Below, piece after piece: positions 1-64,000 of a stretch of DNA of 64,000 nt. Position 1 is the first letter of the stretch; the number at the start of each line of letters is the position of its first letter. The notes below the pieces were generated by a model. It saw only the letters and a list, made by a program, of their open reading frames with translations, was not told where the DNA came from and did no database searches. The stretch is from an uncultured Methanosarcinaceae archaeon. GTDB lineage: Archaea; Halobacteriota; Methanosarcinia; Methanosarcinales; Methanosarcinaceae. The position numbers and the translations under genes were made by a program. The stretch is taken from assembly GCA_963833425.1 (NCBI GenBank), contig CAWHXP010000008.1, positions 276,578 through 340,577 of the forward strand, in the 5' to 3' direction.

Positions 1-1831
1 GCATTGTCGAACCTGCTGACAGATAGGCGATGTAATTTTTGTTGAAGGTATTTTGGTTCTCCTTGTACTGTTTAAAGATAGCAAGGGTTATTGCCTTTGA
101 AACAGCGTAATTGAAGGCGTAATAGTTGTTTGTCAAGTAAATATGGTTAATAAAGTCCCAGTCTCCGGAATCTTTAGTGTAGTACTCAACGGAGTCACTT
201 CTGTATTCTTTGGAGAGATTTGTCCAGAGAGCATTTAGTTCAGCTCCTCTAACGATCCCTTTTTCGGCACTCATCTGGTGTGCTTTATATTCAAATTCCG
301 TAATCAGAGGCTGCCTGGTAAAGTAATTTTGGTAATCCCCGATTTGGTTAGAAAGTACCATAATTGCAGTATCTTTATCAGAATTTTCGATCATATGATC
401 AACAAAGAGTTCTTCATTGAAAGTTGAAGGGACTTCCATTTCATATTCCGTACCTGAACAGTAGAGAAAATCAACAGAGTTACCCATCAGATAAAAATTA
501 ATCCCATGCCCAAGTTCATGAGTTATGGCCTTCTGATCATCTATAAGGCCATTATAGTTAATAAAAATTAAAGCTGGAGACCTAATGGCACAAAGGTCAT
601 TACAGTAGCTTCCGGGTTGTTTCCCATGTTCAGGATTTGGATATACATCTATGAAATTGCCAGTTACCATCTTTAAAAAGATTTCATTAAAACGTGGGTC
701 CATCTTGGAATAAGATTTCTGGATCTCCTGTAATGTATCAAAATAAGTATAATTTTTGCTAGGTTGATCCGTCAACTGCAACATGAGGTCATATGGCTTG
801 AGCTTTTCGAGTCCGAGTTTCGTTCTCCTGAACTCGTTATAATCTTCAAATACCCCTTTTCTTTCCTTGAAAACAGTGTTCATATCCGCTACTTGAGCTT
901 GGGTAAGATAGAGACTATAGAGACGTGATTCGTAAGAATTAGTGTAGTTCAGCTGTCTTGCACTGAGATCGTCAAGTCTGGCTTTTTCAGAATATAAAGA
1001 CGCCATAGAATCGGATTCGTTTATCAGATGGTAAAACCTCTTGTCATAACATTTTTTCCTATCTTCGCTTTTATTGTCTGTTGAAAGTAAAGTTTTATAA
1101 GACTGAGAATTGACTGAGAATTCCTTTCCGTCATCAAGAGTTATATTTCCTACCATCGTGATATTATTGGTGATCTCTGTAAGCGCCTTAGTTTCCAGTT
1201 TCATGCGCTGATTGTTGATATCTGCAAGATATGCTGCATGAGACTCATTCATTGGTCTGTGCTCAGCAAACCTCATGTAGGTAGCTTTAAGGTAGGGTCG
1301 ATATATCTCAAGGTTGGGCTCTTCAGAAAAAAGCTTATCCCACTCCTCTTTATGTAGAGAAGTCAACTTTACAGTTGCAAATGAGTCTGCTTTCTCGTGT
1401 TCGCTGCTCAGATTCTGAGAGTCCGAAAGAAGGGAAGCAAAGAACAGATCATTCATATTTTTACTGTTCTGAGTATATGCGTAAGTGTACAGAATTTCAA
1501 GCGATTTGAGAAACTCCTTTTCGGTTTCCAGGTATTCTAACAAAGTAGGCCCCGATAGATTCTCAAATTTCGAACGAAAAGTTTCATTTATCCTCTTGGA
1601 TCTTTTATTCAATGCCTCAAGTTCTTTTAAAGAATTTTCTCTACTTTTAAAGAGATAAGAATCATTCCATTTCGTTGTAATATTATTGGGATTAAGCTTT
1701 TCAAATGTATGATTTTTGCTTATAATTTCAGAATGTTTCTCTAGATCAGCAGAAACACTCATTATCGAAAAAACTGCACAAATTAGTAATATTTCAAGAA
1801 CTTCGGGCCCTTTAATTATTTTTCGTCTCAT
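1..1831 (-). CDS. M3B family oligoendopeptidase F-like zinc peptidase with signal peptide (3' end runs off the window)
   Basis: Not in the ORF track; translated by hand from ATG at 1831 (GAGGT SD upstream): MRRKIIKGPEVLEILLICAVFSIMSVSA..., KPYDL, HGKQPGSYC, zinc motif THELGH (~506-523), downstream EVPSTFNE. Confidence 0.9.
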   Translation of the reverse strand, partial: MRRKIIKGPEVLEILLICAVFSIMSVSADLEKHSEIISKNHTFEKLNPNNITTKWNDSYLFKSRENSLKELEALNKRSKRINETFRSKFENLSGPTLLEYLETEKEFLKSLEILYTYAYTQNSKNMNDLFFASLLSDSQNLSSEHEKADSFATVKLTSLHKEEWDKLFSEEPNLEIYRPYLKATYMRFAEHRPMNESHAAYLADINNQRMKLETKALTEITNNITMVGNITLDDGKEFSVNSQSYKTLLSTDNKSEDRKKCYDKRFYHLINESDSMASLYSEKARLDDLSARQLNYTNSYESRLYSLYLTQAQVADMNTVFKERKGVFEDYNEFRRTKLGLEKLKPYDLMLQLTDQPSKNYTYFDTLQEIQKSYSKMDPRFNEIFLKMVTGNFIDVYPNPEHGKQPGSYCNDLCAIRSPALIFINYNGLIDDQKAITHELGHGINFYLMGNSVDFLYCSGTEYEMEVPSTFNEELFVDHMIENSDKDTAIMVLSNQIGDYQNYFTRQPLITEFEYKAHQMSAEKGIVRGAELNALWTNLSKEYRSDSVEYYTKDSGDWDFINHIYLTNNYYAFNYAVSKAITLAIFKQYKENQNTFNKNYIAYLSAGSTM

Positions 1832-2583
1832 AAAAACCTCTACCCTATCTATTCCACATATAGCTTTTATTCCTTGTAATTTATATTGATTCAATGCCAT
1901 ATATTAATTTTCAGATGTGAAATTTAGACTGAATAGAGACGTTAACAAAGATGAATTTAGCTTGACTTTGTCAGATTAGCTTCTTTTTCCAAACTCAGCA
2001 CTTCGCTAAGAATCCCTCATCGATGTAAGGCCGATAAAGGATTATGAGACTTTTGATTATTTTATGATGTTTTTGAATAAGCTGTCCATGTTCTCTACAT
2101 CTGTGGGAGAATTCTCATACATCATCCGTTTCCAATTCTATTTATATTTCAATCTCATTTTGTTTATTTCCGATACACTCCTCAAATATACAGAATAAAT
2201 ATCATTAATAGTTTTGCCTGTGACTACATATTATATTTATGAATCTTAGTTTTGTTTAGTCCGTGGGTGCTGACCTTATAAGTTACTTCAATACATACTG
2301 AAAATTTATCTTTACCCTCACAGACTACAAAGAACTAAAATTAAAATATTTCCCTCCCATCACATCGTTAAAATCCGGTCAAGAGGGATTGAAGCATGAT
2401 TTGAATTGCTCGCATATGCATTATGAGTGATGATATAATATTTGTGAGATATAAACATATGAGAAGTATCGAAAAGATCAAAACATTATATATATCTTTA
2501 TATATAAATAATAATTATTTTTGTCTTCAAGTTGTTGAAAAAATGGCTTAGACGTATTGAGAATAGGTCTTGAAAAAAAATCC

Positions 2584-2668
2584 TGCGAAAGGTGCGATTC
2601 GAGCGCATGAACTCCAACGAGAATAGGCTCACAACCTATCGCCCTTGACCTGGCTGGGCAACCCTAGT
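2584..2668 (-). pseudogene. Degenerate tRNA-Leu-like gene (class II body; anticodon now reads GTG)
   Basis: Reverse complement ACTAGGG-TT-GCCC-AGCCAGGTCAA-GGGC-G-ATAGG-TTGTGAG-CCTAT-TCTCGTTGGAGTTC-ATGCG-CTCGAAT-CGCAC-CTTTCGC-A (85 nt). D and anticodon stems pair; acceptor stem has two mismatches, T-stem one, T-loop is CTCGAAT. Confidence 0.8.
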
Positions 2669-2696
2669 ATATATCGGTTACTTCTCAATAATATAT

Positions 2697-2751
2697 AGTC
2701 CTCTATATTGAACTCTAAATCCAGCACCTTGACCTTGTTAGGCAATTCTGC
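2697..2751 (-). pseudogene. Second, more decayed tRNA-Leu(TAG)-like 5' fragment
   Basis: Reverse complement GCAGAATTGCCTAACAAGGTCAAGGTGCTGGATTTAGAGTTCAA resembles the D-arm (AGGTCAA) and anticodon arm (loop TTTAGAG) of tRNA-Leu; no T-arm. Confidence 0.5.
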
Positions 2752-4049
2752 ATTTAACGGATATATTAGGAAATATCAGGCAGTCAACCTGTATCACAAG
2801 CACAGGCTTTAAGAAAAGCTCACAGCTTAATTTCTTTTACTGAATGCATGGATTTACCCTTTTGGCAGCTGACGAAATGGCTGTAATAGGCTGAGAATAG
2901 GTCATTAAAACTACATTATTACTTATCAAATATCTTTAATCCTTAAATATACAAGTTCCTTTGAGTCAATAGAAACAAAAAATTATATTACCTTTTAACG
3001 CAAATTAGTCAATTATAACCTGTCAATAGGCTTTACTTTCTTGCGTCATGTTTATATTCGCAGGATTAATTCTTATATGTGGTTGTCAAATTTGATGGGG
3101 ACGAGCAAATTTTTGAAAAAAAGGTTAACTTTTAAAATAACTTTCATGTAAAAAGGCGACAAAAATTGCCCTTACCAGGCTTAAAAAAGCTATTTAAACC
3201 TTATATTCAATTAACGAATTAAGTATACTTTTGAACACCATATCTGTTAAAGGATAAGATTTTGAGTTGTTCGAACTCGTTTCAGATCCTATATCGAATC
3301 GAACACGTAAAATTCAATATAATATCAACCACGGAATATAAGGAAACATTGAGCTTAATCTTCCTTTTTTCCGTGCTTTCAGCGATTCACTTTTTCATTA
3401 AAATTATAGTCAACGAATGGATTAAGTGCACTTTTGACTTTATTCTCGAAATAAAATCTGAATTATAAAATGAAAGATTCTCTTAGATGCTATATTTGAT
3501 GGAACACAAAATGAGAATAAGCCAGACCAAGGAAGAGATTATTTATAACTCCAATAATTGTTTTATCTTCATAGGAAACAATCTTTAGTGTTTTTTATTC
3601 GCATAAAAGAAGAATAAAAGCTGCACTTGTCGGTAATTTGTCGGGTACTTCACAATCCAAAACTACCTTTTCTTTTGTGGCTATAACGTTAGCGAATTGA
3701 TATCACATCCTCTTCCATTCTTTCTTGCTCAATCACCATCAAAATACAAGGTTCCATCAAAATTGGTATTTGAGACTTTCTAATATCTTCTCGTGTAGCA
3801 AAATTTAAATTAATTCCGCTAGTAATCAATTACATTTAATCAAAAACTCAAAAAATAACCAAAATTCTCTGAAAAAATTGTATTTTTTGGACAGCTACAT
3901 GATTAGTTATATTAAAACATTGTAGCATTTGCTAAAAAAATCCAAGGGAATGTAACAAGTCGAGATAACCGACTGAGTCAATTCAAAACACAGAAAATAA
4001 TAAAAAATTTCTGACAAAAAAGAAGAAAGGATAAAATAAATGCCCGAGT

Positions 4050-4900
4050 TTCTAGAAGCTGGCTTCAACTAAGAGCTGTTCTTTTTCCCCCATTTTGATA
4101 AGAGTCAAGCATATGCGCTGTGAGACTTCTTTATCAATAAGTTTCCTGCTTATACATGCCTGCAAAAGACCAGATTGGATGATTTCCAACAAGATGCTGT
4201 ACGAGGGTTCCGGCTTGGTTTTAGGGCTCAAGAAATCGCGAAGAATTTCGATATCTTTACAGATTTTTTCCGAGCAGGCCTCAGAAAGGAAGCGAGATGC
4301 TGCATTGAGATAATGTATCCGGATACGAAACTAAGGTCACTTTTTAATAAGAGATATATTTTGTAAGAAGTCTTTCGCAGAAGACTTCACCGAGTTTTTT
4401 CCTTGCTTCTTCAGGATCCAGGCCTGTACCTATGAATTTTGCCGACAAGCCCATGGATTAGAGAGCACAGGTAAATTTGTTTGCTCTTGGAGATGCAGGT
4501 TTTCTGCAGCATACGGGTTTCAAGATATTTTCCGATATCTGTGCGGCAGAGTCTGATCAGGTCTTAGATATCAGGAGCATTTCTCGAATAACAGCTATTT
4601 CCTTTGTGCATCAAGCGATCTGTTGGTGAGAAAGAAGGTCAGCGTCCTATTTATTATAGGCGCAAGCTCCCTGAAAATTCTGAGACCATCTGGGCATTTT
4701 GATGGTAAGGAGTTGCCTTTCCCTCGTAATCCGTCATTATTCGTCACAGTCGAATATTACTGCAGCCTCCAGAGCTTCTCCGGTCTTTTCCTGCGTTGAG
4801 ATATACTTTGACGCAGAATCCGAGTGCTGGATGCACATTACCTTGGGAAAGATTGTTTTCCTGCTCATGAAATCCAATCCTCGTAGCTACACCGAAGAAA
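4050..4900 (-). pseudogene. Possible decayed hypothetical gene
   Basis: GC-richer than flanks, with protein-like stretches in shifting frames (GLDPEEARKKLGEVFCERLL; IHYLNAASRFLSEACSEKICKDIEILRDFL); family not recognised. Confidence 0.3.
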
Positions 4901-5563
4901 CTTTTAAACTTCATTCTTTATATACCCACAGAGAAGCCATTTTTTTAACCATAGAATAGTTAATAATACCAGAAGAAATGTTTACTTCTGGATAAATTGT
5001 TTCGTTAGCAGTGGGTTGATAGATTGATATAGGTCTTGTTACTAGAAATAGTCGTTTTCCAACTATTATTATATTTCTGGCCTGAAACATTGAATTTGCC
5101 GGAGAAAAATTTTCTTCAATTAAACTTAGTATTAAAGATCAAAGATAGAAATTTTAGGATGTCCAAAGGACTGTAATCTATTTTAAAATCGAGTGATTTT
5201 CAATTTTGCAACCGTTACTGAACATCGATTTTCTCTAAATAAAATCTGGAAATATTTTATAAAAATAAAAATATAATTTTTTTCAAATTAAAGTAAAAAT
5301 ATTAATAATTTGATCGAAACTAAGAATATATATATGTTTTTACTTTACAAATCTGCTATCAATGAGGATAATATAAATATAATATTTGTCAGTAAAAACT
5401 ATTGTCTCAGCATCCAATTTTTGTAGTTGGAGAATATGGATACAGAGATTCTCAGATTTTACAGAACTTCCCGTAAACTACCAAAAAAATCCTAGTAAAA
5501 AAGATCTGTTTATTATTGACGGTTCAATTTCCCGAAGGGAAAAAGGCAAATGACTGATTGTTT

Positions 5564-6550
5564 ATGGACGAGAATATCATACATGTAAATGACCTTGAGT
5601 ATTTTTTCGGCGAGGTGAAGACGGTCGATAACATCAATTTTACAGTTCGGGAAGGAGAGGTATTTTCTTTTCTCGGACCAAATGGAGCAGGGAAAAGTAC
5701 TGTGATCAATGTCCTTACTACTCTTCTGCCTATGCAGAAGGGAAACGTAAGTATTGCAGGGTATGATCTGAGAACACAGCCTGAAAAAGTGAGGGAGTCC
5801 ATAGGTATTGTTTTTCAGGAGACGACCCTTGACAGAAATATGACTGTGAGGGAGATCCTAGAATATCATGGAAGGCTCTATTCCATGCCAAAAACTGCAA
5901 GGCGGGTTCGAGTTGATGAACTGCTTGACTTGGTCGAGCTCGAAGGAAAACGTGATACTCTAACAAGGTATCTAAGCGGTGGAATGAAACGCAGGCTTGA
6001 GATCGCAAGAGGGCTTATGACGAAGCCGAGAGTGCTTTTCATGGACGAGCCTACACTAGGGCTCGACCTTCAGACAAGGATAAGGATTTGGGATTATGTA
6101 AAGGGTATTAACCAGCAAGGTACAACCGTTTTTTTAACAACCCATTATATGGATGAAGCTGATCATCTCAGTGATAGGATAAGCATTATAGATCATGGGA
6201 AGATAATTGTCGCGGGCAAGCCCTGGGAATTAAAAAACGCTCTTGGAAAGGATCTTATATACTTGGAAACTAGCGACAACTCGGGGGCCGGAGAACTGCT
6301 GAAGAAGCTAGGCAGTGTAAAAGGTATTAAGGAAAAAACGAAAGGGATAGTTGTTATGGTCAATGTGGATGGCACATATTTGCTTCCTGAGATCATGGAT
6401 GAGCTTCGAACTGGTGGGATTACAATCAAGGCCGTTAACCTAAAAAAACCATCAATAGATGATGTTTTTGTCCATTATACCGGGAGAGAATTAAGAGATG
6501 TAGAAACAGAAAAGGGTTATGAAGTATATTGGAAGGCAAGAGGACATTAA
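5564..6550 (+). CDS. DrrA-type ABC transporter ATP-binding protein
   Basis: Walker A GPNGAGKS, signature LSGGMKRR, Walker B LFMDEPT, H-loop TTHYM, C-terminal KPSIDDVFVHYTGR. Confidence 0.95.
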   Translation: MDENIIHVNDLEYFFGEVKTVDNINFTVREGEVFSFLGPNGAGKSTVINVLTTLLPMQKGNVSIAGYDLRTQPEKVRESIGIVFQETTLDRNMTVREILEYHGRLYSMPKTARRVRVDELLDLVELEGKRDTLTRYLSGGMKRRLEIARGLMTKPRVLFMDEPTLGLDLQTRIRIWDYVKGINQQGTTVFLTTHYMDEADHLSDRISIIDHGKIIVAGKPWELKNALGKDLIYLETSDNSGAGELLKKLGSVKGIKEKTKGIVVMVNVDGTYLLPEIMDELRTGGITIKAVNLKKPSIDDVFVHYTGRELRDVETEKGYEVYWKARGH

Positions 6551-6553
6551 GCT

Positions 6554-7258
6554 ATGCATACCGGATTTCTTACTATTTATTGGCGAGAAATGCTAAGATT
6601 TGTCCGATTTCCAGCCCTGCTGTTCGCTACACTTATCCAGCCTGCCCTATGGCTAGCTTTTTTGGAATTGCAATGTCAAATAGTTTTGATAGGCTGCCAC
6701 CAACCTTGCCCCGATTCTAGGCATCAGGACGGTAGGCTTCCTGACCTTCATAGCTGCAGGCGTTATTGCCATGAACACGATTTTTACGAGCCTCTTAGGA
6801 GGAACTGTGTTGCTCTTCGGACTCTGATTGGATTCAAATTTTTTGAAGGTTACACTGAGCTACAGGTTTTTGTTTCATTGTTTGATTTATGCTTTTTATA
6901 GGGATATTTTCTCTCGGATTTATTTTTCTTTCAGTTGCGATCGCAATAACTATGGACAGTCCGGAATGTATGTGAACAGTAATAACTCTGCTTAATATAC
7001 CTTTCTTTTTCACGAGCAATGCACTTTACCCTGTGAACTTTTTCCCCCTATATTCAGAGCTCTGTCCGCAGTAAATCCACTAAATTATCTCATCAATGGG
7101 ATCAGATATTTCAAATAGGAAACGATTTCTCACCAATAGGAATCTATTACACTTATACTCAGGGAGAAGTTCTTGTTTCGTTTTTAGATCTTGGGGCTTT
7201 TGCAGGAATAATGCTTCTTGTTTCGCAGCGAAGATTGAACAAGGTTACCGTTTTATGA
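6554..7258 (+). pseudogene. ABC-2 type permease, multiply frameshifted
   Basis: Starts MHTGFLTIYWREMLRFVR...LIQPALWL; pieces such as LNIPFFFTSNALYP and AVNPLNYLING lie in different frames. Confidence 0.85.
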
Positions 7259-7427
7259 GTCAAGTACCCGAAAATACAAGAGAATGCTACCATAAAAGAC
7301 TGCTAGCATTAAAGGAATAATTTGAAGGTATGTAACCACACTAGTACGGTAAAAATCAAACTTGCGTTTGTGTACATCGTTGCAAGTAACGGGTTATGTT
7401 CGCGCCGGCGTTCCTTTTAAAGTTTTA

Positions 7428-7966
7428 TTAGCAGATAGAAAAGACTGAATTCATTTCATCTATAGCAGGTGGATACGCTGGATTCTTATCAACAGTTATT
7501 ACTCTTGGAATTTGATTATGATTCGAACTTGAAGCTTTCTTAAAGAATCTCTTCGCCGCTTTTCGGTTTCGTTTTGCACTTAACATGAAATCGATTGTAT
7601 CTCCATTTAAGTCAACTGCTCGGTAAAAATATTTCCATTTACCTTGTACTTTGATATAGGTTTCATCAACTCTCCACGAATAGTTTGTGGGTCTGAAATG
7701 TCTTCTTATATTCTTTTCTATTTCAGGGGAATATTGATGCACTCATCTCATTATAGTACTGTGATCAACTTGAATTCCTCTTTCTATCATCATTTCCTTT
7801 AAATTTCTATAGCTCAGTAGGTATTTTAAGTACCATATCACCTTCAATAGGATAATTTCTCCTTCATAATGCTTCCATTTAAAGGAATTAGATAGCAATT
7901 ACTATCTATCTTTGGTTTTCTTTTTATTCTATTGTATCATTAGAAAGGATTTTTTGCAACGGAACC
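7428..7966 (-). mobile_element. IS6-family element remnant (one TIR plus truncated transposase)
   Basis: TIR GGTTCCGTTGCAAAA ending at 7966; FKWKHYEGEIILL...VDHSTIMR*VHQY (TGA at 7743-7745)...WRVDETYIKV...ITVDKNPAYP, then truncated; second TIR not seen. Confidence 0.9.
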
Positions 7967-7973
7967 GTCAATC

Positions 7974-8381
7974 CTAACGATTTCTTTTTAATTTAATTAA
8001 CACCTCTTTCATTGAAATGCGAGAAGAAGGCTCATGTGCAAATTCTGCTAATTGCTTTAGGCGTGATACTTTTTTCTTTATGGCTGCTTCTCTTAAGCTT
8101 AACAGCGAAGAACCAATCGTAATAAAGTGATTTCGATCAGTACCTGGAGTGTACTGCACGAGATCAAAAGCGGGATAGGATCCTCCACGAGCAAAAGCTA
8201 CTATTGAGGGGTCTGAACAGATCTGATCACCGATGTGATTTCGATTTTTAAAATGAGGTTCATTATCATATCCTTCGATCTCTATGTCCAGATGGTACAT
8301 TTTACCAGAAGAAGACATAGGGCACTCAAATTCGCCCCAATAATAGATTAAGTCATTTTCATGCCCTGCTTTGGTACTCAT
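7974..8381 (-). CDS. Hypothetical protein, probably 5'-truncated or chimeric
   Basis: 135-aa ORF with no recognised motif; its ATG overlaps a gene fragment on the opposite strand (8363-8680). Confidence 0.45.
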   Translation of the reverse strand: MSTKAGHENDLIYYWGEFECPMSSSGKMYHLDIEIEGYDNEPHFKNRNHIGDQICSDPSIVAFARGGSYPAFDLVQYTPGTDRNHFITIGSSLLSLREAAIKKKVSRLKQLAEFAHEPSSRISMKEVLIKLKRNR

Positions 8382-8680
8382 ATACAGATTTCAATGAGTG
8401 TATATGGATACCAAGACAAGACCAATATCAAGAAATCTGTATAAACTTTTTTGCACATAATCTTCGATTATCGAGACATGACGCATTCTCACGATTTTTG
8501 GAATGGTACTTCAGTTGCCTTAAAGAGACCGCTGAAACAGGGATAAATTATGTGAATAATGGCAAATATGAATATATTGATTCGTGTGACGAGTTGATGT
8601 TGTTATATACTATGAGTATGTTGCACGGTAAAAAATGGGAAGGGGAAAACTGGGTAAGGTCAGTTCTTGGGTATTATTAG
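8363..8680 (+). pseudogene. 5'-truncated hypothetical protein, paralog of 54770-55006
   Basis: Open frame ALLWYSYTDFNECIWIPRQDQYQEICINFF...HGKKWEGENWVR; CIWIPRQDQYQEICINFF aligns with CIWLPRQNQLQEISIEFF near 54860. Confidence 0.75.
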
Positions 8681-8923
8681 TGCGAGTTCTCGCTCAATCA
8701 TTCTGTCACAATTTGGCACTCCAACCGAACTCTCGGAAACGTTCGACGAACTTCTCAGGTTATCGCCAAGGTAAATAACGGCTTGTCCATGCAAAGGCCG
8801 TGAGACTCTGTCATCAGGTGACCAGAAATTTATAAAGGTAAATCGAAATCCTTTATAAAAGTTAAAATAAACCAGGAGCTGAAAGTAAAAAGAAATTGTA
8901 AGAGAGATTTCAGTTTCAGTATT

Positions 8924-10021
8924 TCAAGTAAACTCGTAGTTGCACCTGCCTCCCTCAGGATCAAAACATCGATTACAGGATACACACATTGCCCTTTTAG
9001 CTTTCCCAAACTTAAGTTTCGAGACAAGATCTGGCTCGCAGATTAATGGCCTACTCATGGAAACCAAATCTGCAAACCCTCCTTCAAGCAGATTTTTCAT
9101 AACAGAAAGGGACCGAATGCCCCCTACAAGCATTACAGGGATATTTACTGCTTTTTTTATTGCTTTAGAATATTCTCTAAAATATGCTTCTTCAACAGGA
9201 GAATTAATTGCGGTTCTTACGGTTGCTTCCCCTGCCTCACTTATCCCTCCACTAACTTCAATTGAGCACACTCCAGCTTTCTCCAGAAGTTTTGCAGTCT
9301 CCATAACTTGCAAAATAGTAATTCCAAGCTCTGTTTTTTGCGAACCCGGCTTGAAACCATCCGTTGCATTCAATTTGACAAAAATAGGGAAATCAGCTCC
9401 AGCTAGTTCTTTTATTCGCTTGACAATCTCTGTTACTATTCTTGCTCTGTTTTCCACTGAGCCACCCCAGTGATCAGCTCTTCTATTTGTATATGGGGAA
9501 ATGAAATTACTTAAAAGGAAGCCATGGGCACAATGGAGCTGTACGCCGTCAAAACCTGCTTTTTTTGCCCGGATAGCTGCTTTTGTAAAGGCCTCAATTA
9601 CTTCCAGTATTTCCTGTTCAGTCATTTCCCTAGGTACAACTCCCGAGAATTCATCTTTGATTTCTGAAGGAGCCATAGGGACCGGGTATTCTTCAGAAAT
9701 TGCTGCCTGCCTCCCTCCATGCACTATCTGAAGTACAATTTTGCTTCTGTACCTGTGCACCATTTCGGTTATCTTCATATAGGGTTCAATAAAACGATCA
9801 TCATAGATTCCTTGCTGGTAAATCACACTCTGGCCACTAGGAAGTACATAAGAAAATCCTGTTATGATCAACCCGACGTCATTTTTTGCAAGTTCCTCGT
9901 AGAGATTCCCTAACTTTGAAGTGGGCTTTCCATCTTTTTCAGCCATGGATTCATGTGTTGCGGCTCTTACAAATCGATTCTTGAGATCCATGTTGCATAA
10001 GGTGATTGGATCAAAAATCAT
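8924..10021 (-). CDS. NADH:flavin oxidoreductase (old yellow enzyme family)
   Basis: LKNRFVRAATHE, LQIVHGGRQ, AGFDGVQLHCAHGFLLSNFISPYTNRRADHWGGSVENRAR, C-terminal CVSCNRC; start set at MIFDP. Confidence 0.95.
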   Translation of the reverse strand: MIFDPITLCNMDLKNRFVRAATHESMAEKDGKPTSKLGNLYEELAKNDVGLIITGFSYVLPSGQSVIYQQGIYDDRFIEPYMKITEMVHRYRSKIVLQIVHGGRQAAISEEYPVPMAPSEIKDEFSGVVPREMTEQEILEVIEAFTKAAIRAKKAGFDGVQLHCAHGFLLSNFISPYTNRRADHWGGSVENRARIVTEIVKRIKELAGADFPIFVKLNATDGFKPGSQKTELGITILQVMETAKLLEKAGVCSIEVSGGISEAGEATVRTAINSPVEEAYFREYSKAIKKAVNIPVMLVGGIRSLSVMKNLLEGGFADLVSMSRPLICEPDLVSKLKFGKAKRAMCVSCNRCFDPEGGRCNYEFT

Positions 10022-10151
10022 GGAAAATAGTAAGAGAGAGCAGGATAAATAATTATCCAGCATTCCTAAAAAAGAAAGTTTTTACCCAATAATTTTTTGA
10101 TAACTCGATCATTCCATATAAGAAAATAGACTGAAGCCTTTTCCTACCCGC

Positions 10152-10629
10152 CAATAAATGACTTAATTTCAGTTCTACAGTAGGTTTCTAATTTTCCTTG
10201 GTGGACACCCATCCTACTCAAAAAAAGGCTTAATTAGTTCCACAATCTATCTTATGCTGCTTTATTAAATGAGCCTATGTGGCTAGGCTGATCTTAAATT
10301 TCAAAAAAGTTGATCTTGTAGCTGCAGGGGGTCCTTGCCTGCAGCTGAGAGAATGCCCAAGTAAAGGTTCCAGAAAACCTTTGAATTAAAACTAGATTTA
10401 ATTTTATATATATTTTTTGCATATATTCTAAATAATACTAACCTAAACTAATTAGTAATTGAAATTACGTATTCCATATCTCGTAATTGTAGCATAAGAT
10501 AACGTTCAATGTTAGTCAATAAATGACTTAATCTCAGGTCCTACAACAGACTGATAATTAATTCTAAGTGAATACCTAACTCACTTGAGAAAGTGCCATA
10601 AATCGCCCCACAAACGCTCTTCTCCTGCT
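10152..10629. repeat. Two degenerate ~110-bp direct repeats (10152-10261, 10517-10629)
   Basis: Both begin CAATAAATGACTTAAT.TCAG and end CCACAA.C..TCTT.T.CTGCT; a third homolog lies on the opposite strand at ~53190-53295. Confidence 0.7.
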
Positions 10630-10990
10630 CTAGATATTACCAGAATTCGTGTTTTATTATGTTTTTTTAAATTATTATATTTGAATTTTTATTATTTTAA
10701 AGTAATATAAGTATATAAAAAAAATCTCATGGGTACTTACCGTGCAAATCCGGCAAAATATGGGGATTCAGTTTTGTCGAAAAACGACTTGTTCTCAGGC
10801 TACTTGTGAGACTTTTATTGAGAGTTTCATGTAAAAATCATTGCTCTGCTTAGAAAATGTCTCTAACGACCTTATAATGGCTCATATTTGAATTGACGCC
10901 TATAAACCTCGCTTCTATGCAAAATAAAACGAACTAAATATTAAATACAAGACTAACTAATATTAATTGTAAAGTAAAAACGGTGAACTT

Positions 10991-11080
10991 ATGGCACGCC
11001 CTTGTAAATTAACTCCTAAAATACAACAACGAATCGATGAAAATATTGCGTTAGAACTCACATATTCTTGGGCTGCCTGA
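10991..11080 (+). pseudogene. Truncated terminase-small-subunit-like HTH gene, paralog of 52660-52981
   Basis: MARPCKLTPKIQQRIDENIALELTYSWAA* aligns with MARPSKLTPNITQLIGENVVLGMTYGLAA; the ~90 bp upstream of both genes is also homologous. Confidence 0.75.
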
Positions 11081-11141
11081 TGTCCCTGAAGCAGTATTCT
11101 TAGCAAACTTTTGCGGGCTTATGGATGTAAAAGATTAGAAG

Positions 11142-11362
11142 AAGGAGTTTTTAGACCCCTTACTTTTTAACTGTTTTTAGGACGTTGGATACTTATTTCA
11201 AATAATTCCTACTTACTTAGCTTGATTGCTTTAAACACCAATTACAGTATTAAATACTACAATTGATACTTTAAGCAATCAAGTTAAGTAAGTAGAAATT
11301 ATTTGAAATAAGTATCCAACGTCCTAAAAACAGTTAAAAAGTAAGGAGTCGAAAAACTCCTT
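11142..11362. repeat. 221-bp near-perfect palindrome (possibly a MITE nested in a hairpin)
   Basis: 110-bp arms centred on 11252 with 10 mismatches by hand count; inner 145-bp segment 11180-11324 (GGACGTTGGATAC...GTATCCAACGTCC) is flanked by TA on both sides. Confidence 0.95.
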
Positions 11363-12410
11363 TTTATTTTTGATTTTGGCAGTGTACCTGGTGGATATGG
11401 TAGTGAACCTTATGGAACAATAGAAACACCAAATTTGGAATCTAACGGCCATACGGCTAAATATTTAAGGAAACATAAACACCATACAACCAAACACCAT
11501 AAAACAGGAAAAAAACACTTAGTATTAAAGTAGATAGAAAATAGTTGGATTTCTAGATAGGGTATCCACATCGAAAGCGTTGGACATCCTGTATTACAAT
11601 TTTGAAAATGAAACAACATTTGGTATTAATATTTTAACAAAAAGATCAGTTAGACTGTAAATAAACTTGTTTGTTTAAAATCAAATCTGTATGTGTTTCT
11701 CTATACTTTTAGGTTTGTGAGTGTTAGGGTTAATAGTGTAGATCTACAAATTTTGAATATTTTATTCATATTACCTGATCTTGTAGACAGCTAAAGTAAT
11801 AAATTTAAGAAGAAGGTCAAAAGTAAACGGCATCTTTTTTGAGATTGGGGTATGTAGTACTAATGGGGAAATAACAGAATTAATCACATATGCCGAATAA
11901 GCTAAAGTAACTTATTATTATATGAGTAAATGTTGGTAAAATGATAAATTAGTATATTTTTCAGAAGTACTCTGGATAACCCGCATGATGAACAATAATA
12001 TTGATTCAAAATAGAGAATTTGAAATAGAGCTTAAAAATTAAACATATCTGGTATACTTTGCAATCAAATAGCTTTATGGTGTACGCCACGCAATGTATA
12101 CCATATGTTCACGCAATGGAATACACAATACTTTTCTTAATATGAACTGATATTTTCACGTATCTAAACAGTTTAGCCATGATTTAACTTTTAAGTAGTT
12201 CATTATAATAGATATAGAGTTACAGCTAAATGTTTATAATCCACTGGAGCTACTTTTGGGCAATTAATTGTTACTCGTTCATCAACTCCTACACCCACTC
12301 CAATGTCAAAGCAAAAAAGATCCAAACAACGTTAAGAAATAGTATTTACTTAGAACTATCAACAATATTTTTAGAGTCGAGTTAGAACTCTCAAGCGGTA
12401 ATATCTAGAT

Positions 12411-13324
12411 ATGTATTGGCTTATTTATGCATTTTCCGGGCCCGTTATGTGGGCGCTATCCACGCACGTCGATAAGTATCTGTTGGAGCGCTATTTCAAA
12501 CAGGGAAGCGTCGCGGTGCTGATGGTCTTTACTGCGATCATCGGTGCTCTTGCCTTGCCCTTTGTCTGGCTTTTCCAGCCTGGTGTAGTTGCATTGGACC
12601 ATGAATCTATGGCAGTCATAGCAGCTTCGGGAATCCTTTACATGAGTGCGATCTATTTCTACCTCCAGGCATTGCAGACTGAGGAGGCATCGACGATCGC
12701 ACCATTCTTCCAAGCGGCAGGAGTCTTCGGGCTTATCCTGGGATATTTATTCCTTGGGGAACAAATTTCTTATTCCCAAATCATGGGCGTTTTGCTGATC
12801 ATTGCTGGATCGGTTATCCTTTCTTTGAGGTTTGGGCAAGGCACCAGCCACGTTAAAAAACAGCTGTTTATTTTGATGCTTTTTTGTGCCCTGGCGATTT
12901 CGCTGAGTTCGCTTATTTTTAAATTCTTTGCTGTACGTGATGAATTCTGGACCACCACTTTCTGGAACTTCTTTGGCCAGGCATTGTTTGGAGTGATTTT
13001 AATGTTGGCTGCCGAAAACCGCAAACAATTTTCAGAGATGATTCATGCCAATGCAGGAGCTTTGCTTTCTGTGAATATAGCAAATGAATTGATTAACACC
13101 TTGGTGGCAACCTAGGTGTGAGCTACACGCTTCTTCTAGCGCCCCTGGGAATCGTGCAGACTATTTCCAGTACAACTTCGTTTTTCGTTCTCTTCTTCGG
13201 CGTCATCCTTTCTCTCTTTTTCCCGAATCTCGCAAGAGAGGAGATCAGCATTAGCGGCCTCATGCAAAAAATCATAGCCACTATCCTTGTTGTTGCTGGA
13301 GTTCTATTGATTAACCTGCAATAG
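12411..13324 (+). pseudogene. EamA/DMT family transporter, frameshifted near 13098
   Basis: Hydrophobic multi-TM ORF with EEASTIAPFFQ...LGYLFLGEQIS; the C-terminal part (LGGNLGVSYTLLLAPLGIVQ...) is in a shifted frame. Confidence 0.85.
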
Positions 13325-13652
13325 TGGCAGATTATTCAAGTGGATACTTAGGGATATGCCATGGACAGTTTTGGGTGATTTTAGGTCCACTGGCGCTTCC
13401 ATTGTATCGCAAAATCTGCCTTGTGCACATGCTATATCTGGGATCCGCTGTCAAAGCTTAAAGCCCGACCTACTAGAGGCATATAGAACTACCCTTATTG
13501 CGTAAGTAGCGGGAATTAGCTTTTGGATATTGGTTCCTATCTCCATTCAGTAATCAGCACTTGCAACCAACTCAAGATGTAATTTTATCCATATACGAAG
13601 AATTATGTTATCAAACATTCTCGTAAGCTTTTTAAGCCGTAGTTTGTGTTTA

Positions 13653-14419
13653 ATGCGCATGCCCTTGCTAAATCTATACTTTCTCGCCTTCGAGATTCTG
13701 GTTTTAGTGCTTTTTCTGGCCTGTTTGCAAAATGCATGGCAATCAGGCTCCTGTATGACCTGGAAACTTCTTGTCGGGGTGCTCTTCGGCTTGCTGCTGG
13801 AATAGGCTACAATCCAACATCTCAACGCCTACGAGTACGGATGCTTTCTGTAATGATTGTGACGACTGTCCCTGTAGTCATTGGGGTGGCCTGGGGAACT
13901 ATCATCTACAGCGCTCGCTCCCTTTCCTATAAAATCAACCTTCCAGAATGGGCACGACCGGTTCTCGATGGCCCGATGGCCTTGAACATCGACCTTTCCA
14001 TGAATGCAATAGCCATCCTCCTGGGTTGTGTTCTCATTTTCAGCAAGCCTTCGATTGCTATCAAAGCTCTCTGACTTCTGAGGACATTGGTTTCCCCCTG
14101 CAGGAGCTATAATCTGCTGCACTACGGGCGTGCTCATTAACAACCATCTCATTACCCACATTCCCATTGACCTGACGCATTCTCTACTATCATTGCAGTC
14201 TTAGGATGTGTTCTGCTATTGATGTTGGCATTACGCTCAGAAGTCTCGATCCAGTATCATGCTGCATTTGTCTTTCTTGTGCCTCTCGGATTTCATGCCT
14301 ATTCCCTGATAGCAGGATTAGTTTCAAGCGCCATCCTGGACTCACCCTTTATGCTAGTGGTAAGTAAAGTTGTGAGCATAATAGCACTTGGGCTTAATCT
14401 AGATACTCTAAATTACTGA
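13653..14419 (+). pseudogene. DUF422/CruF-like (carotenoid biosynthesis family) membrane protein remnant
   Basis: LFGLLLE*ATIQHLNAYEYG, then VPVVIGVAWGTIIYSAR...PEWARPVLDGPMALNIDLSMNAIAI in another frame; TAG at 13803 plus frameshifts. Confidence 0.6.
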
Positions 14420-14888
14420 TATCGGTCTAATAGAAAAAGTAAGTAATTGACCACAGACTAGTCTCCATCTTAAAATCCTTTTATGCCCGTCTTTTAAGGG
14501 CCGACCCAACGAGGGAGCATTACAAACGAACAAATCTAACTAGGGGGGTGAAAAATCAAACGTTATGTACAATGTGAATAGCGGCATAAAAATGTCCAAT
14601 TATGACGGGATTTCTCCATACTTCATATATCATGAAGTACACTTTTAAATGATTATTGATTATATTTTTATAATCGCAAATACTTGGATTTTGTGTTAGG
14701 AGTATTCTGGAAACAACGATCTTGTCCTTGAACTATTATCAACAACTTAAGACGAATTTCTATGAAAAGAAGAGTAAAAGTATTAATCTGTATAATCTCG
14801 CTTCTCAAATGCAGAAATTTACTTATTTTTTTATAATTGGTCAATAAATAAATGACAAAAATTAGGACTTTAAAGTGTCGTCTGAATT

Positions 14889-15740
14889 ATGGGGTTTTAT
14901 ATGAATCGGGGGTACATAGTAGATATAGTTACCAGAACAATAAAAGAATGGCGAGAAGATGATTCGCTAACCTATAGTGCTGGGCTAGCGTTTTATTTTT
15001 TATTAAGTCTTCCTGCACTCCTTTTATTTTCAGTATCCTTAGGAAGTATTTTTTTAAGATCGAAAAATATTCAGGATGCTGTATTAAATTATCTGCAAGG
15101 AGTCGTTGATGATAATATCATCAATATGATACTAGGACTTTTCGACCATATTCCAAAGACGAATTCCATCTCAATGAGCTTATTGGTTGGCTTTTTACTA
15201 CTTCTATGGAGTGCGAGCAATGTTTTCTGGCACTTAAAAAATTTCCTAGAGAGAGCTTGGGATATTAAACCTACTGAATCTAATCATATTAAAGAATTCA
15301 TAAGAAATGCAGTAGTATCCTGTTTCATAGTTATAGTTTTCGGAGGGCTGCTAGTAACTAGCATCATTATCGAGGGTTTTGTTTATATGGGTTCAGATTT
15401 GCTCCATCGACTTTTGCCCTTCTCATCTGTAATTGCTGATTATGCAAGTTCTATAGTTAGTTTTCTGATTCTTTTGCTGTTTTTTGTTCTTACATATAAA
15501 ATACTTCCAAATTCAAGTCTCGATTCTAAATCTATCTTTGTAGGATCACTTGTAACAGTAATTCTTATAACAATGGGCAAATATGCCGTTATACTTTTTA
15601 TAGCATATAGTAATCCTCTAAGCGTCTATGGAGCAATCGGATCCACTATCGGATTATTTCTTTTAATTTTTTATTCCTCAATTATGATTACAATTGGTGC
15701 AGAGTTCACAAAAGTTTATTCGGAATATTTAGATTCCTGA
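14889..15740 (+). CDS. YihY/virulence factor BrkB family membrane protein
   Basis: DDSLTYSAGLAFYFLLSLP, LLWSAS, YKILPN, SVYGAIGS, GAEF motifs; start may be 14901. Confidence 0.93.
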   Translation: MGFYMNRGYIVDIVTRTIKEWREDDSLTYSAGLAFYFLLSLPALLLFSVSLGSIFLRSKNIQDAVLNYLQGVVDDNIINMILGLFDHIPKTNSISMSLLVGFLLLLWSASNVFWHLKNFLERAWDIKPTESNHIKEFIRNAVVSCFIVIVFGGLLVTSIIIEGFVYMGSDLLHRLLPFSSVIADYASSIVSFLILLLFFVLTYKILPNSSLDSKSIFVGSLVTVILITMGKYAVILFIAYSNPLSVYGAIGSTIGLFLLIFYSSIMITIGAEFTKVYSEYLDS

Positions 15741-17230
15741 CTTTATGAAAATTACATTAGCTTCGAAGATTTCTAAAATATCATGTAGATAATCAAAGAA
15801 TACGTCTGTGATAATATTTCAATAGCACGATTAAGATTTGTATAATCTTTAGAATGATAATTGGTATGTCAGTAAATTTATGGTATCGCATCATTAGGCA
15901 TGTTCAAATCAAGTCAATCCTATCATCCAGTTTTTGAGTGTTTAGTTAAATTGACATACTCTCACAAATAAAATTATCTCGAATTTTGATTTATGAAACC
16001 TTACCTATCATTAACAGGATTAATTTCACTCTATTTGGCAGTGCATCAAAAGTTCTGTAAAATCACAAATACAGAAGTTATTAAGTAGAAAATTCTGCTT
16101 GTATGAAAAAATAAACAAAGTAATGGAAACTTGACTCTGAATTTGCAACAAATTCCCGCCCCTGCTCTGTTTGTTAGTGTGTGTAATTTTCTGCTAGATC
16201 TACTCCGTGTCCAAATTTTCTTTTTTGATTACTATTCGTCTACGACATACTTTTTTTCCGTGATCCAGGATGAAGTTTTAATTTAGTCTAACAGCAACTT
16301 TCTAGCTATTCATCATTTGGTGATTTCAGCAAAAACTATGTACTTATCCGAAATTACGATAAAATATCCCTCTAACTTCGGATTAAACTAAAAAAATGCA
16401 GAATTTTTACTAGAAAAGACCTATTTATTCATAAGAACTTGATGTGCTATATCTAGTGAATACATTGAATTAAATGTATAGAAATGAAGGGAAATTCATT
16501 AAGGAATTCGCTTCATAAATGCTTGAGGTTCTGAAAAAAGGGGTTTATGAAGCCTTAGATGCTTCATCGAAAAAACAGTTAAAAATAATTATTATATTGA
16601 ATACATGACACCAGGGATATTGAGGGGAAAGTGAAATTATTCGGTGCAGATATTGTAAAAGAAGTGTCGTAACTTTGACCACCAAAGAATTTTAAATTTA
16701 TTGGTGCCAACTTTGTCAACAGCAGTTATTTGCATGCCTATTACTTTTAAAATTGTAAAGATTTTACTCAGAGAGATACGGAAATAAATAATTCATTTTA
16801 TATCTTGGTCTTGTTTGTTGTAACTATTCAGCCTACTAAAAAAAGTTCATTTATATTGATTTTGTCTTAGTAGATGTTTCTAATTACTAGCATGGGAAAT
16901 AAAAAACATAACCACTATTAACAATTAAAGAAAACCAACTTGCTGAAAACCCTAGTATTGTTACCATTAACTTGTCCAAGGGAAAATGTATCTTCAATCT
17001 ATAAATCAGTCATTCAATAGTCGCTGAAAGCATTGAAAAAGTGATTAATAAGATGTACTCTGTACCTCGGTTTATTTTTTATTTTTTGTAGGTTTTCCTA
17101 AACTAAAAAAAAAATGGGGATTAAACAGCTAACTGCAGTTCTCTTGAAGTATTTTCACTGCAGTAAGTTGTATGTTATCAACTGAAATAAACCGTTAAAA
17201 ATATTACTGTTTGAAACTCCATTTAATTGT

Positions 17231-17788
17231 ATGAAAGAAGCCCTTATTCTTATTGATATCCAAAATGACTATTTTCCAGGCGGCAAGATGGAACTTGTAG
17301 GCATGGGAGAAGCAGTAAAAAAGGCAGCTGAACTCCTGAAAACATTCCGTACATTAGGCAAGTCAGTTTTCTTTATCAAACATTTGTCTAAGAGACCAAA
17401 TGCTACTTTCTTTATACCCGGAACTCGAGGAATAGATTTCCATTCAAGTATGAGTCCTCTTCCAGAAGAAGCTGTCATTGAGAAACATTTTCCTAACAGT
17501 TTTTTCCAGACCGAACTCCTTTCCAAACTGAAAGAAAAAAATGTAACTAGCCTTGTAATTTGCGGGGCAATGGTCCATATGTGTATAGACACGACAGTTA
17601 GGGCTGCAAAGGAACTTGGATTCACATGTACCCTGATTTACGATGCTTGCGCAGCACACGACCTTAAATTTAAAAACGAACTGATACCTGCATATACTGT
17701 TAGTGCAGCATTCATGGCCGCACTAAATGGTATATTTGCTGATGTCGTGATGACCAATGAGTACCTTTCCAGAAGCTTCCTTTTTTGA
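17231..17788 (+). CDS. Isochorismatase/cysteine hydrolase family protein
   Basis: ALILIDIQNDYF, EKHFPNSF, GAMVHMCIDTTVRAA: Asp-Lys-Cys triad intact. Confidence 0.93.
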   Translation: MKEALILIDIQNDYFPGGKMELVGMGEAVKKAAELLKTFRTLGKSVFFIKHLSKRPNATFFIPGTRGIDFHSSMSPLPEEAVIEKHFPNSFFQTELLSKLKEKNVTSLVICGAMVHMCIDTTVRAAKELGFTCTLIYDACAAHDLKFKNELIPAYTVSAAFMAALNGIFADVVMTNEYLSRSFLF

Positions 17789-18976
17789 AAAATCCATTTA
17801 TGGAAGTGTTCCTTTTTCTGATTCTTATCCCTTTGTATCGGTCAAAATACATAATACAAAAAATGGTACAATTCCAAAATCCAGTGATTTCGCTATTCTT
17901 TTTTGACCGAATCTCAATTTCTCTCTAAATTAGTTTAATCAATTTGTTAATCCAATCTTCAAGAGTCACTATCCAACTAGTTTTTGCATCCTGATCTATA
18001 TCATATTTTTAAAAATAAATCCTGATTAGATGCTTCAGCTTACAAGTCTTGGTTTGGGTCTTGCCTACAAGCTGTTGATATTTTCTCATAGAATATTCAA
18101 ACAAATGGGATATATTTTTTAAGTATATTTATATACAAAAATTGAAATTTTGCTAAAATGAAAATGGGATATAAAAATCTGAAATAAGAATCATATGATA
18201 CATGATCTTTGGACAAGCTTTATCTTTATTAATATCGAACCTTAATAAAAGAACGAGCAACCTTTTCTTGACTCTTTTGATGCATTTTTTTTGTGCCAAA
18301 ACCTCTGCATTTTCTAAATTCCATCTGAAAAAAAGTATTTTGACCAAATCTTCGGAAAAATACATATTTTTTATTGAAATCACTGCAACTGCTACAAACC
18401 AAAAAGTTGTTGCTTTATATATTGAAAGGAGAATCTACCGAAATCAAATGAAAATCTGGGGGTAAAAATATTTTATCTCAAAAGATTGTTGCCTTTGCTA
18501 TCCTTCATACCCTACAGTTCTCTAATCTCATAAGGATATCTCAGAAATGTTGAATCTGGCTCCTTGACCATGGCAACAGCAGTGAATAACTAGTGTCTTA
18601 TGGTCATCACTTACTTACCAAAAAAGGAGACCTTATAATCTGCAGGAAAGAGATATCTGCAGCATTGTTGACTATCTGCCGTAGAACTCCGTGACAATTA
18701 TTCACTATCAGAAAATAAATACACAAAAGTATTTCATTTCTGGTTCTTTACTACGATGTATTTATGGATCACGATAAATTAGCTGAGCATGAAATATTAT
18801 ATATTATTATTCAATAACGTAACAACTTTAGTTTTGTTTAGAAATACTGTACCATTATTTTTTATTCTGAAATATTCTATCGTTATTTATTTATACCTTC
18901 CATTGCATATATAAAATTGGTCCATAGGGTCAGTCCCGATGTATGAAGAAGACGTACAAGAGTATAGAACTTTGAT

Positions 18977-19133
18977 AAGTAGTAACTTGACTAAAGTGGT
19001 TTAATTGAGTAATGACTTAAATGAGTAGTAACTTAACTAAGGTAACTTGACTGAGTAATGACTTAAATGAGTAGTAACTTGACTAAAGTAGCTTAACTGA
19101 GTAATGACTTAAATGAGTAGTAACTTACTAAGT
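18977..19133. repeat. Tandem repeat, 46-bp period, ~3.4 copies, made of 14-16-bp subunits
   Basis: Units start at 18977, 19023, 19069, 19115; example unit GAGTAGTAACTTAACT-AAGGTAACTTGACT-GAGTAATGACTTAAAT. Confidence 0.95.
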
Positions 19134-20528
19134 ACAGAACTAAATTACATGAAATTGGACCAGATCCTATGGATCACTAAAAACATAAAAACTTTTTTGC
19201 ATATATTTTTATGGCATCGGAATTTCAGGTGGCCTGTAATTGACAAATGTACAGTGAACTTGATCAATCTTTTTGATATGGATAATTCGAAACCAATCGG
19301 ATACGTAATTTAATTCCTTCTCTGAGAGCGTATTTGGCTTTAAAACTTAAGCTCAAGATAAAGAAAAAAGCTTGAAAATAAGAAAATTGTCTGGAAATTG
19401 TCCGGGAGAAATGGTGTCATCATGAACCTGATTCTCAGGCGAGAATCTAATAAATATAATAGCTTTTTTGATTGATTTCAGTCAAACCAGAAGGAATTAA
19501 TGGCAAAATTTGACTATCCTTGGAGATATTAAAAAGTCTTGTAAATTAATTAAAAATTCTTGTTATCACAGCTGCTGGCTCAGCATCCTTCTATGAGAGA
19601 ACTAAAAGAATACAGAATTTATTAAATTTTGCAAAACTTTCTGCAGCTGTCGATTTCTCTGAAAGCTTCTAGGATTTCGGAGTCCTTTATATCTTTTCGG
19701 CCTTTGAACTTTTCAGCCTGAAGATCAAGAAGGAGGAGATAACCTGAAGATTATTCTTAATCCGATGGTGAATGTCCATTTTACGACACTTTCAATATTT
19801 ATGGAAATGCCTACGAAGTGGTGGACATTTAGTATTATAATTGTGAAAATGAGACTACATCTAGTGCTAGAATTGCAAACATAAAAGTAAATTTAAATGG
19901 AAATGAACTGTTTATTTGAAATTAAATTGGTATGAGTTTCTCTATACTCTTTAAGCCTGTGAGTGGTATTACAAAAGAATTGTAAAGGAAAGCTGACGTT
20001 GAGAATGGGATATGTTTTACCTTAAAACCTGTACTTTCATGAAAATAGTAAAAACAAAAACTTTGTTAACAAAAATATTGTCTCATATCCTATTTTTTGA
20101 GTGAAAGAAATGAATAAAGAGCTAGTTATATTTACAGACTTTAACTGTACTATCTACTTGAGGTGTTTTCATCCTTTATAACGAGCACAATAATGCGATT
20201 TTTCATGAGAAAAAATTCGTATTAAGAGGTTTAAGCTCCCAAATGCTCAATGCATGCAGTTTAATCTAAATTCTCTATACAAGACTCAAATTTATTGATC
20301 CACTTTTCTTCATCTTAGTAAATAAATTGTAAAGCTTTTAAGGTGATGAATCTAAAAAATAGATTCACGGCACTACAGTTGAATTTCATGATATTCTATA
20401 TTATGAAAGTAGAAATACTCTTTTGTAAGAGAATTAATTTCCGTTGGTTAGTAATCATAAGTACATATAGGGTCAAAATAGACAGCAATAAACTGATTCC
20501 AGGAAGGCTAAGTATTTATGTTCCAAAT

Positions 20529-20771
20529 TTATTTCTTTTTTAGAGTCTTTTCGAGCTCAATCCCTATTTTAACATTTAATAAAAAATCATCAACAGTTGC
20601 AAGAAGAGAACCTATTTTCTTGGAATAAAATCGTACAACAACTCTATCGTCACTGATTTCACTTTCCATGCTTATGAAATTATCCGGGGAAAGTGCTTGA
20701 AGTATTCTACCAGTAGACTGTCTTGATTCAGGATCCGGAAATTCAATTGCGCCTATGATATTCATAAACAT
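20529..20771 (-). CDS. pcc1: KEOPS complex subunit Pcc1
   Basis: 80 aa, ILQALSPDN...KIGSLLATVDDFLLNVKI; directly downstream of a DHH/RecJ-like gene as in many archaea. Confidence 0.85.
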   Translation of the reverse strand: MFMNIIGAIEFPDPESRQSTGRILQALSPDNFISMESEISDDRVVVRFYSKKIGSLLATVDDFLLNVKIGIELEKTLKKK

Positions 20772-20803
20772 CCCTTAAATCTTTTTTAGCGTAGTTATAT
20801 TCC

Positions 20804-22141
20804 CTATTTCGTTTTACCTTTATTTTGTTTTTGGAGCTGATATCCTACTAATTGATCTACACTACTCAAGAATTTTTCAGTATTTCCAATGGGAATTGAA
20901 GCACCGGAAGCTATGCTGTGTCCACCTCCACTTCCACCAGCTGCATATGCAGCTTCCTTGATAGCAAATGCAAGATCTAGGCCTTTTGAGACAAGTGCAC
21001 GCGTGCCCCTAGCAGAGACTTTCAGTATACCTTCCGATTCGTTCATACATATACAGGGGAGTTCCGGATGAAGATAGCGGACAACAGTGCTTGCAAGATT
21101 CCCGGTAGAAAGGGCATCAACAGTGTTGATGTACCAGATATTCTCCCCTTTGCAAAGTTTTTCTACATTTTCTCTAATATCGATGGCGATTTTTTTCTTA
21201 TTTTCCTTGGCAAGAGAAAGCGCTTCATCGACAACTCTCTGGTCTTTCAGACAAATTTCCAGAGCCAGTCCATAGACTTTCTGTCTCCCGCATGTATTGA
21301 GAAGATCGATAAAATCATAAACATTTTTTACAAGCTCCCTGTTCAGGAGTAAAACCTCTCCTATGACAGCCTCTGCAGCTTCCGGACTAGCTTTTCTCGC
21401 GAGCTTCAGCGAAACAGCATTAACAAGTCTATAGACTGCTTCCTCAGAAAGCTCTTCAATATTTCCTGAAATATCGAGCTGCTTTAGGAATTCTTTTACT
21501 TTTTGCGGGTAACCGGTGATGTCAAGGAAAGGTTCTGTACTGTAGGTAAGCACGTCTTCAAGGTCCCCAGCCCCTACTTTTAGTCCCTTTCGGATGGACA
21601 CAATTTCTGCTTTTAGGGCTTCCTCAAGAATGAAAGCATTCGCCTTATTAAAAAGCTGTCTGTCACCGACTGCGCCTGCAATAGCCAACCCTGCAAGATC
21701 GATATTTCCTGTACCGAGTTCCCTGGCTATCAGATAGCAGGTGCCTGAAGCAGAGATGTCCGTAGCTCCGTCGATTCCTACAATATGGCCATTAACCACT
21801 GACTCTACATGAGGCTCACCAACTGGATTGTGATGATCAAGCACTAAAACTTCAGTTGTCACATTAGCTATAAGTTCAGGTTGCCCGCATCCCATATCGC
21901 AGAAGATTACAAGTTCTCCCTGTGAAGTGCTTCCGTTTACTTTTTCAATCAAAAATTCATCCAGTTTTTCAGATATCGAAAGTTGGAAGCGGATACCCGC
22001 CCTTAGAAGGGCTTGGGCCATTATCCCGGCTGAAGTTAGTCCGTCAGCATCATTATGTGAGATTATGCGCACGAAACTGTACTTTTGGATCTTTTCAGCC
22101 GCTTTTTTTGCAAGGTGTATAAGTTTTTCCAACTCGCTCAA
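20804..22141 (-). CDS. RecJ-like DHH/DHHA1 phosphoesterase
   Basis: HNDADG, FCDMG, VLDHH, GAVGDRQ, KVSARG, GGSGGGHSIASGA motifs. Confidence 0.93.
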   Translation of the reverse strand: MSELEKLIHLAKKAAEKIQKYSFVRIISHNDADGLTSAGIMAQALLRAGIRFQLSISEKLDEFLIEKVNGSTSQGELVIFCDMGCGQPELIANVTTEVLVLDHHNPVGEPHVESVVNGHIVGIDGATDISASGTCYLIARELGTGNIDLAGLAIAGAVGDRQLFNKANAFILEEALKAEIVSIRKGLKVGAGDLEDVLTYSTEPFLDITGYPQKVKEFLKQLDISGNIEELSEEAVYRLVNAVSLKLARKASPEAAEAVIGEVLLLNRELVKNVYDFIDLLNTCGRQKVYGLALEICLKDQRVVDEALSLAKENKKKIAIDIRENVEKLCKGENIWYINTVDALSTGNLASTVVRYLHPELPCICMNESEGILKVSARGTRALVSKGLDLAFAIKEAAYAAGGSGGGHSIASGASIPIGNTEKFLSSVDQLVGYQLQKQNKGKTK

Positions 22142-22477
22142 AATCCATCACTCTAAAAATTTAATGATAAATTATGAAGATCAATTTAGTACGTGACTTT
22201 GATCACATAAGGATGCCAGTTTATACTGGCTTAATAATATAAAACACAATTCCCTGGAAAACAGACTATGGAGAATTCGATGAACTCCAAAAATTAGCCA
22301 CATTCTTATAAATGATACATAAATAAATCGAAAAAAATAAGGGATTATCAAAATTTTCTATGACTGAAAATAGTATCAATTTGAAGTAATTTTTATTTTG
22401 GCATTTTTTTATATATTAGATCATTGGTTGTAGATAAGAGAGAATTGTAGAAGATGTTCAGAAGGAACTCAAATAGA

Positions 22478-22935
22478 GTGCATCAACCACGCCCTAAAAA
22501 GGGAAGAGGATGCTTTTGTTGTCCACTCAGTTTGTCAAAATTAAGAAATCCATGATTCTTTTTTGACCAACTTTATTTTATTTATATTATTTAAACTCTA
22601 TTTTTAATTTTTAGAACTGTATTGTAGTGTCAAAATCGCATTTATACCTGATCCAGGAAAATTGGCATTAACCGTTGACTCTTATACAATAATATCGTTT
22701 TTTAGTTTGGGATAGCGCTTGAAAAGTCTGTAAAAAGTACCTTTTCAAGCACTGAACTATTTCTGGTAGAGATTTACTCGAATGGAATCCCAGTAATAAG
22801 TGAACGTGATATCCTACCACTTCCATAGCATGAATCAAGTAGTCTTCCTAAATACACTTCCATTTTTTACTTAAATTTAATCCCATTTCACGTTGTCTTT
22901 TAGAACCCAAATCGTCAAATTTGTGTTGGAATATC
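22478..22935 (-). mobile_element. IS200/IS605-family (Y1 TnpA) remnant with degenerate end hairpin
   Basis: Minus strand reads EDYLIHAMEVVGYHVHLLLGFHSSKSLPEIVQCLK (HUH motif at 22800-22808), then YRLFKRYPKLK in a shifted frame; 22480-22512 GCATCAACCACGCCCTAAAAAGGGAAGAGGATGC looks like a decayed end stem-loop. Confidence 0.65.
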
Positions 22936-22957
22936 GTTTATATTTTTTGGATATTCC

Positions 22958-23575
22958 TCATGGTTTTTGAACCCCTGGTTCTGAGGGTTTATTAAGTATG
23001 CTTTTTGCCCGTAATATACGCTGTATAATAGTAATATGAGAAAACACAGTTATCAGCACAAGAGACCATCCAAGAAAACCTGAAAGAGCGCCTACGGCTA
23101 GTAGGGTCATTCTTTCAGCACGTTCGGCAATTCCAACAGACAGTTTTCTGCGGCCTTCGGACTCAGCGCGCGCTCGGGTATAACTTACCAGAAAAGAACC
23201 TATAAGAGCAAAGCCTGCCCAGAGCCAGCTTTCAATTTGCATGATAGGTGAGAGCATAAGCTTGCCATTCACTACTCCGGCTATAATACCTAGAAACATT
23301 AGCCCTTCAGAGTAACGGTCACATACCGAATCAAGCACGCCTCCAAAAGGAGTTATTATGCCTTTAGCTCGCGCAACTCCTCCATCAAAAGCGTCAAGGA
23401 CTCCACTGAAGAGAATGAGAAGCCCTCCCTCAAAATGTTTTCCTAGAGCAAAAGCCATACCTGCAGCCATGCTTACCAAAAAACCCAATAAGGTAAGTGT
23501 ATTTGGAGATAGGGGAATTAAGAGAGCAATTGGCATTATCAGCTTTCTTACGCTGTTTTTTAAGTCATCGAATAT
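22958..23575 (-). CDS. CDP-alcohol phosphatidyltransferase (archaetidylinositol-phosphate synthase-like)
   Basis: SPNTLTLLG, DAFDGGVAR...FGGVLDSVCDRYSE, LVSYTRARAE, AERAER. First ATG is 23536 but the frame is open to an ATA at 23575 behind GGAAGG. Confidence 0.9.
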   Translation of the reverse strand: MFDDLKNSVRKLIMPIALLIPLSPNTLTLLGFLVSMAAGMAFALGKHFEGGLLILFSGVLDAFDGGVARAKGIITPFGGVLDSVCDRYSEGLMFLGIIAGVVNGKLMLSPIMQIESWLWAGFALIGSFLVSYTRARAESEGRRKLSVGIAERAERMTLLAVGALSGFLGWSLVLITVFSHITIIQRILRAKSILNKPSEPGVQKP

Positions 23576-24789
23576 TTCAATCCCTTCCTGTTATCTATTA
23601 TCCATACTATACCGTTGCATATTAGCCTTATCTTTCTTGAGAAATACCAAATATCAGATACCAAGTCTGCTGTTGAAAAATTCATTTAAAATTTAAATTG
23701 CAACTTCCAGGATTGAACGATCGTCAAGGTTGATATACCTCAAAAGAAGTATAATGATCTTTTTAGGATAAAGATAGGTAATATGAGTTTAAAATTATAT
23801 GGAGCTGGGTTCTGTGTAATCTACGTGGGGAGAGTATGATTAAAAATAGTGTGCAAAATCGAGGGTCGGGTTGGGAATTTGTGGAAAATTCTAATAAATA
23901 ATTAAGGAAAATATCTAAATTGATATTAAAAGTCGAAGTTCAAAGCTTAAGATTTTAGTCTCTTTTAATAGATATTTTTCTACGCTCAGTTTCAATTTTC
24001 ATAAGAAACATTAAGAATCTGAATTTGCGAGATGATGTTCATTGGAACAAAGTCTAATTTCAATTTCAGTACAAGGAATTTCTAGATAGGCAGGATAGAG
24101 ACTTAATGCCTCAGCCTGACAGGGCGCTGACTTGAAACAGGTGTTTCACCACAGGAGGGAGTATACCAGTGAAAGTAAGACATTCAGATGCTTAAGTGCA
24201 AGAAACTTATCTATCTACCTGATGACTGGGGCAAATATGATATTCTGCAAATTGTTCCTAGATTCTTAGAAAAATAGCTTATACATTTAACCTTGATAAA
24301 ACAGAATTAAAATACGTGTTTATCCAAGTTTAATTGAGATTGCAAGAGAGGACAATTTTACGGATATTTGTATAAAAAGATTCAGCAAATTTTTGGAAAA
24401 AATAGGATGCTTCCAAAACCACCTATTTGGCCTCTACCTACTGATACAATCCAAATTTGTGGCCGCCCATCCAAAATAGGCAAAAGTGATTGTCTGCAGA
24501 ATTATTCAAAGGTGTCCTAGACAAATATATAGCTTATTGATAGGAGATAGAAGATGAAAATATTGCCTCTAAAAACAGCATAATAAGGATTGAAACAAAG
24601 GTTGTATTATTAGAGAATTTTTTCAGTATTTACATTTAATAAATTCGTTTTTCTTCTCAATTTCATTGATTAAAAGTATAAAAAAATAAAGATATTTTAA
24701 GTGAATGAAATAGAAAAAAAGCCTGAAAAGTACCCAATTTAAATTACCTATCACATTCCTGGAGCTCTTCACGGTCCACTTTTCTATCT

Positions 24790-24965
24790 TGAAATTTATT
24801 CAATCTTATGCGGCCTTTTGAGAAAAATTATAGCTACCTGTAACAACCACCTGCTGATCGATCACTAAACTCTCATTGTTTAAGAAGTCGTAGGTCCATA
24901 TTTACTATAATGGTGTGGAATGTTTAGCAGCAGGGTTATTCGTTATGGTGTCCCTTTGCACGATT
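24790..24965 (-). pseudogene. Phospholipase D-like domain remnant
   Basis: KHSTP...DFLNNESLVIDQQVVVTGSYNFSQKAA* matches a degenerate HxK(x4)D...GSxN motif. Confidence 0.55.
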
Positions 24966-25811
24966 TTTGCATTTTCATTTACATTTTTACTTTTTTCAAT
25001 GTCTTTTATAAGCTAGTTCATTTATTTGTGAAGATTCCAGGGGTAATAAAAAAATCATTACTATCAAATTGTTGTTCGATTTTAAAACATATTATTTGAA
25101 AGTAATTTTTGTTCAGAAACTATTTTTTGTATAATTAATTTAAAATTACCAAATAGATAATTGTATACTGTAGCTTAAAATGTAACAGACAAAGAGTTAG
25201 AAACGACCGGTAGGATGTGTGAGCATACAAAGTAATTATAAAAAGTTGCATTAGTAAAAAATGGATATGAAAATACAAGGATTGGTAGCAAAAATAACTG
25301 ATACGGGAAAGACTATCGAGCTTATGATAAAAGCTATAAATGACACCCAAAAAGTCCAAGGAACGATGAGACAATTTGAAAAATAACTGCGATGCGTTAT
25401 TTAAAGTCAAGGGATTCATTAATCAAATGTAATAAATTAAGTAACGTTAAAATGTTGATGTTTTTATCTTAGAAACGAGTTAGAAAAAAATTTCATACAA
25501 TTTAGGAGTTAATTTACTCTTTTTAGACTAGAAAGCTTTTGATTATCTCGTTTTGCGATATTCGAGCTGGCATAGAGTAGAGTTTATCCAGACAGACTAT
25601 TTAGTGTAAATAAAAGAAATGCAGAGATAAACCTGTTCTACATAATCTTGGTGTACCCACAATTAGTTTGTTGCGAAAAATCGATGAACTTGTAATAAAA
25701 AGTAATTAAGAATGTAAATCAGTTATTAAACAGCGATTAACGTGAGTTTCCAACCCCAGCAAGTTGCAGGGTATTCGATTGAAATAAAATAGGACAACTC
25801 GAGGGTTAAAT

Positions 25812-26394
25812 ATGAGACTAAAAGATAAGAAAATTGGGATACTTTTTGAGAGTGATTTCTATGAGCAAGAGATCTGGTATTATATATTTCGATTCCGTGA
25901 AGAGGGAGTAAAACTTCACTTCCTGACTCGTCTATGGGGTCAAAAAGAGCAATAATTTCACGGTCATGAATATCAATTCCCATGAAATGTAATGAAAACT
26001 TCGAAGGAATGAGTGATGAGGAACTCGCAAGTTACTCGGCCATTATTGTACTTTCGGGGATGGTGGCCGACAGATTGAGGTACACAGAAGACTGAGTAAA
26101 ATCCCGCCGGCGACTCAGTTTCTTGCTCGCGCATTTGCCAACAAGCAAATTATCAAAGGTATCATTTGCCATGGACTCTGGCTCTGTGCACCTATGCCGG
26201 AACTGGTGAAAGGAAGGCGATTGACAGTTCACAACAATCTCTATGGAGATGCAAAGGCATACGGTGCTACTTACGTTAATGAAGATCTGGTGGTGGACGG
26301 TGATCTGGTTACAGCTCGCACAGGAGATGACTGTTATCTTCTGGCACTAAAGATAATAGAAATGATAGAGCAGAAAGGAAATCAGGAAAGATGA
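25812..26394 (+). pseudogene. DJ-1/PfpI family protein (in-frame TAA plus frameshift)
   Basis: MRLKDKKIGILFESDFYEQEIWYY...LWGQKEQ*FHGHEY...DRLRYTED / ...GIICHGLWL...DLVVDGDLVTARTG. Confidence 0.9.
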
Positions 26395-26407
26395 AAAAGG
26401 AGTTTAA

Positions 26408-26700
26408 ATGCTCACTCAAAATTTTTACATGTTTGAATCAATTGCAAGGACCCTATTGCTACGGAAAGATTCTATACCAGAAACTTTAAGTTCAGAAGTG
26501 TTCGCATTATCCTTTTTGACGGCAAGAAAATAGTCTTAATCAGGATCTAAAAAGGTGATATGTATCTTGAGATTTTCGAAGTCGCAGAAGAAGCTCTCCC
26601 CTCGAGTTACTAAAAATGGACCAACAAGTTCGAGTTTTCGCCAGCTTGCTTTCAAAGTTGACAATCTTATTCAAAGTTGAAAGAAAATCCAGATGGAAGG
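26408..26700 (+). pseudogene. VOC (glyoxalase-fold) protein remnant
   Basis: CKDPIATERFYTRNFKF...RI*KGDMYLEIFE...FRQLAFKVDNL across stops and frameshifts. Confidence 0.75.
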
Positions 26701-26852
26701 ATCAATGAAATTAGCCAAGGAAATCGGGATCAAAAAAATCCCTTAAAACTTGATTAACAAAAATCTTGTGGAGAGAAGAATTTAACGTAATATAATTTTT
26801 CGGGTCTGAGTTTGAAACAACCATTATAAAAGGGATAACGGAGGCAATATAT

Positions 26853-29030
26853 ACGGATTATGCAACTGTTTTTAATAACCGTCATTATGCTATCAAAAAG
26901 GGCTATCCACATCCTTTAGGTGCAACACCGGATGAAGAAGGGGTGAACTTTTCTATTTTTTCAGAACAGGCTGATTATGTAGAACTCCTGCTCTTTGACA
27001 GATATGATGATAAACAACCTGCACTTATACTGTCCACAAGCAGAGAAAATGCATTGACTCAAATTGGGAGCATTGAAAACTCCGTGAAACCAAAAAAGTC
27101 CTCTGAAACCACTGAAACCAGAGGAATTCCCCTTAACAAAACTTTCCACTTCTGGCATGTATATGTGCATGGCCTGAAGCCGGGGATTTATTATGCATAT
27201 CGGATAGGGGGAAAATTTGATCCAACCAAAGGGTACCGTTTTGATGGGAAAAAAGTTCTGATAGATCCATACTCCAGAGGAAATAACAAAACTTTATGGG
27301 ATAGAAGAGCGGCTTGTATGCCAGGGGATAACTTGGCAACATCCATGCGGAGTGTGGTAATAGATCCTTCTGGTTATGATTGGAGCAATGATCCCTCTGT
27401 AGTTCTTAGAGGAAAAAATCGGAAACTTAAAGAAAACATCATCTATGAACTTCATATAGGTGGATTTACCAGATCTCAAACATCTAAAGTTACGACACCT
27501 GGCACTTTCGCAGGAGTTATTGAAAAAATCCCCTATCTCAAAGAACTTGGCATCACCGCAGTAGAACTATTGCCGGTATTCGATTTCGATGACACCGTAG
27601 ATCCAAATGGCCGGAAAGACTACTGGGGTTATGATCCAATCAGTTTTTTCGCACCTCACAGCAGCTATTGTGTCAATCCTGAACAAGGAAAACATACAGA
27701 AGAGTTACGGGATATAGTCAAAGCTCTTCACAAAGAAGGAATTGCAGTAATTCTGGATGTTGTTTTTAACCATACATCTGAAGGAAATGACAAGGGGCCT
27801 GTATTCTCTTTTAAAGGAATTGACAACAATCTATACTACCTCCTTGAACTTGACAAGCAGTATTACAGCAATTATTCAGGTTGTGGAAATACTGTAAACT
27901 GCAATCATCCGGTAACCCAGAAATTGCTAGTTGACTGCTTGAAGTACTGGGTCGAGGAGATCCATGTGAATGCTTTTCGTTTTGACGAAGGGTCTATTAT
28001 GTCAATAGGAACTGATGGCAAAGTAATGGAGTATCCTCCAGTTATATGGCAAATCGAACTGGACGATGCTCTTGGATACATAACAGTGATTGCTGAAGCC
28101 TGGGATGCAGCAGGACTCAATCAGGTGGGGTATTTCCCAGGCTATCGATGGGCGGAATGGAATGGCTATTACAGGGATGATATACGTTGTTTTGTCAAAG
28201 GGGACCCTGGCATTGTAGGAAGGGTTGCAAGTAGGATTGCGGGCAGTGCTGATATATATCAAGCAAAATCAAAGCTTCCCATCAATAGTATCAATTTCGT
28301 GACATGCCATGATGGCTTTACACTTAATGATCTCGTGTCCTATAACTACAAGCACAACGAGGCTAATGGGGAAAACAACAGGGACGGTAATGACAACAAC
28401 CTAAGCTGGAACTGTGGAGTTGAGGGTGAGACCAATGATATGGCTGTCGAAGCCCTGCGAGAACGGCAGATCAAAAACTTTGCTTCAATCCTGATGCTAT
28501 CTGTGGGAATACCAATGATTTGCATGGGGGACGAAGTTCGACGCACTCAAAAAGGAAATAATAATGCATATTGCCAAGACAACGAAATTAGTTGGTTTGA
28601 CTGGGACCTTGTAGAAAAAAACAATCACATGCTTCGTTTCTGGCGATTGATGATTGATTTTCGAAAACGCCATCCTACTCTCCTGCGCGACTATTATTTC
28701 ACGGGAACAGAAAATAAGCGAGGGCTAAAGGATATTGATTGGCATGGCTGTAAACTCCATTCCCCTGGCTGGGATGACCCCTCTGCAAGAGCTCTTGCCT
28801 TTACAATGGGCGAATTTGGAGCTGGCGAGGATATCCATGTCATGCTAAATATGTACTCTGAATCTCTTGAATTCGAGATTCCTAGGATCAAAGGCAGAAA
28901 GTGGTATAGGGTAGTCGACACGTTTCTGCCCGCTCCCCAGGATATCACAGAAGTTGGGGAGGAAATCGGGATAAATGGTAACACCTACTTTGTCTCCGGG
29001 CGAAGTGTTGTTGTGCTAGTTTCAAAATAA
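26853..29030 (+). CDS. glgX: Glycogen debranching enzyme/isoamylase (CBM48 + GH13)
   Basis: GYPHPLGAT...GVNFS, LIDPYSR, YWGYDP, DVVFNHT, RFDEG, IAEAWD, FVTCHDGFTL, NNNAYCQDNEISWFDW. Frame extends upstream of the track start (26943) to an ACG at 26853 behind GGAGG. Confidence 0.95.
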   Translation, partial: TDYATVFNNRHYAIKKGYPHPLGATPDEEGVNFSIFSEQADYVELLLFDRYDDKQPALILSTSRENALTQIGSIENSVKPKKSSETTETRGIPLNKTFHFWHVYVHGLKPGIYYAYRIGGKFDPTKGYRFDGKKVLIDPYSRGNNKTLWDRRAACMPGDNLATSMRSVVIDPSGYDWSNDPSVVLRGKNRKLKENIIYELHIGGFTRSQTSKVTTPGTFAGVIEKIPYLKELGITAVELLPVFDFDDTVDPNGRKDYWGYDPISFFAPHSSYCVNPEQGKHTEELRDIVKALHKEGIAVILDVVFNHTSEGNDKGPVFSFKGIDNNLYYLLELDKQYYSNYSGCGNTVNCNHPVTQKLLVDCLKYWVEEIHVNAFRFDEGSIMSIGTDGKVMEYPPVIWQIELDDALGYITVIAEAWDAAGLNQVGYFPGYRWAEWNGYYRDDIRCFVKGDPGIVGRVASRIAGSADIYQAKSKLPINSINFVTCHDGFTLNDLVSYNYKHNEANGENNRDGNDNNLSWNCGVEGETNDMAVEALRERQIKNFASILMLSVGIPMICMGDEVRRTQKGNNNAYCQDNEISWFDWDLVEKNNHMLRFWRLMIDFRKRHPTLLRDYYFTGTENKRGLKDIDWHGCKLHSPGWDDPSARALAFTMGEFGAGEDIHVMLNMYSESLEFEIPRIKGRKWYRVVDTFLPAPQDITEVGEEIGINGNTYFVSGRSVVVLVSK

Positions 29031-29063
29031 ATCAAAAGCAGTAATATATTTTGTGGAGTAGTT

Positions 29064-30911
29064 ATGGTGAAAAAAATCGATTTTACTTTTTCAGATCTAA
29101 TTGCAGGATATGTAAAGCACTACGACTCCGAAAATGGTACATTCCGTCTTAAAACCGCTGACAGTCGTGAGTTCATGGTTTACCTGCCCAGTACTCTTTC
29201 TGCAGATACTCTTACTGCAGAATATCTGCGTAATTTAGGAGAGGACTATAAAGATGCTAAAGAGAAACTGAATGAATTACTGGTTCCGGATAAGTATCTG
29301 TTTGTCTATGGACTCTTTTATCCTGATAGCCAAAACGATGAATATAAGTTCGAAGCCAAACATATAGTATTTCCGAGTTTTGCAGACGAAGAATATCGTT
29401 TTGAAGAGCAGGACTGGTGGATCAAACAGATCCGGGAGTTAGCCGATTTTTATCTCAAAGGTGAGTTTAGGGATGGGAAAATTGACTACCATAACTACAG
29501 GACAAGCCTATCCATCACAGATGAAACAGAAGGCCAGCGCCAAGAAACAGATACTATGTCCCGCCTCGTATATGGTTTCGCCACGGCATATTTGCTGACA
29601 GGAGAAGAACGTTACCTTGAGGCTGCTCAGAAAGGAACACAGTACCTTAGGGAAAAACTGATGCTGGAGGATTCGGATGAAGATACATGTTTTTGGTATC
29701 ATGCAATGGATATCAAAGATGACAGCAGCGAACATAAGATTCTGGCCTCAGATTTCGTAGACGATCATGGAGCAATCCCCTGTTATGAACAGATTTATGC
29801 ATTAGCAGGACCTACCCAGACCTACCGTATTACCGGAGATCCACAAATTCTGGATGATATCAAAAAAACTGTTAACACATTTAACCGCTATTTCAGGGAT
29901 CACAGCAAAAAAGGCGGTTTTTTCTCCCATATTGATCCATTTAAAAAAGATCCTCACAGTAAATCCTTGGGAAATAATAGAGCAAAGAAAAACTGGAATT
30001 CTATAGGAGACCATGCTCCTGCATACCTTATCAATCTCTGGCTTGCGACCGGGGCGGACGAATATGCCGATTTTTTGGAAGAGATTTTTGATACGATTGC
30101 GAAACATTTCCCTGATTATGGGCACAGCTCTTTTGTCCAGGAAAGGTATAATGAAGACTGGACCCCTGATACTACCTGGAGCTGGCAGCAAAATCGTGCG
30201 ATTGTAGGACACAACCTCAAAATTGCCTGGAACCTCATGCGAATGCACAACCTTATCCCTAAAAAAGAATATGCAGAACTGGCAAAAACAATCGCAGAAA
30301 AGATGCCTACTGCAGGTTCTGATCTGCAGAGAGGCGGATGGTACGATATGCTGGAACGCATAAAAAGGCCTGGAGAAAAGTATCACCGCTTTGTCTGGGG
30401 TGACCGCAAGGTCTGGTGGCAGCAAGAACAGGGGATTCTAGCTTACCTGATTCTCTACGGAATTCTTAAACGTCCTGAATATCTCCGATTGGGAAGGGAA
30501 TCCGCTTCTTTTTATAATGCCTGGTTCCTTGATATTCAGTCTGGAGGTATATATTTCAGCGTCCTGGCGAATGGGATTCCCTATATCCTTGGTACAGAAC
30601 GAGATGAAGGTAGCCACTCCAAGGCAGGATATCATGCTTTTGAACTTGCATACCTAGCTGCCGTTTATAATAACTTCTTGATAAAAAATAAGGACATGGA
30701 CTTTTACTTCAAACCCACACCAAATGGGTTTAAAGACAACATTCTGCGAGTTTCTCCGGATATTCTGCCTGCTGGCAAGGTCAGGATCAAAGAAGTATGG
30801 ATCAACGGATGCGAATATGATGCTTTTGATGCCGAAAATCTGACTATAATTTTACCAGACAACCAGCCCGAAATGAAGATAAGGGTACGCCTTAGCCCAT
30901 CCATGTATTGA
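29064..30911 (+). CDS. AGE family (N-acylglucosamine 2-epimerase-like) protein with N- and C-terminal extensions
   Basis: 615 aa; SRLVYGFATAY, GDHAPAY, VGHNLKIAWN, KVWWQQEQGIL, GSHSKAGYH resemble (alpha/alpha)6 AGE motifs. Confidence 0.85.
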   Translation: MVKKIDFTFSDLIAGYVKHYDSENGTFRLKTADSREFMVYLPSTLSADTLTAEYLRNLGEDYKDAKEKLNELLVPDKYLFVYGLFYPDSQNDEYKFEAKHIVFPSFADEEYRFEEQDWWIKQIRELADFYLKGEFRDGKIDYHNYRTSLSITDETEGQRQETDTMSRLVYGFATAYLLTGEERYLEAAQKGTQYLREKLMLEDSDEDTCFWYHAMDIKDDSSEHKILASDFVDDHGAIPCYEQIYALAGPTQTYRITGDPQILDDIKKTVNTFNRYFRDHSKKGGFFSHIDPFKKDPHSKSLGNNRAKKNWNSIGDHAPAYLINLWLATGADEYADFLEEIFDTIAKHFPDYGHSSFVQERYNEDWTPDTTWSWQQNRAIVGHNLKIAWNLMRMHNLIPKKEYAELAKTIAEKMPTAGSDLQRGGWYDMLERIKRPGEKYHRFVWGDRKVWWQQEQGILAYLILYGILKRPEYLRLGRESASFYNAWFLDIQSGGIYFSVLANGIPYILGTERDEGSHSKAGYHAFELAYLAAVYNNFLIKNKDMDFYFKPTPNGFKDNILRVSPDILPAGKVRIKEVWINGCEYDAFDAENLTIILPDNQPEMKIRVRLSPSMY

Positions 30912-31049
30912 TTCCGAGATCCATTTACTCTATATTTGGGTGAGGAGAAAACTGTAAATGGCTCAAGCACATTTCTGAAAAATTTTTTGTATTGAATTGT
31001 TTAGGAGTATGTTTAAGTCATTAGCGAATCTGGGGATGAAATCAAAATA

Positions 31050-32110
31050 TTGAAGCTCCTGGGATAGGAAAACGCCATCTTACTAACGCCTCTCAACAAC
31101 ATTGCCGAGCTTATTCAATTGAAATATATACCAATCTTTTATTTAGCACCAGAGGAAATTTGGAGGTCCTACAGGATTACGATATCTCGTTCAGGAGTGT
31201 CACAGAAATGGGATCGCTGTGATTCTCGACATGGTCTATTTCCACCCTGATCACATGTTCACCTACCTAGATTGGATACGAGAAATTCTTCAATCTGATG
31301 GAAGACGACCATTACTCTGACACAAGCGGCATGCCTAGTGCCCCCAATCCTTAGGTGTTCGCCTATGAAGAATTTGGAAAGAAGAACTACTGGCGCATAC
31401 TATCCACCCAACAATTTTTCGCCGCTGTAAATGCATTCTGGTTGCAAAAATTTCATATAGACGGTTTTCGCTACGATCACGTCAACGCCTACCCTGATCG
31501 AAAACCAATTTTAGGATATGGTCGCGTCGACTGGTCCTATCAGGGATGCCGCCCAACTTTTTTGTCTCTCTAAGAGTTGTTCAAAGCTACCTACCAGGAA
31601 TCTAGAAACATCCTCTATTTGTTCCTGCACCAAATGCTCCATTAAGGATGATTCAGATTGCAGAGGATCTTGGAGAAAGCGCTTACCAGTTGTCGCCTGT
31701 ATCAGCCAGTGCAATCAGTGGATTGGGAGAAAATTCTTTGTGACGTCGCCAAGGAAATGGTAATTAAAGATATCCTTCCGCTTTATATGGGAAAGGAGCT
31801 GCTGCTTTCAGACAATAGATTCGACAAACAAAGTTATACAGGCAGTAAAACCGTTGGAGACGACGTTATATCAGCATACATCTTTCAGTATATCGAATAA
31901 CAATGAATGCAGGTTATTCTATGTGATACAGAAACATAAGGAATGCGATGCCGCAGAATTTGATTATCGTAAGGGTTTGGATAAACAGCCTTGCTGGTTA
32001 GTTACAGTCATATTCCATTTCTCTCATGAACACGTCTGCATCTCTATTCTCTGAGCCGGTCAGGAATTCGCCGAGAACACGGATTTTAAGGTAGAATCAT
32101 ATCCATAAAT
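31050..32110 (+). pseudogene. GH13 alpha-amylase/branching-enzyme-like remnant
   Basis: LGIGNAILL, LVQECHRNGIAVILDMVY, FWLQKFHIDGFRYDHV fragments in several frames. Confidence 0.8.
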
Positions 32111-32286
32111 TAAGGTAATGAGAAAATGCGATAATTGTTCAGTTTTCCACAGATGTATATCAAAATGCCATCAATTTTCTCAATATAAAAGTGGCTCAAA
32201 AATTAATCTAACTTTAATACTAATATTGTGCAAATAGGAAAATAAATTAGACATGTATTTACATCTGCAGAGTATAATTTTTACCA

Positions 32287-33327
32287 CTATTCTAAAATGG
32301 GTGTCCCATAGGTATAATCCTCGAGTTCTAGGACTATTTTCCATAGCTCTTTGCATTCACAATTCATTTTACTCAGGTCTGCTGGATTCTGGGTAAGTGA
32401 GAAAGTTCTGAGCGAGTCTGCGACATCTGAGCTACATAGTTTACAGTTGTGAGGGCCACGTTTTGAGCCTGCACCCACTGGGTCGGACATAAGTATGAGA
32501 TCCGGATGCGCAGCTTTCGCCTTTTCCAGAATTTCTACGATGCTCCAGAGCCATGGAGGACGATATTGTCCTTTTTCCCAGAGAGCTTCAACGAGGGTGC
32601 CTTTCTGCACGTTGCAGAGGTTAATAGAAATTGTGTCAGCATAGGGAGCTGCATCATCTATGGAACTAACTATATCTTCTAAGGCCTGACGTTCGGAAAG
32701 GAAGGGAGGTTTTAGCATCAGATAAGCTTTTACGGTTGAACCATGTGCCTTTGAAATTTTTGCTGCATAAACAAAATCTTGGAAGGTAAATCCCTTGTTA
32801 ATTGAATCTATGCGAATGATGTCAGAGCTTGTTTCCAGTCCAAATGCTAGCTCAAATGGAATATTTATTAGAATATTTATACAGTCTAGTACATTTTCTT
32901 CGGTTACAAAGTTAGGCCGGGTTTCTACGAGCACCTTGATAACCCTGGGATCATCAGCGAGAGTTTGGAGAATTGCAGTTCTTACTTCACGAGGGACTTC
33001 ATTTTCGTCAAGGAAACTACCTGATGTGAAGATTTTGACCATGAACCGTGAAAATTTGTCAGCTTTTTTCATCGCTATGGAAAGTTGGGTTTGGTAATCT
33101 TCAAGGGTCGGTGGGTCACTTGCGCAGTCATAAACATAGCCACACATGGTGCAACCTCCAGCTTTTCCCCAGCTGCAGCCTATACTTTTAAAAATTACAG
33201 TGAGAGTTTTTATCTGGATCCCGTTTACAATGTCGATACCTGTCCAGCATGCTGACGGTTCAGTCGTAGGAGAGGGTTTTATTTTAATTCTCTGCCGGAT
33301 TTTTATTACTTCTTTATTTAGAGTCAT
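32287..33327 (-). CDS. Archaeosine biosynthesis radical SAM enzyme RaSEA (TIGR01210-like)
   Basis: GCSWGKAGGCTMCGY, KIFTSGSFLD, ETRP, GLET, YLMLKPPFLSE, YRPPWLWS, RGPHNC. Confidence 0.9.
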   Translation of the reverse strand: MTLNKEVIKIRQRIKIKPSPTTEPSACWTGIDIVNGIQIKTLTVIFKSIGCSWGKAGGCTMCGYVYDCASDPPTLEDYQTQLSIAMKKADKFSRFMVKIFTSGSFLDENEVPREVRTAILQTLADDPRVIKVLVETRPNFVTEENVLDCINILINIPFELAFGLETSSDIIRIDSINKGFTFQDFVYAAKISKAHGSTVKAYLMLKPPFLSERQALEDIVSSIDDAAPYADTISINLCNVQKGTLVEALWEKGQYRPPWLWSIVEILEKAKAAHPDLILMSDPVGAGSKRGPHNCKLCSSDVADSLRTFSLTQNPADLSKMNCECKELWKIVLELEDYTYGTPILE

Positions 33328-33429
33328 GGGCAAAAAACTCACTGAATTGCTTGTTTGAATCTTGCAGAAATAGATTTAAGATCTTTTTTAGTTTTATTTA
33401 TTGTATACTTTATTCACTGACACTGTTTT

Positions 33430-34347
33430 TCATTCGAATTCGATTGTTGCAGGCGGCTTGGGTGTGACATCGTAGACGACCCTGACAACTGTCGGGATCT
33501 CGGAAGTTATCCTAGCTGCTAGGTGCTTGAGCGCGTCCCAGGAGAGTTCTAAAGCTTCTGCAGTCATTCCATCTCTTGATCCGACAGCCCTCACAGCTAC
33601 GATCCATCCGTAAGCTCGGATATCTCCTTTTACTCCTGTCCCCTTACCGATCACTGCAGCGAAAGTTTGCCAGGGGCAAAACCTGTCAAGAAGTTCCTCT
33701 TCTACTATAAGATTCGCTTCCCTTACGACCTCAAGTTTCTCCTTTGTAACTTCTCCGATAATCCGCACAGCCAAACCTGGACCAGGGAAAGGCATCCGGT
33801 CACAAATTTCTTCAGGTAGCTGTAGCGCCCAAGCAACTTTCCTCACCTCATCCTTGTAAAGGTCTTTTATAGGCTCAACGATCTTCTTGAAGTCCATCAC
33901 TTTAGGGAGTCCTCCAACATTGTGATGCGACTTGATGCCGCCTTCTGTCTCGATCCTGTCAGGGTAGATAGTGCCCTGAATCAGATAATCAGCTGCAATT
34001 TTCCTCGCTTCTTCTTCAAACACCCGGATGAAAGTCTCGCCTATAACATTCCTTTTTTCTTCAGGATCGGTTATATCTTTCAAAGCTGCAAGGAATCTGT
34101 CCTTTGAATGCACAATATCCAGATTCATGTGTGAAAAGACGTGCTTTATCCGTGCTGTTTCTCCTTTTCTCATGAGTCCTGTGTCAATATAGATCGGCTG
34201 CAACCTTTCTCCGATAGCCCTGTAAGCTAGCTCCGCGCAAACTGAGCTGTCCACACCGCCTGAGAGCGCGATAATTGCTCTATTACCTTTTATTTCCTGG
34301 CTGATTTCTTCAACTGCCTTTGGAATGAATTTATCAGGGTTTAACAT
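33430..34347 (-). CDS. guaAB: GMP synthase subunit B (ATP pyrophosphatase)
   Basis: [45 protein letters not shown]. Confidence 0.97.
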
Positions 34348-35579
34348 CAAATTACTCCTTTCAGTGGATATCCTTTGAAGAAGTGATCATTAGCTGGGAA
34401 TGCTATGAGATCTATCTGGAGTTGATCGTATTTTATATTAATATATGTGTCATTGCATTGGATTTTTGATATTTAAAGGTATAGTAGGGAAACTTTTTTA
34501 TGATGAGCATCATTTTTTTAACACCTGCAATAATAATAAATAGTATTTCGGTAAATTCTTAGCAATTGATTATTGGGAATTTTAAATCTTTTAACTATAA
34601 TCTTAAGTCATTAAAATTCTCGCTTATTTTATTTTTAAGAGATAATGTAAACTTTTTTCATAATTTTGAGACAAACTTGATGAAGTTGATTCTTTAATTG
34701 ATTAAAAATCTGTTCATATAATTTTTGAGTCCTTCTGTTTTAATAAAACAGTTTTCAGAGACAGACTGGAACCTGTCTCTATCATCATGCTAAAAATACT
34801 TGTTTCAAGAGTGGAATGATTTTTAAGGCTTTTAACTTGAGAAACAATATTGTTCGAATTCTTTATGAAAATTTGTTGGTTTTCCTGAGTACAGATCAGA
34901 AAGTAACATGTCTGGTCTTTCAAAAAAAATTATTGATAACGACAAAGAAGAAAAAGAATATAGGGACAGTTGCAAAGCCAACTTATTTTCTTAGTTTGAA
35001 AATAAATAAAATTGATTACTGATGCTACTTTTATTCATCCAGATCCTGGCTATGCAAAAGCAGATAAACCCGAGAAAATGAAAAGCCAAAACAAGGAGAA
35101 GCAAATACTGGACCCAGAAAAAGGGGGTCAAATATAAAATTAGCGAGAAAAAACTGGACAGGTTTCAAGCGGTGAAAAAATTGGAGGTAAATCAGAATTC
35201 TCTTTAGCATGAAATTTTTGTTCCATTTTAACATCTTTGAGATCCAGTTTTACATACAGTACTAAATATTTAGCCATAATCATTATAATCTGTGAAGTGT
35301 GATACCAAAAATTTGATTCAAACTTGAAAAAATACGGACCAAAAAAACGAAGAATTTGATTTCAAATAGAATCATATAATTTGGTTAAAAATTTGTTGAA
35401 AAAATATTACTTTCTCATTCCTCTAAAATATGAAATTTTCCTTCCAAAATGAAAATGAATTTGTCAAATTATCGATGTTAAATAGAACTGGAAAATGAAA
35501 ATAGAAATTAGGAAAATTGAACTGAAAAACAAGTCCTAATGGCAAAATAATATAAAGGTTGTAAGGTTAACTTTACGAG

Positions 35580-37067
35580 TTATCCTTTCAAACACTTCAA
35601 AAGAAATTCACGTACAGTTTTCGCATCTGCAGTGCCTTTTGTTTTTTTCATAACCTGCCCTACTAGAAAATTCAGGGACTTTTCTGCACCACCCAGGTAG
35701 TCCTGTACTGCGTCAGTGTTTTCAGCGATAGTTTCGGCAACAACCTTACTAACGAGATCATCTTCAGCTTTGAATAGGTTTTTTTCTTCTATAATCTGGG
35801 ATGGAGATTTCTCTTCTTTGCCATCCAGGATGCTACGAATGACCTCAACCGCAGATCTGTCACTGATTTTGCCTTCGGCAAAAAGGGGAACCAGTTCTAC
35901 CATATCGGAGACCTTAAAGGAATTATCTATTCCCGTGCTTTTTGTATTGATGAAGAAAATTTTCTTTCCATCGTAAGAGGAAATTACAAGGTCACGGTAA
36001 TTTAACTCACCGAGTAAAACATCGGCAGTCCAAGTAGCTGCAATTTTCGGATCCACACCTTTTGCACAGATGCTTTCATAGAAGTCGGCGAGCATTATCT
36101 TTGATGTGAGGGCTCTGGCATGCATATCAGTGATAAAGTACTCTTCCATGAAACGAGCACGTTTTGCGTCTGGAAGTTCAGGAAGCGTTTCCCTGACTGA
36201 AGGAATCCACCCAGTCACACGCGTGGGCATAAGATCAGGCTCGAGGAAGTAGCGGTAGTCCTCTGCTTCTTCTTTTGTCCTCAAGGAAATTGTCACGCCT
36301 CGCTCCTCATCATAGTGGCGAGTCTCCTGAATGATTTTTCCTCCGTGGCGGATTACGTTCTTCTGACGCATAATCTCATATAGAAGGGCTCTTTCAACCC
36401 CTTTATGGGAAGAAATATTTTTGATTTCAACGCGGGTGCCCCAGTAAACAGAAACGTTTGCATCCACACGCATTGCCCCTTCCAGATTTCCATCAAAAAT
36501 ATCCAAATATTCAAGGATGTTCCTGAACTTGTCAAGGAACCGTCTGGCTTCCTTGGGGGTTCGCATGTCGGGCTCTGTGACGATTTCAATCAAGGACATT
36601 CCTGACCTATTGTAGTTTATGAGAACTCCTTTGGACTTTTCAATGCTTCCCAAGTGAACAAGCTTGCCAGGGTCTTCTTCCATATGAGCTCTGATGATCC
36701 CAATTACTTGCTCCCCATCTTCTCCTTCGATCACTACTTTTCCCTTGCTTACTATTGGGAAGTCGTACTGTGTGACCTGAAAACCTTTTGGAAGGTCTGG
36801 GTAGAAATAATTCTTTCTGTGAAACTGAGTCTCTTCAGCAATTTCTCCTTCAAGAGCGAGCCCTACCTTAATTGCGGCTTCGACAGCTTTTTTGTTCAGA
36901 ACAGGAAGCGTCCCTGGCAAGCCCAGGCAAATAGGACAAGTATGAGCGTTAGGAGCTGCATTGTGATAATCAGAAGAACAACCACAGAACATTTTGGTCT
37001 TAAGCTTGTTTAGCTGGACATGAATTTCGAGACCAATTCGGACACCTTCAGCGTTTTCATAGACCAT
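35580..37067 (-). CDS. gatB: Asp/Glu-tRNA amidotransferase subunit B
   Basis: IGLEIHVQL, RKNYFYPDLPKGFQ, HMEEDPGK, EIVTEPD, FLVGQVMK. Confidence 0.98.
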   Translation of the reverse strand: MVYENAEGVRIGLEIHVQLNKLKTKMFCGCSSDYHNAAPNAHTCPICLGLPGTLPVLNKKAVEAAIKVGLALEGEIAEETQFHRKNYFYPDLPKGFQVTQYDFPIVSKGKVVIEGEDGEQVIGIIRAHMEEDPGKLVHLGSIEKSKGVLINYNRSGMSLIEIVTEPDMRTPKEARRFLDKFRNILEYLDIFDGNLEGAMRVDANVSVYWGTRVEIKNISSHKGVERALLYEIMRQKNVIRHGGKIIQETRHYDEERGVTISLRTKEEAEDYRYFLEPDLMPTRVTGWIPSVRETLPELPDAKRARFMEEYFITDMHARALTSKIMLADFYESICAKGVDPKIAATWTADVLLGELNYRDLVISSYDGKKIFFINTKSTGIDNSFKVSDMVELVPLFAEGKISDRSAVEVIRSILDGKEEKSPSQIIEEKNLFKAEDDLVSKVVAETIAENTDAVQDYLGGAEKSLNFLVGQVMKKTKGTADAKTVREFLLKCLKG

Positions 37068-38495
37068 TTATGCCACCTCAAAGGGTCTCTTTGTGTGGTA
37101 ATCAGTACTCTGCTCAAACGTGTACGCAGCTCTTAGGACAGTAAGCTCTTCAAAGGGCTTCCCTATTATCTGAAGCCCAATTGGAAGACCATTAGTGAAA
37201 CCGCAAGATATGGAAATGGATGGTACGCCTGCAAGATTTATTGGGCAGGTATTCACATCTGAGAGATAGAGAGTTAGAGGATCTTCAATTTTCTCCCCGA
37301 TCTTAAAAGCAGGATTCGGCATAGTCGGAGCCATTAAAAGGTCAATTTTCGCAAGAGCTTTATCAAAATCCTGTTTTACAAGGGTTCTTACCTTTAAAGC
37401 TTTTAAATAATATTTATTGTGATAGCCCGCAGAAAGAGCATAAGTTCCTAGAAGAATTCTTCTCTTCACCTCTGCACCAAAGCCCTCAGCTCTTGTCTTT
37501 GAAACCATAGCATTCCAGTTTTCGCCGCTCTTTCTAAATCCGTAGCGTGTTCCATCAAAACGTGCTAGGTTCGAGGAAGCCTCACTCATGGCAATAATAT
37601 AGTACGAAGCAAGAGCATACTGTATATTCGGCATTGAAACCTCTTCCCAGGTCGCTCCAAGACTCTCATATTTGTGTATAGAATTCCATACCGACCTTTC
37701 AACATCTGGGTGAATACCTTCTCCAAAAAACTCTTTTGGAATCCCTATCTTCAGTCCTTTAACATCATTTACCAAGGCTTTCTGATATGCTATTTTACTG
37801 TCAATTGAGGTGGAATCTCTGCGATCATAGCCTGCAATAACATCCATAAGAATTGCGATATCTGTCACGTTGTTCGCAAGAGGACCTACCTGTTCGAGGG
37901 AATTTGCATAAGCAATCACTCCGTACCTGGAAACTACCCCATACGTTGGTTTGAGGCCAACAACGCCGCAGAAAGCTGCCGGGCAACGCACAGATCCACC
38001 AGTATCCGAACCAAGCGCAAAAGGTGCTTCTCCTGCTGCAACAACAGCTGCACTGCCTCCAGAAGACCCTCCAGGTACCCTCTCAAGGTCCCAAGGATTT
38101 GCAGTCGGCCCGAAATAGCTGGTTTCCGTAGAGGAACCCATTGCAAATTCATCCATATTTGTTTTTCCAAGGATTATTGCGCCTGCAAGAAGAAGCTTTT
38201 CTACAACATGAGCGCTGAATGGTGGGATATAGCCCTCAAGAATTCTCGAACCACAGCTATTTGGTAGCCCTTTTACGGAAATATTATCCTTTATCGCAAT
38301 TGGCACACCAGCAAGAAAACCATCTTGTCCTTCATTATCTATTTTTTTTGCCTGCTCAATTGCTTTTTCAGAAACTGTTATGTAGCCATTAATTTTGCTC
38401 TTTTTTATAACTTCCAGGTAACTGGATACGACTTCTTCGGCTGAGCTTTCTTCGATTTGTTCTTTAACTTGTGCAACACTCATCCATTTTGCCAT
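37068..38495 (-). CDS. gatA: Asp/Glu-tRNA amidotransferase subunit A
   Basis: [43 protein letters not shown]. Confidence 0.98.
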
Positions 38496-38507
38496 CAAAA
38501 CCTCTCC

Positions 38508-38789
38508 TCAGCCAATTTTCGGAACCCTGAAAGCCCCATCCTGTTCATATTCGGTATTTACAAGAGCAATTTCCTGTGGGAGGCATTCCTCTATCACATC
38601 CTCTCTGAACACATTATAAATCTCAGCTACATGATAAGTGGGGATTATATATTCGGTTGGCAATTCATCAAGCTGTCCGAAGTATTCCAATACTGCGTTA
38701 AGTTTTTCCATGAATTCGACCTTTTCCTGCTCGTCGATGTCAATACGAGCAAGCCAACCAATATGTTCTACATCTTCTTTTGCGATCAT
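38508..38789 (-). CDS. gatC: Asp/Glu-tRNA amidotransferase subunit C
   Basis: MIAKEDVEHIGWLARI...NVFRED...FRVPKI; GAGGA SD before 38789; first gene of gatCAB. Confidence 0.95.
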   Translation of the reverse strand: MIAKEDVEHIGWLARIDIDEQEKVEFMEKLNAVLEYFGQLDELPTEYIIPTYHVAEIYNVFREDVIEECLPQEIALVNTEYEQDGAFRVPKIG

Positions 38790-39269
38790 AAAATTCCTCA
38801 AAAATAGAGTGATCTTGAATAGACTGTCGTTGGTACTGCATAATAGAAACAGGTTAATGAATAAATATATATTCATCTCCCAAATCAAGCTACCCAAGTT
38901 TCGATTCAGAAATCTTGGTACTTTTACCCATTAGCTTTTTCAAAAGGCCTACTATTGACACTGTGATCAAATTTCTGGCAGGCCAACTAAAATAGTGGTA
39001 AATGCCATTTTTCTCTTTTCTCCCTTTGAGGAGAACTACTTTGTTATTTGAAATTCCAAGTCTTCTTTCTCAACTGAATTTCGATTCTGTATCAAGATTT
39101 TCTTTCACTCGCTAATAGAACTCTTTTATTTACTTGAGGTGTTATGCCTTCAATCCCCTGTTGAAATTGTACATATGGGCCTCAGTCATTTTTGCCAGAT
39201 AGAATACTTTTTCAAATTAGTCATCTGTAAAATGCTGAGCTTCGATTTACCATTGTCTACAGTTTTATT

Positions 39270-39790
39270 GAATATTTAGTACATCAGACTAATCTGGGAA
39301 GAGGGGACAAGCCTCTTGAGATGTCAACTGCATCAAATGATACCCGATTTAAAGCTATCAGATAAGTGCAAAAATTGTTAGAAGAACCCCGTGTCGTCAA
39401 AATCATTAATCCTGAAGAAATGTTCTTTTCCATCTATAAGAATAGCTTCGAACCTTCTTTTCTAGATTTTGATGCTATCTTAATTTCCGAATTTAATCCT
39501 ATAGCTTTCATAATGCTCTAATTCCCTCATTGTTGAATTATTCTATGCTAAGGAGTCCAAACTTAAAGATTTCCATAACATCAGAGATACAAAAAACGTT
39601 ATGCGCCTTTTGCACTTTGATGGAGTATCATGGTTGCAGCTTATCCCAAAAAAACTATAATGTTCATTCCCTGTTTCATAGAGCGCATAGAGATACTTTG
39701 AGTACCCGATGAAGCAAAGTACAACTATCCAAAAGTTCTTAATATTTTATTCCATGATGAAAGCTTTCTGCAGATCTCTTGACTCTACAA
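39270..39790 (+). pseudogene. Possible decayed hypothetical gene
   Basis: Protein-like stretches in shifting frames (KLLEEPRVVKIINPEEMFFS; ELFYAKESKLKDFHNIRDTKNVMRLLHFDGVSW); family not recognised. Confidence 0.3.
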
Positions 39791-40100
39791 CCAACTACAT
39801 AGGATCTAAAATATCAAAAACGAAAATTGTTCAGGTTATACTTTTTAAATTTATATAAGATTCAATTATATCAAAATAGTCTTTCTTCATTAGGATAACA
39901 AATGATGACATTTTTAAGATGATAGAGCTCAAAACTAAGTTCAAGACATTTCTTTTGATCCCATAATATCCCATAAAGGATTTCGAGAAACCTCTGATTT
40001 TTCTTGAATCACTTATATACCAATCATGAGCATATGACGAAGTTTAGGAACTTATCGAAAGCTTTTATATTCCTAGTTTCTTTATAGATTATTTTCTGTG

Positions 40101-41000
40101 TTAGGTTTCTAAAAGGTTGTTCTGAGATTCTAGAAATTGTTGCTTTAGTGATTTAAAAAGTAACGGCAACTCCTCCTTTAGTTGTATGAGGAATTCTTCA
40201 TCTGATTTTACATTATAAAGCGCTCTCACTTTAGATAGCTGGTCAATTGATAAATTGAGAGTCCCCGTAAGATTAGCTCCTTCAAGGTTAGTTCCTTCAA
40301 GTTTAGCCCCGAACAAGTTGGTTCCTTGAAGATTGGCTTCTTTGAGGTTAGCTCCGGTAAGGCGCGATTCTACAAGATTTGCTCCGTAAAGATTAGCTTT
40401 TATAAAATCAGTTCCTTCAAGGTTAGTTTTTCTTAAATTAGCTCCTTGAAGTTTAGTTTCTCTAAAATGAGCTTTTTTAAGATTAGAACCCTTTAGATCA
40501 GCTCTTTTAAGATCAGCTAAGTGAAAATCAGCTTCTATCAAAGATGTATATCTAAAATTAGCTCCTCTAAGGTTAGCTTCTTCAAGATCAGCTCCATCAA
40601 GGGCAGCTCCTTCAAAGCTAGATCCTTCAAGATCTGCCATAAAAAGATTAGCTCTTTCAAGGGTAGCTCCTTCAAGTTTCGCTCCTTTAAGGTTCGCTCC
40701 TTGGAGATTAGCCCCTCTAAGGTTAGTCATATTCAGATTAGCTCCTCTAAGGTTAGCCATAAAAAGGTTCACACCTTGTAGATTAGCTCTTTTAAGATTA
40801 GCTTTTTCTAGTTTAGTCCCCACAAGGTTAGCCCCTTCAAGTATAGCCCCATCAAGATTAGCTCCTTCAAGGTTAGTTTCTCTAAGATTAGCCCCCCTAA
40901 GATCAATTTTTTCAAGGTTGGCCCTTTCAAGGTTAGTCCTTTCAAGGTTAATTCCTTTAAGATTAGCCCTCGAAAAGATAATTTCCCCAAGATCAATCAC
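40101..41000 (-). CDS. Pentapeptide repeat protein
   Basis: Long run of A(N/D)LxG-type pentapeptides ending NLSIDQLSKVRALY; GAGG SD before the GTG start. Confidence 0.93.
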   Translation of the reverse strand: MIDLGEIIFSRANLKGINLERTNLERANLEKIDLRGANLRETNLEGANLDGAILEGANLVGTKLEKANLKRANLQGVNLFMANLRGANLNMTNLRGANLQGANLKGAKLEGATLERANLFMADLEGSSFEGAALDGADLEEANLRGANFRYTSLIEADFHLADLKRADLKGSNLKKAHFRETKLQGANLRKTNLEGTDFIKANLYGANLVESRLTGANLKEANLQGTNLFGAKLEGTNLEGANLTGTLNLSIDQLSKVRALYNVKSDEEFLIQLKEELPLLFKSLKQQFLESQNNLLET

Positions 41001-41194
41001 ACAATAACCTCTTCCTTTATCACGAAATATTTACTTCATTTATTTTTTTATCAATTATAAATGTTTGTAATTCAAGAAAACAATGAGTTTATAACAATAT
41101 AAATGGTTACGAAATAGAATTAAGAAATGTATGTGTGGTCATCTCGGTATTTCTGATGATTTTGTCCCAGCATTTCTCCATTTTTGATAGAATA

Positions 41195-41540
41195 TAACTT
41201 TCAGGGGTGACTGTGACTCCTATAGGGGCTGATCGGCGTTAATAGTGGCTATAAAATTGTTTATTGCTATGTCAATTACGGATACATCGTTGTTGACGTT
41301 GTTAGCCACACATACTCTGTTCCCGCTGGGTTAACTGCGACTCCATAAGGATTGGGGCCTACAAGCACATTGACTGCTAACCATGTTTATTGCAGTATCA
41401 ATTACAGAAACATTGTTGTTGCCCAAGCTTGTTATATATGCAACTGGCTCTGCTCCTGCGGAACTCACCAGCCCTAAAATCGTGCTACTGAAACTAATCT
41501 ATAGAATACTACTTTTTTTATTTATCGTGTATTTTCCCCA
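41195..41540 (-). pseudogene. YVTN beta-propeller surface protein remnant
   Basis: LVSSAGAEPVAYITSLGNNNVSVIDTA, VGPNPYGVAVNP, VANNVNNDVSVID in broken frames. Confidence 0.85.
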
Positions 41541-42762
41541 TTTTACTTAGATATTCTTTATCGGGGAAAAAATTAGAAGATGTTTTATTCTGTATAGAAT
41601 ATTTATCAATCTGCTTTTTAGTATTGTAGCATTGCTAGCTTTTGATATCATACCAACTAGTATTTGTTATAACAACAAAATTTTTTATCTTCCCACTCAT
41701 CCAGTTATTTTTGATTCAAAATTTCTATAGGGTATATATGTATAGAAATTTTCGATAAACTCAAATCCTTATTGATTGTGATGGCTAAAATGTGCAATTA
41801 TTCATTAATCATTTTAAATTAGTTATACAAAAATAGTTTCTGAACAAAACTAACTTCCTCATTAAATAGTTTAAAATCTTAAAATAATTTTATATTAATT
41901 ATGGTATATTAGCTCAGAAGATTTTCACAAATTTAACATTGAGCTTTTTCCTAAAAAGCAACCCAGACTAATATTATATAATATTCTTTATCCACTAGTG
42001 CTCAATTAGCTGACCGGTATATTAAGTATTAAGTTTCGAATTAAAATTATTGCAGGTTTATGTATCTAGTAGGTCTGCTATAACCACCTAATTGCAGAAA
42101 AGAAAAAAAGATGAGATGACCTCTGCTCATTTATCGAAATACCAGAGAATCAATAAGAAAATTCATCTCATTGTCTAAATACTAGATTTTTTGGAAAGTC
42201 ATAAATCAATTGAAATACAGATCGAAATCTAGAGAATTTCGATGAATTATGATTTCCCACCAGCTACTTCTATACCATCCATATGCATATGACAAATTCT
42301 AGAGATTTATCGAAATCCCCAAAGAATAATGAAGAATAAAAGAAAAAAGAAGTTAAATACAGAAATTAGCTGGGAAGACTTGGGCATGATTTTCCAACAG
42401 AGAAGTGTCAGAGATAAATCTGAATATTCTGAAATATACATATAAGAAACTGGATAACATAAAATGGTATTATTAATAGTACTGAAACAGTAATCAAAAA
42501 AGGCGATCAGGGTATGGAGTAGATTTTGCTGAAAAGTATGAATGCTACCCTTTTTATAATTCTCGGGTTTTTTACTGATTACAGCCAATAGCTACAGAAT
42601 TAATGGAAAAGTTTGGCGACTATCTAAAATATTTTACTCGCTTTGTCCAGCTTACTCTAGCTCAGTTAGAAAAACCTCAAGTAAGTCTGAATTTCTTTAA
42701 ATATTACAAGATAATCCAACTCTAAATTCATTTACGTCCATATCCTAAGGAAGGAATTAAAA

Positions 42763-44196
42763 ATGGCTATGAAACCAAGAATCACAGAATCTCCACGTGT
42801 TCGTTTGATTGACCTTAAATCAAAACCTTTCTTTATAGTAGCTTCCGTAGAAGTAGGAAACACTACAACGAAATCCATTCTTACAGCTACCAATATGGAT
42901 ACTTGCAGGACCTACATAATAAACAAGATAGTTAGGATGACAAGAAATGTCCGTCCTCCAAAACATGGTGAAGTAATATTCGGGAAGACGCTTACAGGTG
43001 TAGAACTTACTCGTGAATCAGTCGCAGATCTAGTGCGCGCTACACTAACTGAATCGATGGAAGAAGCTAACCTAGATATAAAAACCGATCTAAATTTTGT
43101 TGTCCGTTCCACTGGTATAGTTGCTGGTTTCGATTCCCCCGATGAAGTTGGTGAATTCATCAAAGGTCTGGCAGATGGTTGTCTTATGGCAGGAGTCCCA
43201 CCAAAAAATATGACACCTCCGATGTCGATTTCAAATATTACTCCAAAGCTTCAGAAATACAGCAAATTGGATAAAGTAATCTTTGATGGTGCTGTAGCCG
43301 GAGTAATTCCTCCTATAGGCTCTACTGGTGTTGAAATTGTTGCAAATGAAATGGAAGGGGAGCTTGCGACAGCAGGAATTAAGGAAGCAGCCAAACTTAC
43401 AGATGTAGATTTTAGGAATCCCTGTATTTCGATCGATTTCGGTACAACTCTTGACGGCAGAATCACAAGCTTTGAACAGCCGTACGCAAAAACTATTGGA
43501 AACTTCTGCGGTTATGCAGGGGCAATTCCTGATGCTATTATTCGAGGATCGAAAATAGTAGATCCTAAAGTGGGTACTGCTCTCGAAGTTTTTGAGAAAC
43601 AGAAATCACCGTCTATTCTCACCTTGAAAATAAAATCTAAAACTATAAAGGCTTATGCAAAGCGCATCCATGAACTTATTATAATAGAAAAAGTTCCAGT
43701 GGATAGAAAGAGGTATGGAAGCGTGCCTGTAAGGCCAGATGCAGCCGAGAAGATAGATGTGACACTCATAGGCTGCGATGTAGGTGAAAACGGTACAGAT
43801 ATGTATAAGCTTAGTGCTATAGGAACGGAAATATTTAAGATCCACGGACTTCAGGTTGTTTACGCTATTATTGACGAGGTAATGGCAGGGGTGGCGTGCA
43901 GACTAATCGAGATTGCGAGAGAAGAGAACCTTATTTTTAAAGATACAACTATCGGAATTACTGGTAGATCCGGCATTACAGGGAATAAACCCAAACTGAT
44001 TCTACAGTGCCTTAAAAAAATGAACCTTGCTCCTAAAATAGATGAACGGGTAGTTTTTACAGATGATGGGCTTGCAAGAGGTGCAGCTGTGATGGCCCGT
44101 TGTATGAATTCTCTGGGTTCGTCACAAAATCCTCTCGGCGGCAGCCATGGGGGGAAATGCATTCTTACACAAAGGATGAAACTACAGGAAAAATGA
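42763..44196 (+). CDS. Methanogenesis marker protein 14
   Basis: VASVEVGNTTTK, FVVRSTG, VANEMEGEL, DFGTTLDGR, DDGLARGAAVMARCMNSLG. Confidence 0.93.
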   Translation: MAMKPRITESPRVRLIDLKSKPFFIVASVEVGNTTTKSILTATNMDTCRTYIINKIVRMTRNVRPPKHGEVIFGKTLTGVELTRESVADLVRATLTESMEEANLDIKTDLNFVVRSTGIVAGFDSPDEVGEFIKGLADGCLMAGVPPKNMTPPMSISNITPKLQKYSKLDKVIFDGAVAGVIPPIGSTGVEIVANEMEGELATAGIKEAAKLTDVDFRNPCISIDFGTTLDGRITSFEQPYAKTIGNFCGYAGAIPDAIIRGSKIVDPKVGTALEVFEKQKSPSILTLKIKSKTIKAYAKRIHELIIIEKVPVDRKRYGSVPVRPDAAEKIDVTLIGCDVGENGTDMYKLSAIGTEIFKIHGLQVVYAIIDEVMAGVACRLIEIAREENLIFKDTTIGITGRSGITGNKPKLILQCLKKMNLAPKIDERVVFTDDGLARGAAVMARCMNSLGSSQNPLGGSHGGKCILTQRMKLQEK

Positions 44197-44764
44197 TATA
44201 AGAAATAGTGATTCAATAAAATGATTTTCAAAAATAAAGACTTTTAATACCTTGCAGGATCATAAAAATTAGACATTAATTTCAATGGCAATCGGCTGAA
44301 ATCCATTAAAAATTCAGAAATGATAAAAATTCTCACTGTGGATTTTAGCGATCTCAGACGATTTAAAAGCCCGAATTAGACAGAAACGTACATTTCGTAA
44401 TGTATAGAATAGGTTTCATAAACCTGTTTTATTCATACAATTAAAAAATTAAATTTTGTTTTTTTGATTTTTGGCATTTATCGGGGGTGTCAATGAAAAC
44501 AATTTTTGACTGTTATGTATGAAGTGATAAGCAATTTGTTGAAGGTGGTGGTTTATCGAAATTCTCTATCATTTTCAGAAAATTTATAACCGAAGAATTG
44601 TGTTTGTTTTATAAAAAACTACTGTATTAATTAATATGATCAATCAAATTTAGGTTGCAATGTCTCACATGCACTATTTTGAGTCCAAATTTGAAGAAAA
44701 AATAATAAAAATTCCTAAAAAAGTAAATGTAAAACCTGAAGGTTATTAATATGAATGAAAAAAG

Positions 44765-45091
44765 TTAACCTCCTGCTCCGCCACCTCCTGCTTTTCCTAG
44801 CTCGAACCCCTGAAGTGTTTCATTTGTTTTCCGAAACCTTTCTTCCAGTTCATCTACAGTAAATTCCCTTTCTTCTTTCGTTTGACCAGCTTTGATGTCA
44901 GTTTTTTCCAGGGTGTCTTCTTTATACCACAGGTAGGTACTCTCGAGCAGGACCCACACTTCACCATTCTCATCTTTTTTGATATCAGTCACACGACTTA
45001 TGGTATCTGAATTGACGTACTTTACAACATCTCCCATTTCAATTATATTCTTGTTGCACCCTACCGCTTTTATCTCTTCAGCTTCAGCCAT
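44765..45091 (-). CDS. DUF2098-like conserved methanogen protein
   Basis: 108 aa, GDVVKYVNSDT...VWVLLESTYLWYK, Gly-rich C-terminus; GAGGT SD. Confidence 0.75.
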   Translation of the reverse strand: MAEAEEIKAVGCNKNIIEMGDVVKYVNSDTISRVTDIKKDENGEVWVLLESTYLWYKEDTLEKTDIKAGQTKEEREFTVDELEERFRKTNETLQGFELGKAGGGGAGG

Positions 45092-45439
45092 GTTCTAACC
45101 TCAAAGGTTTCCAAGATACTAGTATTCAATCCTGAAAGTCCTTTTTCTTGTCAGTTACTTATAGATTATTCAGCCGTCTAATAAATTTTATGTAGCTTGA
45201 ATTCTTCAAAATTTCTTCACAGTACATATTTCAGAAACTTTCAAGTTTCGCAAAAAAATAGGTCCAATATCAATGTTTTTAAGCCGACATTCCGTAGATG
45301 TACAAAAAATATATAATTTGTTTGTTTATTTGGTCACTGTTATTAAGTGAAAGTTGGATCAATTTCTGAACTACTTTCAATTGAAAAAATAAACAGCACT
45401 CGTGTTACATCTGCGAAATGTTGGTTGTATTGCTGCGTT

Positions 45440-46399
45440 TTAATTTTGACTAATTTCCATCCTGAGGTCTCCCATAAACGCAACCCTTTCGGCAAAAGCA
45501 TTGTGCCTGTGGATGCTTTCTTCATTAGTCTGTTTGATAGTAATTAATGCATTATCAGGTAGATTAGGAAATTCTTTTACGATATTATCTGCCATAGTTC
45601 TTACGCAGTCTTCCACGAATTTTGGATTCTCATGAGCAGTCTCCACAACGACTTTTTCATCTGCGCGTTTCAAGACCTCAAACACACTGGAACTCATGGA
45701 ACGCTCAATAATATTGATAATACTTTCTAAAGAAACATCAAAGTCATGGGCAACCTTGATAGAGATAGAACCCCTGCCACGTTGATTGTGGGTAGCCATG
45801 GGGACCCTTTCCAAAAATTTTATAATTGTTTCCTTATCGACTCCCAATTCTGAAAGCTCATTTGCAGCTTTATCTATCATAATCTCCTGAGCACATGGAC
45901 AGGCTGTCATTCCTACAACTTCGGCACCTATGAGCTTTTTTAAATTAAAGTAGCTATCACCTCCGTGGCCCTTTATAGCAGAAGCTTCAGCAAAGATATT
46001 TACGACTTCTTGGCACTTGATTCCTGTTGATGGAGAAGCACGCCTAATCATATATTCGCTTGTCATACGGACTTCGGCCTGATTGGCATATTCATGCCTA
46101 CCAAGCAAATTATACGCGATATCGCTGCAAAGCTGCTCAATTTCGTATATTGGTGTACTGAGCACCTTTTCAAGCACCTCGTCTACGGCTTCGAAGTTTC
46201 GTGAGAGGTTGGCCCCCTTCCGATCGGATGGGAGATCAACAAAAACGTCAAAAGTTGAAATCAGAACGATAGGACGTTTTTCTTTACGCTTTATCTCTAC
46301 AAGCTTTTTCATATTTGTTACCCCAACACGGGTAAGATTGATAGCTACACTTGGTTTGCTGGCCTGAACGTCCGGGAGGTTGAAAATGCAATTTTCCAT
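45440..46399 (-). CDS. mptA: GTP cyclohydrolase IV (methanopterin biosynthesis)
   Basis: [62 protein letters not shown]. Confidence 0.96.
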
Positions 46400-46983
46400 G
46401 TTGACCAAATCCGCGAAAAAATGAGTTTTTAATTTGTAGAACGAATTCTTGGGAGATACATAATTTCATAATATATACTTGGAAAAATACAGGTTTTCCT
46501 TAGTTAATTGGTTGACATCATTCCAAGGAAATCTGAAGGTCATTCCTAGTTCGTTCTTGTCCAGTGTCCTGGAAAGGCCATAGCTCATTGGCTACGAACA
46601 ATAAAAGTAAAAATGTGATCCATATTCGAGAAATCGGTTATCAAATATCAACCATTTCAAGTGCATTACGAAATTTAATAACCATAACGAGTTTTAACAT
46701 GTAAAGCTTATGCTTTCGATATTTTTTTCCAAAAGTACAGCATAATAAAAATCAAAATATTTTCTGAAATTCACCTTCAAGAACGATTTTAATTAAATAT
46801 ATAATTAGATATAAATATTTAAATATTTCCCATGTAACCAACAATATGGACAAATTTAGTTTACAAACCAGCATATTTAGGGGAAATTTTTCTAAAACAA
46901 TAACTATAGGCAACATCCAAAGAAAGATTTTATATACTTTAAAACTTAATCAATGTCTGAATACAATTTACGAGGTGACATTT

Positions 46984-47268
46984 ATATCAAACACAAGAAA
47001 TTTTGTTTTACGAGATGAAGAAGGCAAAGAGCATGGAGTTTTCACTGGAAAACAGCCCAGACAAGCTGCTTTGAAGGCTGCAAACAGGGGCACTGGGACC
47101 AAATCCAAACCTGCCACTATTCGACTCAGGGAACGCGGGACAAAGAAAGTTCACGTTTTTAAGGCTTGGAAGGAACTTGTCGCAGCCCCAAAAAACAGGC
47201 CTAGCTGGATGCCGGAGAAAATAAGTAAGCCTTTTGTCAAGAAAGAGAAAATAGACAAATTCGAGTAA
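46984..47268 (+). CDS. Non-histone chromosomal protein MC1
   Basis: SNTRNFVLRDEEGKEHGVFTGKQPRQAALKAANRG...RLRERGTKKVHVF...WMPEKISKPFVKK; SD GAGGTGA at 46972; codon before Ser is ATA. Confidence 0.95.
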   Translation: MSNTRNFVLRDEEGKEHGVFTGKQPRQAALKAANRGTGTKSKPATIRLRERGTKKVHVFKAWKELVAAPKNRPSWMPEKISKPFVKKEKIDKFE

Positions 47269-48057
47269 AATATAATTTCACTCACATACTCCTAAAATTA
47301 GAATTTTTTTCGTTTCTTTTAGATATCCATAAAGGGATTAGCTTGGAAGTGTATTTAAATCTCAATATCATCCAAGCTAGTTTATTTACTTACTTTCTTT
47401 GAGTTTTGATTATATTATTTTTGTATATTCATACCTGACTTCTATTATTTAGTCCAGTCAAAGAGCCGACAGATTTCTGCAGGACTGGAAACTTCTTCTA
47501 GCATCGGGATAAAATTTTAGAAGAAAATGGAATCATCAATTTTGTTAGATCCTTATATTCGAAGTTAATAAGAGGTATTGCTTTGAGTTTAGTATAACAT
47601 TTAGTGATAGTGATCATGTGAGCTTTTCGTTGGTTTAGACCAAAATAATCTTCTTCAAGAGTTATGAGGATCATAAGAAGTATCACAGAAAAATAAAATA
47701 ATACTTTGAGATTAAAAAACGATCTTGAGGTTAGGAACTTGGGGGATGATAGAGGTTACATTAGTAACTGTGGTGATGGGACAACTTCCGATCTAATTTA
47801 AAAAGTATGTTGGGACTATGGGAAACCATGCATAAAAAAATACATATAATCAAAATTATGCGAATGTAAATGTATTCTATTATTCGGTTGCCTATTTCCC
47901 CACTTTATTCATTGAAATTTAGATTAATTTTTAAGCTACTGTCACATTAAGAAAATGGATGACATTTTTGTATAAGTCTTCAAAAAAATGGACAAAACAA
48001 CTTTGATTAATAACATCCACCGATAATTTTAAAAATAGATTTTCTGATTCTTACATC

Positions 48058-48957
48058 ATGGAACTGAAGAGAGAGAATGTGCTCATTGAAGCCTTACCCT
48101 ATATGCAGGAATTTTGTGATTCAATAATGGTTATCAAGGTGGGTGGGAACGCAATGATCAGCGCCCAGATATTGGAGGATATAATTAAAGATGTTCTACT
48201 GCTACGCTATGTGGGGATCAAACCCGTTATTGTACATGGGGGTGGGCCTGAGATAACGGAAAAAATGGAGCGTATGGGTAAAAAGGCTGAATTTTACCAG
48301 GGGCTCCGTATCACAGACGACGAAACTATGGAAATTGCCAGGATGGTTCTCGTTGGAAATATCAATACCAAAATGGTATCCCTCATCGGAGTTTTAGGAG
48401 GAAAAGGTATTGGTCTCACGGGATATGATGGAAGAATGATCTTGGGTCATAAGCAAGCTACCAAGAAAGTAGTTATTGAGGGTATTGAAACAGATGTGGA
48501 TATTGGCTGGGTAGGGGAAAGTGAAGTTATAAATCCTGACATTCTCCATATGGTTCTTGAAAAAGGTTACATTCCAGTTATCTCTCCAATCGCTGTGGAT
48601 GCGAAGGGAAATGCCTTGAATATTAATGCTGATACGGTAGCGAGCGATATTGCAGCAGCTCTGCATGCCAAAAAATTACTACTGATGACGGACGTTTCAG
48701 GTCTTCTAAGAAACCTAAAGGATCCTCGCAGTCGTATATCTTGTGTAACTCCGGATGATGTCGATCTTCTTATCGCTGAGGGCATTATACATGGGGGCAT
48801 GATCCCAAAAATTAAGGGCGCTGCAATGGCAGTAAAAAGTGGGGTTGAAAAAGCTCATATAATCAATGGAAGCTTTTCTCACTCAATGCTTCTTGAACTC
48901 TTTACCAATTGTGGAGTTGGAACCATGGTCTACGAGCCGGAGAGGCCTCATAAGTAA
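48058..48957 (+). CDS. argB: Acetylglutamate kinase
   Basis: LIEALPY, VIKVGGNAM, VHGGGPEI, GLRITD, NINADT, GGMIPKI, LLELFT. Confidence 0.97.
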   Translation: MELKRENVLIEALPYMQEFCDSIMVIKVGGNAMISAQILEDIIKDVLLLRYVGIKPVIVHGGGPEITEKMERMGKKAEFYQGLRITDDETMEIARMVLVGNINTKMVSLIGVLGGKGIGLTGYDGRMILGHKQATKKVVIEGIETDVDIGWVGESEVINPDILHMVLEKGYIPVISPIAVDAKGNALNINADTVASDIAAALHAKKLLLMTDVSGLLRNLKDPRSRISCVTPDDVDLLIAEGIIHGGMIPKIKGAAMAVKSGVEKAHIINGSFSHSMLLELFTNCGVGTMVYEPERPHK

Positions 48958-50835
48958 TTTGTGAAAAATCGGAATTTCTTATGGATTATTAATTAGTAAC
49001 AATTTTATAGTGAAGGTTATGAAGCTGCTCATCAGACCAACTAGTTCCAAGATGCTGAAAATATCGTTGGAATGCGAAGGCAAAAAGAATTCAATGTAAA
49101 TATCCTTGTCTTAACACCGAAAACATTGTCTTTACCTAAGAATTTCTCAGAAATATACGTAGAGACGGTTATATGTTGGTAGCTGAACTTAAAAGAAAAG
49201 TAATAATATGGCACGTATCTTTCTTCAGAGGATTTCGATAAACCTTTTATTTTAAAGAGTCATTTACTACAACTTATAGGCATAGGAGGAAATTTAAGGG
49301 TTTATCAAAATTTTTTTCAGTACTTCACTAACTAGTACCCGATAATTTCAAAAGAAGACCTACTTGGTTTACAACAATGGCATGCTCTCTACGACTTCGA
49401 ATCTGATAAACAATTTACTAATTTAATTTTAATACAGGGTATTTCTTGGTTTTTCTGAGCATACATTATTCAGAGCCACAATATTAACATTCAGCAAAAA
49501 ATAGTGATTATGAAAAATAGATGGGATAAGGAACAATTGCAAAGCCAACTTCATTTCTTTGGTTTGGAAATAAAAAATGCTACATCCATAATAAACTATT
49601 CAAAATCAAATATTTTAATTTACTTATATGCTTCCTACATCCTGATTTTCCTCATTTTCGACATACTTCTCAAATTAAATCAGAAGTTGTTATATCATAA
49701 GTTACACCTTACGACACAGTTTACCAACTTATAATTGATTTTAATATATGATTATTTTGTTAATTTTTTTTTTGCTTTGATAATTTTTGTTATCTGCGCT
49801 CTCTTTAAAGATATATTTTGGTTTAGAATCAACTAGCATAAATACCTATATTGTTTACAATCATCGTTTGTCATGACTTGGAAATTAATTAAGGATCCTC
49901 TCTTAAAATAGTAAACATGTTACACCTTATGTGACCCTGCAAGATCAAGGGCATTTAATAAAGAGCTGTAATTTTCGGAATTTGAGATATAACGATTGAA
50001 TTTTTTGTTCTCCATAGTCTTCGGTTTTTATCGTATTTTGTTTTGAAGGGTGAGAACTCCAAGTCTCTAGAGCAAGTTCAGGTTCATTGCAGCTACAACT
50101 TTCTACATTGACCACCTATATTATTTATGCTCCATCCATTCAATTTTTTTGTTCAAACCACCTTTCTTTTTCAATAGCTTAGTTTTTCCTAATATAAGGC
50201 TTGATTGATTAAAGTTTCAATATTTCAGTCCTAATAGCTATCAGTTTGCTTAGTATCTAGCTCTTTCCATCCAACATGTTGGCACCATTTCAAATAGGTA
50301 AAATCTGCTAAATAAATAAGGGACGGGGCATTTATAGGCTCAAGGCAAGGTTTTTATACAATGGCAAAGTGGTATATGAAACTGACATCATAAAATCGAT
50401 CCCAGCGTCGCTAAATTAATTGTATTTTAAAAAAAAGTAGGGTGTATTAGTGAGCTTAGTTGTTTAAATGAATGTTTGGAATAATTTTGTAAATAATATT
50501 TAAAAAGATATAAAATAATTTGGCAAGTATAATTTTATACTGACTAAATTATTTCATATCTTGCATGCTATATTATAGTTTCAATCTAAATAACTGGAAA
50601 AATGGGAATTTGCGATTAAGAACTTAAAAAATGCCCCTGTATATATAAAATTTATTTTAATATAAAATGGAACTAGTGATGGTATTATTATAATTGGACA
50701 AATAAAAAAGAGACAACTATTTTGTCGACAGTTTGTTTTTATTAAAGTGAAATTTTAGACAGTTCCTGTAGACAATTACCGGAGGGAAGCTCACGCCAAT
50801 AATAATAGATTCGATACTAATTAATAAGTCAATAG

Positions 50836-51865
50836 ATGTCGCAACTCAACTAAAGTTCATCATTCCTGGCCTATAACGAGGAAACCTCCGTTGCGGAAAC
50901 TGTGAGAAGCGTGCTTGAGCAGACATGTCCTCCAGCAAGAGTGATCGTTGTAGATGACTGTTCCACAGATAGGACTGGAGAATTGGCAAGTCAGGCAGGT
51001 GCTGAGGTCATAAGGCCACCGAAGAACACAGGCTCCAAGGCAGGCGCTCAGAATTATGCCTTGCAATTAACTGATACCAAGTATACTATGGCAATAGATG
51101 CCGATACTACACTTGCTCCTGACGGCATAGAAAAACTCATTTCACCACTTGAGAATGAAGAGGTGGCTGCATCCTGTGGCTTCGTCATCCCAAGATATAT
51201 CAGCACCATTTGGGAACGAGGTCGATATATAGAATATCTTCTCGCTTTCACTTTCTACAAGCCGACTCAGGACTATTACGGCAAGCCAATAATGTCTTCA
51301 GGTTGCTTTTCGGCCTACAACACTGACAAGTTGAAGGAGATTGGTGGCTGGTCTGAACGTACCAGGGCGGAAGACATGTACTTGACCTGGAGCTTCTATG
51401 AGGTTGGCTACAAAGTTCGCTTTATTCCAGAAGCTGTTTGCTACCCGCTCGAGCCCCACAATTTCAACTTCATGAGCAAGCAGTTGAAGCGCTGGTCTCA
51501 CGGGTTTGTGCAGGAATGTACGGCTCCACTGGAGAAAGATCCTCAGATTACCGCTACTTAGCTCCATTGTAGGGATTTCCATGTGGGATGCAATCATAGC
51601 TTCAATTACATATCTGATATTACTTCCCATACTTGTGATATTTCTTAAGAATCCTTTTTTACTGCTTTTTTACATAATTGATCTTCCGACTATTCTCTTT
51701 CCGGTTATGGTAAAAGCGATTCAAAGGAAAGAGTTTTTTAGGGTTTTAGTTTCAATTGCTTGTTTTTTCATACTCAGAACTGTCAACGCCATATTTATGC
51801 TTGAAGCCATCTGGACGGACTATATACTTAATAAACCTCTCTTAGTTTATGAAAAAGGACACTAA
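50836..51865 (+). pseudogene. GT2 family membrane glycosyltransferase, frameshifted
   Basis: IIP/AYNEE broken near 50867; VVDDCSTD, IDADT, AED, QLKRW motifs; second frameshift near 51510 before the TM tail. Confidence 0.85.
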
Positions 51866-51888
51866 TTTTGTTAGAAAGGAGAATAATC

Positions 51889-52272
51889 GTGAATAGTGCA
51901 GGACTACCAGGAACAGGTATAGGGGGATTATTCTATATACTTTTAGCGTTGTGTATGCCATTTTTTGAGCTGTACCAGACCATCCTTGGTAGGAGCAGCC
52001 TTGAGAGATGGAAACTGGTCCTCAGGCAACTTGCTATCACCTTACTGATTCTGGCTGGAGCTGGAGGAACTTTCTTTCTGTCTTTTGAGCTTTTCGGTTT
52101 AAAGAATCCTGCTGCTTTGATGGTTGGCAATGCTGAACTGACGACTGAAGCCTTCTTCATTTTGCCTTTAGTAATTTCCTGGAGCTTATTGATTCTGGTT
52201 CTTGTTGGCATCAGAACCTGGGCACTTGTCGAGGTGGTTAGCAGCCGCAGGGGGAAGAAATTATATCCTTAG
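51889..52272 (+). CDS. Hypothetical membrane protein co-oriented with the GT2 gene
   Basis: GTG behind AGGAGA; AGLPGTGIGGLFYILLAL and three hydrophobic segments. Confidence 0.7.
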   Translation: MNSAGLPGTGIGGLFYILLALCMPFFELYQTILGRSSLERWKLVLRQLAITLLILAGAGGTFFLSFELFGLKNPAALMVGNAELTTEAFFILPLVISWSLLILVLVGIRTWALVEVVSSRRGKKLYP

Positions 52273-52464
52273 TTAAATATAATTTATTTCTGATTCCCAA
52301 CGAAAAACTTGTAGAGCCAATACGATATGATAAAAGGAAATAGATATTAGTTCTATTATAATGAAAATAGCTCTTGTTTCCGCCATAAAACAGCATCTTT
52401 GAAAACTTTCACATAACTTGAACATCCTTTTGTTCATTAGCCATACATTCTGTTTATTCTGAAA

Positions 52465-52480
52465 TTTTTGCAACAGAACC
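52465..52480 (-). mobile_element. Solo IS6-type terminal inverted repeat
   Basis: GGTTCTGTTGCAAAAA, one mismatch from the TIR ending at 7966; no adjacent transposase seen. Confidence 0.6.
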
Positions 52481-52659
52481 GAAATTTAAACATCATGTTT
52501 TTACCAGAAAATGCAGAAAAAGTAATTCTAGGTGGAACTTCTGGTAACTATAGATACAATTACGTCACCAAAAAGACAATAAGGAACCATATCATATTAA
52601 AAAATAGATCAAGTTAAGATGAAAAATCTAAGCATTTGATGACTCGTGACTTTCTATAG

Positions 52660-52981
52660 TATGAGCGAACTTCACGTCGGCCATAATCATTAGGGAACCT
52701 TCTCTCCAAAATCCACATGCAAACCTGGTAGTTTTCAGCTTCTGCTGCCGCGTTTAGTCACTGTAGACATTTCAAACCCCTTCTGCATTGCATTTCTCTA
52801 TATGTTTATAAAATTCAAAGTATTCTCCAGATTCTGACTTTTTGCCTTTCTGCACCCAATCATTAAAAGTCTGATATGTTAGTCCTGAGGATGCTGCTGC
52901 AAGGCCATAAGTCATCCCAAGCACCACATTCTCACCAATTAGCTGTGTTATGTTGGGGGTTAATTTTGAAGGTCTTGCCAT
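52660..52981 (-). pseudogene. Terminase-small-subunit-like HTH protein, frameshifted
   Basis: MARPSKLT...AAASSGLTYQTFNDWVQKG...; continues in another frame as LQ*LNAAAEAENYQVCMWILERRFPNDYGRR, a W.LERR.P..(W/Y)GR motif seen in phage TerS-like proteins. Confidence 0.7.
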
Positions 52982-53607
52982 GATAATCCCGTTTTTTACT
53001 TCTTATAAATAATATGAGTGACTCTTATACTTAATATTTACTTAGTTTACTCATGCATGAAGCCGCAATTAGGACTATCGACATCTACTAGGCTCATAGA
53101 TTTCTGTTCATAGAGATTCAGTCTCTTTACGTATGCTTTTATTAAAGTAGTCATGATACCTTCTAACATTTATTTAGACTTGGAGTCAAAAAGGCGATTG
53201 TGCAGCGATTTAAGCCATGTTCTTGGGCTAGATATGGTATATTCCATCAGAACAGTCAAAAAACTCAATGTAGGACAGGAGATTAAGCCTATTGAGGTAA
53301 CATGGAAAAAAAGCTTAACGAGATAATTTTAGCGGATAAAATGAAGTAGAAGAAATCTCATTTTGGAATTCGAGTATATTAATCGGCCAATATTACGTCT
53401 TGGTTTTTATATAAGCCAGTAAAAAGTTGCTACTTCTATTGTTTTAGAGGTATGAACCAGTATAGTAGTCACAATATCATATATTCACTTTCGGAACGTT
53501 AGGTAAGTTCTTGAAATCGTTACAGTTATTTTAATTTTACTATTAAAATATAAATATATATCTATATATACACTATTTTTTATAGATATAATTCAAAGTC
53601 GAAACAA

Positions 53608-53878
53608 AATTACACAAATTTCGGATTTCATAGACGAAAAATTACACCTTATTTAAAGAGAAATGAGTATGTAGAAACATTAAAAAATAAAAATTATACA
53701 AATTACACATTGTAGGAATAACCTATAGCTTCTTTATAGAGACTAGAATTAAGATTTCTCTTTATAGGTATATAGTCCTAATCTGTGTAATTTGTATAAT
53801 TTTATAGTTAAAGTAGTCCATTAGATATCAAAAAATGATATTCTAGTTGTGTAATTTCTGTGTAATTTCTGTGTAATT
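53608..53878. repeat. Convergent iteron-like array (AATTACAC/AATTATAC), candidate element origin
   Basis: Forward copies at 53608, 53640, 53692, 53701; reverse copies at 53784, 53793, 53848, 53859, 53870; perfect 20-bp inverted repeat 53690-53709 / 53784-53803. Confidence 0.85.
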
Positions 53879-54259
53879 CTTTTAATTTAAAGGGATTATA
53901 AACAGTTTGAGTTATCATCACGATCTAATTATTCCTTGACAGAATATTGAGCTAATCTCAAGATCAAAGATGTTTGTAATCTACCTAGTTAACTACATTT
54001 CAGCTTCTCCCTTTGTTTTTGTCCAAAATCTGATCGTTTCTATGATTGGACTTATTGTTTCGTCTTGTGGAAGATATTGTCTTCATTAATACTTTCATAG
54101 TTAAGACCAGTAAGTTCTTCTGCAATTGATCGTTTCATCCTAACTCCTGCGAAAGTCTTTTTTTCTCTAGTAATTCTGTTAGTACCAGCTCTCTGATAAG
54201 ATTCTTATTTTGTATCTGATGCACTCTTTTTAGACGAAGTTTAGTCAGATATACTAGGA

Positions 54260-54688
54260 ATGCCAAAAAAAATTAGTACGTCCATAAACACTAATATTTA
54301 TGGCAAACATTGGTATTTTGAAATTCCAGCTGATGACTTAGACCGTGCGAAGCGCTTCTACCACTCCCTGCTCGGGTGGAAGATTGAACCGACCAAAGCT
54401 CCTGTCCCTGATACATTGATGCGGTATCAGGATATCGTAACAGGAGATTCAAATGTAGGTACTCCTATGGGTGGTACTCTCAGCATGGGTGGGATGCATA
54501 AGCGGAGGATGAACGAGTCAATCGTCAACTATGTGATGGTAGACGATATCGACGAAAAGATTACGACGGTAGAGAAACTGGGAGGAAAGATCGCCGTACA
54601 AAAACGGGAATTAGAGTTCTTGGGGCAGTTTGTGATCATCCAAGACACCGAAGGAAACGTCATAGCTCTCTTCAAGCCAAAAATGTAG
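54260..54688 (+). CDS. VOC/glyoxalase family protein (native start at 54300 appears frameshifted)
   Basis: YFEIPADDLDRAKRFY..LLGW, NYVMVDDID, GGKI, QDTEGNVIAL; ATG GCA AAC ATT at 54300 is out of frame with the body of the gene. Confidence 0.8.
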   Translation: MPKKISTSINTNIYGKHWYFEIPADDLDRAKRFYHSLLGWKIEPTKAPVPDTLMRYQDIVTGDSNVGTPMGGTLSMGGMHKRRMNESIVNYVMVDDIDEKITTVEKLGGKIAVQKRELEFLGQFVIIQDTEGNVIALFKPKM

Positions 54689-54769
54689 ATGATACATTCC
54701 AAGACTTTACCGAAGAATAGTGAATTATCGCAGATAAAGACAGAGCGGTGGTTCGTTATTATATGCAAA

Positions 54770-55006
54770 AAAGCTTCATATTCTAACATATCCATATTCC
54801 GCATAAAGAATTCGATGCTTATCTCTTGAAGCTGATTCTGTCTCGGTAACCAGATACACTTGCTCACATCTTTTGTAATATGCCACTACCACACGCTTGC
54901 GGCACCGTCTATAACATCATAAACATAATCCCCGTTTCATAGCCCCACTTGTGCTGTATTTTCTTTGCGAGAGCACATATTCTAATGACTTTTCTGAGAG
55001 GTCCAT
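54770..55006 (-). pseudogene. 3'-truncated hypothetical protein, paralog of 8363-8680
   Basis: MDLSEK / ICALAKKIQHKW / SVW*WHITKDVSKCIWLPRQNQLQEISIEFFMRNMDMLEYEAFLH, with frameshift and stop. Confidence 0.7.
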
Positions 55007-55182
55007 GTCAATCATTCTCGAAATGAATTATTGAGTTATAGGTTAAAAGGAAACTCCGAGTTATGTGAAAGTATTCAAAGCGGAATAGTTCAGGATAAAG
55101 CACAACATTTAAGAATTTCTTTACAATTAACCTCATTCATGATGATTTTAAATTGATCTTACAAGAAAGAGGCATATACTGC

Positions 55183-55886
55183 ATGTGTGGAGCGTATGGA
55201 TTTTCAATAAAAAACATAAAAGATGTGTATGATAGGTTTTTTATAGAAAATACTTTAGAGAATTTTAAACCAAGATGGAACATCAGCCCAGGACAATTAA
55301 ATCCTTTATCGTCAATCACGAGAAAAAGGAAATTGATTTGATTTTTTGGGGACTACTCCCTAATTTTGCCGAAGATGAGCATTATAAATACAAAGCGATA
55401 AATGCTAAAGCTGAAACATTTGATAAATTGCCTACATTCCGCCAACCGTTTCTTCATAAACGTTGTTTTATCCCAGCGATAGGGTTTTACGAACCAGATC
55501 AGATTCATTTTTTAAAAAATCCCTTCCAGTGGCACTATTTCCAGATGAAAGACCATTCAATTTTTGCCTTTGCTGGGCTGTATGACGTTTGGAAAGATAA
55601 AAAGAACATGAAAGAAATCCATAACTACACGATCATTACTACAATACCTAATACGACTGTTGGCAAATATCATGATAGAATGCCTGTTATTTTAGAAAAA
55701 GAGGATGAAGACGTATGGTTGAATCCTGATATTGTTGAAGCGGATCAGCTTTGCCCCTTATTGAAGCCCTTGCCTGACGAAAAAATTGAAGAATGGGAAG
55801 TTGGAGATGAAGCAAGAAATCCAAGAAACGATTATCCAGAAGTTATTGAGCCATTTAAAACCAACAGGCAAAGAAGCTCATTCTAG
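55183..55886 (+). pseudogene. SOS response-associated peptidase (SRAP/YedK/HMCES), frameshifted near 55303
   Basis: N-terminal MCG, RWNISPGQ, then WGLLP, INAKAET, RCFIPAIGFYE, FAGLYD, YHDRMPVIL in another frame. Confidence 0.9.
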
Positions 55887-56048
55887 TAATTTTTTATTAC
55901 TGTAGAATCTACGAAGGATAGAGATTTATGGTTCCGACAGTAGCTGGAAAAATACTCTCCTCGTTGACTTGACAGAACCAAAAAATAAATCCTGAATACT
56001 TTCACCTAACTCCCTTTAACCTTATGATCTTTTATAATCTGATATTTC

Positions 56049-57157
56049 ATGATGCTTGCTCTCAATCCTAAAGCAAACAATACCGACAGGTGGATAGTTC
56101 TTCATGTAGATATGGACAGTTTTTTTGCGTCCGTGGAGGTCAGGGAAATGCCAGGAATAAAAGGACTGCCTGTTGTGGTGGGTTCTGACCCTAAAGGGGG
56201 GTCAGGCAGAGGAGTTGTAAGCACCTGTTCTTACGAGGCACGAAAATACGGAATTCATTCGGCAATGCCAATTTCACAGGCATATAAACTCTGTCCTGAG
56301 GCTGTCTTTTTGCCTGTCAACATGAAAGCTTTATGCACAGGTTTCGGCAAACGTAATGGAGATCATGAAAGGGTTTGCTGAGAAGTTTCAGCAGGCGAGT
56401 GTTGATGAAGCCTATCTAGTGCCAGGACCTGAGATAAAGAGTTTTGAAGAGGCTGCAATTTGTGCTCTCAAGATCAAAGATGAAGTTCAACGTCAGGAAA
56501 GAATTACATGTTCAGTTGGAGTCGGACCGAATAAGCTTATTGAAAAGATCGCTTCAGGTTTTCAGAAACCGGATGGTCTTACAGTTGTTCGACCTGAAGA
56601 TGTCAGATACTTTTTTTTCGCTAAACGTCTCAAAAATCCCTGGAATAGGTGAAAAAACAACAGAATCCCTAAAATTGATGGGGATAACCAAAGCTGAGTA
56701 GCTAGCAAGCTGTGATATCCATAGGCTTTCTGAAAGGTTCGGGAAAATGGGGCTCTGGATGAAGCAGGTGGCGTATGGTCTAGATTTCAGTGAAGTAAAG
56801 GAATGGGAGGAAGCGGTAAAGTCAATAAGCAGGAGTGGGACATTTGAGGAGGATACAAACGATCCTGTAAAAATTGCTGGCTTTCTGGAAATGCTTGCTG
56901 AGAGTGTTCATAGAGCTCTCCTAAGAGATAGTTTTCTTTTCAAAAAAGTAAATCTTAAAGTTCGCTATTAAGACTTTTCCACATATACACGCTCAAAGAC
57001 TATCCCAGTCTGGACTTCGGATATCTTCGTGATTAAAAGGACAGCGATTCAGCTCCTTTCGGAGTTTATTGGAAGTCAAAAGTTTAGACTTGTTGGTGTG
57101 GGGGTTACAAAACTTAGGGAAAGAGACGAGAGGGAAACCCTGATTACAGATTTCTAA
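56049..57157 (+). pseudogene. dinB: DNA polymerase IV (Y family), several frameshifts and stops
   Basis: [57 protein letters not shown]-box-like ETLITDF; TAG at 56699, TAA at 56969. Confidence 0.93.
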
Positions 57158-57797
57158 AAATCCAGTTTTCGAATGGAAACCCCGGGGTTATATAAATATA
57201 AATATCTTTTATAAGTTTAGTTAATTCTTCCTATATTGTTATGCACGTTACTACCTATCCACTACAGCTCACACGACAACTTTAGACTAACTTTTTATCC
57301 CTATCGAAGGCTTACAAACAAATTTTTGCGCACTATACCCTTGCGCATTTTTTCAGGTAAACCCTTAGATGGGTTTTTAACTTAGTCCATACTTGTAGCA
57401 TGGCTATGTTCCGCTATAGAAAAACCAGCAAAACTAAGTTGGTCCAAAGTTGGTTCAGGTTCCGATATATTATAGGAATCATTATGATTCTTGCCTTTGA
57501 GTGCTATTTCCTGGTAATGAGACTGATTAACTTTCTAATTGTGAAGCTTTACACTGATTTTGCAACAAAGCCAGATTTTTTGCACGACAACCAGTTTAAG
57601 GAAAGAATTTCCAAAGTACTTAGAAAAACATAACCTTGGATATCGATATCATACAGCTATCTGGGCTTCAATTAATCTACTATTGGATAAACACAGTGAA
57701 AAATACTTTTTTATTCAACTTAATAAATGGGTTGTGGTGCAAAAATCTCTTTATGAATCTCCAAAACACAGGTGATATGCTCGTTTTTTATATTTGA

Positions 57798-58020
57798 TCA
57801 ATGACTCACAGAAACGATTAATTTATGGTAAATTTGAAATGTCTTATGATAAGGTTCATCACCCACATACCTTTTCCATTCCTCTGGTGTGAGATTCCGG
57901 GTTAAATGATTGCTGATTTCGTTTATAAGATCTTCGGTATTAATTATCCACAGCTTTGCGGTTTTGTCATTACTCGCCGTAGCGAAGTATTTCCCATCCC
58001 CGTAGCAAGATGCTGTATTC
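57798..58020 (-). pseudogene. C-terminal fragment of a WD40-repeat protein
   Basis: DGKYFATASNDKTAKLW followed by DLINE...LTRNLTPEEWKRYVGDEPY. Confidence 0.75.
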
Positions 58021-58477
58021 AACTGAAATAAATTGATACTTTTTAAACCAATTTTTGTATTTTTGGTTCAGAAAGCGCCATATTACTCTAGTTTAGGATA
58101 AAAATACAAACCAAAAAACTACAATAGCTGAATTTAGATATTATATGCATCTGACGGATTTATGATTTAATTTATTAAGTCATTTGGAGCAGAATCCCAT
58201 ATTTCGCAAATGAAACAAAATGTATCTATTTTCGTAATATGAAACGCTTAAAAACAGATTTATACTTCAATAATAATAATAGTAGGCAAATAGGAACCCA
58301 ATTTATAAGCATGCATAGCATCCGTAGAAAGTCGGCAAAATTACTGCAAAAGCTAAATATCCACACACTTTTCTCAGAAGCCGTATAAAAAAAGAATCTG
58401 AAAAATCAGTAAAAGACTAGAGAATCGTCAGAAAAGACAAAAGCCAGGTAAAAAGTGTAAAAACAGAGTGCAAAATT

Positions 58478-58666
58478 TTAATTTGCAAGAATGAGAGCTT
58501 CTCCGCGTGATATATTAATTTCTTTTATTGAACCTTCTAAGGTCATTTTATCCCCAAGAATTCCTGTAAGCTGGATCGAATTTCCTTCGACCAGGATTTT
58601 TGCCACGGAATCCATAACCCTTTCGCGCTTGTTTCCTTGAAGCAAGATAACATTAAGTTCGCACAT
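58478..58666 (-). CDS. CooT family nickel-binding protein
   Basis: 62 aa, MCELNV...VMDSV...TGILGDKMTLEGSIKEIN; GGAG SD. Confidence 0.85.
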   Translation of the reverse strand: MCELNVILLQGNKRERVMDSVAKILVEGNSIQLTGILGDKMTLEGSIKEINISRGEALILAN

Positions 58667-59269
58667 CTTTAATTTCTCCACGAAATCCTTTATAATTTAT
58701 TTAAACTATTAACTCAATCCGAATTAAACAAAATCTATTAATCAATATATAAATAATTTCATTATATTAATCTTGTGTCGTACCCATAAATTAGTAGCAA
58801 CTTACAAAAATATATTGCGAGTATTTTGACAAAATTCTATTCATTTGATTAATAGAGCGTTAAGATCTCTAACAATAATAATTATTTATCTAAATTTTTA
58901 CTGATTTTACTCTTGAATAAAATATGAACTCATTTAGTTTATAATACCTACATAACAATTTGTGGAATTCGGAAGTTTACCAAAGTTCTTTTAGGTTTGT
59001 GAAAATCTCCCAAAATAATAAAAATATAATCAATATAAAATTATGTTTTTTACAACATTTTGTGGAAAAATGCATTTGTCCTGAAACTATTCTAAAATAT
59101 GGTTAATATAAAATTGTTGTTAGATTTTGAAACATTTTATAGGAAAATAAGTTTTATTCATAAATTATTTTTTGTATAATTAATTTAAAATAACGAGGGG
59201 GAAAATTGTACATTGCAGCTTAAAGTGAGCAGATGAAAAGTTAAAGAGTGAAAAATGACCGATAGAATG

Positions 59270-59487
59270 TTAGAGCATACGGATACTTCAGGATTTTTGA
59301 TGCTGAAACTGGCAAAGAATTGTTGGAATTCAATGTAAGAGCTCCAATTGGCATAGGTGGACCATCTATAGGAGACGGTATACTGGTACCCAGAGGAAAC
59401 ATCATAGAAGCCGCCAACTCAGGAGGCTATATCGTTACTTTAGGCTTGCCTGAGAAACAAATATACAGTTCTACCGGCAAAAATTAG
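59270..59487 (+). pseudogene. C-terminal fragment of a PQQ-binding-like beta-propeller protein
   Basis: FDAETGKELLEFNVRAPIGIGGPSIGDGILVP...GGYIVTLGLP; no upstream coding region. Confidence 0.6.
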
Positions 59488-59708
59488 CCGCTTAAATATC
59501 TTTTTGTGAATATTCACTTTACTGAGATTTTAGGTTCAAAATATGATAAAACATAGGGAATTGAATCAATAAACTGTGATTTTTTTCACAGAAAATTTCG
59601 AAAACCTACATATTTTCTGTCGAACATTGGTGGGAAAAAAGTTTTTCTGAAATATATTACTTACAAGAAGAATATAAAATATCAAATACAAATTTCATAG
59701 CATGGAGA

Positions 59709-60634
59709 ATGACTGTGATTGAAACTAGAAAGATAACAAAAGTACTGAAGAGCAAACTCACGAATGAAGGAGCCGGTGTCCATCTCAAAAGGGCATTTGG
59801 GTTCAGCCAGGTCCCCCTGTTCGACCCCTTTTTGCTCCTTGATGATTTTAGAGGTCCGATAATCCAGAGCATATCTCAAAGGGTTTCCCTGGCATCCTCA
59901 TCGTGGTATAGAGACGATTACCTATGTTCTTCGTGGTGACGTAGAACATGGGGACAGTATGGGAAATAAGGGAATTATTTCATCAGGTGACGTACAATGG
60001 ATGACTGCAGGAAGCGGAATCACCACCAGGAATTGCCTAAAGGAGATTTTAACGGCTCTATGTACGGATTTCAACTATGGACTAATCTCCCAAAATCCCA
60101 CAAAATGATGGAGCCACACTATCGGGACTTAAAAGTGATCAAATCCCAATAGTGTCGCTAGAGAATGGCACGAAAACAAGGGTCAATTGTGGAAGTGTGG
60201 GGGATAGAAAAGGGCCTGTGCAAGACATAGTCACCGATCCGGAATATCTGGATATAATCGTACCAGCTGGATTGGAATTTTCTCATCCTACAAAGCGCAG
60301 ACACACAGTTTTGGTTTATGTTATCGAGGGGAAAGGTTACTTCTGCGAGGAAAAGAAACCATTTTCCTACGAGATTGAAGGCATCAATTATTTCGACATG
60401 AAGCAAGATCCCTATCTAGAAAACGGAGATCTGGTCTTCTTTTGAGATGGGGATCAAGTTATGGTCTCAACTGAAGGAGAGCATGTCAGACTCCTGCTAA
60501 TATCAGGAAAGCCTGTCGTTGAACCGGTTGCTTGGTACGGCCCTATTGTAATGAACACGCAAGACGAGTTGCGAATTGCTTTTGAGGAATTCGACAATGG
60601 AACGTTTATTAAGAAGCATAAGAGATCTTATTGA
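59709..60634 (+). pseudogene. Pirin family protein, multiply frameshifted
   Basis: [64 protein letters not shown] in different frames. Confidence 0.92.
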
Positions 60635-60669
60635 AAAAGAGAGATAGATTGGACGGAGGGTACTATAGA

Positions 60670-61100
60670 TGAATAGGCATATAGTAGGCCTCATGTAGTT
60701 TGTACTAGATGTGACTCCAGAGGAGTTTAAAAATAACGTCGCGGATTAGGCAAAGCACAAAGGTTTCAAGTATTCCTGTACTCTTAACTACAGTGTATAA
60801 GGGGTCAAACGGCACTATTCTTGCTGAATTGGAGTATTACCCCGAGACAGAGGTTAATCGTTGTCCAAGCAATTATAGACGCCAGTCGAGCAGTGAGTTA
60901 TCTGGAACACGAGGCTACAATAGCAATTTTTGTCCAGACGAGCTTGAATATACGTAACTGGTGGTCAATTGCTGCAGAACTTCAAGCAGATTCGCTTAGA
61001 GATGAATCAGAAGGATGGCTTTACGTTATGGTTTTAGAAAGTATTTGCCTAGCTGGGATCGCTTACTTGATACTGCAACGGTTTTAGGGACCTGAAAGAT
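60670..61100 (+). pseudogene. YcaC-like isochorismatase family remnant
   Basis: VGLM*FVLDVTPEEFKNNV, IPVLLTT, IIDAS...EHEA...NWWSIAAELQAD fragments. Confidence 0.55.
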
Positions 61101-61369
61101 GATACCTACATAACGAGGTAATGGCAGAATCACAAGCAATAATTTCTTTAGGGCTTACTCATTTGAGGAGCTTAACGAGAAACATAAAAGTTTGTGTAAC
61201 GGTGGTATATTTGAAATAGATTGACATTTTACGCCATGATTTTGTAACTCAACCCTAAGTTCTAATGAAACTGAAAAGTTCCCTGCAAAATAAGTGACTG
61301 TGAAGTTTAATTTTTTTCACTTTTTGATAAGTCCTCTAAGCTTCATTAAATCAAAAATAAGGCAAAATA

Positions 61370-61853
61370 ATGTCCCTCAAAGGCTCACAACAGTTGTTTG
61401 CATTATTTTTTGCAATTCATTTTGCCATGATTATAGATCGTTCCCGCGAAATGTACAAACCCTGGGATACATACTATGCGTGAAGAGGAAAATCTCATAA
61501 TATTAAGTGTTTACTAACAACATGGGTATTTTATTTCTCATGCCACTATTCCATTTTGCAATCTTATTTGTTCTTCTGAATCAGCGAATATTCAATTCGA
61601 TATGACTATCAGAGACGTATCAAGTGTTTCTCTAATAGGCCTTAGTTTATTTTTCGATTTTGGTTATTTCAGAATGTATAAAGGCTTTTTGCATAGATTT
61701 CCAGAATCTTTTTTCACAGGTGAAGATAGAATGACAGCGGCCTGTTAGATAAGATCCGTCCGAATTTTAGGGCCATTTTATGCCTTGCGCTTTGTACGTG
61801 CCCCTATCCACTTTGGTGATGTTGATAGCAGTTTATCATTATGATACAACTTA
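61370..61853 (+). pseudogene. Hypothetical membrane protein remnant
   Basis: MSLKGSQQLFALFFAIHFAMII...WDTYYA*RGK, further hydrophobic segments in shifted frames. Confidence 0.5.
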
Positions 61854-62520
61854 AACTAAAAATGTTCTAGCGACCTAATAATCGGATCAAATGCGAAATT
61901 AGGAGAAATATCTGGACAGGATTCACGAAGAAAAAAATTAAAGGTAACTCGAAATCCCTTTATGTCTACTGCTTTTGAGGAAGACGTGAAGAGTTCTATG
62001 TACAAGATTTTTGATATTGAATTTGACAGATTAGCTCCACAACAGATAAAATATTAATACTGTTTGCAAATGTTAATAATTTTCATTATTTTAATCTCAT
62101 GGTACAATTGTCTCTTCCAAAGCAATGTTAGGAAAGTTTGTCTTAAAAAAGACGACTAAATTCTATGTAGTTAGTCACAGGGGCATCTAAACTTTTGAAG
62201 GAATTCATATATTTGAGTTTCTGATCTACTGAAGATCTCTAATGTAAACAAGAAAATTAAAAAATTTTCAGACATAAACATTTTACACGTGCAAAAATTT
62301 AGAAAATATGGAAAAATTGGTACATCTTCTTCAATCCAAAAAAAAGAAAATGTGATCATGGAAAACTCAGTTTCCTAGTTACAGCAACTTCAGAGGGCCT
62401 TTCAAAACTAAAAAATCGACACATCGATCCGATAGTTTGATATACATTTTAAATTTATCTATATCTTAAAGATAGTAGGAAGTTGACAGAACAAATAAAA
62501 TATTGAGCCTTAAAGTATGA

Positions 62521-63222
62521 ATGCTGAAGATTATGGGGTCAAAAATGGAAACTAAAGGACATTTCGTCTTGCTAGGGTACGGAGATGTTGGGAAAAGCAT
62601 CGTAAAAGTACTTTCAGGAGGACCTTTTTGTTTCGTGGTTGTAGACTCCAATGAAAAAGTTTTTGATAATGTAGACTTTGAGTATTTAATTGGCGATGGA
62701 TCAGATGAAGAGATACTGATTAAAGCCGGAGTAAAAACTGCTTCTTTCGTTTTTGTGGTCCTTAATGACGATACAAATGTTATTTTTGCAACCCTTATTT
62801 CTAGGGGTCTTAATCCGGAAGTCACTATCGTGGCAAGGGCAAATTCCGTTAAATCTATAGACAAGATTTACAAGGCCGGAGCAGACTATGTAGGATCTCT
62901 TTCCATAGTAGCCGGCCAGATGATTGCCAAAATGACTGCAAATTGTGTAGGAAAAAGCTGTAGAATCGACGAGGATATAATGCTTTATGAGGGCATCGAA
63001 ATTGAAAAGCATCGCGTTGAAAAGGGTTCGTTCCTTGAAAATAAATTAATAGAAGACCTCGATCTCGAAAAAAAGATCGGATGCACTATTATAGGCATTG
63101 GAAGGGAAAAACTTGTTATCACTGCCATTACAAGGCAAACAGCTATTAAGGCCGGAGATACGATCGCAGTTGTGGGAAGCAATAAACAGATTTCAGAATT
63201 TAAGGAAAGATACCTCGAGTAA
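62521..63222 (+). CDS. TrkA/RCK domain protein (TrkA-N + TrkA-C)
   Basis: LGYGDVG, GDGSDEEILIKAGV, IVARAN, AGADYV, GDTIAVVG; true start may be 62533 or 62545. Confidence 0.9.
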   Translation: MLKIMGSKMETKGHFVLLGYGDVGKSIVKVLSGGPFCFVVVDSNEKVFDNVDFEYLIGDGSDEEILIKAGVKTASFVFVVLNDDTNVIFATLISRGLNPEVTIVARANSVKSIDKIYKAGADYVGSLSIVAGQMIAKMTANCVGKSCRIDEDIMLYEGIEIEKHRVEKGSFLENKLIEDLDLEKKIGCTIIGIGREKLVITAITRQTAIKAGDTIAVVGSNKQISEFKERYLE

Positions 63223-63455
63223 AGTCTGTTTTCTATAATTCTTATTTAGTTTTGAGGAAGGAATATAATCAATTTTCCGTAGATGTGCCTAGATTGCCAT
63301 CGATTTCCTCTATAGGACAGTAACTTAAAATTTAATCTGACTTTCTATAGCTGATAGTAGCTGAATAAACAAATAAATTATACATTTGTGAAAGTCTGAT
63401 CGATTACTCGAAAAAAGTATAAATGTAAAAATTTTCAAGCTTGAGGTGTGATAAT

Positions 63456-64000
63456 ATGGAGAGTTTGTCTACAGGAATTGAAGGGTTGGATGTCTTAATG
63501 GATGGAGGGTATCCTAAAGGAAAGGGGATTCTTATAACTGGTCCTCCTGGTGCTGGAAAAACTATTCTTGGACTTCACTTTCTGCATAGAAGCTGCCATG
63601 AAGGCAGGAGATGTATTTTGATTCTGACGAGGGAACTCACTGAAGACGTCCTCAGTCAATCCCGAAGCATAAAACTTGACCTCGAACCTTTTTTGGAGAG
63701 CGGACTGCTTAGTATAAGGAATATCTTTGAGGACAAGATGAATAAAATTAAATTAGTTTCCAAGTTCGGTAAAGGACTCTGCTCTGTGGACACAGACATA
63801 ATAGAGTATCTCAGCGCAATGTCTTCGGAAGTTGATGTCGTAGTTATTGATACCATTGGGGTCTTGGCTATAAATAACGATATAAAAGAGTTTGCAGATG
63901 AATTTAGCTCTATAAGCATAATTCTTCTGAAAAACGGATGTACAAGCCTCTTTATTATGGACGAAGCCTCTTATAACCTGACCCACCGACTTGCCGGCTA
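63456..64000 (+). CDS. KaiC/RAD55-like RecA-superfamily ATPase (runs off the window)
   Basis: Hand translation MESLSTGIEGLDVLMDGGYPKG...GPPGAGKT...VVVIDT; GAGGTG SD. Confidence 0.9.
   Translation, partial: MESLSTGIEGLDVLMDGGYPKGKGILITGPPGAGKTILGLHFLHRSCHEGRRCILILTRELTEDVLSQSRSIKLDLEPFLESGLLSIRNIFEDKMNKIKLVSKFGKGLCSVDTDIIEYLSAMSSEVDVVVIDTIGVLAINNDIKEFADEFSSISIILLKNGCTSLFIMDEASYNLTHRLAG

Follow-up and report, generated by a model that had tools for sequence, protein, structure and literature searches.

Sparsely coding genomes in a peat-associated Methanosarcina clade point to old, clade-wide erosion

Why does a 64-kb stretch of DNA from an uncultured Methanosarcinaceae archaeon (hereafter "the window") carry so many broken genes beside an uninterrupted core? 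A first-pass annotation had read this as genome erosion through relaxed selection or drift, perhaps in a recently host-restricted lineage. To place the window in context, we compared the genome that bears it (G000) with its five closest relatives (the sister genomes). These six species form a Methanosarcina clade with 100% support in a tree built on 13 genes, differ by dS values of 0.2-0.3 and have genomes of 2.9-4.1 Mb. A targeted literature search, which left most subscription papers outside its reach, found no published account of erosion in this clade.

Intact coding sequences in the window amount to 25 genes and 23,432 bp (36.6%), close to the earlier hand tally of about 24 kb, and ORFs of at least 100 aa cover a fraction of 0.434. 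Single open frames were found for gatB, gatA and gatC (35580..38897, minus strand), for guaAB, which lies with the RaSEA gene at 32287..34350 (minus), for marker 14, mptA and argB, which share the block 42763..48957 (no strand assigned) with intact DUF2098 and MC1 genes, and for the DHH gene. Also intact are genes for an M3/PepF oligoendopeptidase (2..1900, minus), an ABC ATPase (5558..6550, plus), a VOC protein (54260-54688) and TrkA with a KaiC-like ATPase (62521..64000, plus), the first and the last of these loci running off the window. The glutaminase half of GMP synthase, guaAA, was not identified within the window.

Homology or Pfam matches confirmed 11 of the 15 broken protein genes that had been named, i.e. 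those for the ABC permease, EamA, PLD, PfpI, GH13, WD40, pirin, YVTN/beta-propeller, GT2, SRAP and dinB. The ABC permease gene (6554..7252, plus) has 5-6 stops relative to its paralogs, and at 6819-6825, within this gene, the window has 5 letters in place of the 131 that metagenome contigs carry. Fragments or relics remain of the PLD-family gene (24812..25021, minus; 3 stops), of PfpI/DJ-1 (26020..26391, plus; profile positions 77-164 of 165), of GH13 (31147..31317, plus), of a WD40/beta-propeller gene (57801..58067, minus) and of a beta-propeller gene with 4-7 stops (41157..41603, minus), which we take to be the one labelled YVTN-like. The GT2 glycosyltransferase gene (50830..51865, plus) changes frame near both ends and the pirin gene (59863..60631, plus) is split. 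A decayed SRAP-dinB cassette (55275..57154, plus) retains 95.4% nucleotide identity to an intact copy on contig C13, relative to which it carries 3 frameshifts; its dinB differs from that copy by 24 nonsynonymous and 19 synonymous changes and 2 stop codons in 366 codons. Two more broken genes lie at 60678..61839 (plus), one with 3 stops and 2 frameshifts and one with 8 stops and 2 frameshifts; the former, at 60678-61107, is probably the relic described before as YcaC-like. Family identity was not recovered in the window for the relics reported as DUF422-like, VOC and PQQ-like. A sensor-kinase fragment is present at 19655..19791 (minus).

The IS remnants were confirmed as well. An IS6/IS240-family remnant (7449..7976, minus) belongs to a group of 73 copies in G000 with a median divergence of 6.6% from the consensus, and summed contig depth on it reaches 535-1378 as compared to about 4-11 on single-copy bins. 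An IS-like remnant at 34529..35127 (plus) has 132 matches in G000 and differs from a paralog by 7 stops and 2 frameshifts. Among the broken tRNAs claimed earlier one stood, a decayed tRNA-Leu copy (2583..2669, minus) that matches Leu(gag) and Leu(cag) at 90% over 70 nt; it is the sole tRNA call in the window, made by ARAGORN as tRNA-His(gtg). A 73-nt tRNA-His sits on contig C3 of G000. The remnant of an FrhB/FpoF-family F420 oxidoreductase gene (39105..39692, minus; full form 387-396 aa) is broken in six of six clade genomes and intact in G006, G007, G013 and G061; it is an ancestral pseudogene, an assignment at the family level that does not imply FpoF identity. Nonsense lesions do occur beside indels: in the aligned broken loci of the entire genome all three in-frame stops are represented (TGA 89, TAA 79, TAG 46).

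Long-read indel errors or a changed stop codon could mimic such breakage, and G000 does contain errors. The observation that every core gene is uninterrupted holds for the window, but elsewhere in G000 essential genes are frameshifted: +1 insertions outside homopolymers are found in the genes for LeuS (4), PriL (2), GatE, rps15, ThrC and AckA, whereas G019 and G064 have an intact LeuS gene and all four sisters searched an intact AckA gene. Assembly-error patches outside the window affect up to about 5% of genes. Private single-indel lesions are therefore not callable as real. The EamA transporter gene (12411..13321, plus) is an example: its 2-bp insertion at 13096 is private to G000 and missing from four of four metagenome runs, the 303-aa frame is intact in G064, and the insertion may be either an assembly error or a recent lesion. 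The metagenome contigs compared, from runs X1-X5, come from relatives of another strain, at ~90-96% identity to G000, which puts lesions private to G000 beyond their power to confirm; 15 further runs that shared small fractions of words, permafrost and soil samples among them, carry no weight as evidence. In a separate set of five metagenome contigs, L253 and L256 match G055 and G019 at 99.7-100% and hence are not independent. A GatA-based search for related loci listed 80 unrelated taxa and no Methanosarcina. Against an artefact, indels are the only breaks in just 10 of 213 orthologs, short-read contigs are collinear with G000 through filler DNA (e.g. 15678-17455), and coding is just as sparse in the five other assemblies and in another three metagenome contigs. 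The +1 errors are far too few to explain the density gap. Read-through of TAG or TGA increased density by only 0.02, compared with 0.01-0.02 in the control, and a recoded stop codon was rejected. We consider it extremely unlikely that an artefact is the main cause.

Indeed, low density is a property of the whole genome and of the clade. By the same method, ORF density is 0.49 across G000 and 0.72 in a complete relative, and 63 of 63 tiles of G000 range from 0.35 to 0.60, which rules out a local decay zone, the second outcome that the first-pass annotation had named as fatal to its reading. In the five sister genomes density is 0.43-0.58. The erosion signal is thus real, genome-wide and clade-wide. 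Protein homology was detected at 934 non-ORF loci of G000, of which 338 lie in repeats of at least 8 copies, and 102 of 1165 genes scored as broken, an upper bound given that assembly errors and some gene misclassifications inflate the count. Of 213 sister orthologs, G000 has 198 intact, and the reverse comparison gives 142 of 153; gene status differs between sisters for few genes. The low-density state is old rather than recent.

The repeats give a similar picture. In equal samples of 1.68 Mb, old multi-copy DNA outside long ORFs makes up 9.9-10.3% as compared to 1.1% in the complete relative, i.e. about ninefold more dead multi-copy DNA. IS copies in G000 are 3-7% diverged, and the closest ones reach 96.6-97.6% identity to the consensus in four families. 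A burst of near-identical IS copies was not seen in G000: only 19 repeat pairs are at least 98.5% identical over at least 400 bp, and repeats of at least three copies at >=98% account for 0.4% of the sampled DNA, versus 0.8% in G061. IS and integrative elements abound in the clade genomes, which are also rearranged and have integrase, PolA and Prim-Pol families in multiple copies. At about 6.5% divergence 39/77, 25/43, 45/68 and 59/66 IS loci still have at least 90% of their length. These surviving copies are a biased sample in which wholly deleted copies are invisible, and loss estimates that count truncations rise to 1.2-4.7 bp per substitution, so that slow deletion is a tentative reading.

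Might the noncoding half be largely maintained, as regulatory RNAs, spacers or recombination sites? Functional noncoding DNA has been proposed for free-living Trichodesmium, 77-92% of what lies outside ORFs in sister loci can be aligned to G000, and 24.6% of G000 matches neither protein nor repeat, so this part of the presumed junk could be functional. However, the spacer at 38.9-40.0 kb, the one spacer aligned across species, shows 81-85% identity and many indels as against 88-90% identity in neighbouring gene blocks, as expected of unconstrained DNA. Rfam matches in the window numbered zero. Decay is AT-biased towards a GC of about 0.3, and the noncoding DNA, with a GC of 0.31, sits at the level that dead IS copies reach at decay equilibrium (0.27-0.34 across the four main families). 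We therefore regard a largely functional noncoding half as improbable.

Relaxed selection or drift, as proposed at the outset, is supported by this dead multi-copy DNA and by substitution patterns. Gene-matched dN/dS is 0.112 in the clade and 0.058 in other Methanosarcina pairs (ratio 1.92, CI 1.52-2.43, n=11), a simple NG86 count on pairs that differ in depth (dS 0.28 in the clade versus 0.6-1.1), and all 20 matched contrasts, on 4-14 genes each, fall between 1.6 and 3.3. MutS is open in six of six clade genomes (one partial, 830 aa), which rules out a mutator through MutS loss. RadA is full-length in four of five, while a contig end truncates it in the fifth, so neither of the two repair and recombination genes surveyed is lost. 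The S-layer protein is intact (675-682 aa).

Shared gene losses characterize the clade further; the absences rest on genomes that are 73-92% complete. FpoD was found in none of the six clade genomes as compared to 45 of 53 other genomes of the genus, MtmB in none versus 46 of 53 and archaellin in none versus 42 of 53. PylS is missing from all five clade genomes searched. MtaB is intact in one clade genome, split or fragmentary in two and absent from three, whereas 52 of the 53 others have a match. In G000, FpoL and FpoH searches returned only paralogs at 26-29%, MtbB had no match, and none of 53 tRNA calls has a CUA anticodon. For M. acetivorans, Fpo is essential when TMA is the substrate and low when acetate is (PMC12918732), so the Fpo and methylamine losses fit together. 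G009 lacks the same pathways as the clade. Chemotaxis genes and many transporters and sensors are lost besides archaellin. Cas1 is also absent from all six (41 of 53 others have it), but since G061 and G062, both near outgroups, lack it too, CRISPR loss is no mark of the clade. An acetoclastic gene set (Ack, Cdh with Ech) is kept at clade level: AckA is intact in four of five genomes and CdhA is present in three of five, FwdA in five of five and McrA in three of five, and NiFe hydrogenase large subunits are open in four of four searched, the Ech label deriving from length and from a cluster of 26-36% Fpo paralogs. The frameshift in G000 AckA and its missing cdhA are likely assembly faults. Searches of G000 did not recover cdh, mtrH, topo VI or trp genes, and assembly gaps are the most likely reason. 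Host dependence through a tryptophan auxotrophy is not supported: trpA is intact in three of five genomes, and where it is missing, in G000 and G065, the linked topo VIB gene is missing as well, which points to a gap. The biosynthesis genes argB, guaAB and mptA of the window are intact. The clade shares Ack, Cdh, Ech-/Frh-/Vht-sized hydrogenases, Fwd/Fmd, Mcr and the S-layer with Methanosarcina of the Ech/Frh/Vht type such as M. barkeri (PMC12918732), but differs in lacking FpoD, PylS, MtmB and archaellin and in having mostly lost MtaB.

How did this state arise? Sodalis, Serratia symbiotica and Mycobacterium leprae have genomes that are about half noncoding, with many pseudogenes and IS elements, a kept core and raised dN/dS, and the clade resembles such host-restricted, decaying bacteria in all these respects. 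A recent restriction or bottleneck of the G000 lineage alone, at a stage like that of Sodalis or Serratia symbiotica, would accord with its four-fold-site tip branch, the longest of the clade (0.17 versus 0.04-0.06), and with some lesions private to G000. Yet the state is common to the five sisters, the ortholog counts given above describe pseudogenes that are neither young nor mostly private, the FrhB-family relic is dead in every clade genome and near-identical repeats are few. Unlike these bacteria, the clade shows its state in six species, with old IS copies, intact MutS and RadA and, on present knowledge, no host. The shared state largely refutes a recent restriction, which we judge highly improbable, so that this part of the initial proposal is not supported.

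An old restriction is harder to dismiss, although we rate it as unlikely. The clade would have lived in or on a peat eukaryote, such as an anaerobic protist, a fungus or plant tissue, that supplied H2 and acetate, and transmission bottlenecks would, with the same limited plausibility, have driven decay as in the spheroid bodies of diatoms. Losses of archaellin, chemotaxis, transporter, sensor and methyl-substrate genes, the roughly doubled core dN/dS and the low GC are also typical of host-bound lineages. Spheroid bodies (10.64898/2026.03.19.712447) are likewise old and stable, with low density from degraded gene fragments, a GC of 33-35% and a core under purifying selection, but they lack intact transposases and are highly syntenic, whereas the clade is IS-rich and rearranged. 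Endosymbiotic Methanobrevibacter genomes are 65.8-68.3% coding (59.7% after curation), with 148 and 187 curated pseudogenes in Ca. Methanobrevibacter cononymphae and sp. NOE (PMC11287868). Together with ciliate Methanocorpusculum (10.64898/2026.05.13.724943), they share raised pseudogene counts with the clade, but belong to other orders, have 60-68% density, 1.35-2.7 Mb and a host that has been shown, as opposed to ~50% and 3-4 Mb. Against an old restriction stand the unreduced genome size, the kept S-layer, MutS, RadA and trpA, and the assembly of relatives from bulk peat DNA of at least three studies. Of 30 bins, 28-30 are covered by contigs of such relatives from five bulk metagenomes, of which three are labelled peat. 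Moreover, Methanosarcina is absent from the eight ciliate-endosymbiont genera listed in PMC12662959.

On balance, we lean towards niche narrowing with weak selection or drift in a probably free-living, non-motile peat lineage that accumulates dead DNA. The common ancestor would have narrowed to acetate and H2/CO2, losing methylamine, pyrrolysine, Fpo and archaellum genes, and under weak selection the remains of genes and IS copies, along with integrated elements, would have accrued faster than they were deleted. This reading builds on low density in six genomes, shared losses, doubled dN/dS, old IS copies and AT-biased decay, which we observed directly; from these we infer in what order events took place, that a small effective population size lies behind the decay, which substrates are used and that life is host-free.

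Archaeal genomes are about 70-95% coding, and lower density goes with weaker purifying selection, according to Lyu et al. 2017 (PMC5655593); the clade shows the same drift-linked noncoding expansion some 20 points below their range. It may be a widespread peat clade with the least coding-dense archaeal genomes known, and we propose, with confidence just short of even, that a junk-rich state was kept through speciations without shrinkage, under eukaryote-like drift in a free-living lineage or in the first host-restricted Methanosarcina. Six genomes at ~50% coding and a calibrated outgroup make drift versus deletion bias testable in archaea. These peat methanogens are predicted to use acetate and H2/CO2 by way of Ech/Frh/Vht, with neither Fpo nor pyrrolysine involved, and labelling Methanosarcina as a versatile methylotroph would mislead peat methane models. 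If a host were found, the clade would represent a new archaeal symbiosis.

The genome under study (G000; 4.07 Mb, 21 contigs, GC about 0.36, 80% complete, 1.35% contaminated) was placed among 59 genomes of one genus by matches to methanogenesis marker 14, MptA, RaSEA and GatA. Among 14 controls, the MtaB, MtmB and S-layer families matched in M. acetivorans only, and therefore the genus was taken as Methanosarcina. GatA identity to G000 is 94-95% for the five sister genomes (G019, G055, G064, G065, G067) and 86-90% for all others, and in a 13-gene tree these six form a clade with 100% support. Of note, the four-fold-site tip branch of G000 in this tree (0.17) is 3-4 times as long as those of its sisters (0.04-0.06), which may reflect either accelerated evolution or wrong rooting inside the clade (support 74).

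ORFs of at least 100 aa cover 0.488 of G000. The erosion proposed in the first-pass annotation is not a local decay zone, as all 63 tiles of the genome lie within 0.35-0.60, with the window at 0.434. Using 20-kb tiles, density is 0.484 in G000 (191 tiles) versus 0.720 in G061, a complete relative outside the clade (84 tiles, representing 1.68 of 3.69 Mb), and gaps above 1 kb occupy 37% of G000 versus 9% of the G061 sample. The comparison with the closest relatives that the annotation had called for revealed low density in all five sisters: values at the gat locus are 0.43-0.58, versus 0.69-0.79 in six other species. G064 reaches 0.542 across 520 kb, two further G019 tiles 0.49 and 0.38, and five metagenome contigs, three of them independent, 0.46-0.61; the 0.82 of G062, another genome of the genus, refers to 12 kb only. 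In five runs, of which three carry the label peat metagenome, Logan contigs matched 28-30 of 30 window bins at about 90-96% identity, and the non-coding filler was likewise covered by Logan contigs of relatives.

Assembly errors, which could have accounted for the lesions, do exist in G000 but form a minor share. Insertions of +1, mostly outside homopolymers, interrupt the essential genes rps15, GatE, LeuS, PriL, ThrC, TiaS and CobQ and are best read as such errors; both G019 and G064 have an intact LeuS, with none found in G065 or G067, and AckA is intact in all four of four sisters. The insertions cluster on contigs C7 (297-330 kb), C11 (64-72 kb) and C12 (46-50 kb), and frameshifts found in the patches are in need of read support. 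Further patches lie at C3:415000 and C2:49000-58000, and the essential or conserved genes affected in the patches include LeuS, ThrC, DapL, cysteate synthase, rps15, UvrA, PriL and AckA. When only single-copy orthologs of at least 200 aa and lesions inside 20-90% of the gene are counted, G000 retains 198 of 213 sister genes undamaged, with indels only in ten and nonsense codons in five. Errors thus affect at most about 5% of genes, at an estimated cost of about one point of density. Reciprocally, G064 has undamaged copies of 142 of 153 G000 genes, and G019, G065 and G067 together of 49 of 52. A comparison of 1,165 G061 ORFs with G000 gave 430 intact, 102 broken and 3 mixed cases, the broken ones including the essential genes with +1 insertions; the other 630 had no match at 55% identity (58 of them match at 40-55%). 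Of 84 G061 genes that the G064 sample contains in intact form, G000 lacks only 2, and hence most absences are clade-wide; the lack of cdh, mtrH, cofD, topo VI and trp in G000 was counted as gaps in the assembly. Split MtaB, FpoD or archaellin genes also occur in G005, G020 and G063 (few contigs, 77-84% complete), which may represent errors or further decaying lineages; gat-locus density in G005 is 0.69.

The window, C8:276578-340577 of G000, contains 25 intact CDS that amount to 23,432 bp (36.6%). Each core gene named in the annotation is one open frame, and 11 of its 15 broken genes were confirmed; the DUF422-like, VOC relic and PQQ-like families remained unmatched, and the YcaC-like relic is present and broken, but its family label found no match. 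The scan of stop-free fragments took in 150 of 715, picked by codon score. An additional relic, absent from the list in the annotation, lies at 39.1-39.7 kb and belongs to the FrhB/FpoF family; its full-length gene (387-396 aa) is intact in G006, G007, G013 and G061, and each of the six clade genomes carries it in broken form. Positions 26943-30911 hold an intact GH13 isoamylase-like gene and a 615-aa ORF without Pfam or NCBIfam match; of the 58 other genomes of the genus, 12 have DNA matches to this segment at 71-78% identity, and none of the five sisters does at E<=1e-50. The SRAP-dinB cassette at 54770-57262 is a recently spread mutagenesis cassette; G000 has up to five copies, of which some are intact and 92-99% similar. 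A repeated element around a flavin oxidoreductase (8363-11080) has 3-23 copies, and the ORF at 40101-41000 belongs to a family of 16 pentapeptide-repeat ORFs. The largest G000 protein family (63 ORFs of at least 120 aa, median 282 aa) has links to a disaggregatase-related surface protein.

The non-ORF DNA of G000 (2.08 Mb) matches the protein sets compared over 21% of its length, is repeated over 48%, and is either over 52%; DNA matching neither makes up 24.6% of G000 and has a GC of 0.31. Homology to proteins was detected at 934 non-ORF loci, 338 of which fall in repeats of at least eight copies. Outside long ORFs, old multi-copy DNA reaches 9.9-10.3% in G000 versus 1.1% in G061, and 7.0% in G064 versus 0.3% in the counterpart comparison. 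The main families of insertion sequences (IS) are old. Median distances to consensus are 6.6-7% in three sets, two of them IS6-type and overlapping, and 18% in a fourth, and no copy in any of them lies closer than 2.4%; only 19 repeat pairs in G000 are at least 98.5% identical over 400 bp. The integrase, PolA and Prim-Pol families comprise 6-8 ORFs. IS copies decay towards AT, with an equilibrium GC of 0.27-0.34 in the main families; small deletions exceed insertions by 1.6-2.9 to 1, and net loss inside alignments is 0.02-0.08 bp per substitution, or at most 1.2-4.7 bp with truncations counted. Whereas young pseudogenes in Salmonella are removed faster than neutral, according to an excerpt of PMC2916853, relics in the Methanosarcina clade persist beyond species splits.

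Purifying selection in the clade remains strong, with dN/dS above 0.5 in 3 of 224 genes between G064 and G000. Six within-clade pairs have an NG86 dN/dS of 0.11-0.17, versus 0.05-0.09 for eleven outside pairs. In all 20 gene-matched contrasts the clade exceeds the outside by a factor of 1.6-3.3, with intervals above 1, but each contrast comprises 4-14 genes and the pairs are non-independent and of unequal depth, so that the increase supports, short of proof, the relaxed selection or drift initially suggested.

FpoD, MtmB and archaellin are absent from all six clade genomes, versus presence in 45, 46 and 42 of 53 others, respectively, and PylS was found in none of five. For MtaB, G019 has one intact copy, G065 a split one and G000 a fragment; it is missing from the other three clade genomes, versus three copies in most genomes outside the clade. 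Absent G061 proteins, of which 229 of the 372 longer ones were scanned for function, also include chemotaxis proteins, aldehyde oxidoreductases, many transporters, sensor kinases, PKD surface proteins and a restriction system. The clade keeps McrA, AckA, CdhA, FwdA, S-layer, MutS and RadA, and hydrogenases whose lengths suggest the Vht, Frh and Ech types. Despite the general gene loss, alternate F1F0 ATPase genes of bacterial type are intact in G019 (L250:11401-14912), and those at C12:46590-50000 of G000 are intact apart from small indels. M. acetivorans requires Fpo on trimethylamine and has low Fpo on acetate, as stated in part of PMC12918732, which renders the joint loss coherent. In permafrost peat, passages of PMC10805028 report transcribed mtxB, for methanol or methoxy compounds only, in 5 of 11 Methanosarcinales MAGs; this picture resembles the clade, a likeness rather than an assignment of those MAGs to it. 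Outside the clade by GatA identity, G009 (2.9 Mb, 150 contigs, 99% complete) lacks MtaB, MtmB, FpoD and Cas1 matches and keeps archaellin; it may represent a second Methanosarcina that is compact and non-methylotrophic, and is the best control for the clade's erosion.

Clade density falls under the archaeal range of 70-95% and below that of endosymbiotic Methanobrevibacter, as far as excerpts of PMC5655593 and PMC11287868 go, and runs counter to the picture of dense archaeal genomes drawn in part of PMC7289037. Our literature search found no paper describing this erosion. In its general working it is like the decay of host-restricted bacterial genomes, and the chief competing cause is a long-standing association with a host, albeit a rather unlikely one. 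The recent host restriction suggested at first finds no support, since three features tested for it (young private pseudogenes, a young IS burst and repair loss) are not seen. Our preferred and somewhat more probable cause is that effective population size is small, in a habitat that is patchy and limits dispersal. As to the order of events, which we infer, the ancestor would have narrowed to acetate and H2/CO2 and turned non-motile, whereupon about half of its genes may have become dispensable and been lost or broken. Selection would have weakened about twofold, and IS together with integrative elements (integrase, PolA and Prim-Pol families) would have arrived in waves and added DNA, whose slow clearance may have held genome size at 3-4 Mb while gene content dropped. 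Since the species split there has been little gene loss.

Follow-up and report, generated by a model that had tools for sequence, protein, structure and literature searches.

Two decayed loci in a Methanosarcinaceae genome are very probably remnants of small integrative elements that carry a small-terminase-like gene

Two loci on one archaeal contig, each a mixture of broken element genes and intact enzyme genes, raise the question of whether they descend from the same kind of mobile element and, if so, of what kind. Both lie in a 64,000-nt stretch (hereafter the window) of an uncultured Methanosarcinaceae archaeon (GCA_963833425.1, contig CAWHXP010000008.1:276,578-340,577, forward strand), copy A at 8363-11080 and copy B at 52660-55006. 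As the first-pass annotation had noticed, three parts recur in the same order in the two loci, and they do so above chance: a CIW-family gene, a motif of ~120 nt (motif M), and a terS-like gene together with the sequence upstream of it. The best match in a pairwise blastn comparison joined 10911-11044 to 53063-52928 (73% over 137 nt, E 3e-15). Nucleotide matches between the two CIW genes (E 0.035) and between the motif M copies (10505-10545 versus 53307-53269, E 0.01) were weak. Chance likeness of copies A and B was ruled out by the E-values of the shared parts.

Copy A begins beside a remnant of an IS6-family (IS240-type DDE) transposase gene (7411-7966, minus strand; Pfam DDE_Tnp_IS240, E 1.6e-27), which lies 400 nt to the left of the break that truncates the copy and retains a terminal inverted repeat at 7951-7966. 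The CIW-family gene (8366-8680, plus strand), an accessory gene, is truncated at its 5' end; it corresponds to residues 43-146 of a 146-aa relative (tblastn 8366-8677, 91%, E 2e-63) and thus lacks its first 42 codons. It is followed on the minus strand by an intact accessory gene for an OYE-type NADH:flavin oxidoreductase of 379 aa (8924-10063; Pfam Oxidored_FMN E 3.6e-73, profile 2-340 of 342). All remaining parts of the element lie on the plus strand. A first copy of motif M (10133-10269) precedes a repeat segment, X, recognised by blastn matches within the genome and consisting of a hairpin and a very AT-rich stretch (10285-10457). A second motif M copy follows (10500-10634); this is the ~110-bp motif of the first-pass annotation, which should be corrected to two copies flanking segment X. 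A conserved leader of ~310 nt (10668-10990), with TATA-like boxes and a GGTG ribosome-binding site, then leads directly into a terS-like pseudogene (10991-11080) of 29 codons and a stop, the rest being missing (tblastn residues 1-29 at 10991-11077, 59-69% identity). The leader is 70% identical to that of an intact copy over positions -323 to -6. Just past the terS stump lies a long palindromic MITE-like repeat (11155-11348; 90% self-complementary over 227 nt), which may mark the break; it has ~6 relatives in the genome and matched hairpin miRNA models only, below thresholds.

A block comprising the CIW and OYE genes of copy A recurs, at 95.4% identity, inside an intact primase-helicase element of a different genome (L051). 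The identity starts exactly at window position 8366, the flanks differ, and the counterpart is intact with the primase-helicase upstream. The OYE gene also occurs beside the CIW gene in the near-identical pair L051/L054 (95% nucleotide identity) and upstream of a terS in L048 (81%). The first-pass annotation had proposed two independent, decayed insertions of one integrative element family. Both loci are indeed decayed pieces of one such family; for copy A, the idea that it inserted independently and then lost its backbone on the spot was not supported.

Copy B reads mainly on the minus strand. Its CIW-family pseudogene (54769-54936, minus; residues 28-83; tblastn 41%, E 2e-12) is preceded by an in-frame TAG, and an intact VOC/glyoxalase-family gene of 142 aa (54260-54688, plus; Pfam Glyoxalase E 7.7e-8, Ble-like_N E 7.4e-8) takes the place of its 3' half. 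The second truncated neighbour of this VOC gene is the 3' stub of a DUF927/Cch-type replicative helicase gene (54058-54195, minus; residues 495-540 of 552; tblastn 61%, E 1e-11). Next comes an iteron array (53607-53879) of nine TGTGTAATTT-like words, four on one strand and then five on the other; these 273 nt hold 9 of the 17 matches in the window. An M-like motif (53187-53289, minus) is embedded in a B-type leader that reaches ~53522. The terS-like pseudogene (52638-52981, minus), identified by tblastn against three intact relatives and by PHROG 4102 (E 6e-9 on a 69-aa piece), has lost its C-terminus: residues 1-68 are followed by a frameshift near 52778 and an in-frame stop, and residues 69 to ~106-111 lie in another frame. 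Beyond it, a convergent coiled-coil gene, a probable remnant recognised by alignment of the downstream region (52468-52617, plus), adjoins a solo IS6 terminal inverted repeat (52465-52480, minus; exact match).

A full helicase gene with DUF927 (E 2.6e-34) and Cch HTH domains is present at G000 C7:350287-351942. Window positions 54192-53608 align with C7:351772-352354 at 75.6% identity, and 52478-52428 match the region downstream of the C7 copy. Positions 53336-53522 match the region upstream of an intact B-like terS in L059. A comparison treating copy B as an insertion and L059 as the empty site was abandoned because the SRAP gene has opposite orientations in them, which makes these loci rearranged and not colinear.

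Neither window copy is functional. Copy A consists of the non-coding region and 29 terS codons, copy B of a helicase stub, iterons and a frameshifted terS, and there is no integrase at either. We are highly confident that both derive from small, integrative, self-replicating elements without a capsid, of which they are the dead right-hand ends. The CIW gene and the two enzyme genes (OYE, VOC) at the broken edges are accessory or were captured. The suggestion that cargo had outlived the backbone was borne out in both copies, where the opposite-strand genes are intact and the element genes are broken. Each locus likewise has an IS6 inverted repeat in addition to the reported cargo (OYE in A, VOC in B), with the correction that neither locus has an intact CIW or terS gene. 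IS6 is present in ~70 copies in this genome, as estimated from coverage, and the repeats at 7951-7966 (one mismatch) and 52465-52480 (exact) compare with 0.10 expected by chance. Part of the cutting at the two copies was probably due to IS6 activity. As far as the window is concerned, the yield is modest, namely a pair of dead fragments and the intact accessory genes next to them.

In the first-pass annotation, the CIW gene and terS had also been read as marking both ends of a single element type's backbone, with opposite-strand cargo entering a slot of its own behind the CIW gene. The gene does lie 2-3.5 kb upstream of a same-strand terS in copies A and B and in L051/L054, each time with an opposite-strand enzyme gene next to it, and two of the four CIW loci in this genome adjoin one of its ~32 terS copies, which by a rough estimate is far above chance. 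However, these were the only four CIW genes among 165 terS contexts (4 of 85 genome contexts, 0 of 80 further metagenome loci). The remaining two copies in this genome adjoin SIR2-like/NTPase genes and not terS. Where other Methanosarcina species carry the CIW gene, its copy number is low; 10 of 19 further genomes in the genus had it, mostly without any terS and in ordinary conserved chromosomal neighbourhoods. A defined cargo slot was not found either, as the VOC gene of copy B sits between truncation points inside the CIW and helicase genes and cuts into both neighbours. The CIW gene is accessory, not backbone, and the CIW-terS scheme, largely refuted as a family-wide rule, appears very improbable. 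The CIW protein matched no Pfam, PHROG or NCBIfam family; its nearest ESM Atlas clusters were mostly viral, which is a weak lead in favour of that scheme.

The terS-like gene, in contrast to the CIW gene, is a real hallmark of the element family, and comparisons of sequence and predicted structure indicate that its product resembles the phage Sf6 small terminase gp1. The likeness to TerS proposed earlier from the MARP.KLT protein was recovered by PHROG profile, PDB profile and Foldseek. PHROG 4102 ('terminase small subunit') matched three intact copies over residues 1-126 (E 5e-22 to 5e-25). Terminase models of Pfam and NCBIfam did not match, so membership in TerS rests on PHROGs and a weak PDB profile match, of which Sf6 gp1 was the best (E 0.036, individually weak, profile positions 2-108). 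The AlphaFold model of an intact protein (pLDDT 85.9) has an N-terminal HTH (helices 9-18, 25-31 and 36-48) followed by a long helical hairpin (53-82 and 86-100). In Foldseek searches, the six best PDB matches were all Sf6 gp1 (probability up to 0.96; E 0.09, individually weak), and all named BFVD matches were viral, nearly all from tailed phages and many annotated 'terminase small subunit' (best E 1e-6). Sf6 gp1 (PDB 3HEF, 4DYC), the top structural match, has approximately the same length (140 aa versus 140-149 aa), an N-terminal HTH opening with a G/A-R-P-S/T-K motif, a helical hairpin and a W-x-L-E/A-R ... YG-R/K motif, aligned over positions 2-108. It differs in its low identity (18%) with the weak E-values given above, and the family terS gene is not followed by a large terminase gene. 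A 36%-identical relative (E 3e-13) is located directly upstream of a Terminase_6N/6C large terminase gene in proviruses of a sister genus. Adjacency to TerL was seen only for such relatives; no TerL cluster lay near the 85 genome contexts, and tblastn returned 0 TerL in the 80 metagenome contexts. Purifying selection acts on the protein (dN/dS 0.18; 196 unsaturated of 210 pairs among 21 distinct intact copies).

This genome is exceptional in its number of copies. The terS profile had 32 matches here versus 0-3 per genome in 120 other Methanosarcinaceae genomes, of which 14 had any; 7 of 26 extended matches retain an open frame of at least 140 aa. Elsewhere, 59 terS-like loci were found in five Methanosarcina(ceae) MAGs and one record labelled otherwise, and the protein database contained 754 terS-like clusters at 90% identity; relatives in metagenomes from peat and soil number in the hundreds. 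Intact terS is the last gene of small elements with a tyrosine integrase and a primase-helicase, a DUF927/Cch helicase or a family A polymerase. Neighbour clusters in the 85 genome contexts included the polymerase at 19 loci, the integrase at 14 and the prim-pol helicase at 14, and the replication modules showed Prim-Pol, DUF927 with Cch HTH, D5_N/DUF5906, and DNA_pol_A with exonuclease domains. The linkage to replication and integrase genes, on which the first-pass annotation had hinged its reading, was thus recovered: among 60 contexts whose upstream sequence reached at least 8 kb, a replication gene occurred in 20, a tyrosine integrase in 10 and both in 8. The integrase (Phage_integrase, E 1e-21) lay 3.3-9.1 kb upstream of terS, mostly 5.0-9.1 kb. 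The order primase, DUF927/Cch helicase, iterons, leader, terS was found in the G000 C7 element and likewise in elements that other Methanosarcina species carry as single copies. Exact direct repeats of at least 13 nt around the element were absent from 13 of 14 integrase contexts, L061 having only two AT-rich 13-mers; tRNA genes abut few members, and a partial tRNA copy at the opposite end was not detected.

Conserved non-coding DNA of 0.3-0.8 kb always precedes intact terS. A profile of 23 family copies of motif M (nhmmer) recovered the copies in the window at 10500-10634 (E 4.2e-34), 10133-10269 (E 3.6e-17) and 53289-53187 (E 5.8e-7). Of 35 copies in this genome, 13 lie within 1 kb upstream of a same-strand terS. 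An RNA gene was ruled out for motif M by the absence of a consensus fold: RNAalifold energy over the 23 copies was 0 on both strands, and the single-sequence z-score was -0.78. An Rfam scan of 10000-11500 gave chance-level rows only within 10000-11100. Segment X had 16-32 blastn matches in this genome, and in 30 of 80 contexts it was found no more than 1.5 kb ahead of terS; it could be an origin core. The leader changes less than synonymous sites across the 21 intact copies (p-distance 0.37 versus 0.64). Iterons directly follow the helicase gene, which suggests an origin role, and the array in copy B is a putative replication origin; the only other cluster of this type in the genome is upstream of another terS copy.

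The elements carry a packaging-type gene and, by the cluster and tblastn checks, none for capsid, portal, tail, large terminase or lysis proteins. No structural gene clusters were found near terS in the 85 genome contexts, and tblastn of the 80 metagenome loci gave 0 matches each for TerL, Mu-F and a portal-like protein; the check covered clusters seen in at least four loci together with these three tblastn queries, so rare or novel structural genes could escape it. This genome, 80% complete, had no match to Terminase_6N, TerL_ATPase, Terminase_3 or HK97 capsid. Five genomes of the genus with a Terminase_6N gene yielded four terS-like matches (in two of the five), none adjoining that gene or on its contig. 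A scan of IMG/VR viral contigs with the terS alignment produced 82 pattern matches, of which 0 were confirmed as family members. Two candidate CRISPR arrays in this genome were rejected as coding repeats.

Such results could also be expected from integrated plasmid-like elements with no link to viruses, in which the TerS-like HTH protein would be a DNA-binding regulator, replication accessory or partition protein that targets the repeats preceding the gene encoding it, possibly in concert with the convergent coiled-coil protein. Neither helper, large terminase nor capsid gene was found in this genome or the contexts searched, and motif M, segment X and the iterons lie right after the replication genes, the position of a plasmid origin or centromere. 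The convergent coiled-coil gene, whose product matched generic coiled-coil models only, follows terS in 16 of 85 contexts, and the TerS-like protein also had weak matches to MerR-like and Hin HTH domains. However, small terminases of tailed viruses were the best matches at every level and over the whole length, beyond the HTH; a relative has a large terminase as its partner in real proviruses; and a terminase-type last gene kept across three replication backbones is satellite behaviour. We therefore consider the plasmid explanation rather unlikely, and prefer a helper-dependent satellite, to which we give slightly less than even credence.

A live member has a tyrosine integrase at its left end. 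Its replication module takes one of three forms: a prim-pol/helicase, a primase together with a DUF927/Cch helicase, or a family A polymerase with a fused primase. Then follow 0.3-0.8 kb of conserved non-coding DNA with iterons or M and X repeats, the ~310-nt leader and, as the final gene, an Sf6 gp1-type small terminase of 140-149 aa. The non-coding stretch would serve as origin and as the putative site bound by the TerS-like protein, which might bring in the large terminase from a tailed helper virus, and the element would be packaged and spread as a satellite in the SaPI/PICI manner. The gene order, homologies, copy number, selection on the protein, leader constraint and lack of large terminase, portal and capsid genes are observed; packaging by a helper virus is what we infer. 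Taken as a whole, the statement that copies A and B are dead remnants of a PICI-like satellite family stands at about an even call.

Backbone gene clusters were absent from 33 of the 60 contexts with 8 kb or more upstream, and several of these are intact leader-terS modules amid ordinary chromosomal genes, which a pure decayed-insertion account explains poorly. The leader-terS module might accordingly be a unit in its own right, either a packaging decoy kept by the host against tailed viruses or a ~1-kb cassette moved, for example, by IS6-type cointegrate formation, its linkage to integrase and replication genes then being secondary. The purifying selection on intact copies, the 32 profile matches in one genome with 7 of 26 extended matches still open over at least 140 aa, and the IS6 copies or solo ends adjoining modules in 11 of 85 contexts, besides copies A and B, are consistent with this. 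On the other hand, the module has no terminal repeats or target duplications, its edges differ among copies, IS6 is absent near most MAG loci, and many solo copies are visibly decayed. An insertion sequence or transposon was rejected, as the 149-aa protein is an HTH plus helices without a catalytic domain and the module edges vary. An autonomous module thus seems improbable, if a little less so than the CIW-terS scheme, and the satellite family remains our preferred reading.

In bacteria, SaPI/PICI are small integrative islands with an integrase at one end, their own primase and replicative helicase, and an iteron origin. A small-terminase gene lies near the far end, and genes for large terminase, capsid, tail and lysis are lacking; helicases of the DUF927/Cch type are the kind present in staphylococcal islands. 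The archaeal elements share the integrase end, primase/helicase (including the DUF927/Cch type), iterons, far-end small-terminase gene and the lack of large terminase, capsid, tail and lysis genes. They differ in their archaeal host, in having three alternative replication modules, one with a family A polymerase, and in reaching up to ~30 copies per genome, most of them decayed. They also have no known helper virus and no recognised capsid-size or interference genes. Bacterial phage satellites that divert helper packaging via their own small terminase are well studied, and the present family may be their archaeal counterpart. To our knowledge, Methanosarcina viruses are barely known.

Among archaeal elements, pSSVx/pSSVi and haloarchaeal satellites, as far as described in the parts of the source consulted (bioRxiv 10.1101/2025.02.15.638363), either use non-tailed viruses, spindle-shaped or other, as helpers or encode a capsid protein or ATPase. 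They are likewise small, with plasmid-type replication genes and actual or proposed dependence on a helper virus, whereas a small-terminase-only strategy is not mentioned in those parts. The archaeal 'dark matter islands' are, according to the main text of their description (PMC4158269), small integrated prim-pol/helicase-fusion elements without capsid genes, for which a satellite nature was proposed; they differ in prim-pol family and hosts, and 'terminase' has 0 occurrences in that main text. No account of small-terminase-carrying satellites in archaea was found in the literature searched, and the methanogen virus catalogue of Medvedeva et al. (2023) may bear on novelty. The wider claim, in which the family is the first PICI-type small-terminase satellite of tailed viruses in Archaea, with about thirty copies per genome in a peat/soil Methanosarcina lineage and with solo modules under purifying selection serving as host packaging decoys, deserves clearly less than even confidence.

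If such a satellite family is abundant, unseen and active tailed helper viruses would be expected in methane-producing peat soils. The family could also be a route of gene transfer because OYE, VOC, DHH and other accessory genes travel along. The leader together with terS provides a ready marker for locating such elements. The family accounts for a large share of the repeated 'hypothetical' and 'transposase' genes in these genomes; the 'transposase' label on terS relatives traces to the automatic names of one source.

The window spans 276578-340577 of contig C8. Pairwise blastn between its two decayed loci, copy A and copy B, returned three colinear matches, of which the best paired 10911-11044 with 53063-52928 (137 nt, 73%, E 3e-15) and two were weak (10505-10545 vs 53307-53269, E 0.01; 8397-8436 vs 54860-54821, E 0.035). 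The weak matches were made firm by outside data. An intact 146-aa relative of the CIW.PRQ.Q.QEI gene (hereafter CIW) at L051, a locus from another genome, aligned at 91% identity with copy A (8366-8677; E 2e-63) and at 41% with copy B (54936-54769; E 2e-12), and a profile of 23 copies of the upstream motif M matched copy A at 10500-10634 (E 4e-34), again in an extra copy at 10133-10269 (E 4e-17), and copy B at 53289-53187 (E 6e-7). The three colinear homologous parts proposed in the first-pass annotation were thus borne out, as were a different intact opposite-strand gene in each copy and an IS6 terminal repeat near each (7951-7966 and 52465-52480; expected by chance, 0.10); the start proposed for copy A, 8363, lay within 3 nt of the real breakpoint at 8366. 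Both loci are very probably dead remnants of a single element family, and their interest lies less in the fragments themselves than in the wider family to which they point.

Copy A is preceded by an IS6 transposase remnant (7411-7966), which ends in the terminal repeat, and by 400 nt of unique sequence. Its CIW gene (8366-8680), from which 42 codons are missing, is followed by an intact OYE flavin oxidoreductase gene on the minus strand (8924-10063; Oxidored_FMN, E 3.6e-73), a first M (10133-10269), segment X (10285-10457), a second M (10500-10634), a leader (10668-10990) and codons 1-29 of the small-terminase-like gene (terS), which then meets a stop (10991-11080). The block at 8366-10194 is 95.4% identical to L051 6599-8429, where CIW (146 aa) and OYE are both intact and sit between an intact 751-aa Prim-Pol/helicase, accompanied by TPR and DHH/DHHA1 genes, and an intact 149-aa terS. 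Copy A and L051 have different flanks and arrange M and X differently. Copy A is therefore either a piece or a recombinant of an L051-type element. Directly past the terS stump lies a near-perfect 194-nt palindromic repeat (11155-11348) with the appearance of a MITE-like foldback repeat and ca. six relatives in the genome, partial or whole; its sole Rfam matches were plant miRNA hairpin models below threshold. A minus-strand ORF of 135 aa (7974-8381) fills the gap from the IS6 end to the CIW breakpoint; it has neither a family nor a second copy in the genome, and because its start codon falls within CIW-derived sequence, the ORF could be spurious or a chimera. A short repeat (12200-12378), which lies just in front of an EamA-like transporter gene, recurs in ca. 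10 of the related loci and at five places in the genome.

Read along the minus strand, copy B comprises a CIW fragment (54936-54769) with an in-frame TAG farther upstream, an intact VOC/glyoxalase gene on the opposite strand to the rest (54260-54688), the end of a DUF927/Cch helicase (54195-54058, minus; residues 495-540, 61% identity, E 1e-11), nine iterons (53879-53607), a B-type leader with an M-like motif (53522-52982, minus) and terS (52981-52638, minus), which is frameshifted near 52778 and also contains a stop. A probable coiled-coil gene stub lies between terS and the solo IS6 terminal repeat (52465-52480) at the far end. Since truncated CIW flanks the VOC gene on one side and the truncated helicase gene on the other, the gene occupies no slot, and the variable cargo slot suggested earlier was not upheld. 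The best template for copy B is a third type of element in the same genome (contig C7:348000-354000), which looks more complete; it starts with a short relative of a 370-aa reverse gene and two small ORFs and continues with a 552-aa DUF927 helicase with Cch HTH, 11 iterons, a leader, terS with a damaged start region and a coiled-coil gene. SaPI-type islands have the order helicase, iteron array, leader, terS, which this backbone matches. Beside copy B, a gene for an SOS-response-associated peptidase (SRAP) precedes a Y-family (DinB-type) polymerase gene split over several frames (55275-57150); at L059, a locus from another genome, the polymerase is intact (370 aa) and the pair stands beside an intact B-like terS, with the SRAP gene inverted relative to the window.

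The earlier reading of the MARP.KLT protein encoded by terS as TerS-like was supported from several sides. A 69-aa piece from copy B matched PHROG 4102 'terminase small subunit' (E 6e-9), and intact copies matched it over residues 1-126 (E 5e-22 to 5e-25), with no match in Pfam or NCBIfam. A 40-sequence profile placed the Sf6 gp1 small terminase top in the PDB (E 0.036, positions 2-108), and the AlphaFold model (pLDDT 85.9), an N-terminal HTH with a long helical hairpin, had Sf6 gp1 as all six of its best Foldseek matches in the PDB. The BFVD matches listed by name were all viral proteins, nearly all from tailed phages (best E 1e-6), and many were called terminase small subunit. In two sister-genus genomes, a relative at 36% identity (E 3e-13) is encoded by a gene that overlaps the 5' end of a Terminase_6N/6C large terminase gene, with a Mu-F-like gene nearby. 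Together, these sequence and model comparisons indicate the fold and ancestry of a small terminase. The family is large: clustering at 90% identity gives 754 groups, and at 50% identity there are 7485 representatives. The genome carrying the window gave 34 matches to the 69-aa piece and 32 to a profile of six intact copies (E ≤ 1e-5); the same profile found 0-3 in each of 120 other Methanosarcinaceae species genomes, with any match in 14. An open frame of at least 140 aa was present in 7 of 26 extended hits, the others being truncated or interrupted.

In 21 distinct intact copies the protein is under purifying selection, with a median pN of 0.22, a median pS of 0.64 and, from 196 unsaturated pairs, a dN/dS of 0.18. 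The leader, ca. 310 nt directly upstream of terS, was matched in 71 of 85 contexts, mostly from ca. -310 to -1, and its divergence in the same 21 copies (0.37) was lower than that of synonymous sites (0.64), so the leader is constrained. Farther upstream lie interchangeable repeats, M (35/80 contexts) and X (30/80), in place of which the C7/B subtype has TGTGTAATTT words arrayed as two opposed blocks. Thirteen of the 35 M copies in the window's genome lie within 1 kb upstream of a same-strand terS, and M has neither a conserved RNA fold nor an Rfam family. This region may combine an origin, a promoter and the DNA to which the TerS-like protein probably binds.

Contexts of terS were drawn from the window's genome (n = 26), from MAGs labelled uncultured Methanosarcina/Methanosarcinaceae from bog, fen and soil (n = 59) and from metagenome contigs (n = 80). 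Clustering of every ORF around the first two sets (85 contexts), with names backed by Pfam and PHROGs, identified as recurrent neighbours a family A DNA polymerase with exonuclease, in some cases as a fusion with an NrS-1-type primase and DUF3987 (19 loci), a 131-aa protein (16), a coiled-coil protein encoded directly after terS and convergent with it (16), a tyrosine integrase with zinc ribbon (14), a Prim-Pol/helicase (14), a 77-aa HTH protein (13), further small HTH proteins and an IS6 transposase (11). Capsid, portal, tail and large terminase clusters were absent from these neighbours, and tblastn on the 80 metagenome loci found integrase (3), polymerase (6) and prim-pol helicase (9) with no TerL, Mu-F or portal-like gene. 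In the forward direction terS is always the last gene, with the integrase 3.3-9.1 kb upstream (mostly 5.0-9.1 kb). Single-copy relatives in other Methanosarcina species follow this plan too, in the order integrase, 410-aa reverse gene, primase, DUF927 or D5-type helicase, terS. Of the backbone parts named in the first-pass annotation, the integrase and primase/helicase were found, and capsid genes and att repeats were not.

The best-supported, if still tentative, reading of the family is a PICI-like satellite, which would integrate into the host genome, use the iteron or M-X region for its replication and, through its TerS-like protein, let the terminase of a helper package it. Several findings, the missing att repeats among them, count against this reading. 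Neither a large terminase nor an HK97 capsid family was detected in the window's 80%-complete genome. Terminase_6N genes occur in 8 of 40 genus genomes, and in five of these the 4 terS-like hits lie elsewhere. IMG/VR yielded no family member, and no helper was identified for the family. A further point against the satellite reading is that 33 of 60 well-covered contexts lacked any backbone gene, some being intact modules among housekeeping genes. The proposal of one integrative family is supported by the integrase and replication genes recurring near terS. These solo leader-terS modules keep two alternatives alive: the protein could be a plasmid-type regulator without a virus link, or the module could be kept or moved alone, for example as a packaging decoy. 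Small-terminase-bearing archaeal satellites and this Methanosarcina family were not described in the literature surveyed, which lay outside the main methanogen virus catalogue; passages from three reports contained neither (PMC4158269; bioRxiv 10.1101/2025.02.15.638363; PMC13573593).

CIW is an accessory gene carried by a sub-lineage of these elements, present in 4 of the 85 genome contexts of terS and in 0 of the 80 metagenome contexts. The window's genome has four CIW loci, two of them beside terS, which by a rough estimate is more than chance would give; common descent from CIW-bearing elements therefore fits better than coincidence. The other two (C3:172000-177000 and C20:59500-62700) lie downstream of SIR2-like and P-loop NTPase genes in a defence-island-like setting. 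Elsewhere in the genus, CIW occurs in 10 of 19 genomes (1-3 copies each), in ordinary neighbourhoods conserved between two species; among five CIW-bearing genomes, two had terS, nowhere near CIW. Pfam, PHROGs and NCBIfam gave no family assignment, and the nearest ESM Atlas clusters were mostly viral, a weak lead.

At L102, from a Methanosarcina species in which the element is single-copy, the convergent gene just past terS (10306-10851) matches an HNH endonuclease at its C-terminus (PHROG 1271, E 4e-6). An HNH gene beside a terminase gene is a typical feature of cos-type packaging modules. L073, a contig of 1.19 Mb that carries an Alphaproteobacteria MAG label, has terS match statistics equal to those of a Methanosarcinaceae MAG contig (L074) and is probably a mis-binned or chimeric record. 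On contig C2 of the window's genome, two terS remnants (14167 and 22871) lie 8.7 kb apart, each with a tRNA gene at +806 after it; the tRNA genes (Lys and Thr by ARAGORN) are 96% alike over 78 nt, and the arrangement looks like a tandem duplication including the tRNA gene.

Follow-up and report, generated by a model that had tools for sequence, protein, structure and literature searches.

The window, i.e., the whole stretch of 64,000 nucleotides analysed here (G000:C8:276,578-340,577, from the 4.07-Mb, 80% complete genome G000), contains the dead right half of an integrative element, which retains the tail of a replication gene (rep), an origin, a broken small terminase gene (terS), cargo, and an attachment site. 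The integrase half, the regulators, and most of rep have been lost from this copy. The original prediction had placed a rep tail, iterons, a 110-bp motif, and a terS-like gene on the minus strand, and all of these were recovered where it had put them, while the left limit of the element lies ~2.8 kb farther than proposed, at 49,821. As it had also reported, no capsid, large terminase, or integrase was recognized in a marker-set homology search of 49,400-58,100, and its caveat that the missing genes could have been deleted is right for the window copy.

The rep remnant (54058..54195, minus strand) is the 3' end of a DUF927/Cch-type initiator-helicase gene, as indicated by Pfam and by a protein match to a paralog at the end of contig C7, a 552-aa DUF927 plus Cch-HTH protein (Pfam) which also matches a PHROG primase/helicase family (E 2e-47). 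What is left are the last ~50 codons, about 57-61% identical to this paralog (57% over 51 aa, E 7e-13), and the peptide quoted earlier from a broken coding-like tail ahead of the iterons, matching residues 495-545 of the C7 protein, belongs to this remnant. At the DNA level, similarity to the C7 locus (75%) covers 53,578-54,191 and stops at 54,191. The replication origin (53608..53878, unstranded, 24% G+C) was recognized by repeat count and by comparison with the C7 element, which has the same array, and consists of nine AATTAYAC iterons in opposed sets of four and five around a central core. The exact 9-mer AATTACACA is present six times in 53,608-53,878 and seven times in the whole window, against 0.91 expected, and none of 100 shuffles reached seven; including near-matches there are nine copies, four on the plus strand followed by five on the minus strand. 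SaPI origins are described in the available text of PMC9371898 as 6-12 iterons straight after rep, with opposed sets about an AT-rich centre, and the array fits this description of a SaPI-type origin, as which we predict it to act.

The terS gene itself (52655..52981, minus strand; paralog alignment and PHROG) is a pseudogene, with a 1-nt frameshift near 52,770, which is followed within a few codons by a premature stop, and a 95-nt deletion at 52,676. It is preceded by a conserved leader of ~80 nt (52982..53063, minus strand), a probable promoter/ribosome site matching 24 of the 25 other copies that keep their 5' end, and, further upstream, by the 110-bp motif (53190..53306, minus strand), a candidate packaging or regulatory site which aligns with the upstream region of other terS copies (17 aligned) and which a motif search did not find in the virus G059, described below, or in TerL-bearing loci. 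A second conserved non-coding segment (53336..53560, minus strand) has 12 other matches in the genome, four of them beside element genes. On the 3' side of terS, sequence comparison revealed another conserved non-coding stretch (52480..52660, minus strand), next to a short multi-copy repeat (52427..52481, unstranded, >20 matches in the genome), which is presumably an IS end.

A 69-aa piece of the window terS matches PHROG 4102, terminase small subunit, with E 6e-9, and its intact paralogs do so with 2e-15 to 3e-25. Among the IMG/VR homologs, 28 of the 46 downstream ORFs tested are a Pfam terminase; these ORFs were chosen from 71 after dropping near-duplicates, and 9 of the 80 loci had no long downstream ORF. 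Besides, a family member in G023 overlaps a 459-aa TerL. The IMG/VR homologs are not close, the best being 39-43% identical, and a scan with the single protein was blank; TerS was not recognized by Pfam, and searching PDB sequences with its profile gave no meaningful match. The structural model (pLDDT 75) begins with three short helices at the N-terminus, followed by a long helix and a loose tail. In structure it most resembles small proteins of tailed phages, among which those with the name TerS match at E 0.01 or weaker. By its relatives the small gene is a true TerS homolog, and the relationship originally suggested for the HTH protein is borne out by the viral relatives that precede a terminase. 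The intact paralogs are under purifying selection, with a median dN/dS of 0.19 in 27 of the 28 pairs of eight intact copies and dS mostly above 1; three of the 11 candidates had been dropped as broken, and the sole pair with a ratio above 1 is nearly identical.

The relic and other mobile DNA together form an inserted island (49498..57987, unstranded) that is missing in a relative, G045, in which 49,497 is joined to 57,988 across 95 nt, while in G021 and G049 the joint is between 49,046 and 58,120 across about 1.2 kb. The insertion target was a decayed IS200/IS605 tnpA, whose 3' half (49560..49823, minus strand; left limit approximate) maps on a Y1_Tnp relic at C11:140.5-140.9 kb, and the same HUH region is interrupted by the C18 element. 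The right attachment site (49821..49857, minus strand) comprises a GTT-N7-AAC core (49,821-49,833) and an inner arm, and repeats, in inverted orientation, the ends that lie upstream of the C18, C21, C1, and C6 integrases. The conserved terminal region of the element (49831..50465, minus strand) starts sharply at 49,831 and has 73-76% identical copies elsewhere. In two sister copies (C8:207 kb and C15:71 kb), terS is followed by part of this region at a distance of ~290 nt; in the window, cargo is found in between (50902..52272, plus strand; ORFs and Pfam), consisting of a split GT2 glycosyltransferase and a hydrophobic 134-aa ORF.

At the position of the missing part of rep, a VOC/glyoxalase gene (54260..54688, plus strand; Pfam) is followed by a broken hypothetical gene (54720..54992, minus strand; genome comparison), of which the genome contains three other copies. 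Both are only putative members of the element, since they lie outside the part common to the C7 paralog; the VOC gene that had been predicted on the opposite strand is thus real, but only a putative cargo gene. They are adjoined by a neighbouring SRAP and Y-family polymerase cassette (54958..57262, plus strand; Pfam), which shares 95-97% identity with its copies on C13 and C2. This cassette has three near-identical copies in the genome and in two relatives is found within 2 kb of a terS copy.

Two relatives are bounded at both ends, i.e., the 17-kb C18 element, whose two ends share a 7-bp core and which interrupts an IS200 tnpA, and the 13-kb C21 element, with matching 7-bp cores and a 16-bp direct repeat. 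Matching end cores were not found for the C10, C5, C20, and C9 types. The attachment cores and their flanks vary from site to site, and the integration target appears loose, since at many other ends the core differs and the flanks are not IS sequences. The window core (49,824-49,830) is identical to the left-end core at G000:C8:399,358-399,364, 73 kb away and in the opposite orientation, and the flanks of the two are complementary tnpA halves. A simple inversion between the window core and C8:399,365 was rejected, with argB and rfcL not adjacent in five relatives and the site in G045 simply empty. Two other candidates for the ends were also discarded, namely a tRNA-His call in the window, far from the element, and a 35-bp inverted repeat (52,397/55,046) without a match to the ends.

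The terS gene forms 37 tblastn clusters in genome G000, 34 of them at E below 1e-4 (two of the 34 being doubtful short matches). These 34 relics have an integrase upstream in eight cases and a replicase in 14. Neither TerL nor structural homologs were found within 20 kb of any of them by marker/family homology search, nor TerL at any of 38 close GTDB loci, so that the check for a virion module among relatives, called for in the original prediction, found none. In intact copies, a tyrosine integrase is followed by divergent winged-helix and AbrB-type regulators (weak LexA-type HTH and MazE/AbrB matches, with no match to AlpA/Stl), a replicase, the origin, terS, cargo, and the attachment site. 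The replicases are interchangeable (Prim-Pol plus helicase, family A polymerase (PolA), NrS-1-like, DUF927, and D5-like), while terS is constant.

The terS family was matched in 20 of the 59 genomes of the genus, six with 16-64 matches and 14 with 1-3, and elements of this kind are carried by Methanosarcina genomes including the complete G058, G057, and G012. Close homologs of the element genes were located in Methanosarcina/Methanosarcinaceae records at 37 of 38 loci, the other being an identical-looking contig in a bacterial bin. At the 16 loci from the 14 low-copy genomes, TerL was found once and an integrase and/or replicase upstream nine times, and among other DUF927 loci the TerS family is downstream in 2 of 21. 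Terminase_6N (intact TerL) and an HK97-type portal were absent from all five expanded genomes searched, which are 76-92% complete. On the other hand, short TerL C-terminal relics are present in all six expanded genomes, pointing to the former presence of terL-bearing DNA. Such a relic of ~290 bp recurs in the terS-expanded genomes, mostly from the same codon (G000:C12:21,126-21,414; L216-L225). A crude search revealed no usable CRISPR array in genome G000. In assembled contigs of four weakly matching peat/permafrost runs (5-10% shared words), the joints listed for the C18 element were empty-target joints only, with no end-to-start joint among them.

Using the G023 TerL as query, we found two genomes with direct terminal repeats, G059 and G060. 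G059 is a complete 77.6-kb tailed virus with tape measure, major tail, and neck genes, weak portal matches, and TerL together with the same TerS family. Its tape-measure-type protein is 4,621 aa long, and it further encodes thymidylate synthase and small secreted peptides rich in Gly/His that resemble those of the host (L140, L311-L314). Its putative capsid gene, assigned by position and size, has no family match in Pfam, PHROGs, or PDB sequences, and was found in none of the 59 genomes of the genus. G059 is probably a virus of Methanosarcina, considering that its TerL is about 70% identical to that of Methanosarcina elements, that its small secreted genes are of the host type, and that it shares a 130-bp non-coding match with genome G000. 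The TerS of the window clade is 34-37% identical to that of G059. One terS-only element (L301) combines the standard layout with a 137-aa gene (2798-3211) that matches the N-terminal part of the putative head protease/scaffold of G059 with 55% identity, a piece present in 1 of the 59 genomes, and this stand-alone piece is possibly a capsid-interference gene.

G060 (L139/L315) is a complete 21.4-kb circle with a primase, helicases, a gene in the terS position, terL, and an integrase piece, without a structural match. A metagenome scan gave 47 TerL loci, in which the same TerS family was directly upstream in 28 and another TerS in 11; a replicase was upstream in 10 of the 28, and beyond these 28 another contig (L342) carries head genes resembling those of G059. 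Neither a portal nor a capsid was detected among the 48 of 61 downstream ORFs scanned, mostly from short contigs, and two small downstream ORFs match part of a 'tail protein' profile. Some of these contigs may be viruses, as they are mostly short and the portal of G059 lies ~11 kb from terL. Integrative elements with both terS and terL complete and no capsid or portal seen (L047/L048 in G030:C15, L052 in G023:C342, L139/L315 in G060, and L320-L363) comprise at least three TerS families, some being followed by helicase/methylase defence blocks. Besides, a provirus-like relic (L051, G052:C5) has a terS of another family, terL, a 418-aa unrecognized gene, and a minor head protein. In IMG/VR (L085-L131), a clade of 13 viral-contig TerS homologs is followed by exonuclease or short ORFs rather than TerL, and may represent other satellites or rearranged phages. 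The G059 virus with the TerS family and TerL, the capsid-less terS+terL sister elements, and the head-protease piece of L301 are new here.

A tree of 42 hand-picked TerS rows, with 20 of 70 viral rows included and some low-copy rows left out, resolved three separate groups, namely the window clade and the other terS-only genes, each with 100/99, and the TerL-paired genes including G059, with 95/82. The other terS-only genes and the TerL-paired genes are sisters (96/91), with the window clade outside. The three Methanosarcina groups were separated together from the other viral TerS at 89/74, which is not strong support. A virus of the G059 kind is therefore a plausible helper for the window clade, although the cognate helper was not found.

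Based on these findings, we interpret the family as PICI-like satellites of head-tailed archaeal viruses, to which we assign a probability of about 0.7, and the window copy as a real but dead member of this probable satellite family. The claim of a PICI-like archaeal satellite thus suits the family, but not the copy for which it was made, in which terS is a pseudogene and the integrase, regulators, and most of rep are deleted. The interpretation follows from the TerS identity, the purifying selection, a layout without virion genes, the SaPI-like origin, and the matching ends, and also from the helper-kind virus G059, the head-protease piece of L301, and the capsid-less circle G060. Against it count the 34-37% identity to the G059 TerS and the separate branch in the tree, the lack of intact TerL and portal in five expanded genomes, the G059 capsid gene found in 0 of 59 genomes and the head-gene piece in 1 of 59, the terS at only 2 of 21 DUF927 loci, the TerL relics, and the failure to find an excised circle for the window clade. 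We also lean, somewhat less firmly, towards a graded series of terminase pirates of Methanosarcina tailed viruses, running from full viruses over capsid-less terS+terL elements to terS-only elements, the latter having reached dozens of copies per genome in one lineage. This would be the first PICI-like satellite system known for archaeal head-tailed viruses, and one of the main ways in which genes move among these methanogens.

SaPIs respond to a helper by derepression, excision, autonomous replication, and TerS-directed packaging. By analogy, the intact relatives, integrative elements of 7-17 kb, would be satellites of head-tailed Methanosarcina viruses in which infection by a helper would relieve repression, the element would be excised as a circle by its integrase, and the iterons would serve as the loading site of the Cch-type helicase to start autonomous replication. 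The element TerS might then bind a site on the element and pair in trans with TerL, directing element DNA into helper proheads, with TerL supplied by a G059-like virus or, in a less simple scheme, by the capsid-less terS+terL sister elements. The loose GTT-N7-AAC target, which includes multi-copy IS200 relics, would account for the dozens of insertions per genome, most of them decayed.

An explanation of the same layout without packaging is that these are self-replicating integrative islands which spread by other routes and use TerS as a weapon, poisoning the terminase of incoming viruses and thereby protecting the host. This would suit the position of terS next to the cargo zone, where relatives hold defence-like blocks, its absence from most related int-DUF927 elements (present in 2 of 21), and the missing cognate helper. 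We nevertheless consider it unlikely, since full-length TerS, including the DNA-binding part, is kept across unrelated replicase types, the sister elements have a complete terS-terL pair in the same position, which points to packaging, and conjugation genes did not stand out among the element ORFs scanned. A dependence in three tiers, with terS-only elements borrowing TerL from capsid-less terS+terL elements and the latter borrowing empty virus proheads, is rather unlikely; intact terL was found in none of the five expanded genomes tested, and most terS+terL contigs are short, so that, with the G059 portal ~11 kb from terL, some may be viruses. It is nonetheless in line with the complete G060 circle of the terS+terL type and with the metagenome TerL loci, of which 28 of 47 have the same TerS family (10 of the 28 with a replicase) and which showed no portal or capsid in 48 of 61 ORFs.

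That the elements are instead the left arms of proviruses in decay, or degenerate terS-terL elements, with terS as a deletion remnant, is very unlikely and has been largely refuted by C18 and C21, which are bounded at both ends and have no space for a virion module. Most copies are indeed broken, the window copy included, the expanded genomes repeatedly contain relics of the TerL C-terminus (among them L217, 190 nt after a terS piece), and G052 has a provirus-like locus with a related TerL. However, the L217 junction is absent in the ortholog L219, dN/dS is about 0.19 with dS saturating, the two deep terS-only clades are strongly supported, and recent near-identical terS-only elements exist at different sites (C10 and C5 copies, dS 0.01).

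Considering the satellite interpretation, PICIs offer the closest frame of comparison within the available text of PMC10085698, which defines them by five core components. The family clearly has three of the five, i.e., an integrase (8 of the 34 relics, though missing in the window copy), a primase-replicase with a downstream origin, and a small terminase. As in the PICIs and SaPIs described there, an integrase, regulator, primase-replicase, and terS follow in this order within about 7-17 kb, with cargo after terS, an opposed-iteron origin right after rep, and no tail or lysis genes seen. The differences, within the same text, are the archaeal host, the winged-helix/AbrB regulators instead of AlpA/Stl/MerR, the family A polymerase among the replicases, the loose multi-site integration, and dozens of relics per genome instead of up to five. 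A capsid-remodelling gene occurs at most once in the family, and its satellite behaviour is a prediction from gene content; PMC10085698, in the part available, treats the capsid-morphogenesis gene as optional, SaPIs being without the enterobacterial type. We use PICI-like, and not PICI, because the host is not bacterial (37 of 38 loci in Methanosarcina/Methanosarcinaceae).

The accessible part of PMC9371898 describes SaPI Rep2 and SCCmec Cch helicases with DUF927, the Cch helix-turn-helix domain, and opposed iterons directly downstream, as in our elements, whereas the window copy keeps only the last ~50 codons. The cf-PICIs (PMC10085698, available text) share a full terminase with the terS+terL sister elements but encode capsid, portal, and head-tail parts, none of which was found in terS-only or terS+terL elements; a Caudoviricetes head/tail gene module was not found in the family either, the bounded C18 and C21 elements being without it. 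Marine VEIMEs/tycheposons, as far as covered by the available text of PMC9618062, also have an integrase, a primase/helicase or polymerase, and sometimes terS, but were recovered from virus particles, whereas the packaging of our elements is a prediction. Among archaeal elements, the accessible part of 10.1101/2025.02.15.638363 names as satellites only pSSVx, pSSVi, and the haloarchaeal SRCEs, all of which use spindle-shaped viruses. These likewise join an archaeal replicon to an incomplete morphogenesis module; they are, according to this text, plasmid-derived and linked to spindle-shaped viruses (ATPase or MCP), whereas the elements of the present family are integrative, with a terminase gene of Caudoviricetes, and no match to plasmid Rep or to spindle-virus ATPase/MCP was found among the element ORFs scanned.

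If this interpretation is right, a terminase-hijacking family would bring the SaPI strategy into the Archaea, such hitch-hiking in virus capsids having until now been reported mainly from bacteria. The window copy is dead and adds little on its own; Methanosarcina genomes with such elements and a candidate kind of helper are at hand, which makes the satellite question testable. Defence and metabolic genes travel as cargo with these elements in an important methane producer, and the elements could be turned into a tool for transducing methanogens. A literature search on titles and the beginnings of abstracts found no description of them, although a 2023 compendium of methanogen viruses may mention them. 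The available text of PMC13573593, PMC9796341, PMC9618062, and PMC4936722 contains no description either.

The window also holds other repeated DNA. A 46-nt tandem repeat at 18,969-19,127, at one point a candidate part of the element, and a long array with a 15-nt period at 40,240-40,950 are both unrelated to it. Besides, another copy of the element (copy A, 10,379-11,077) has a truncated terS with a duplicated upstream motif, and is followed by a 113-bp inverted repeat with 90% identity and a 1-nt gap (11,139-11,365).
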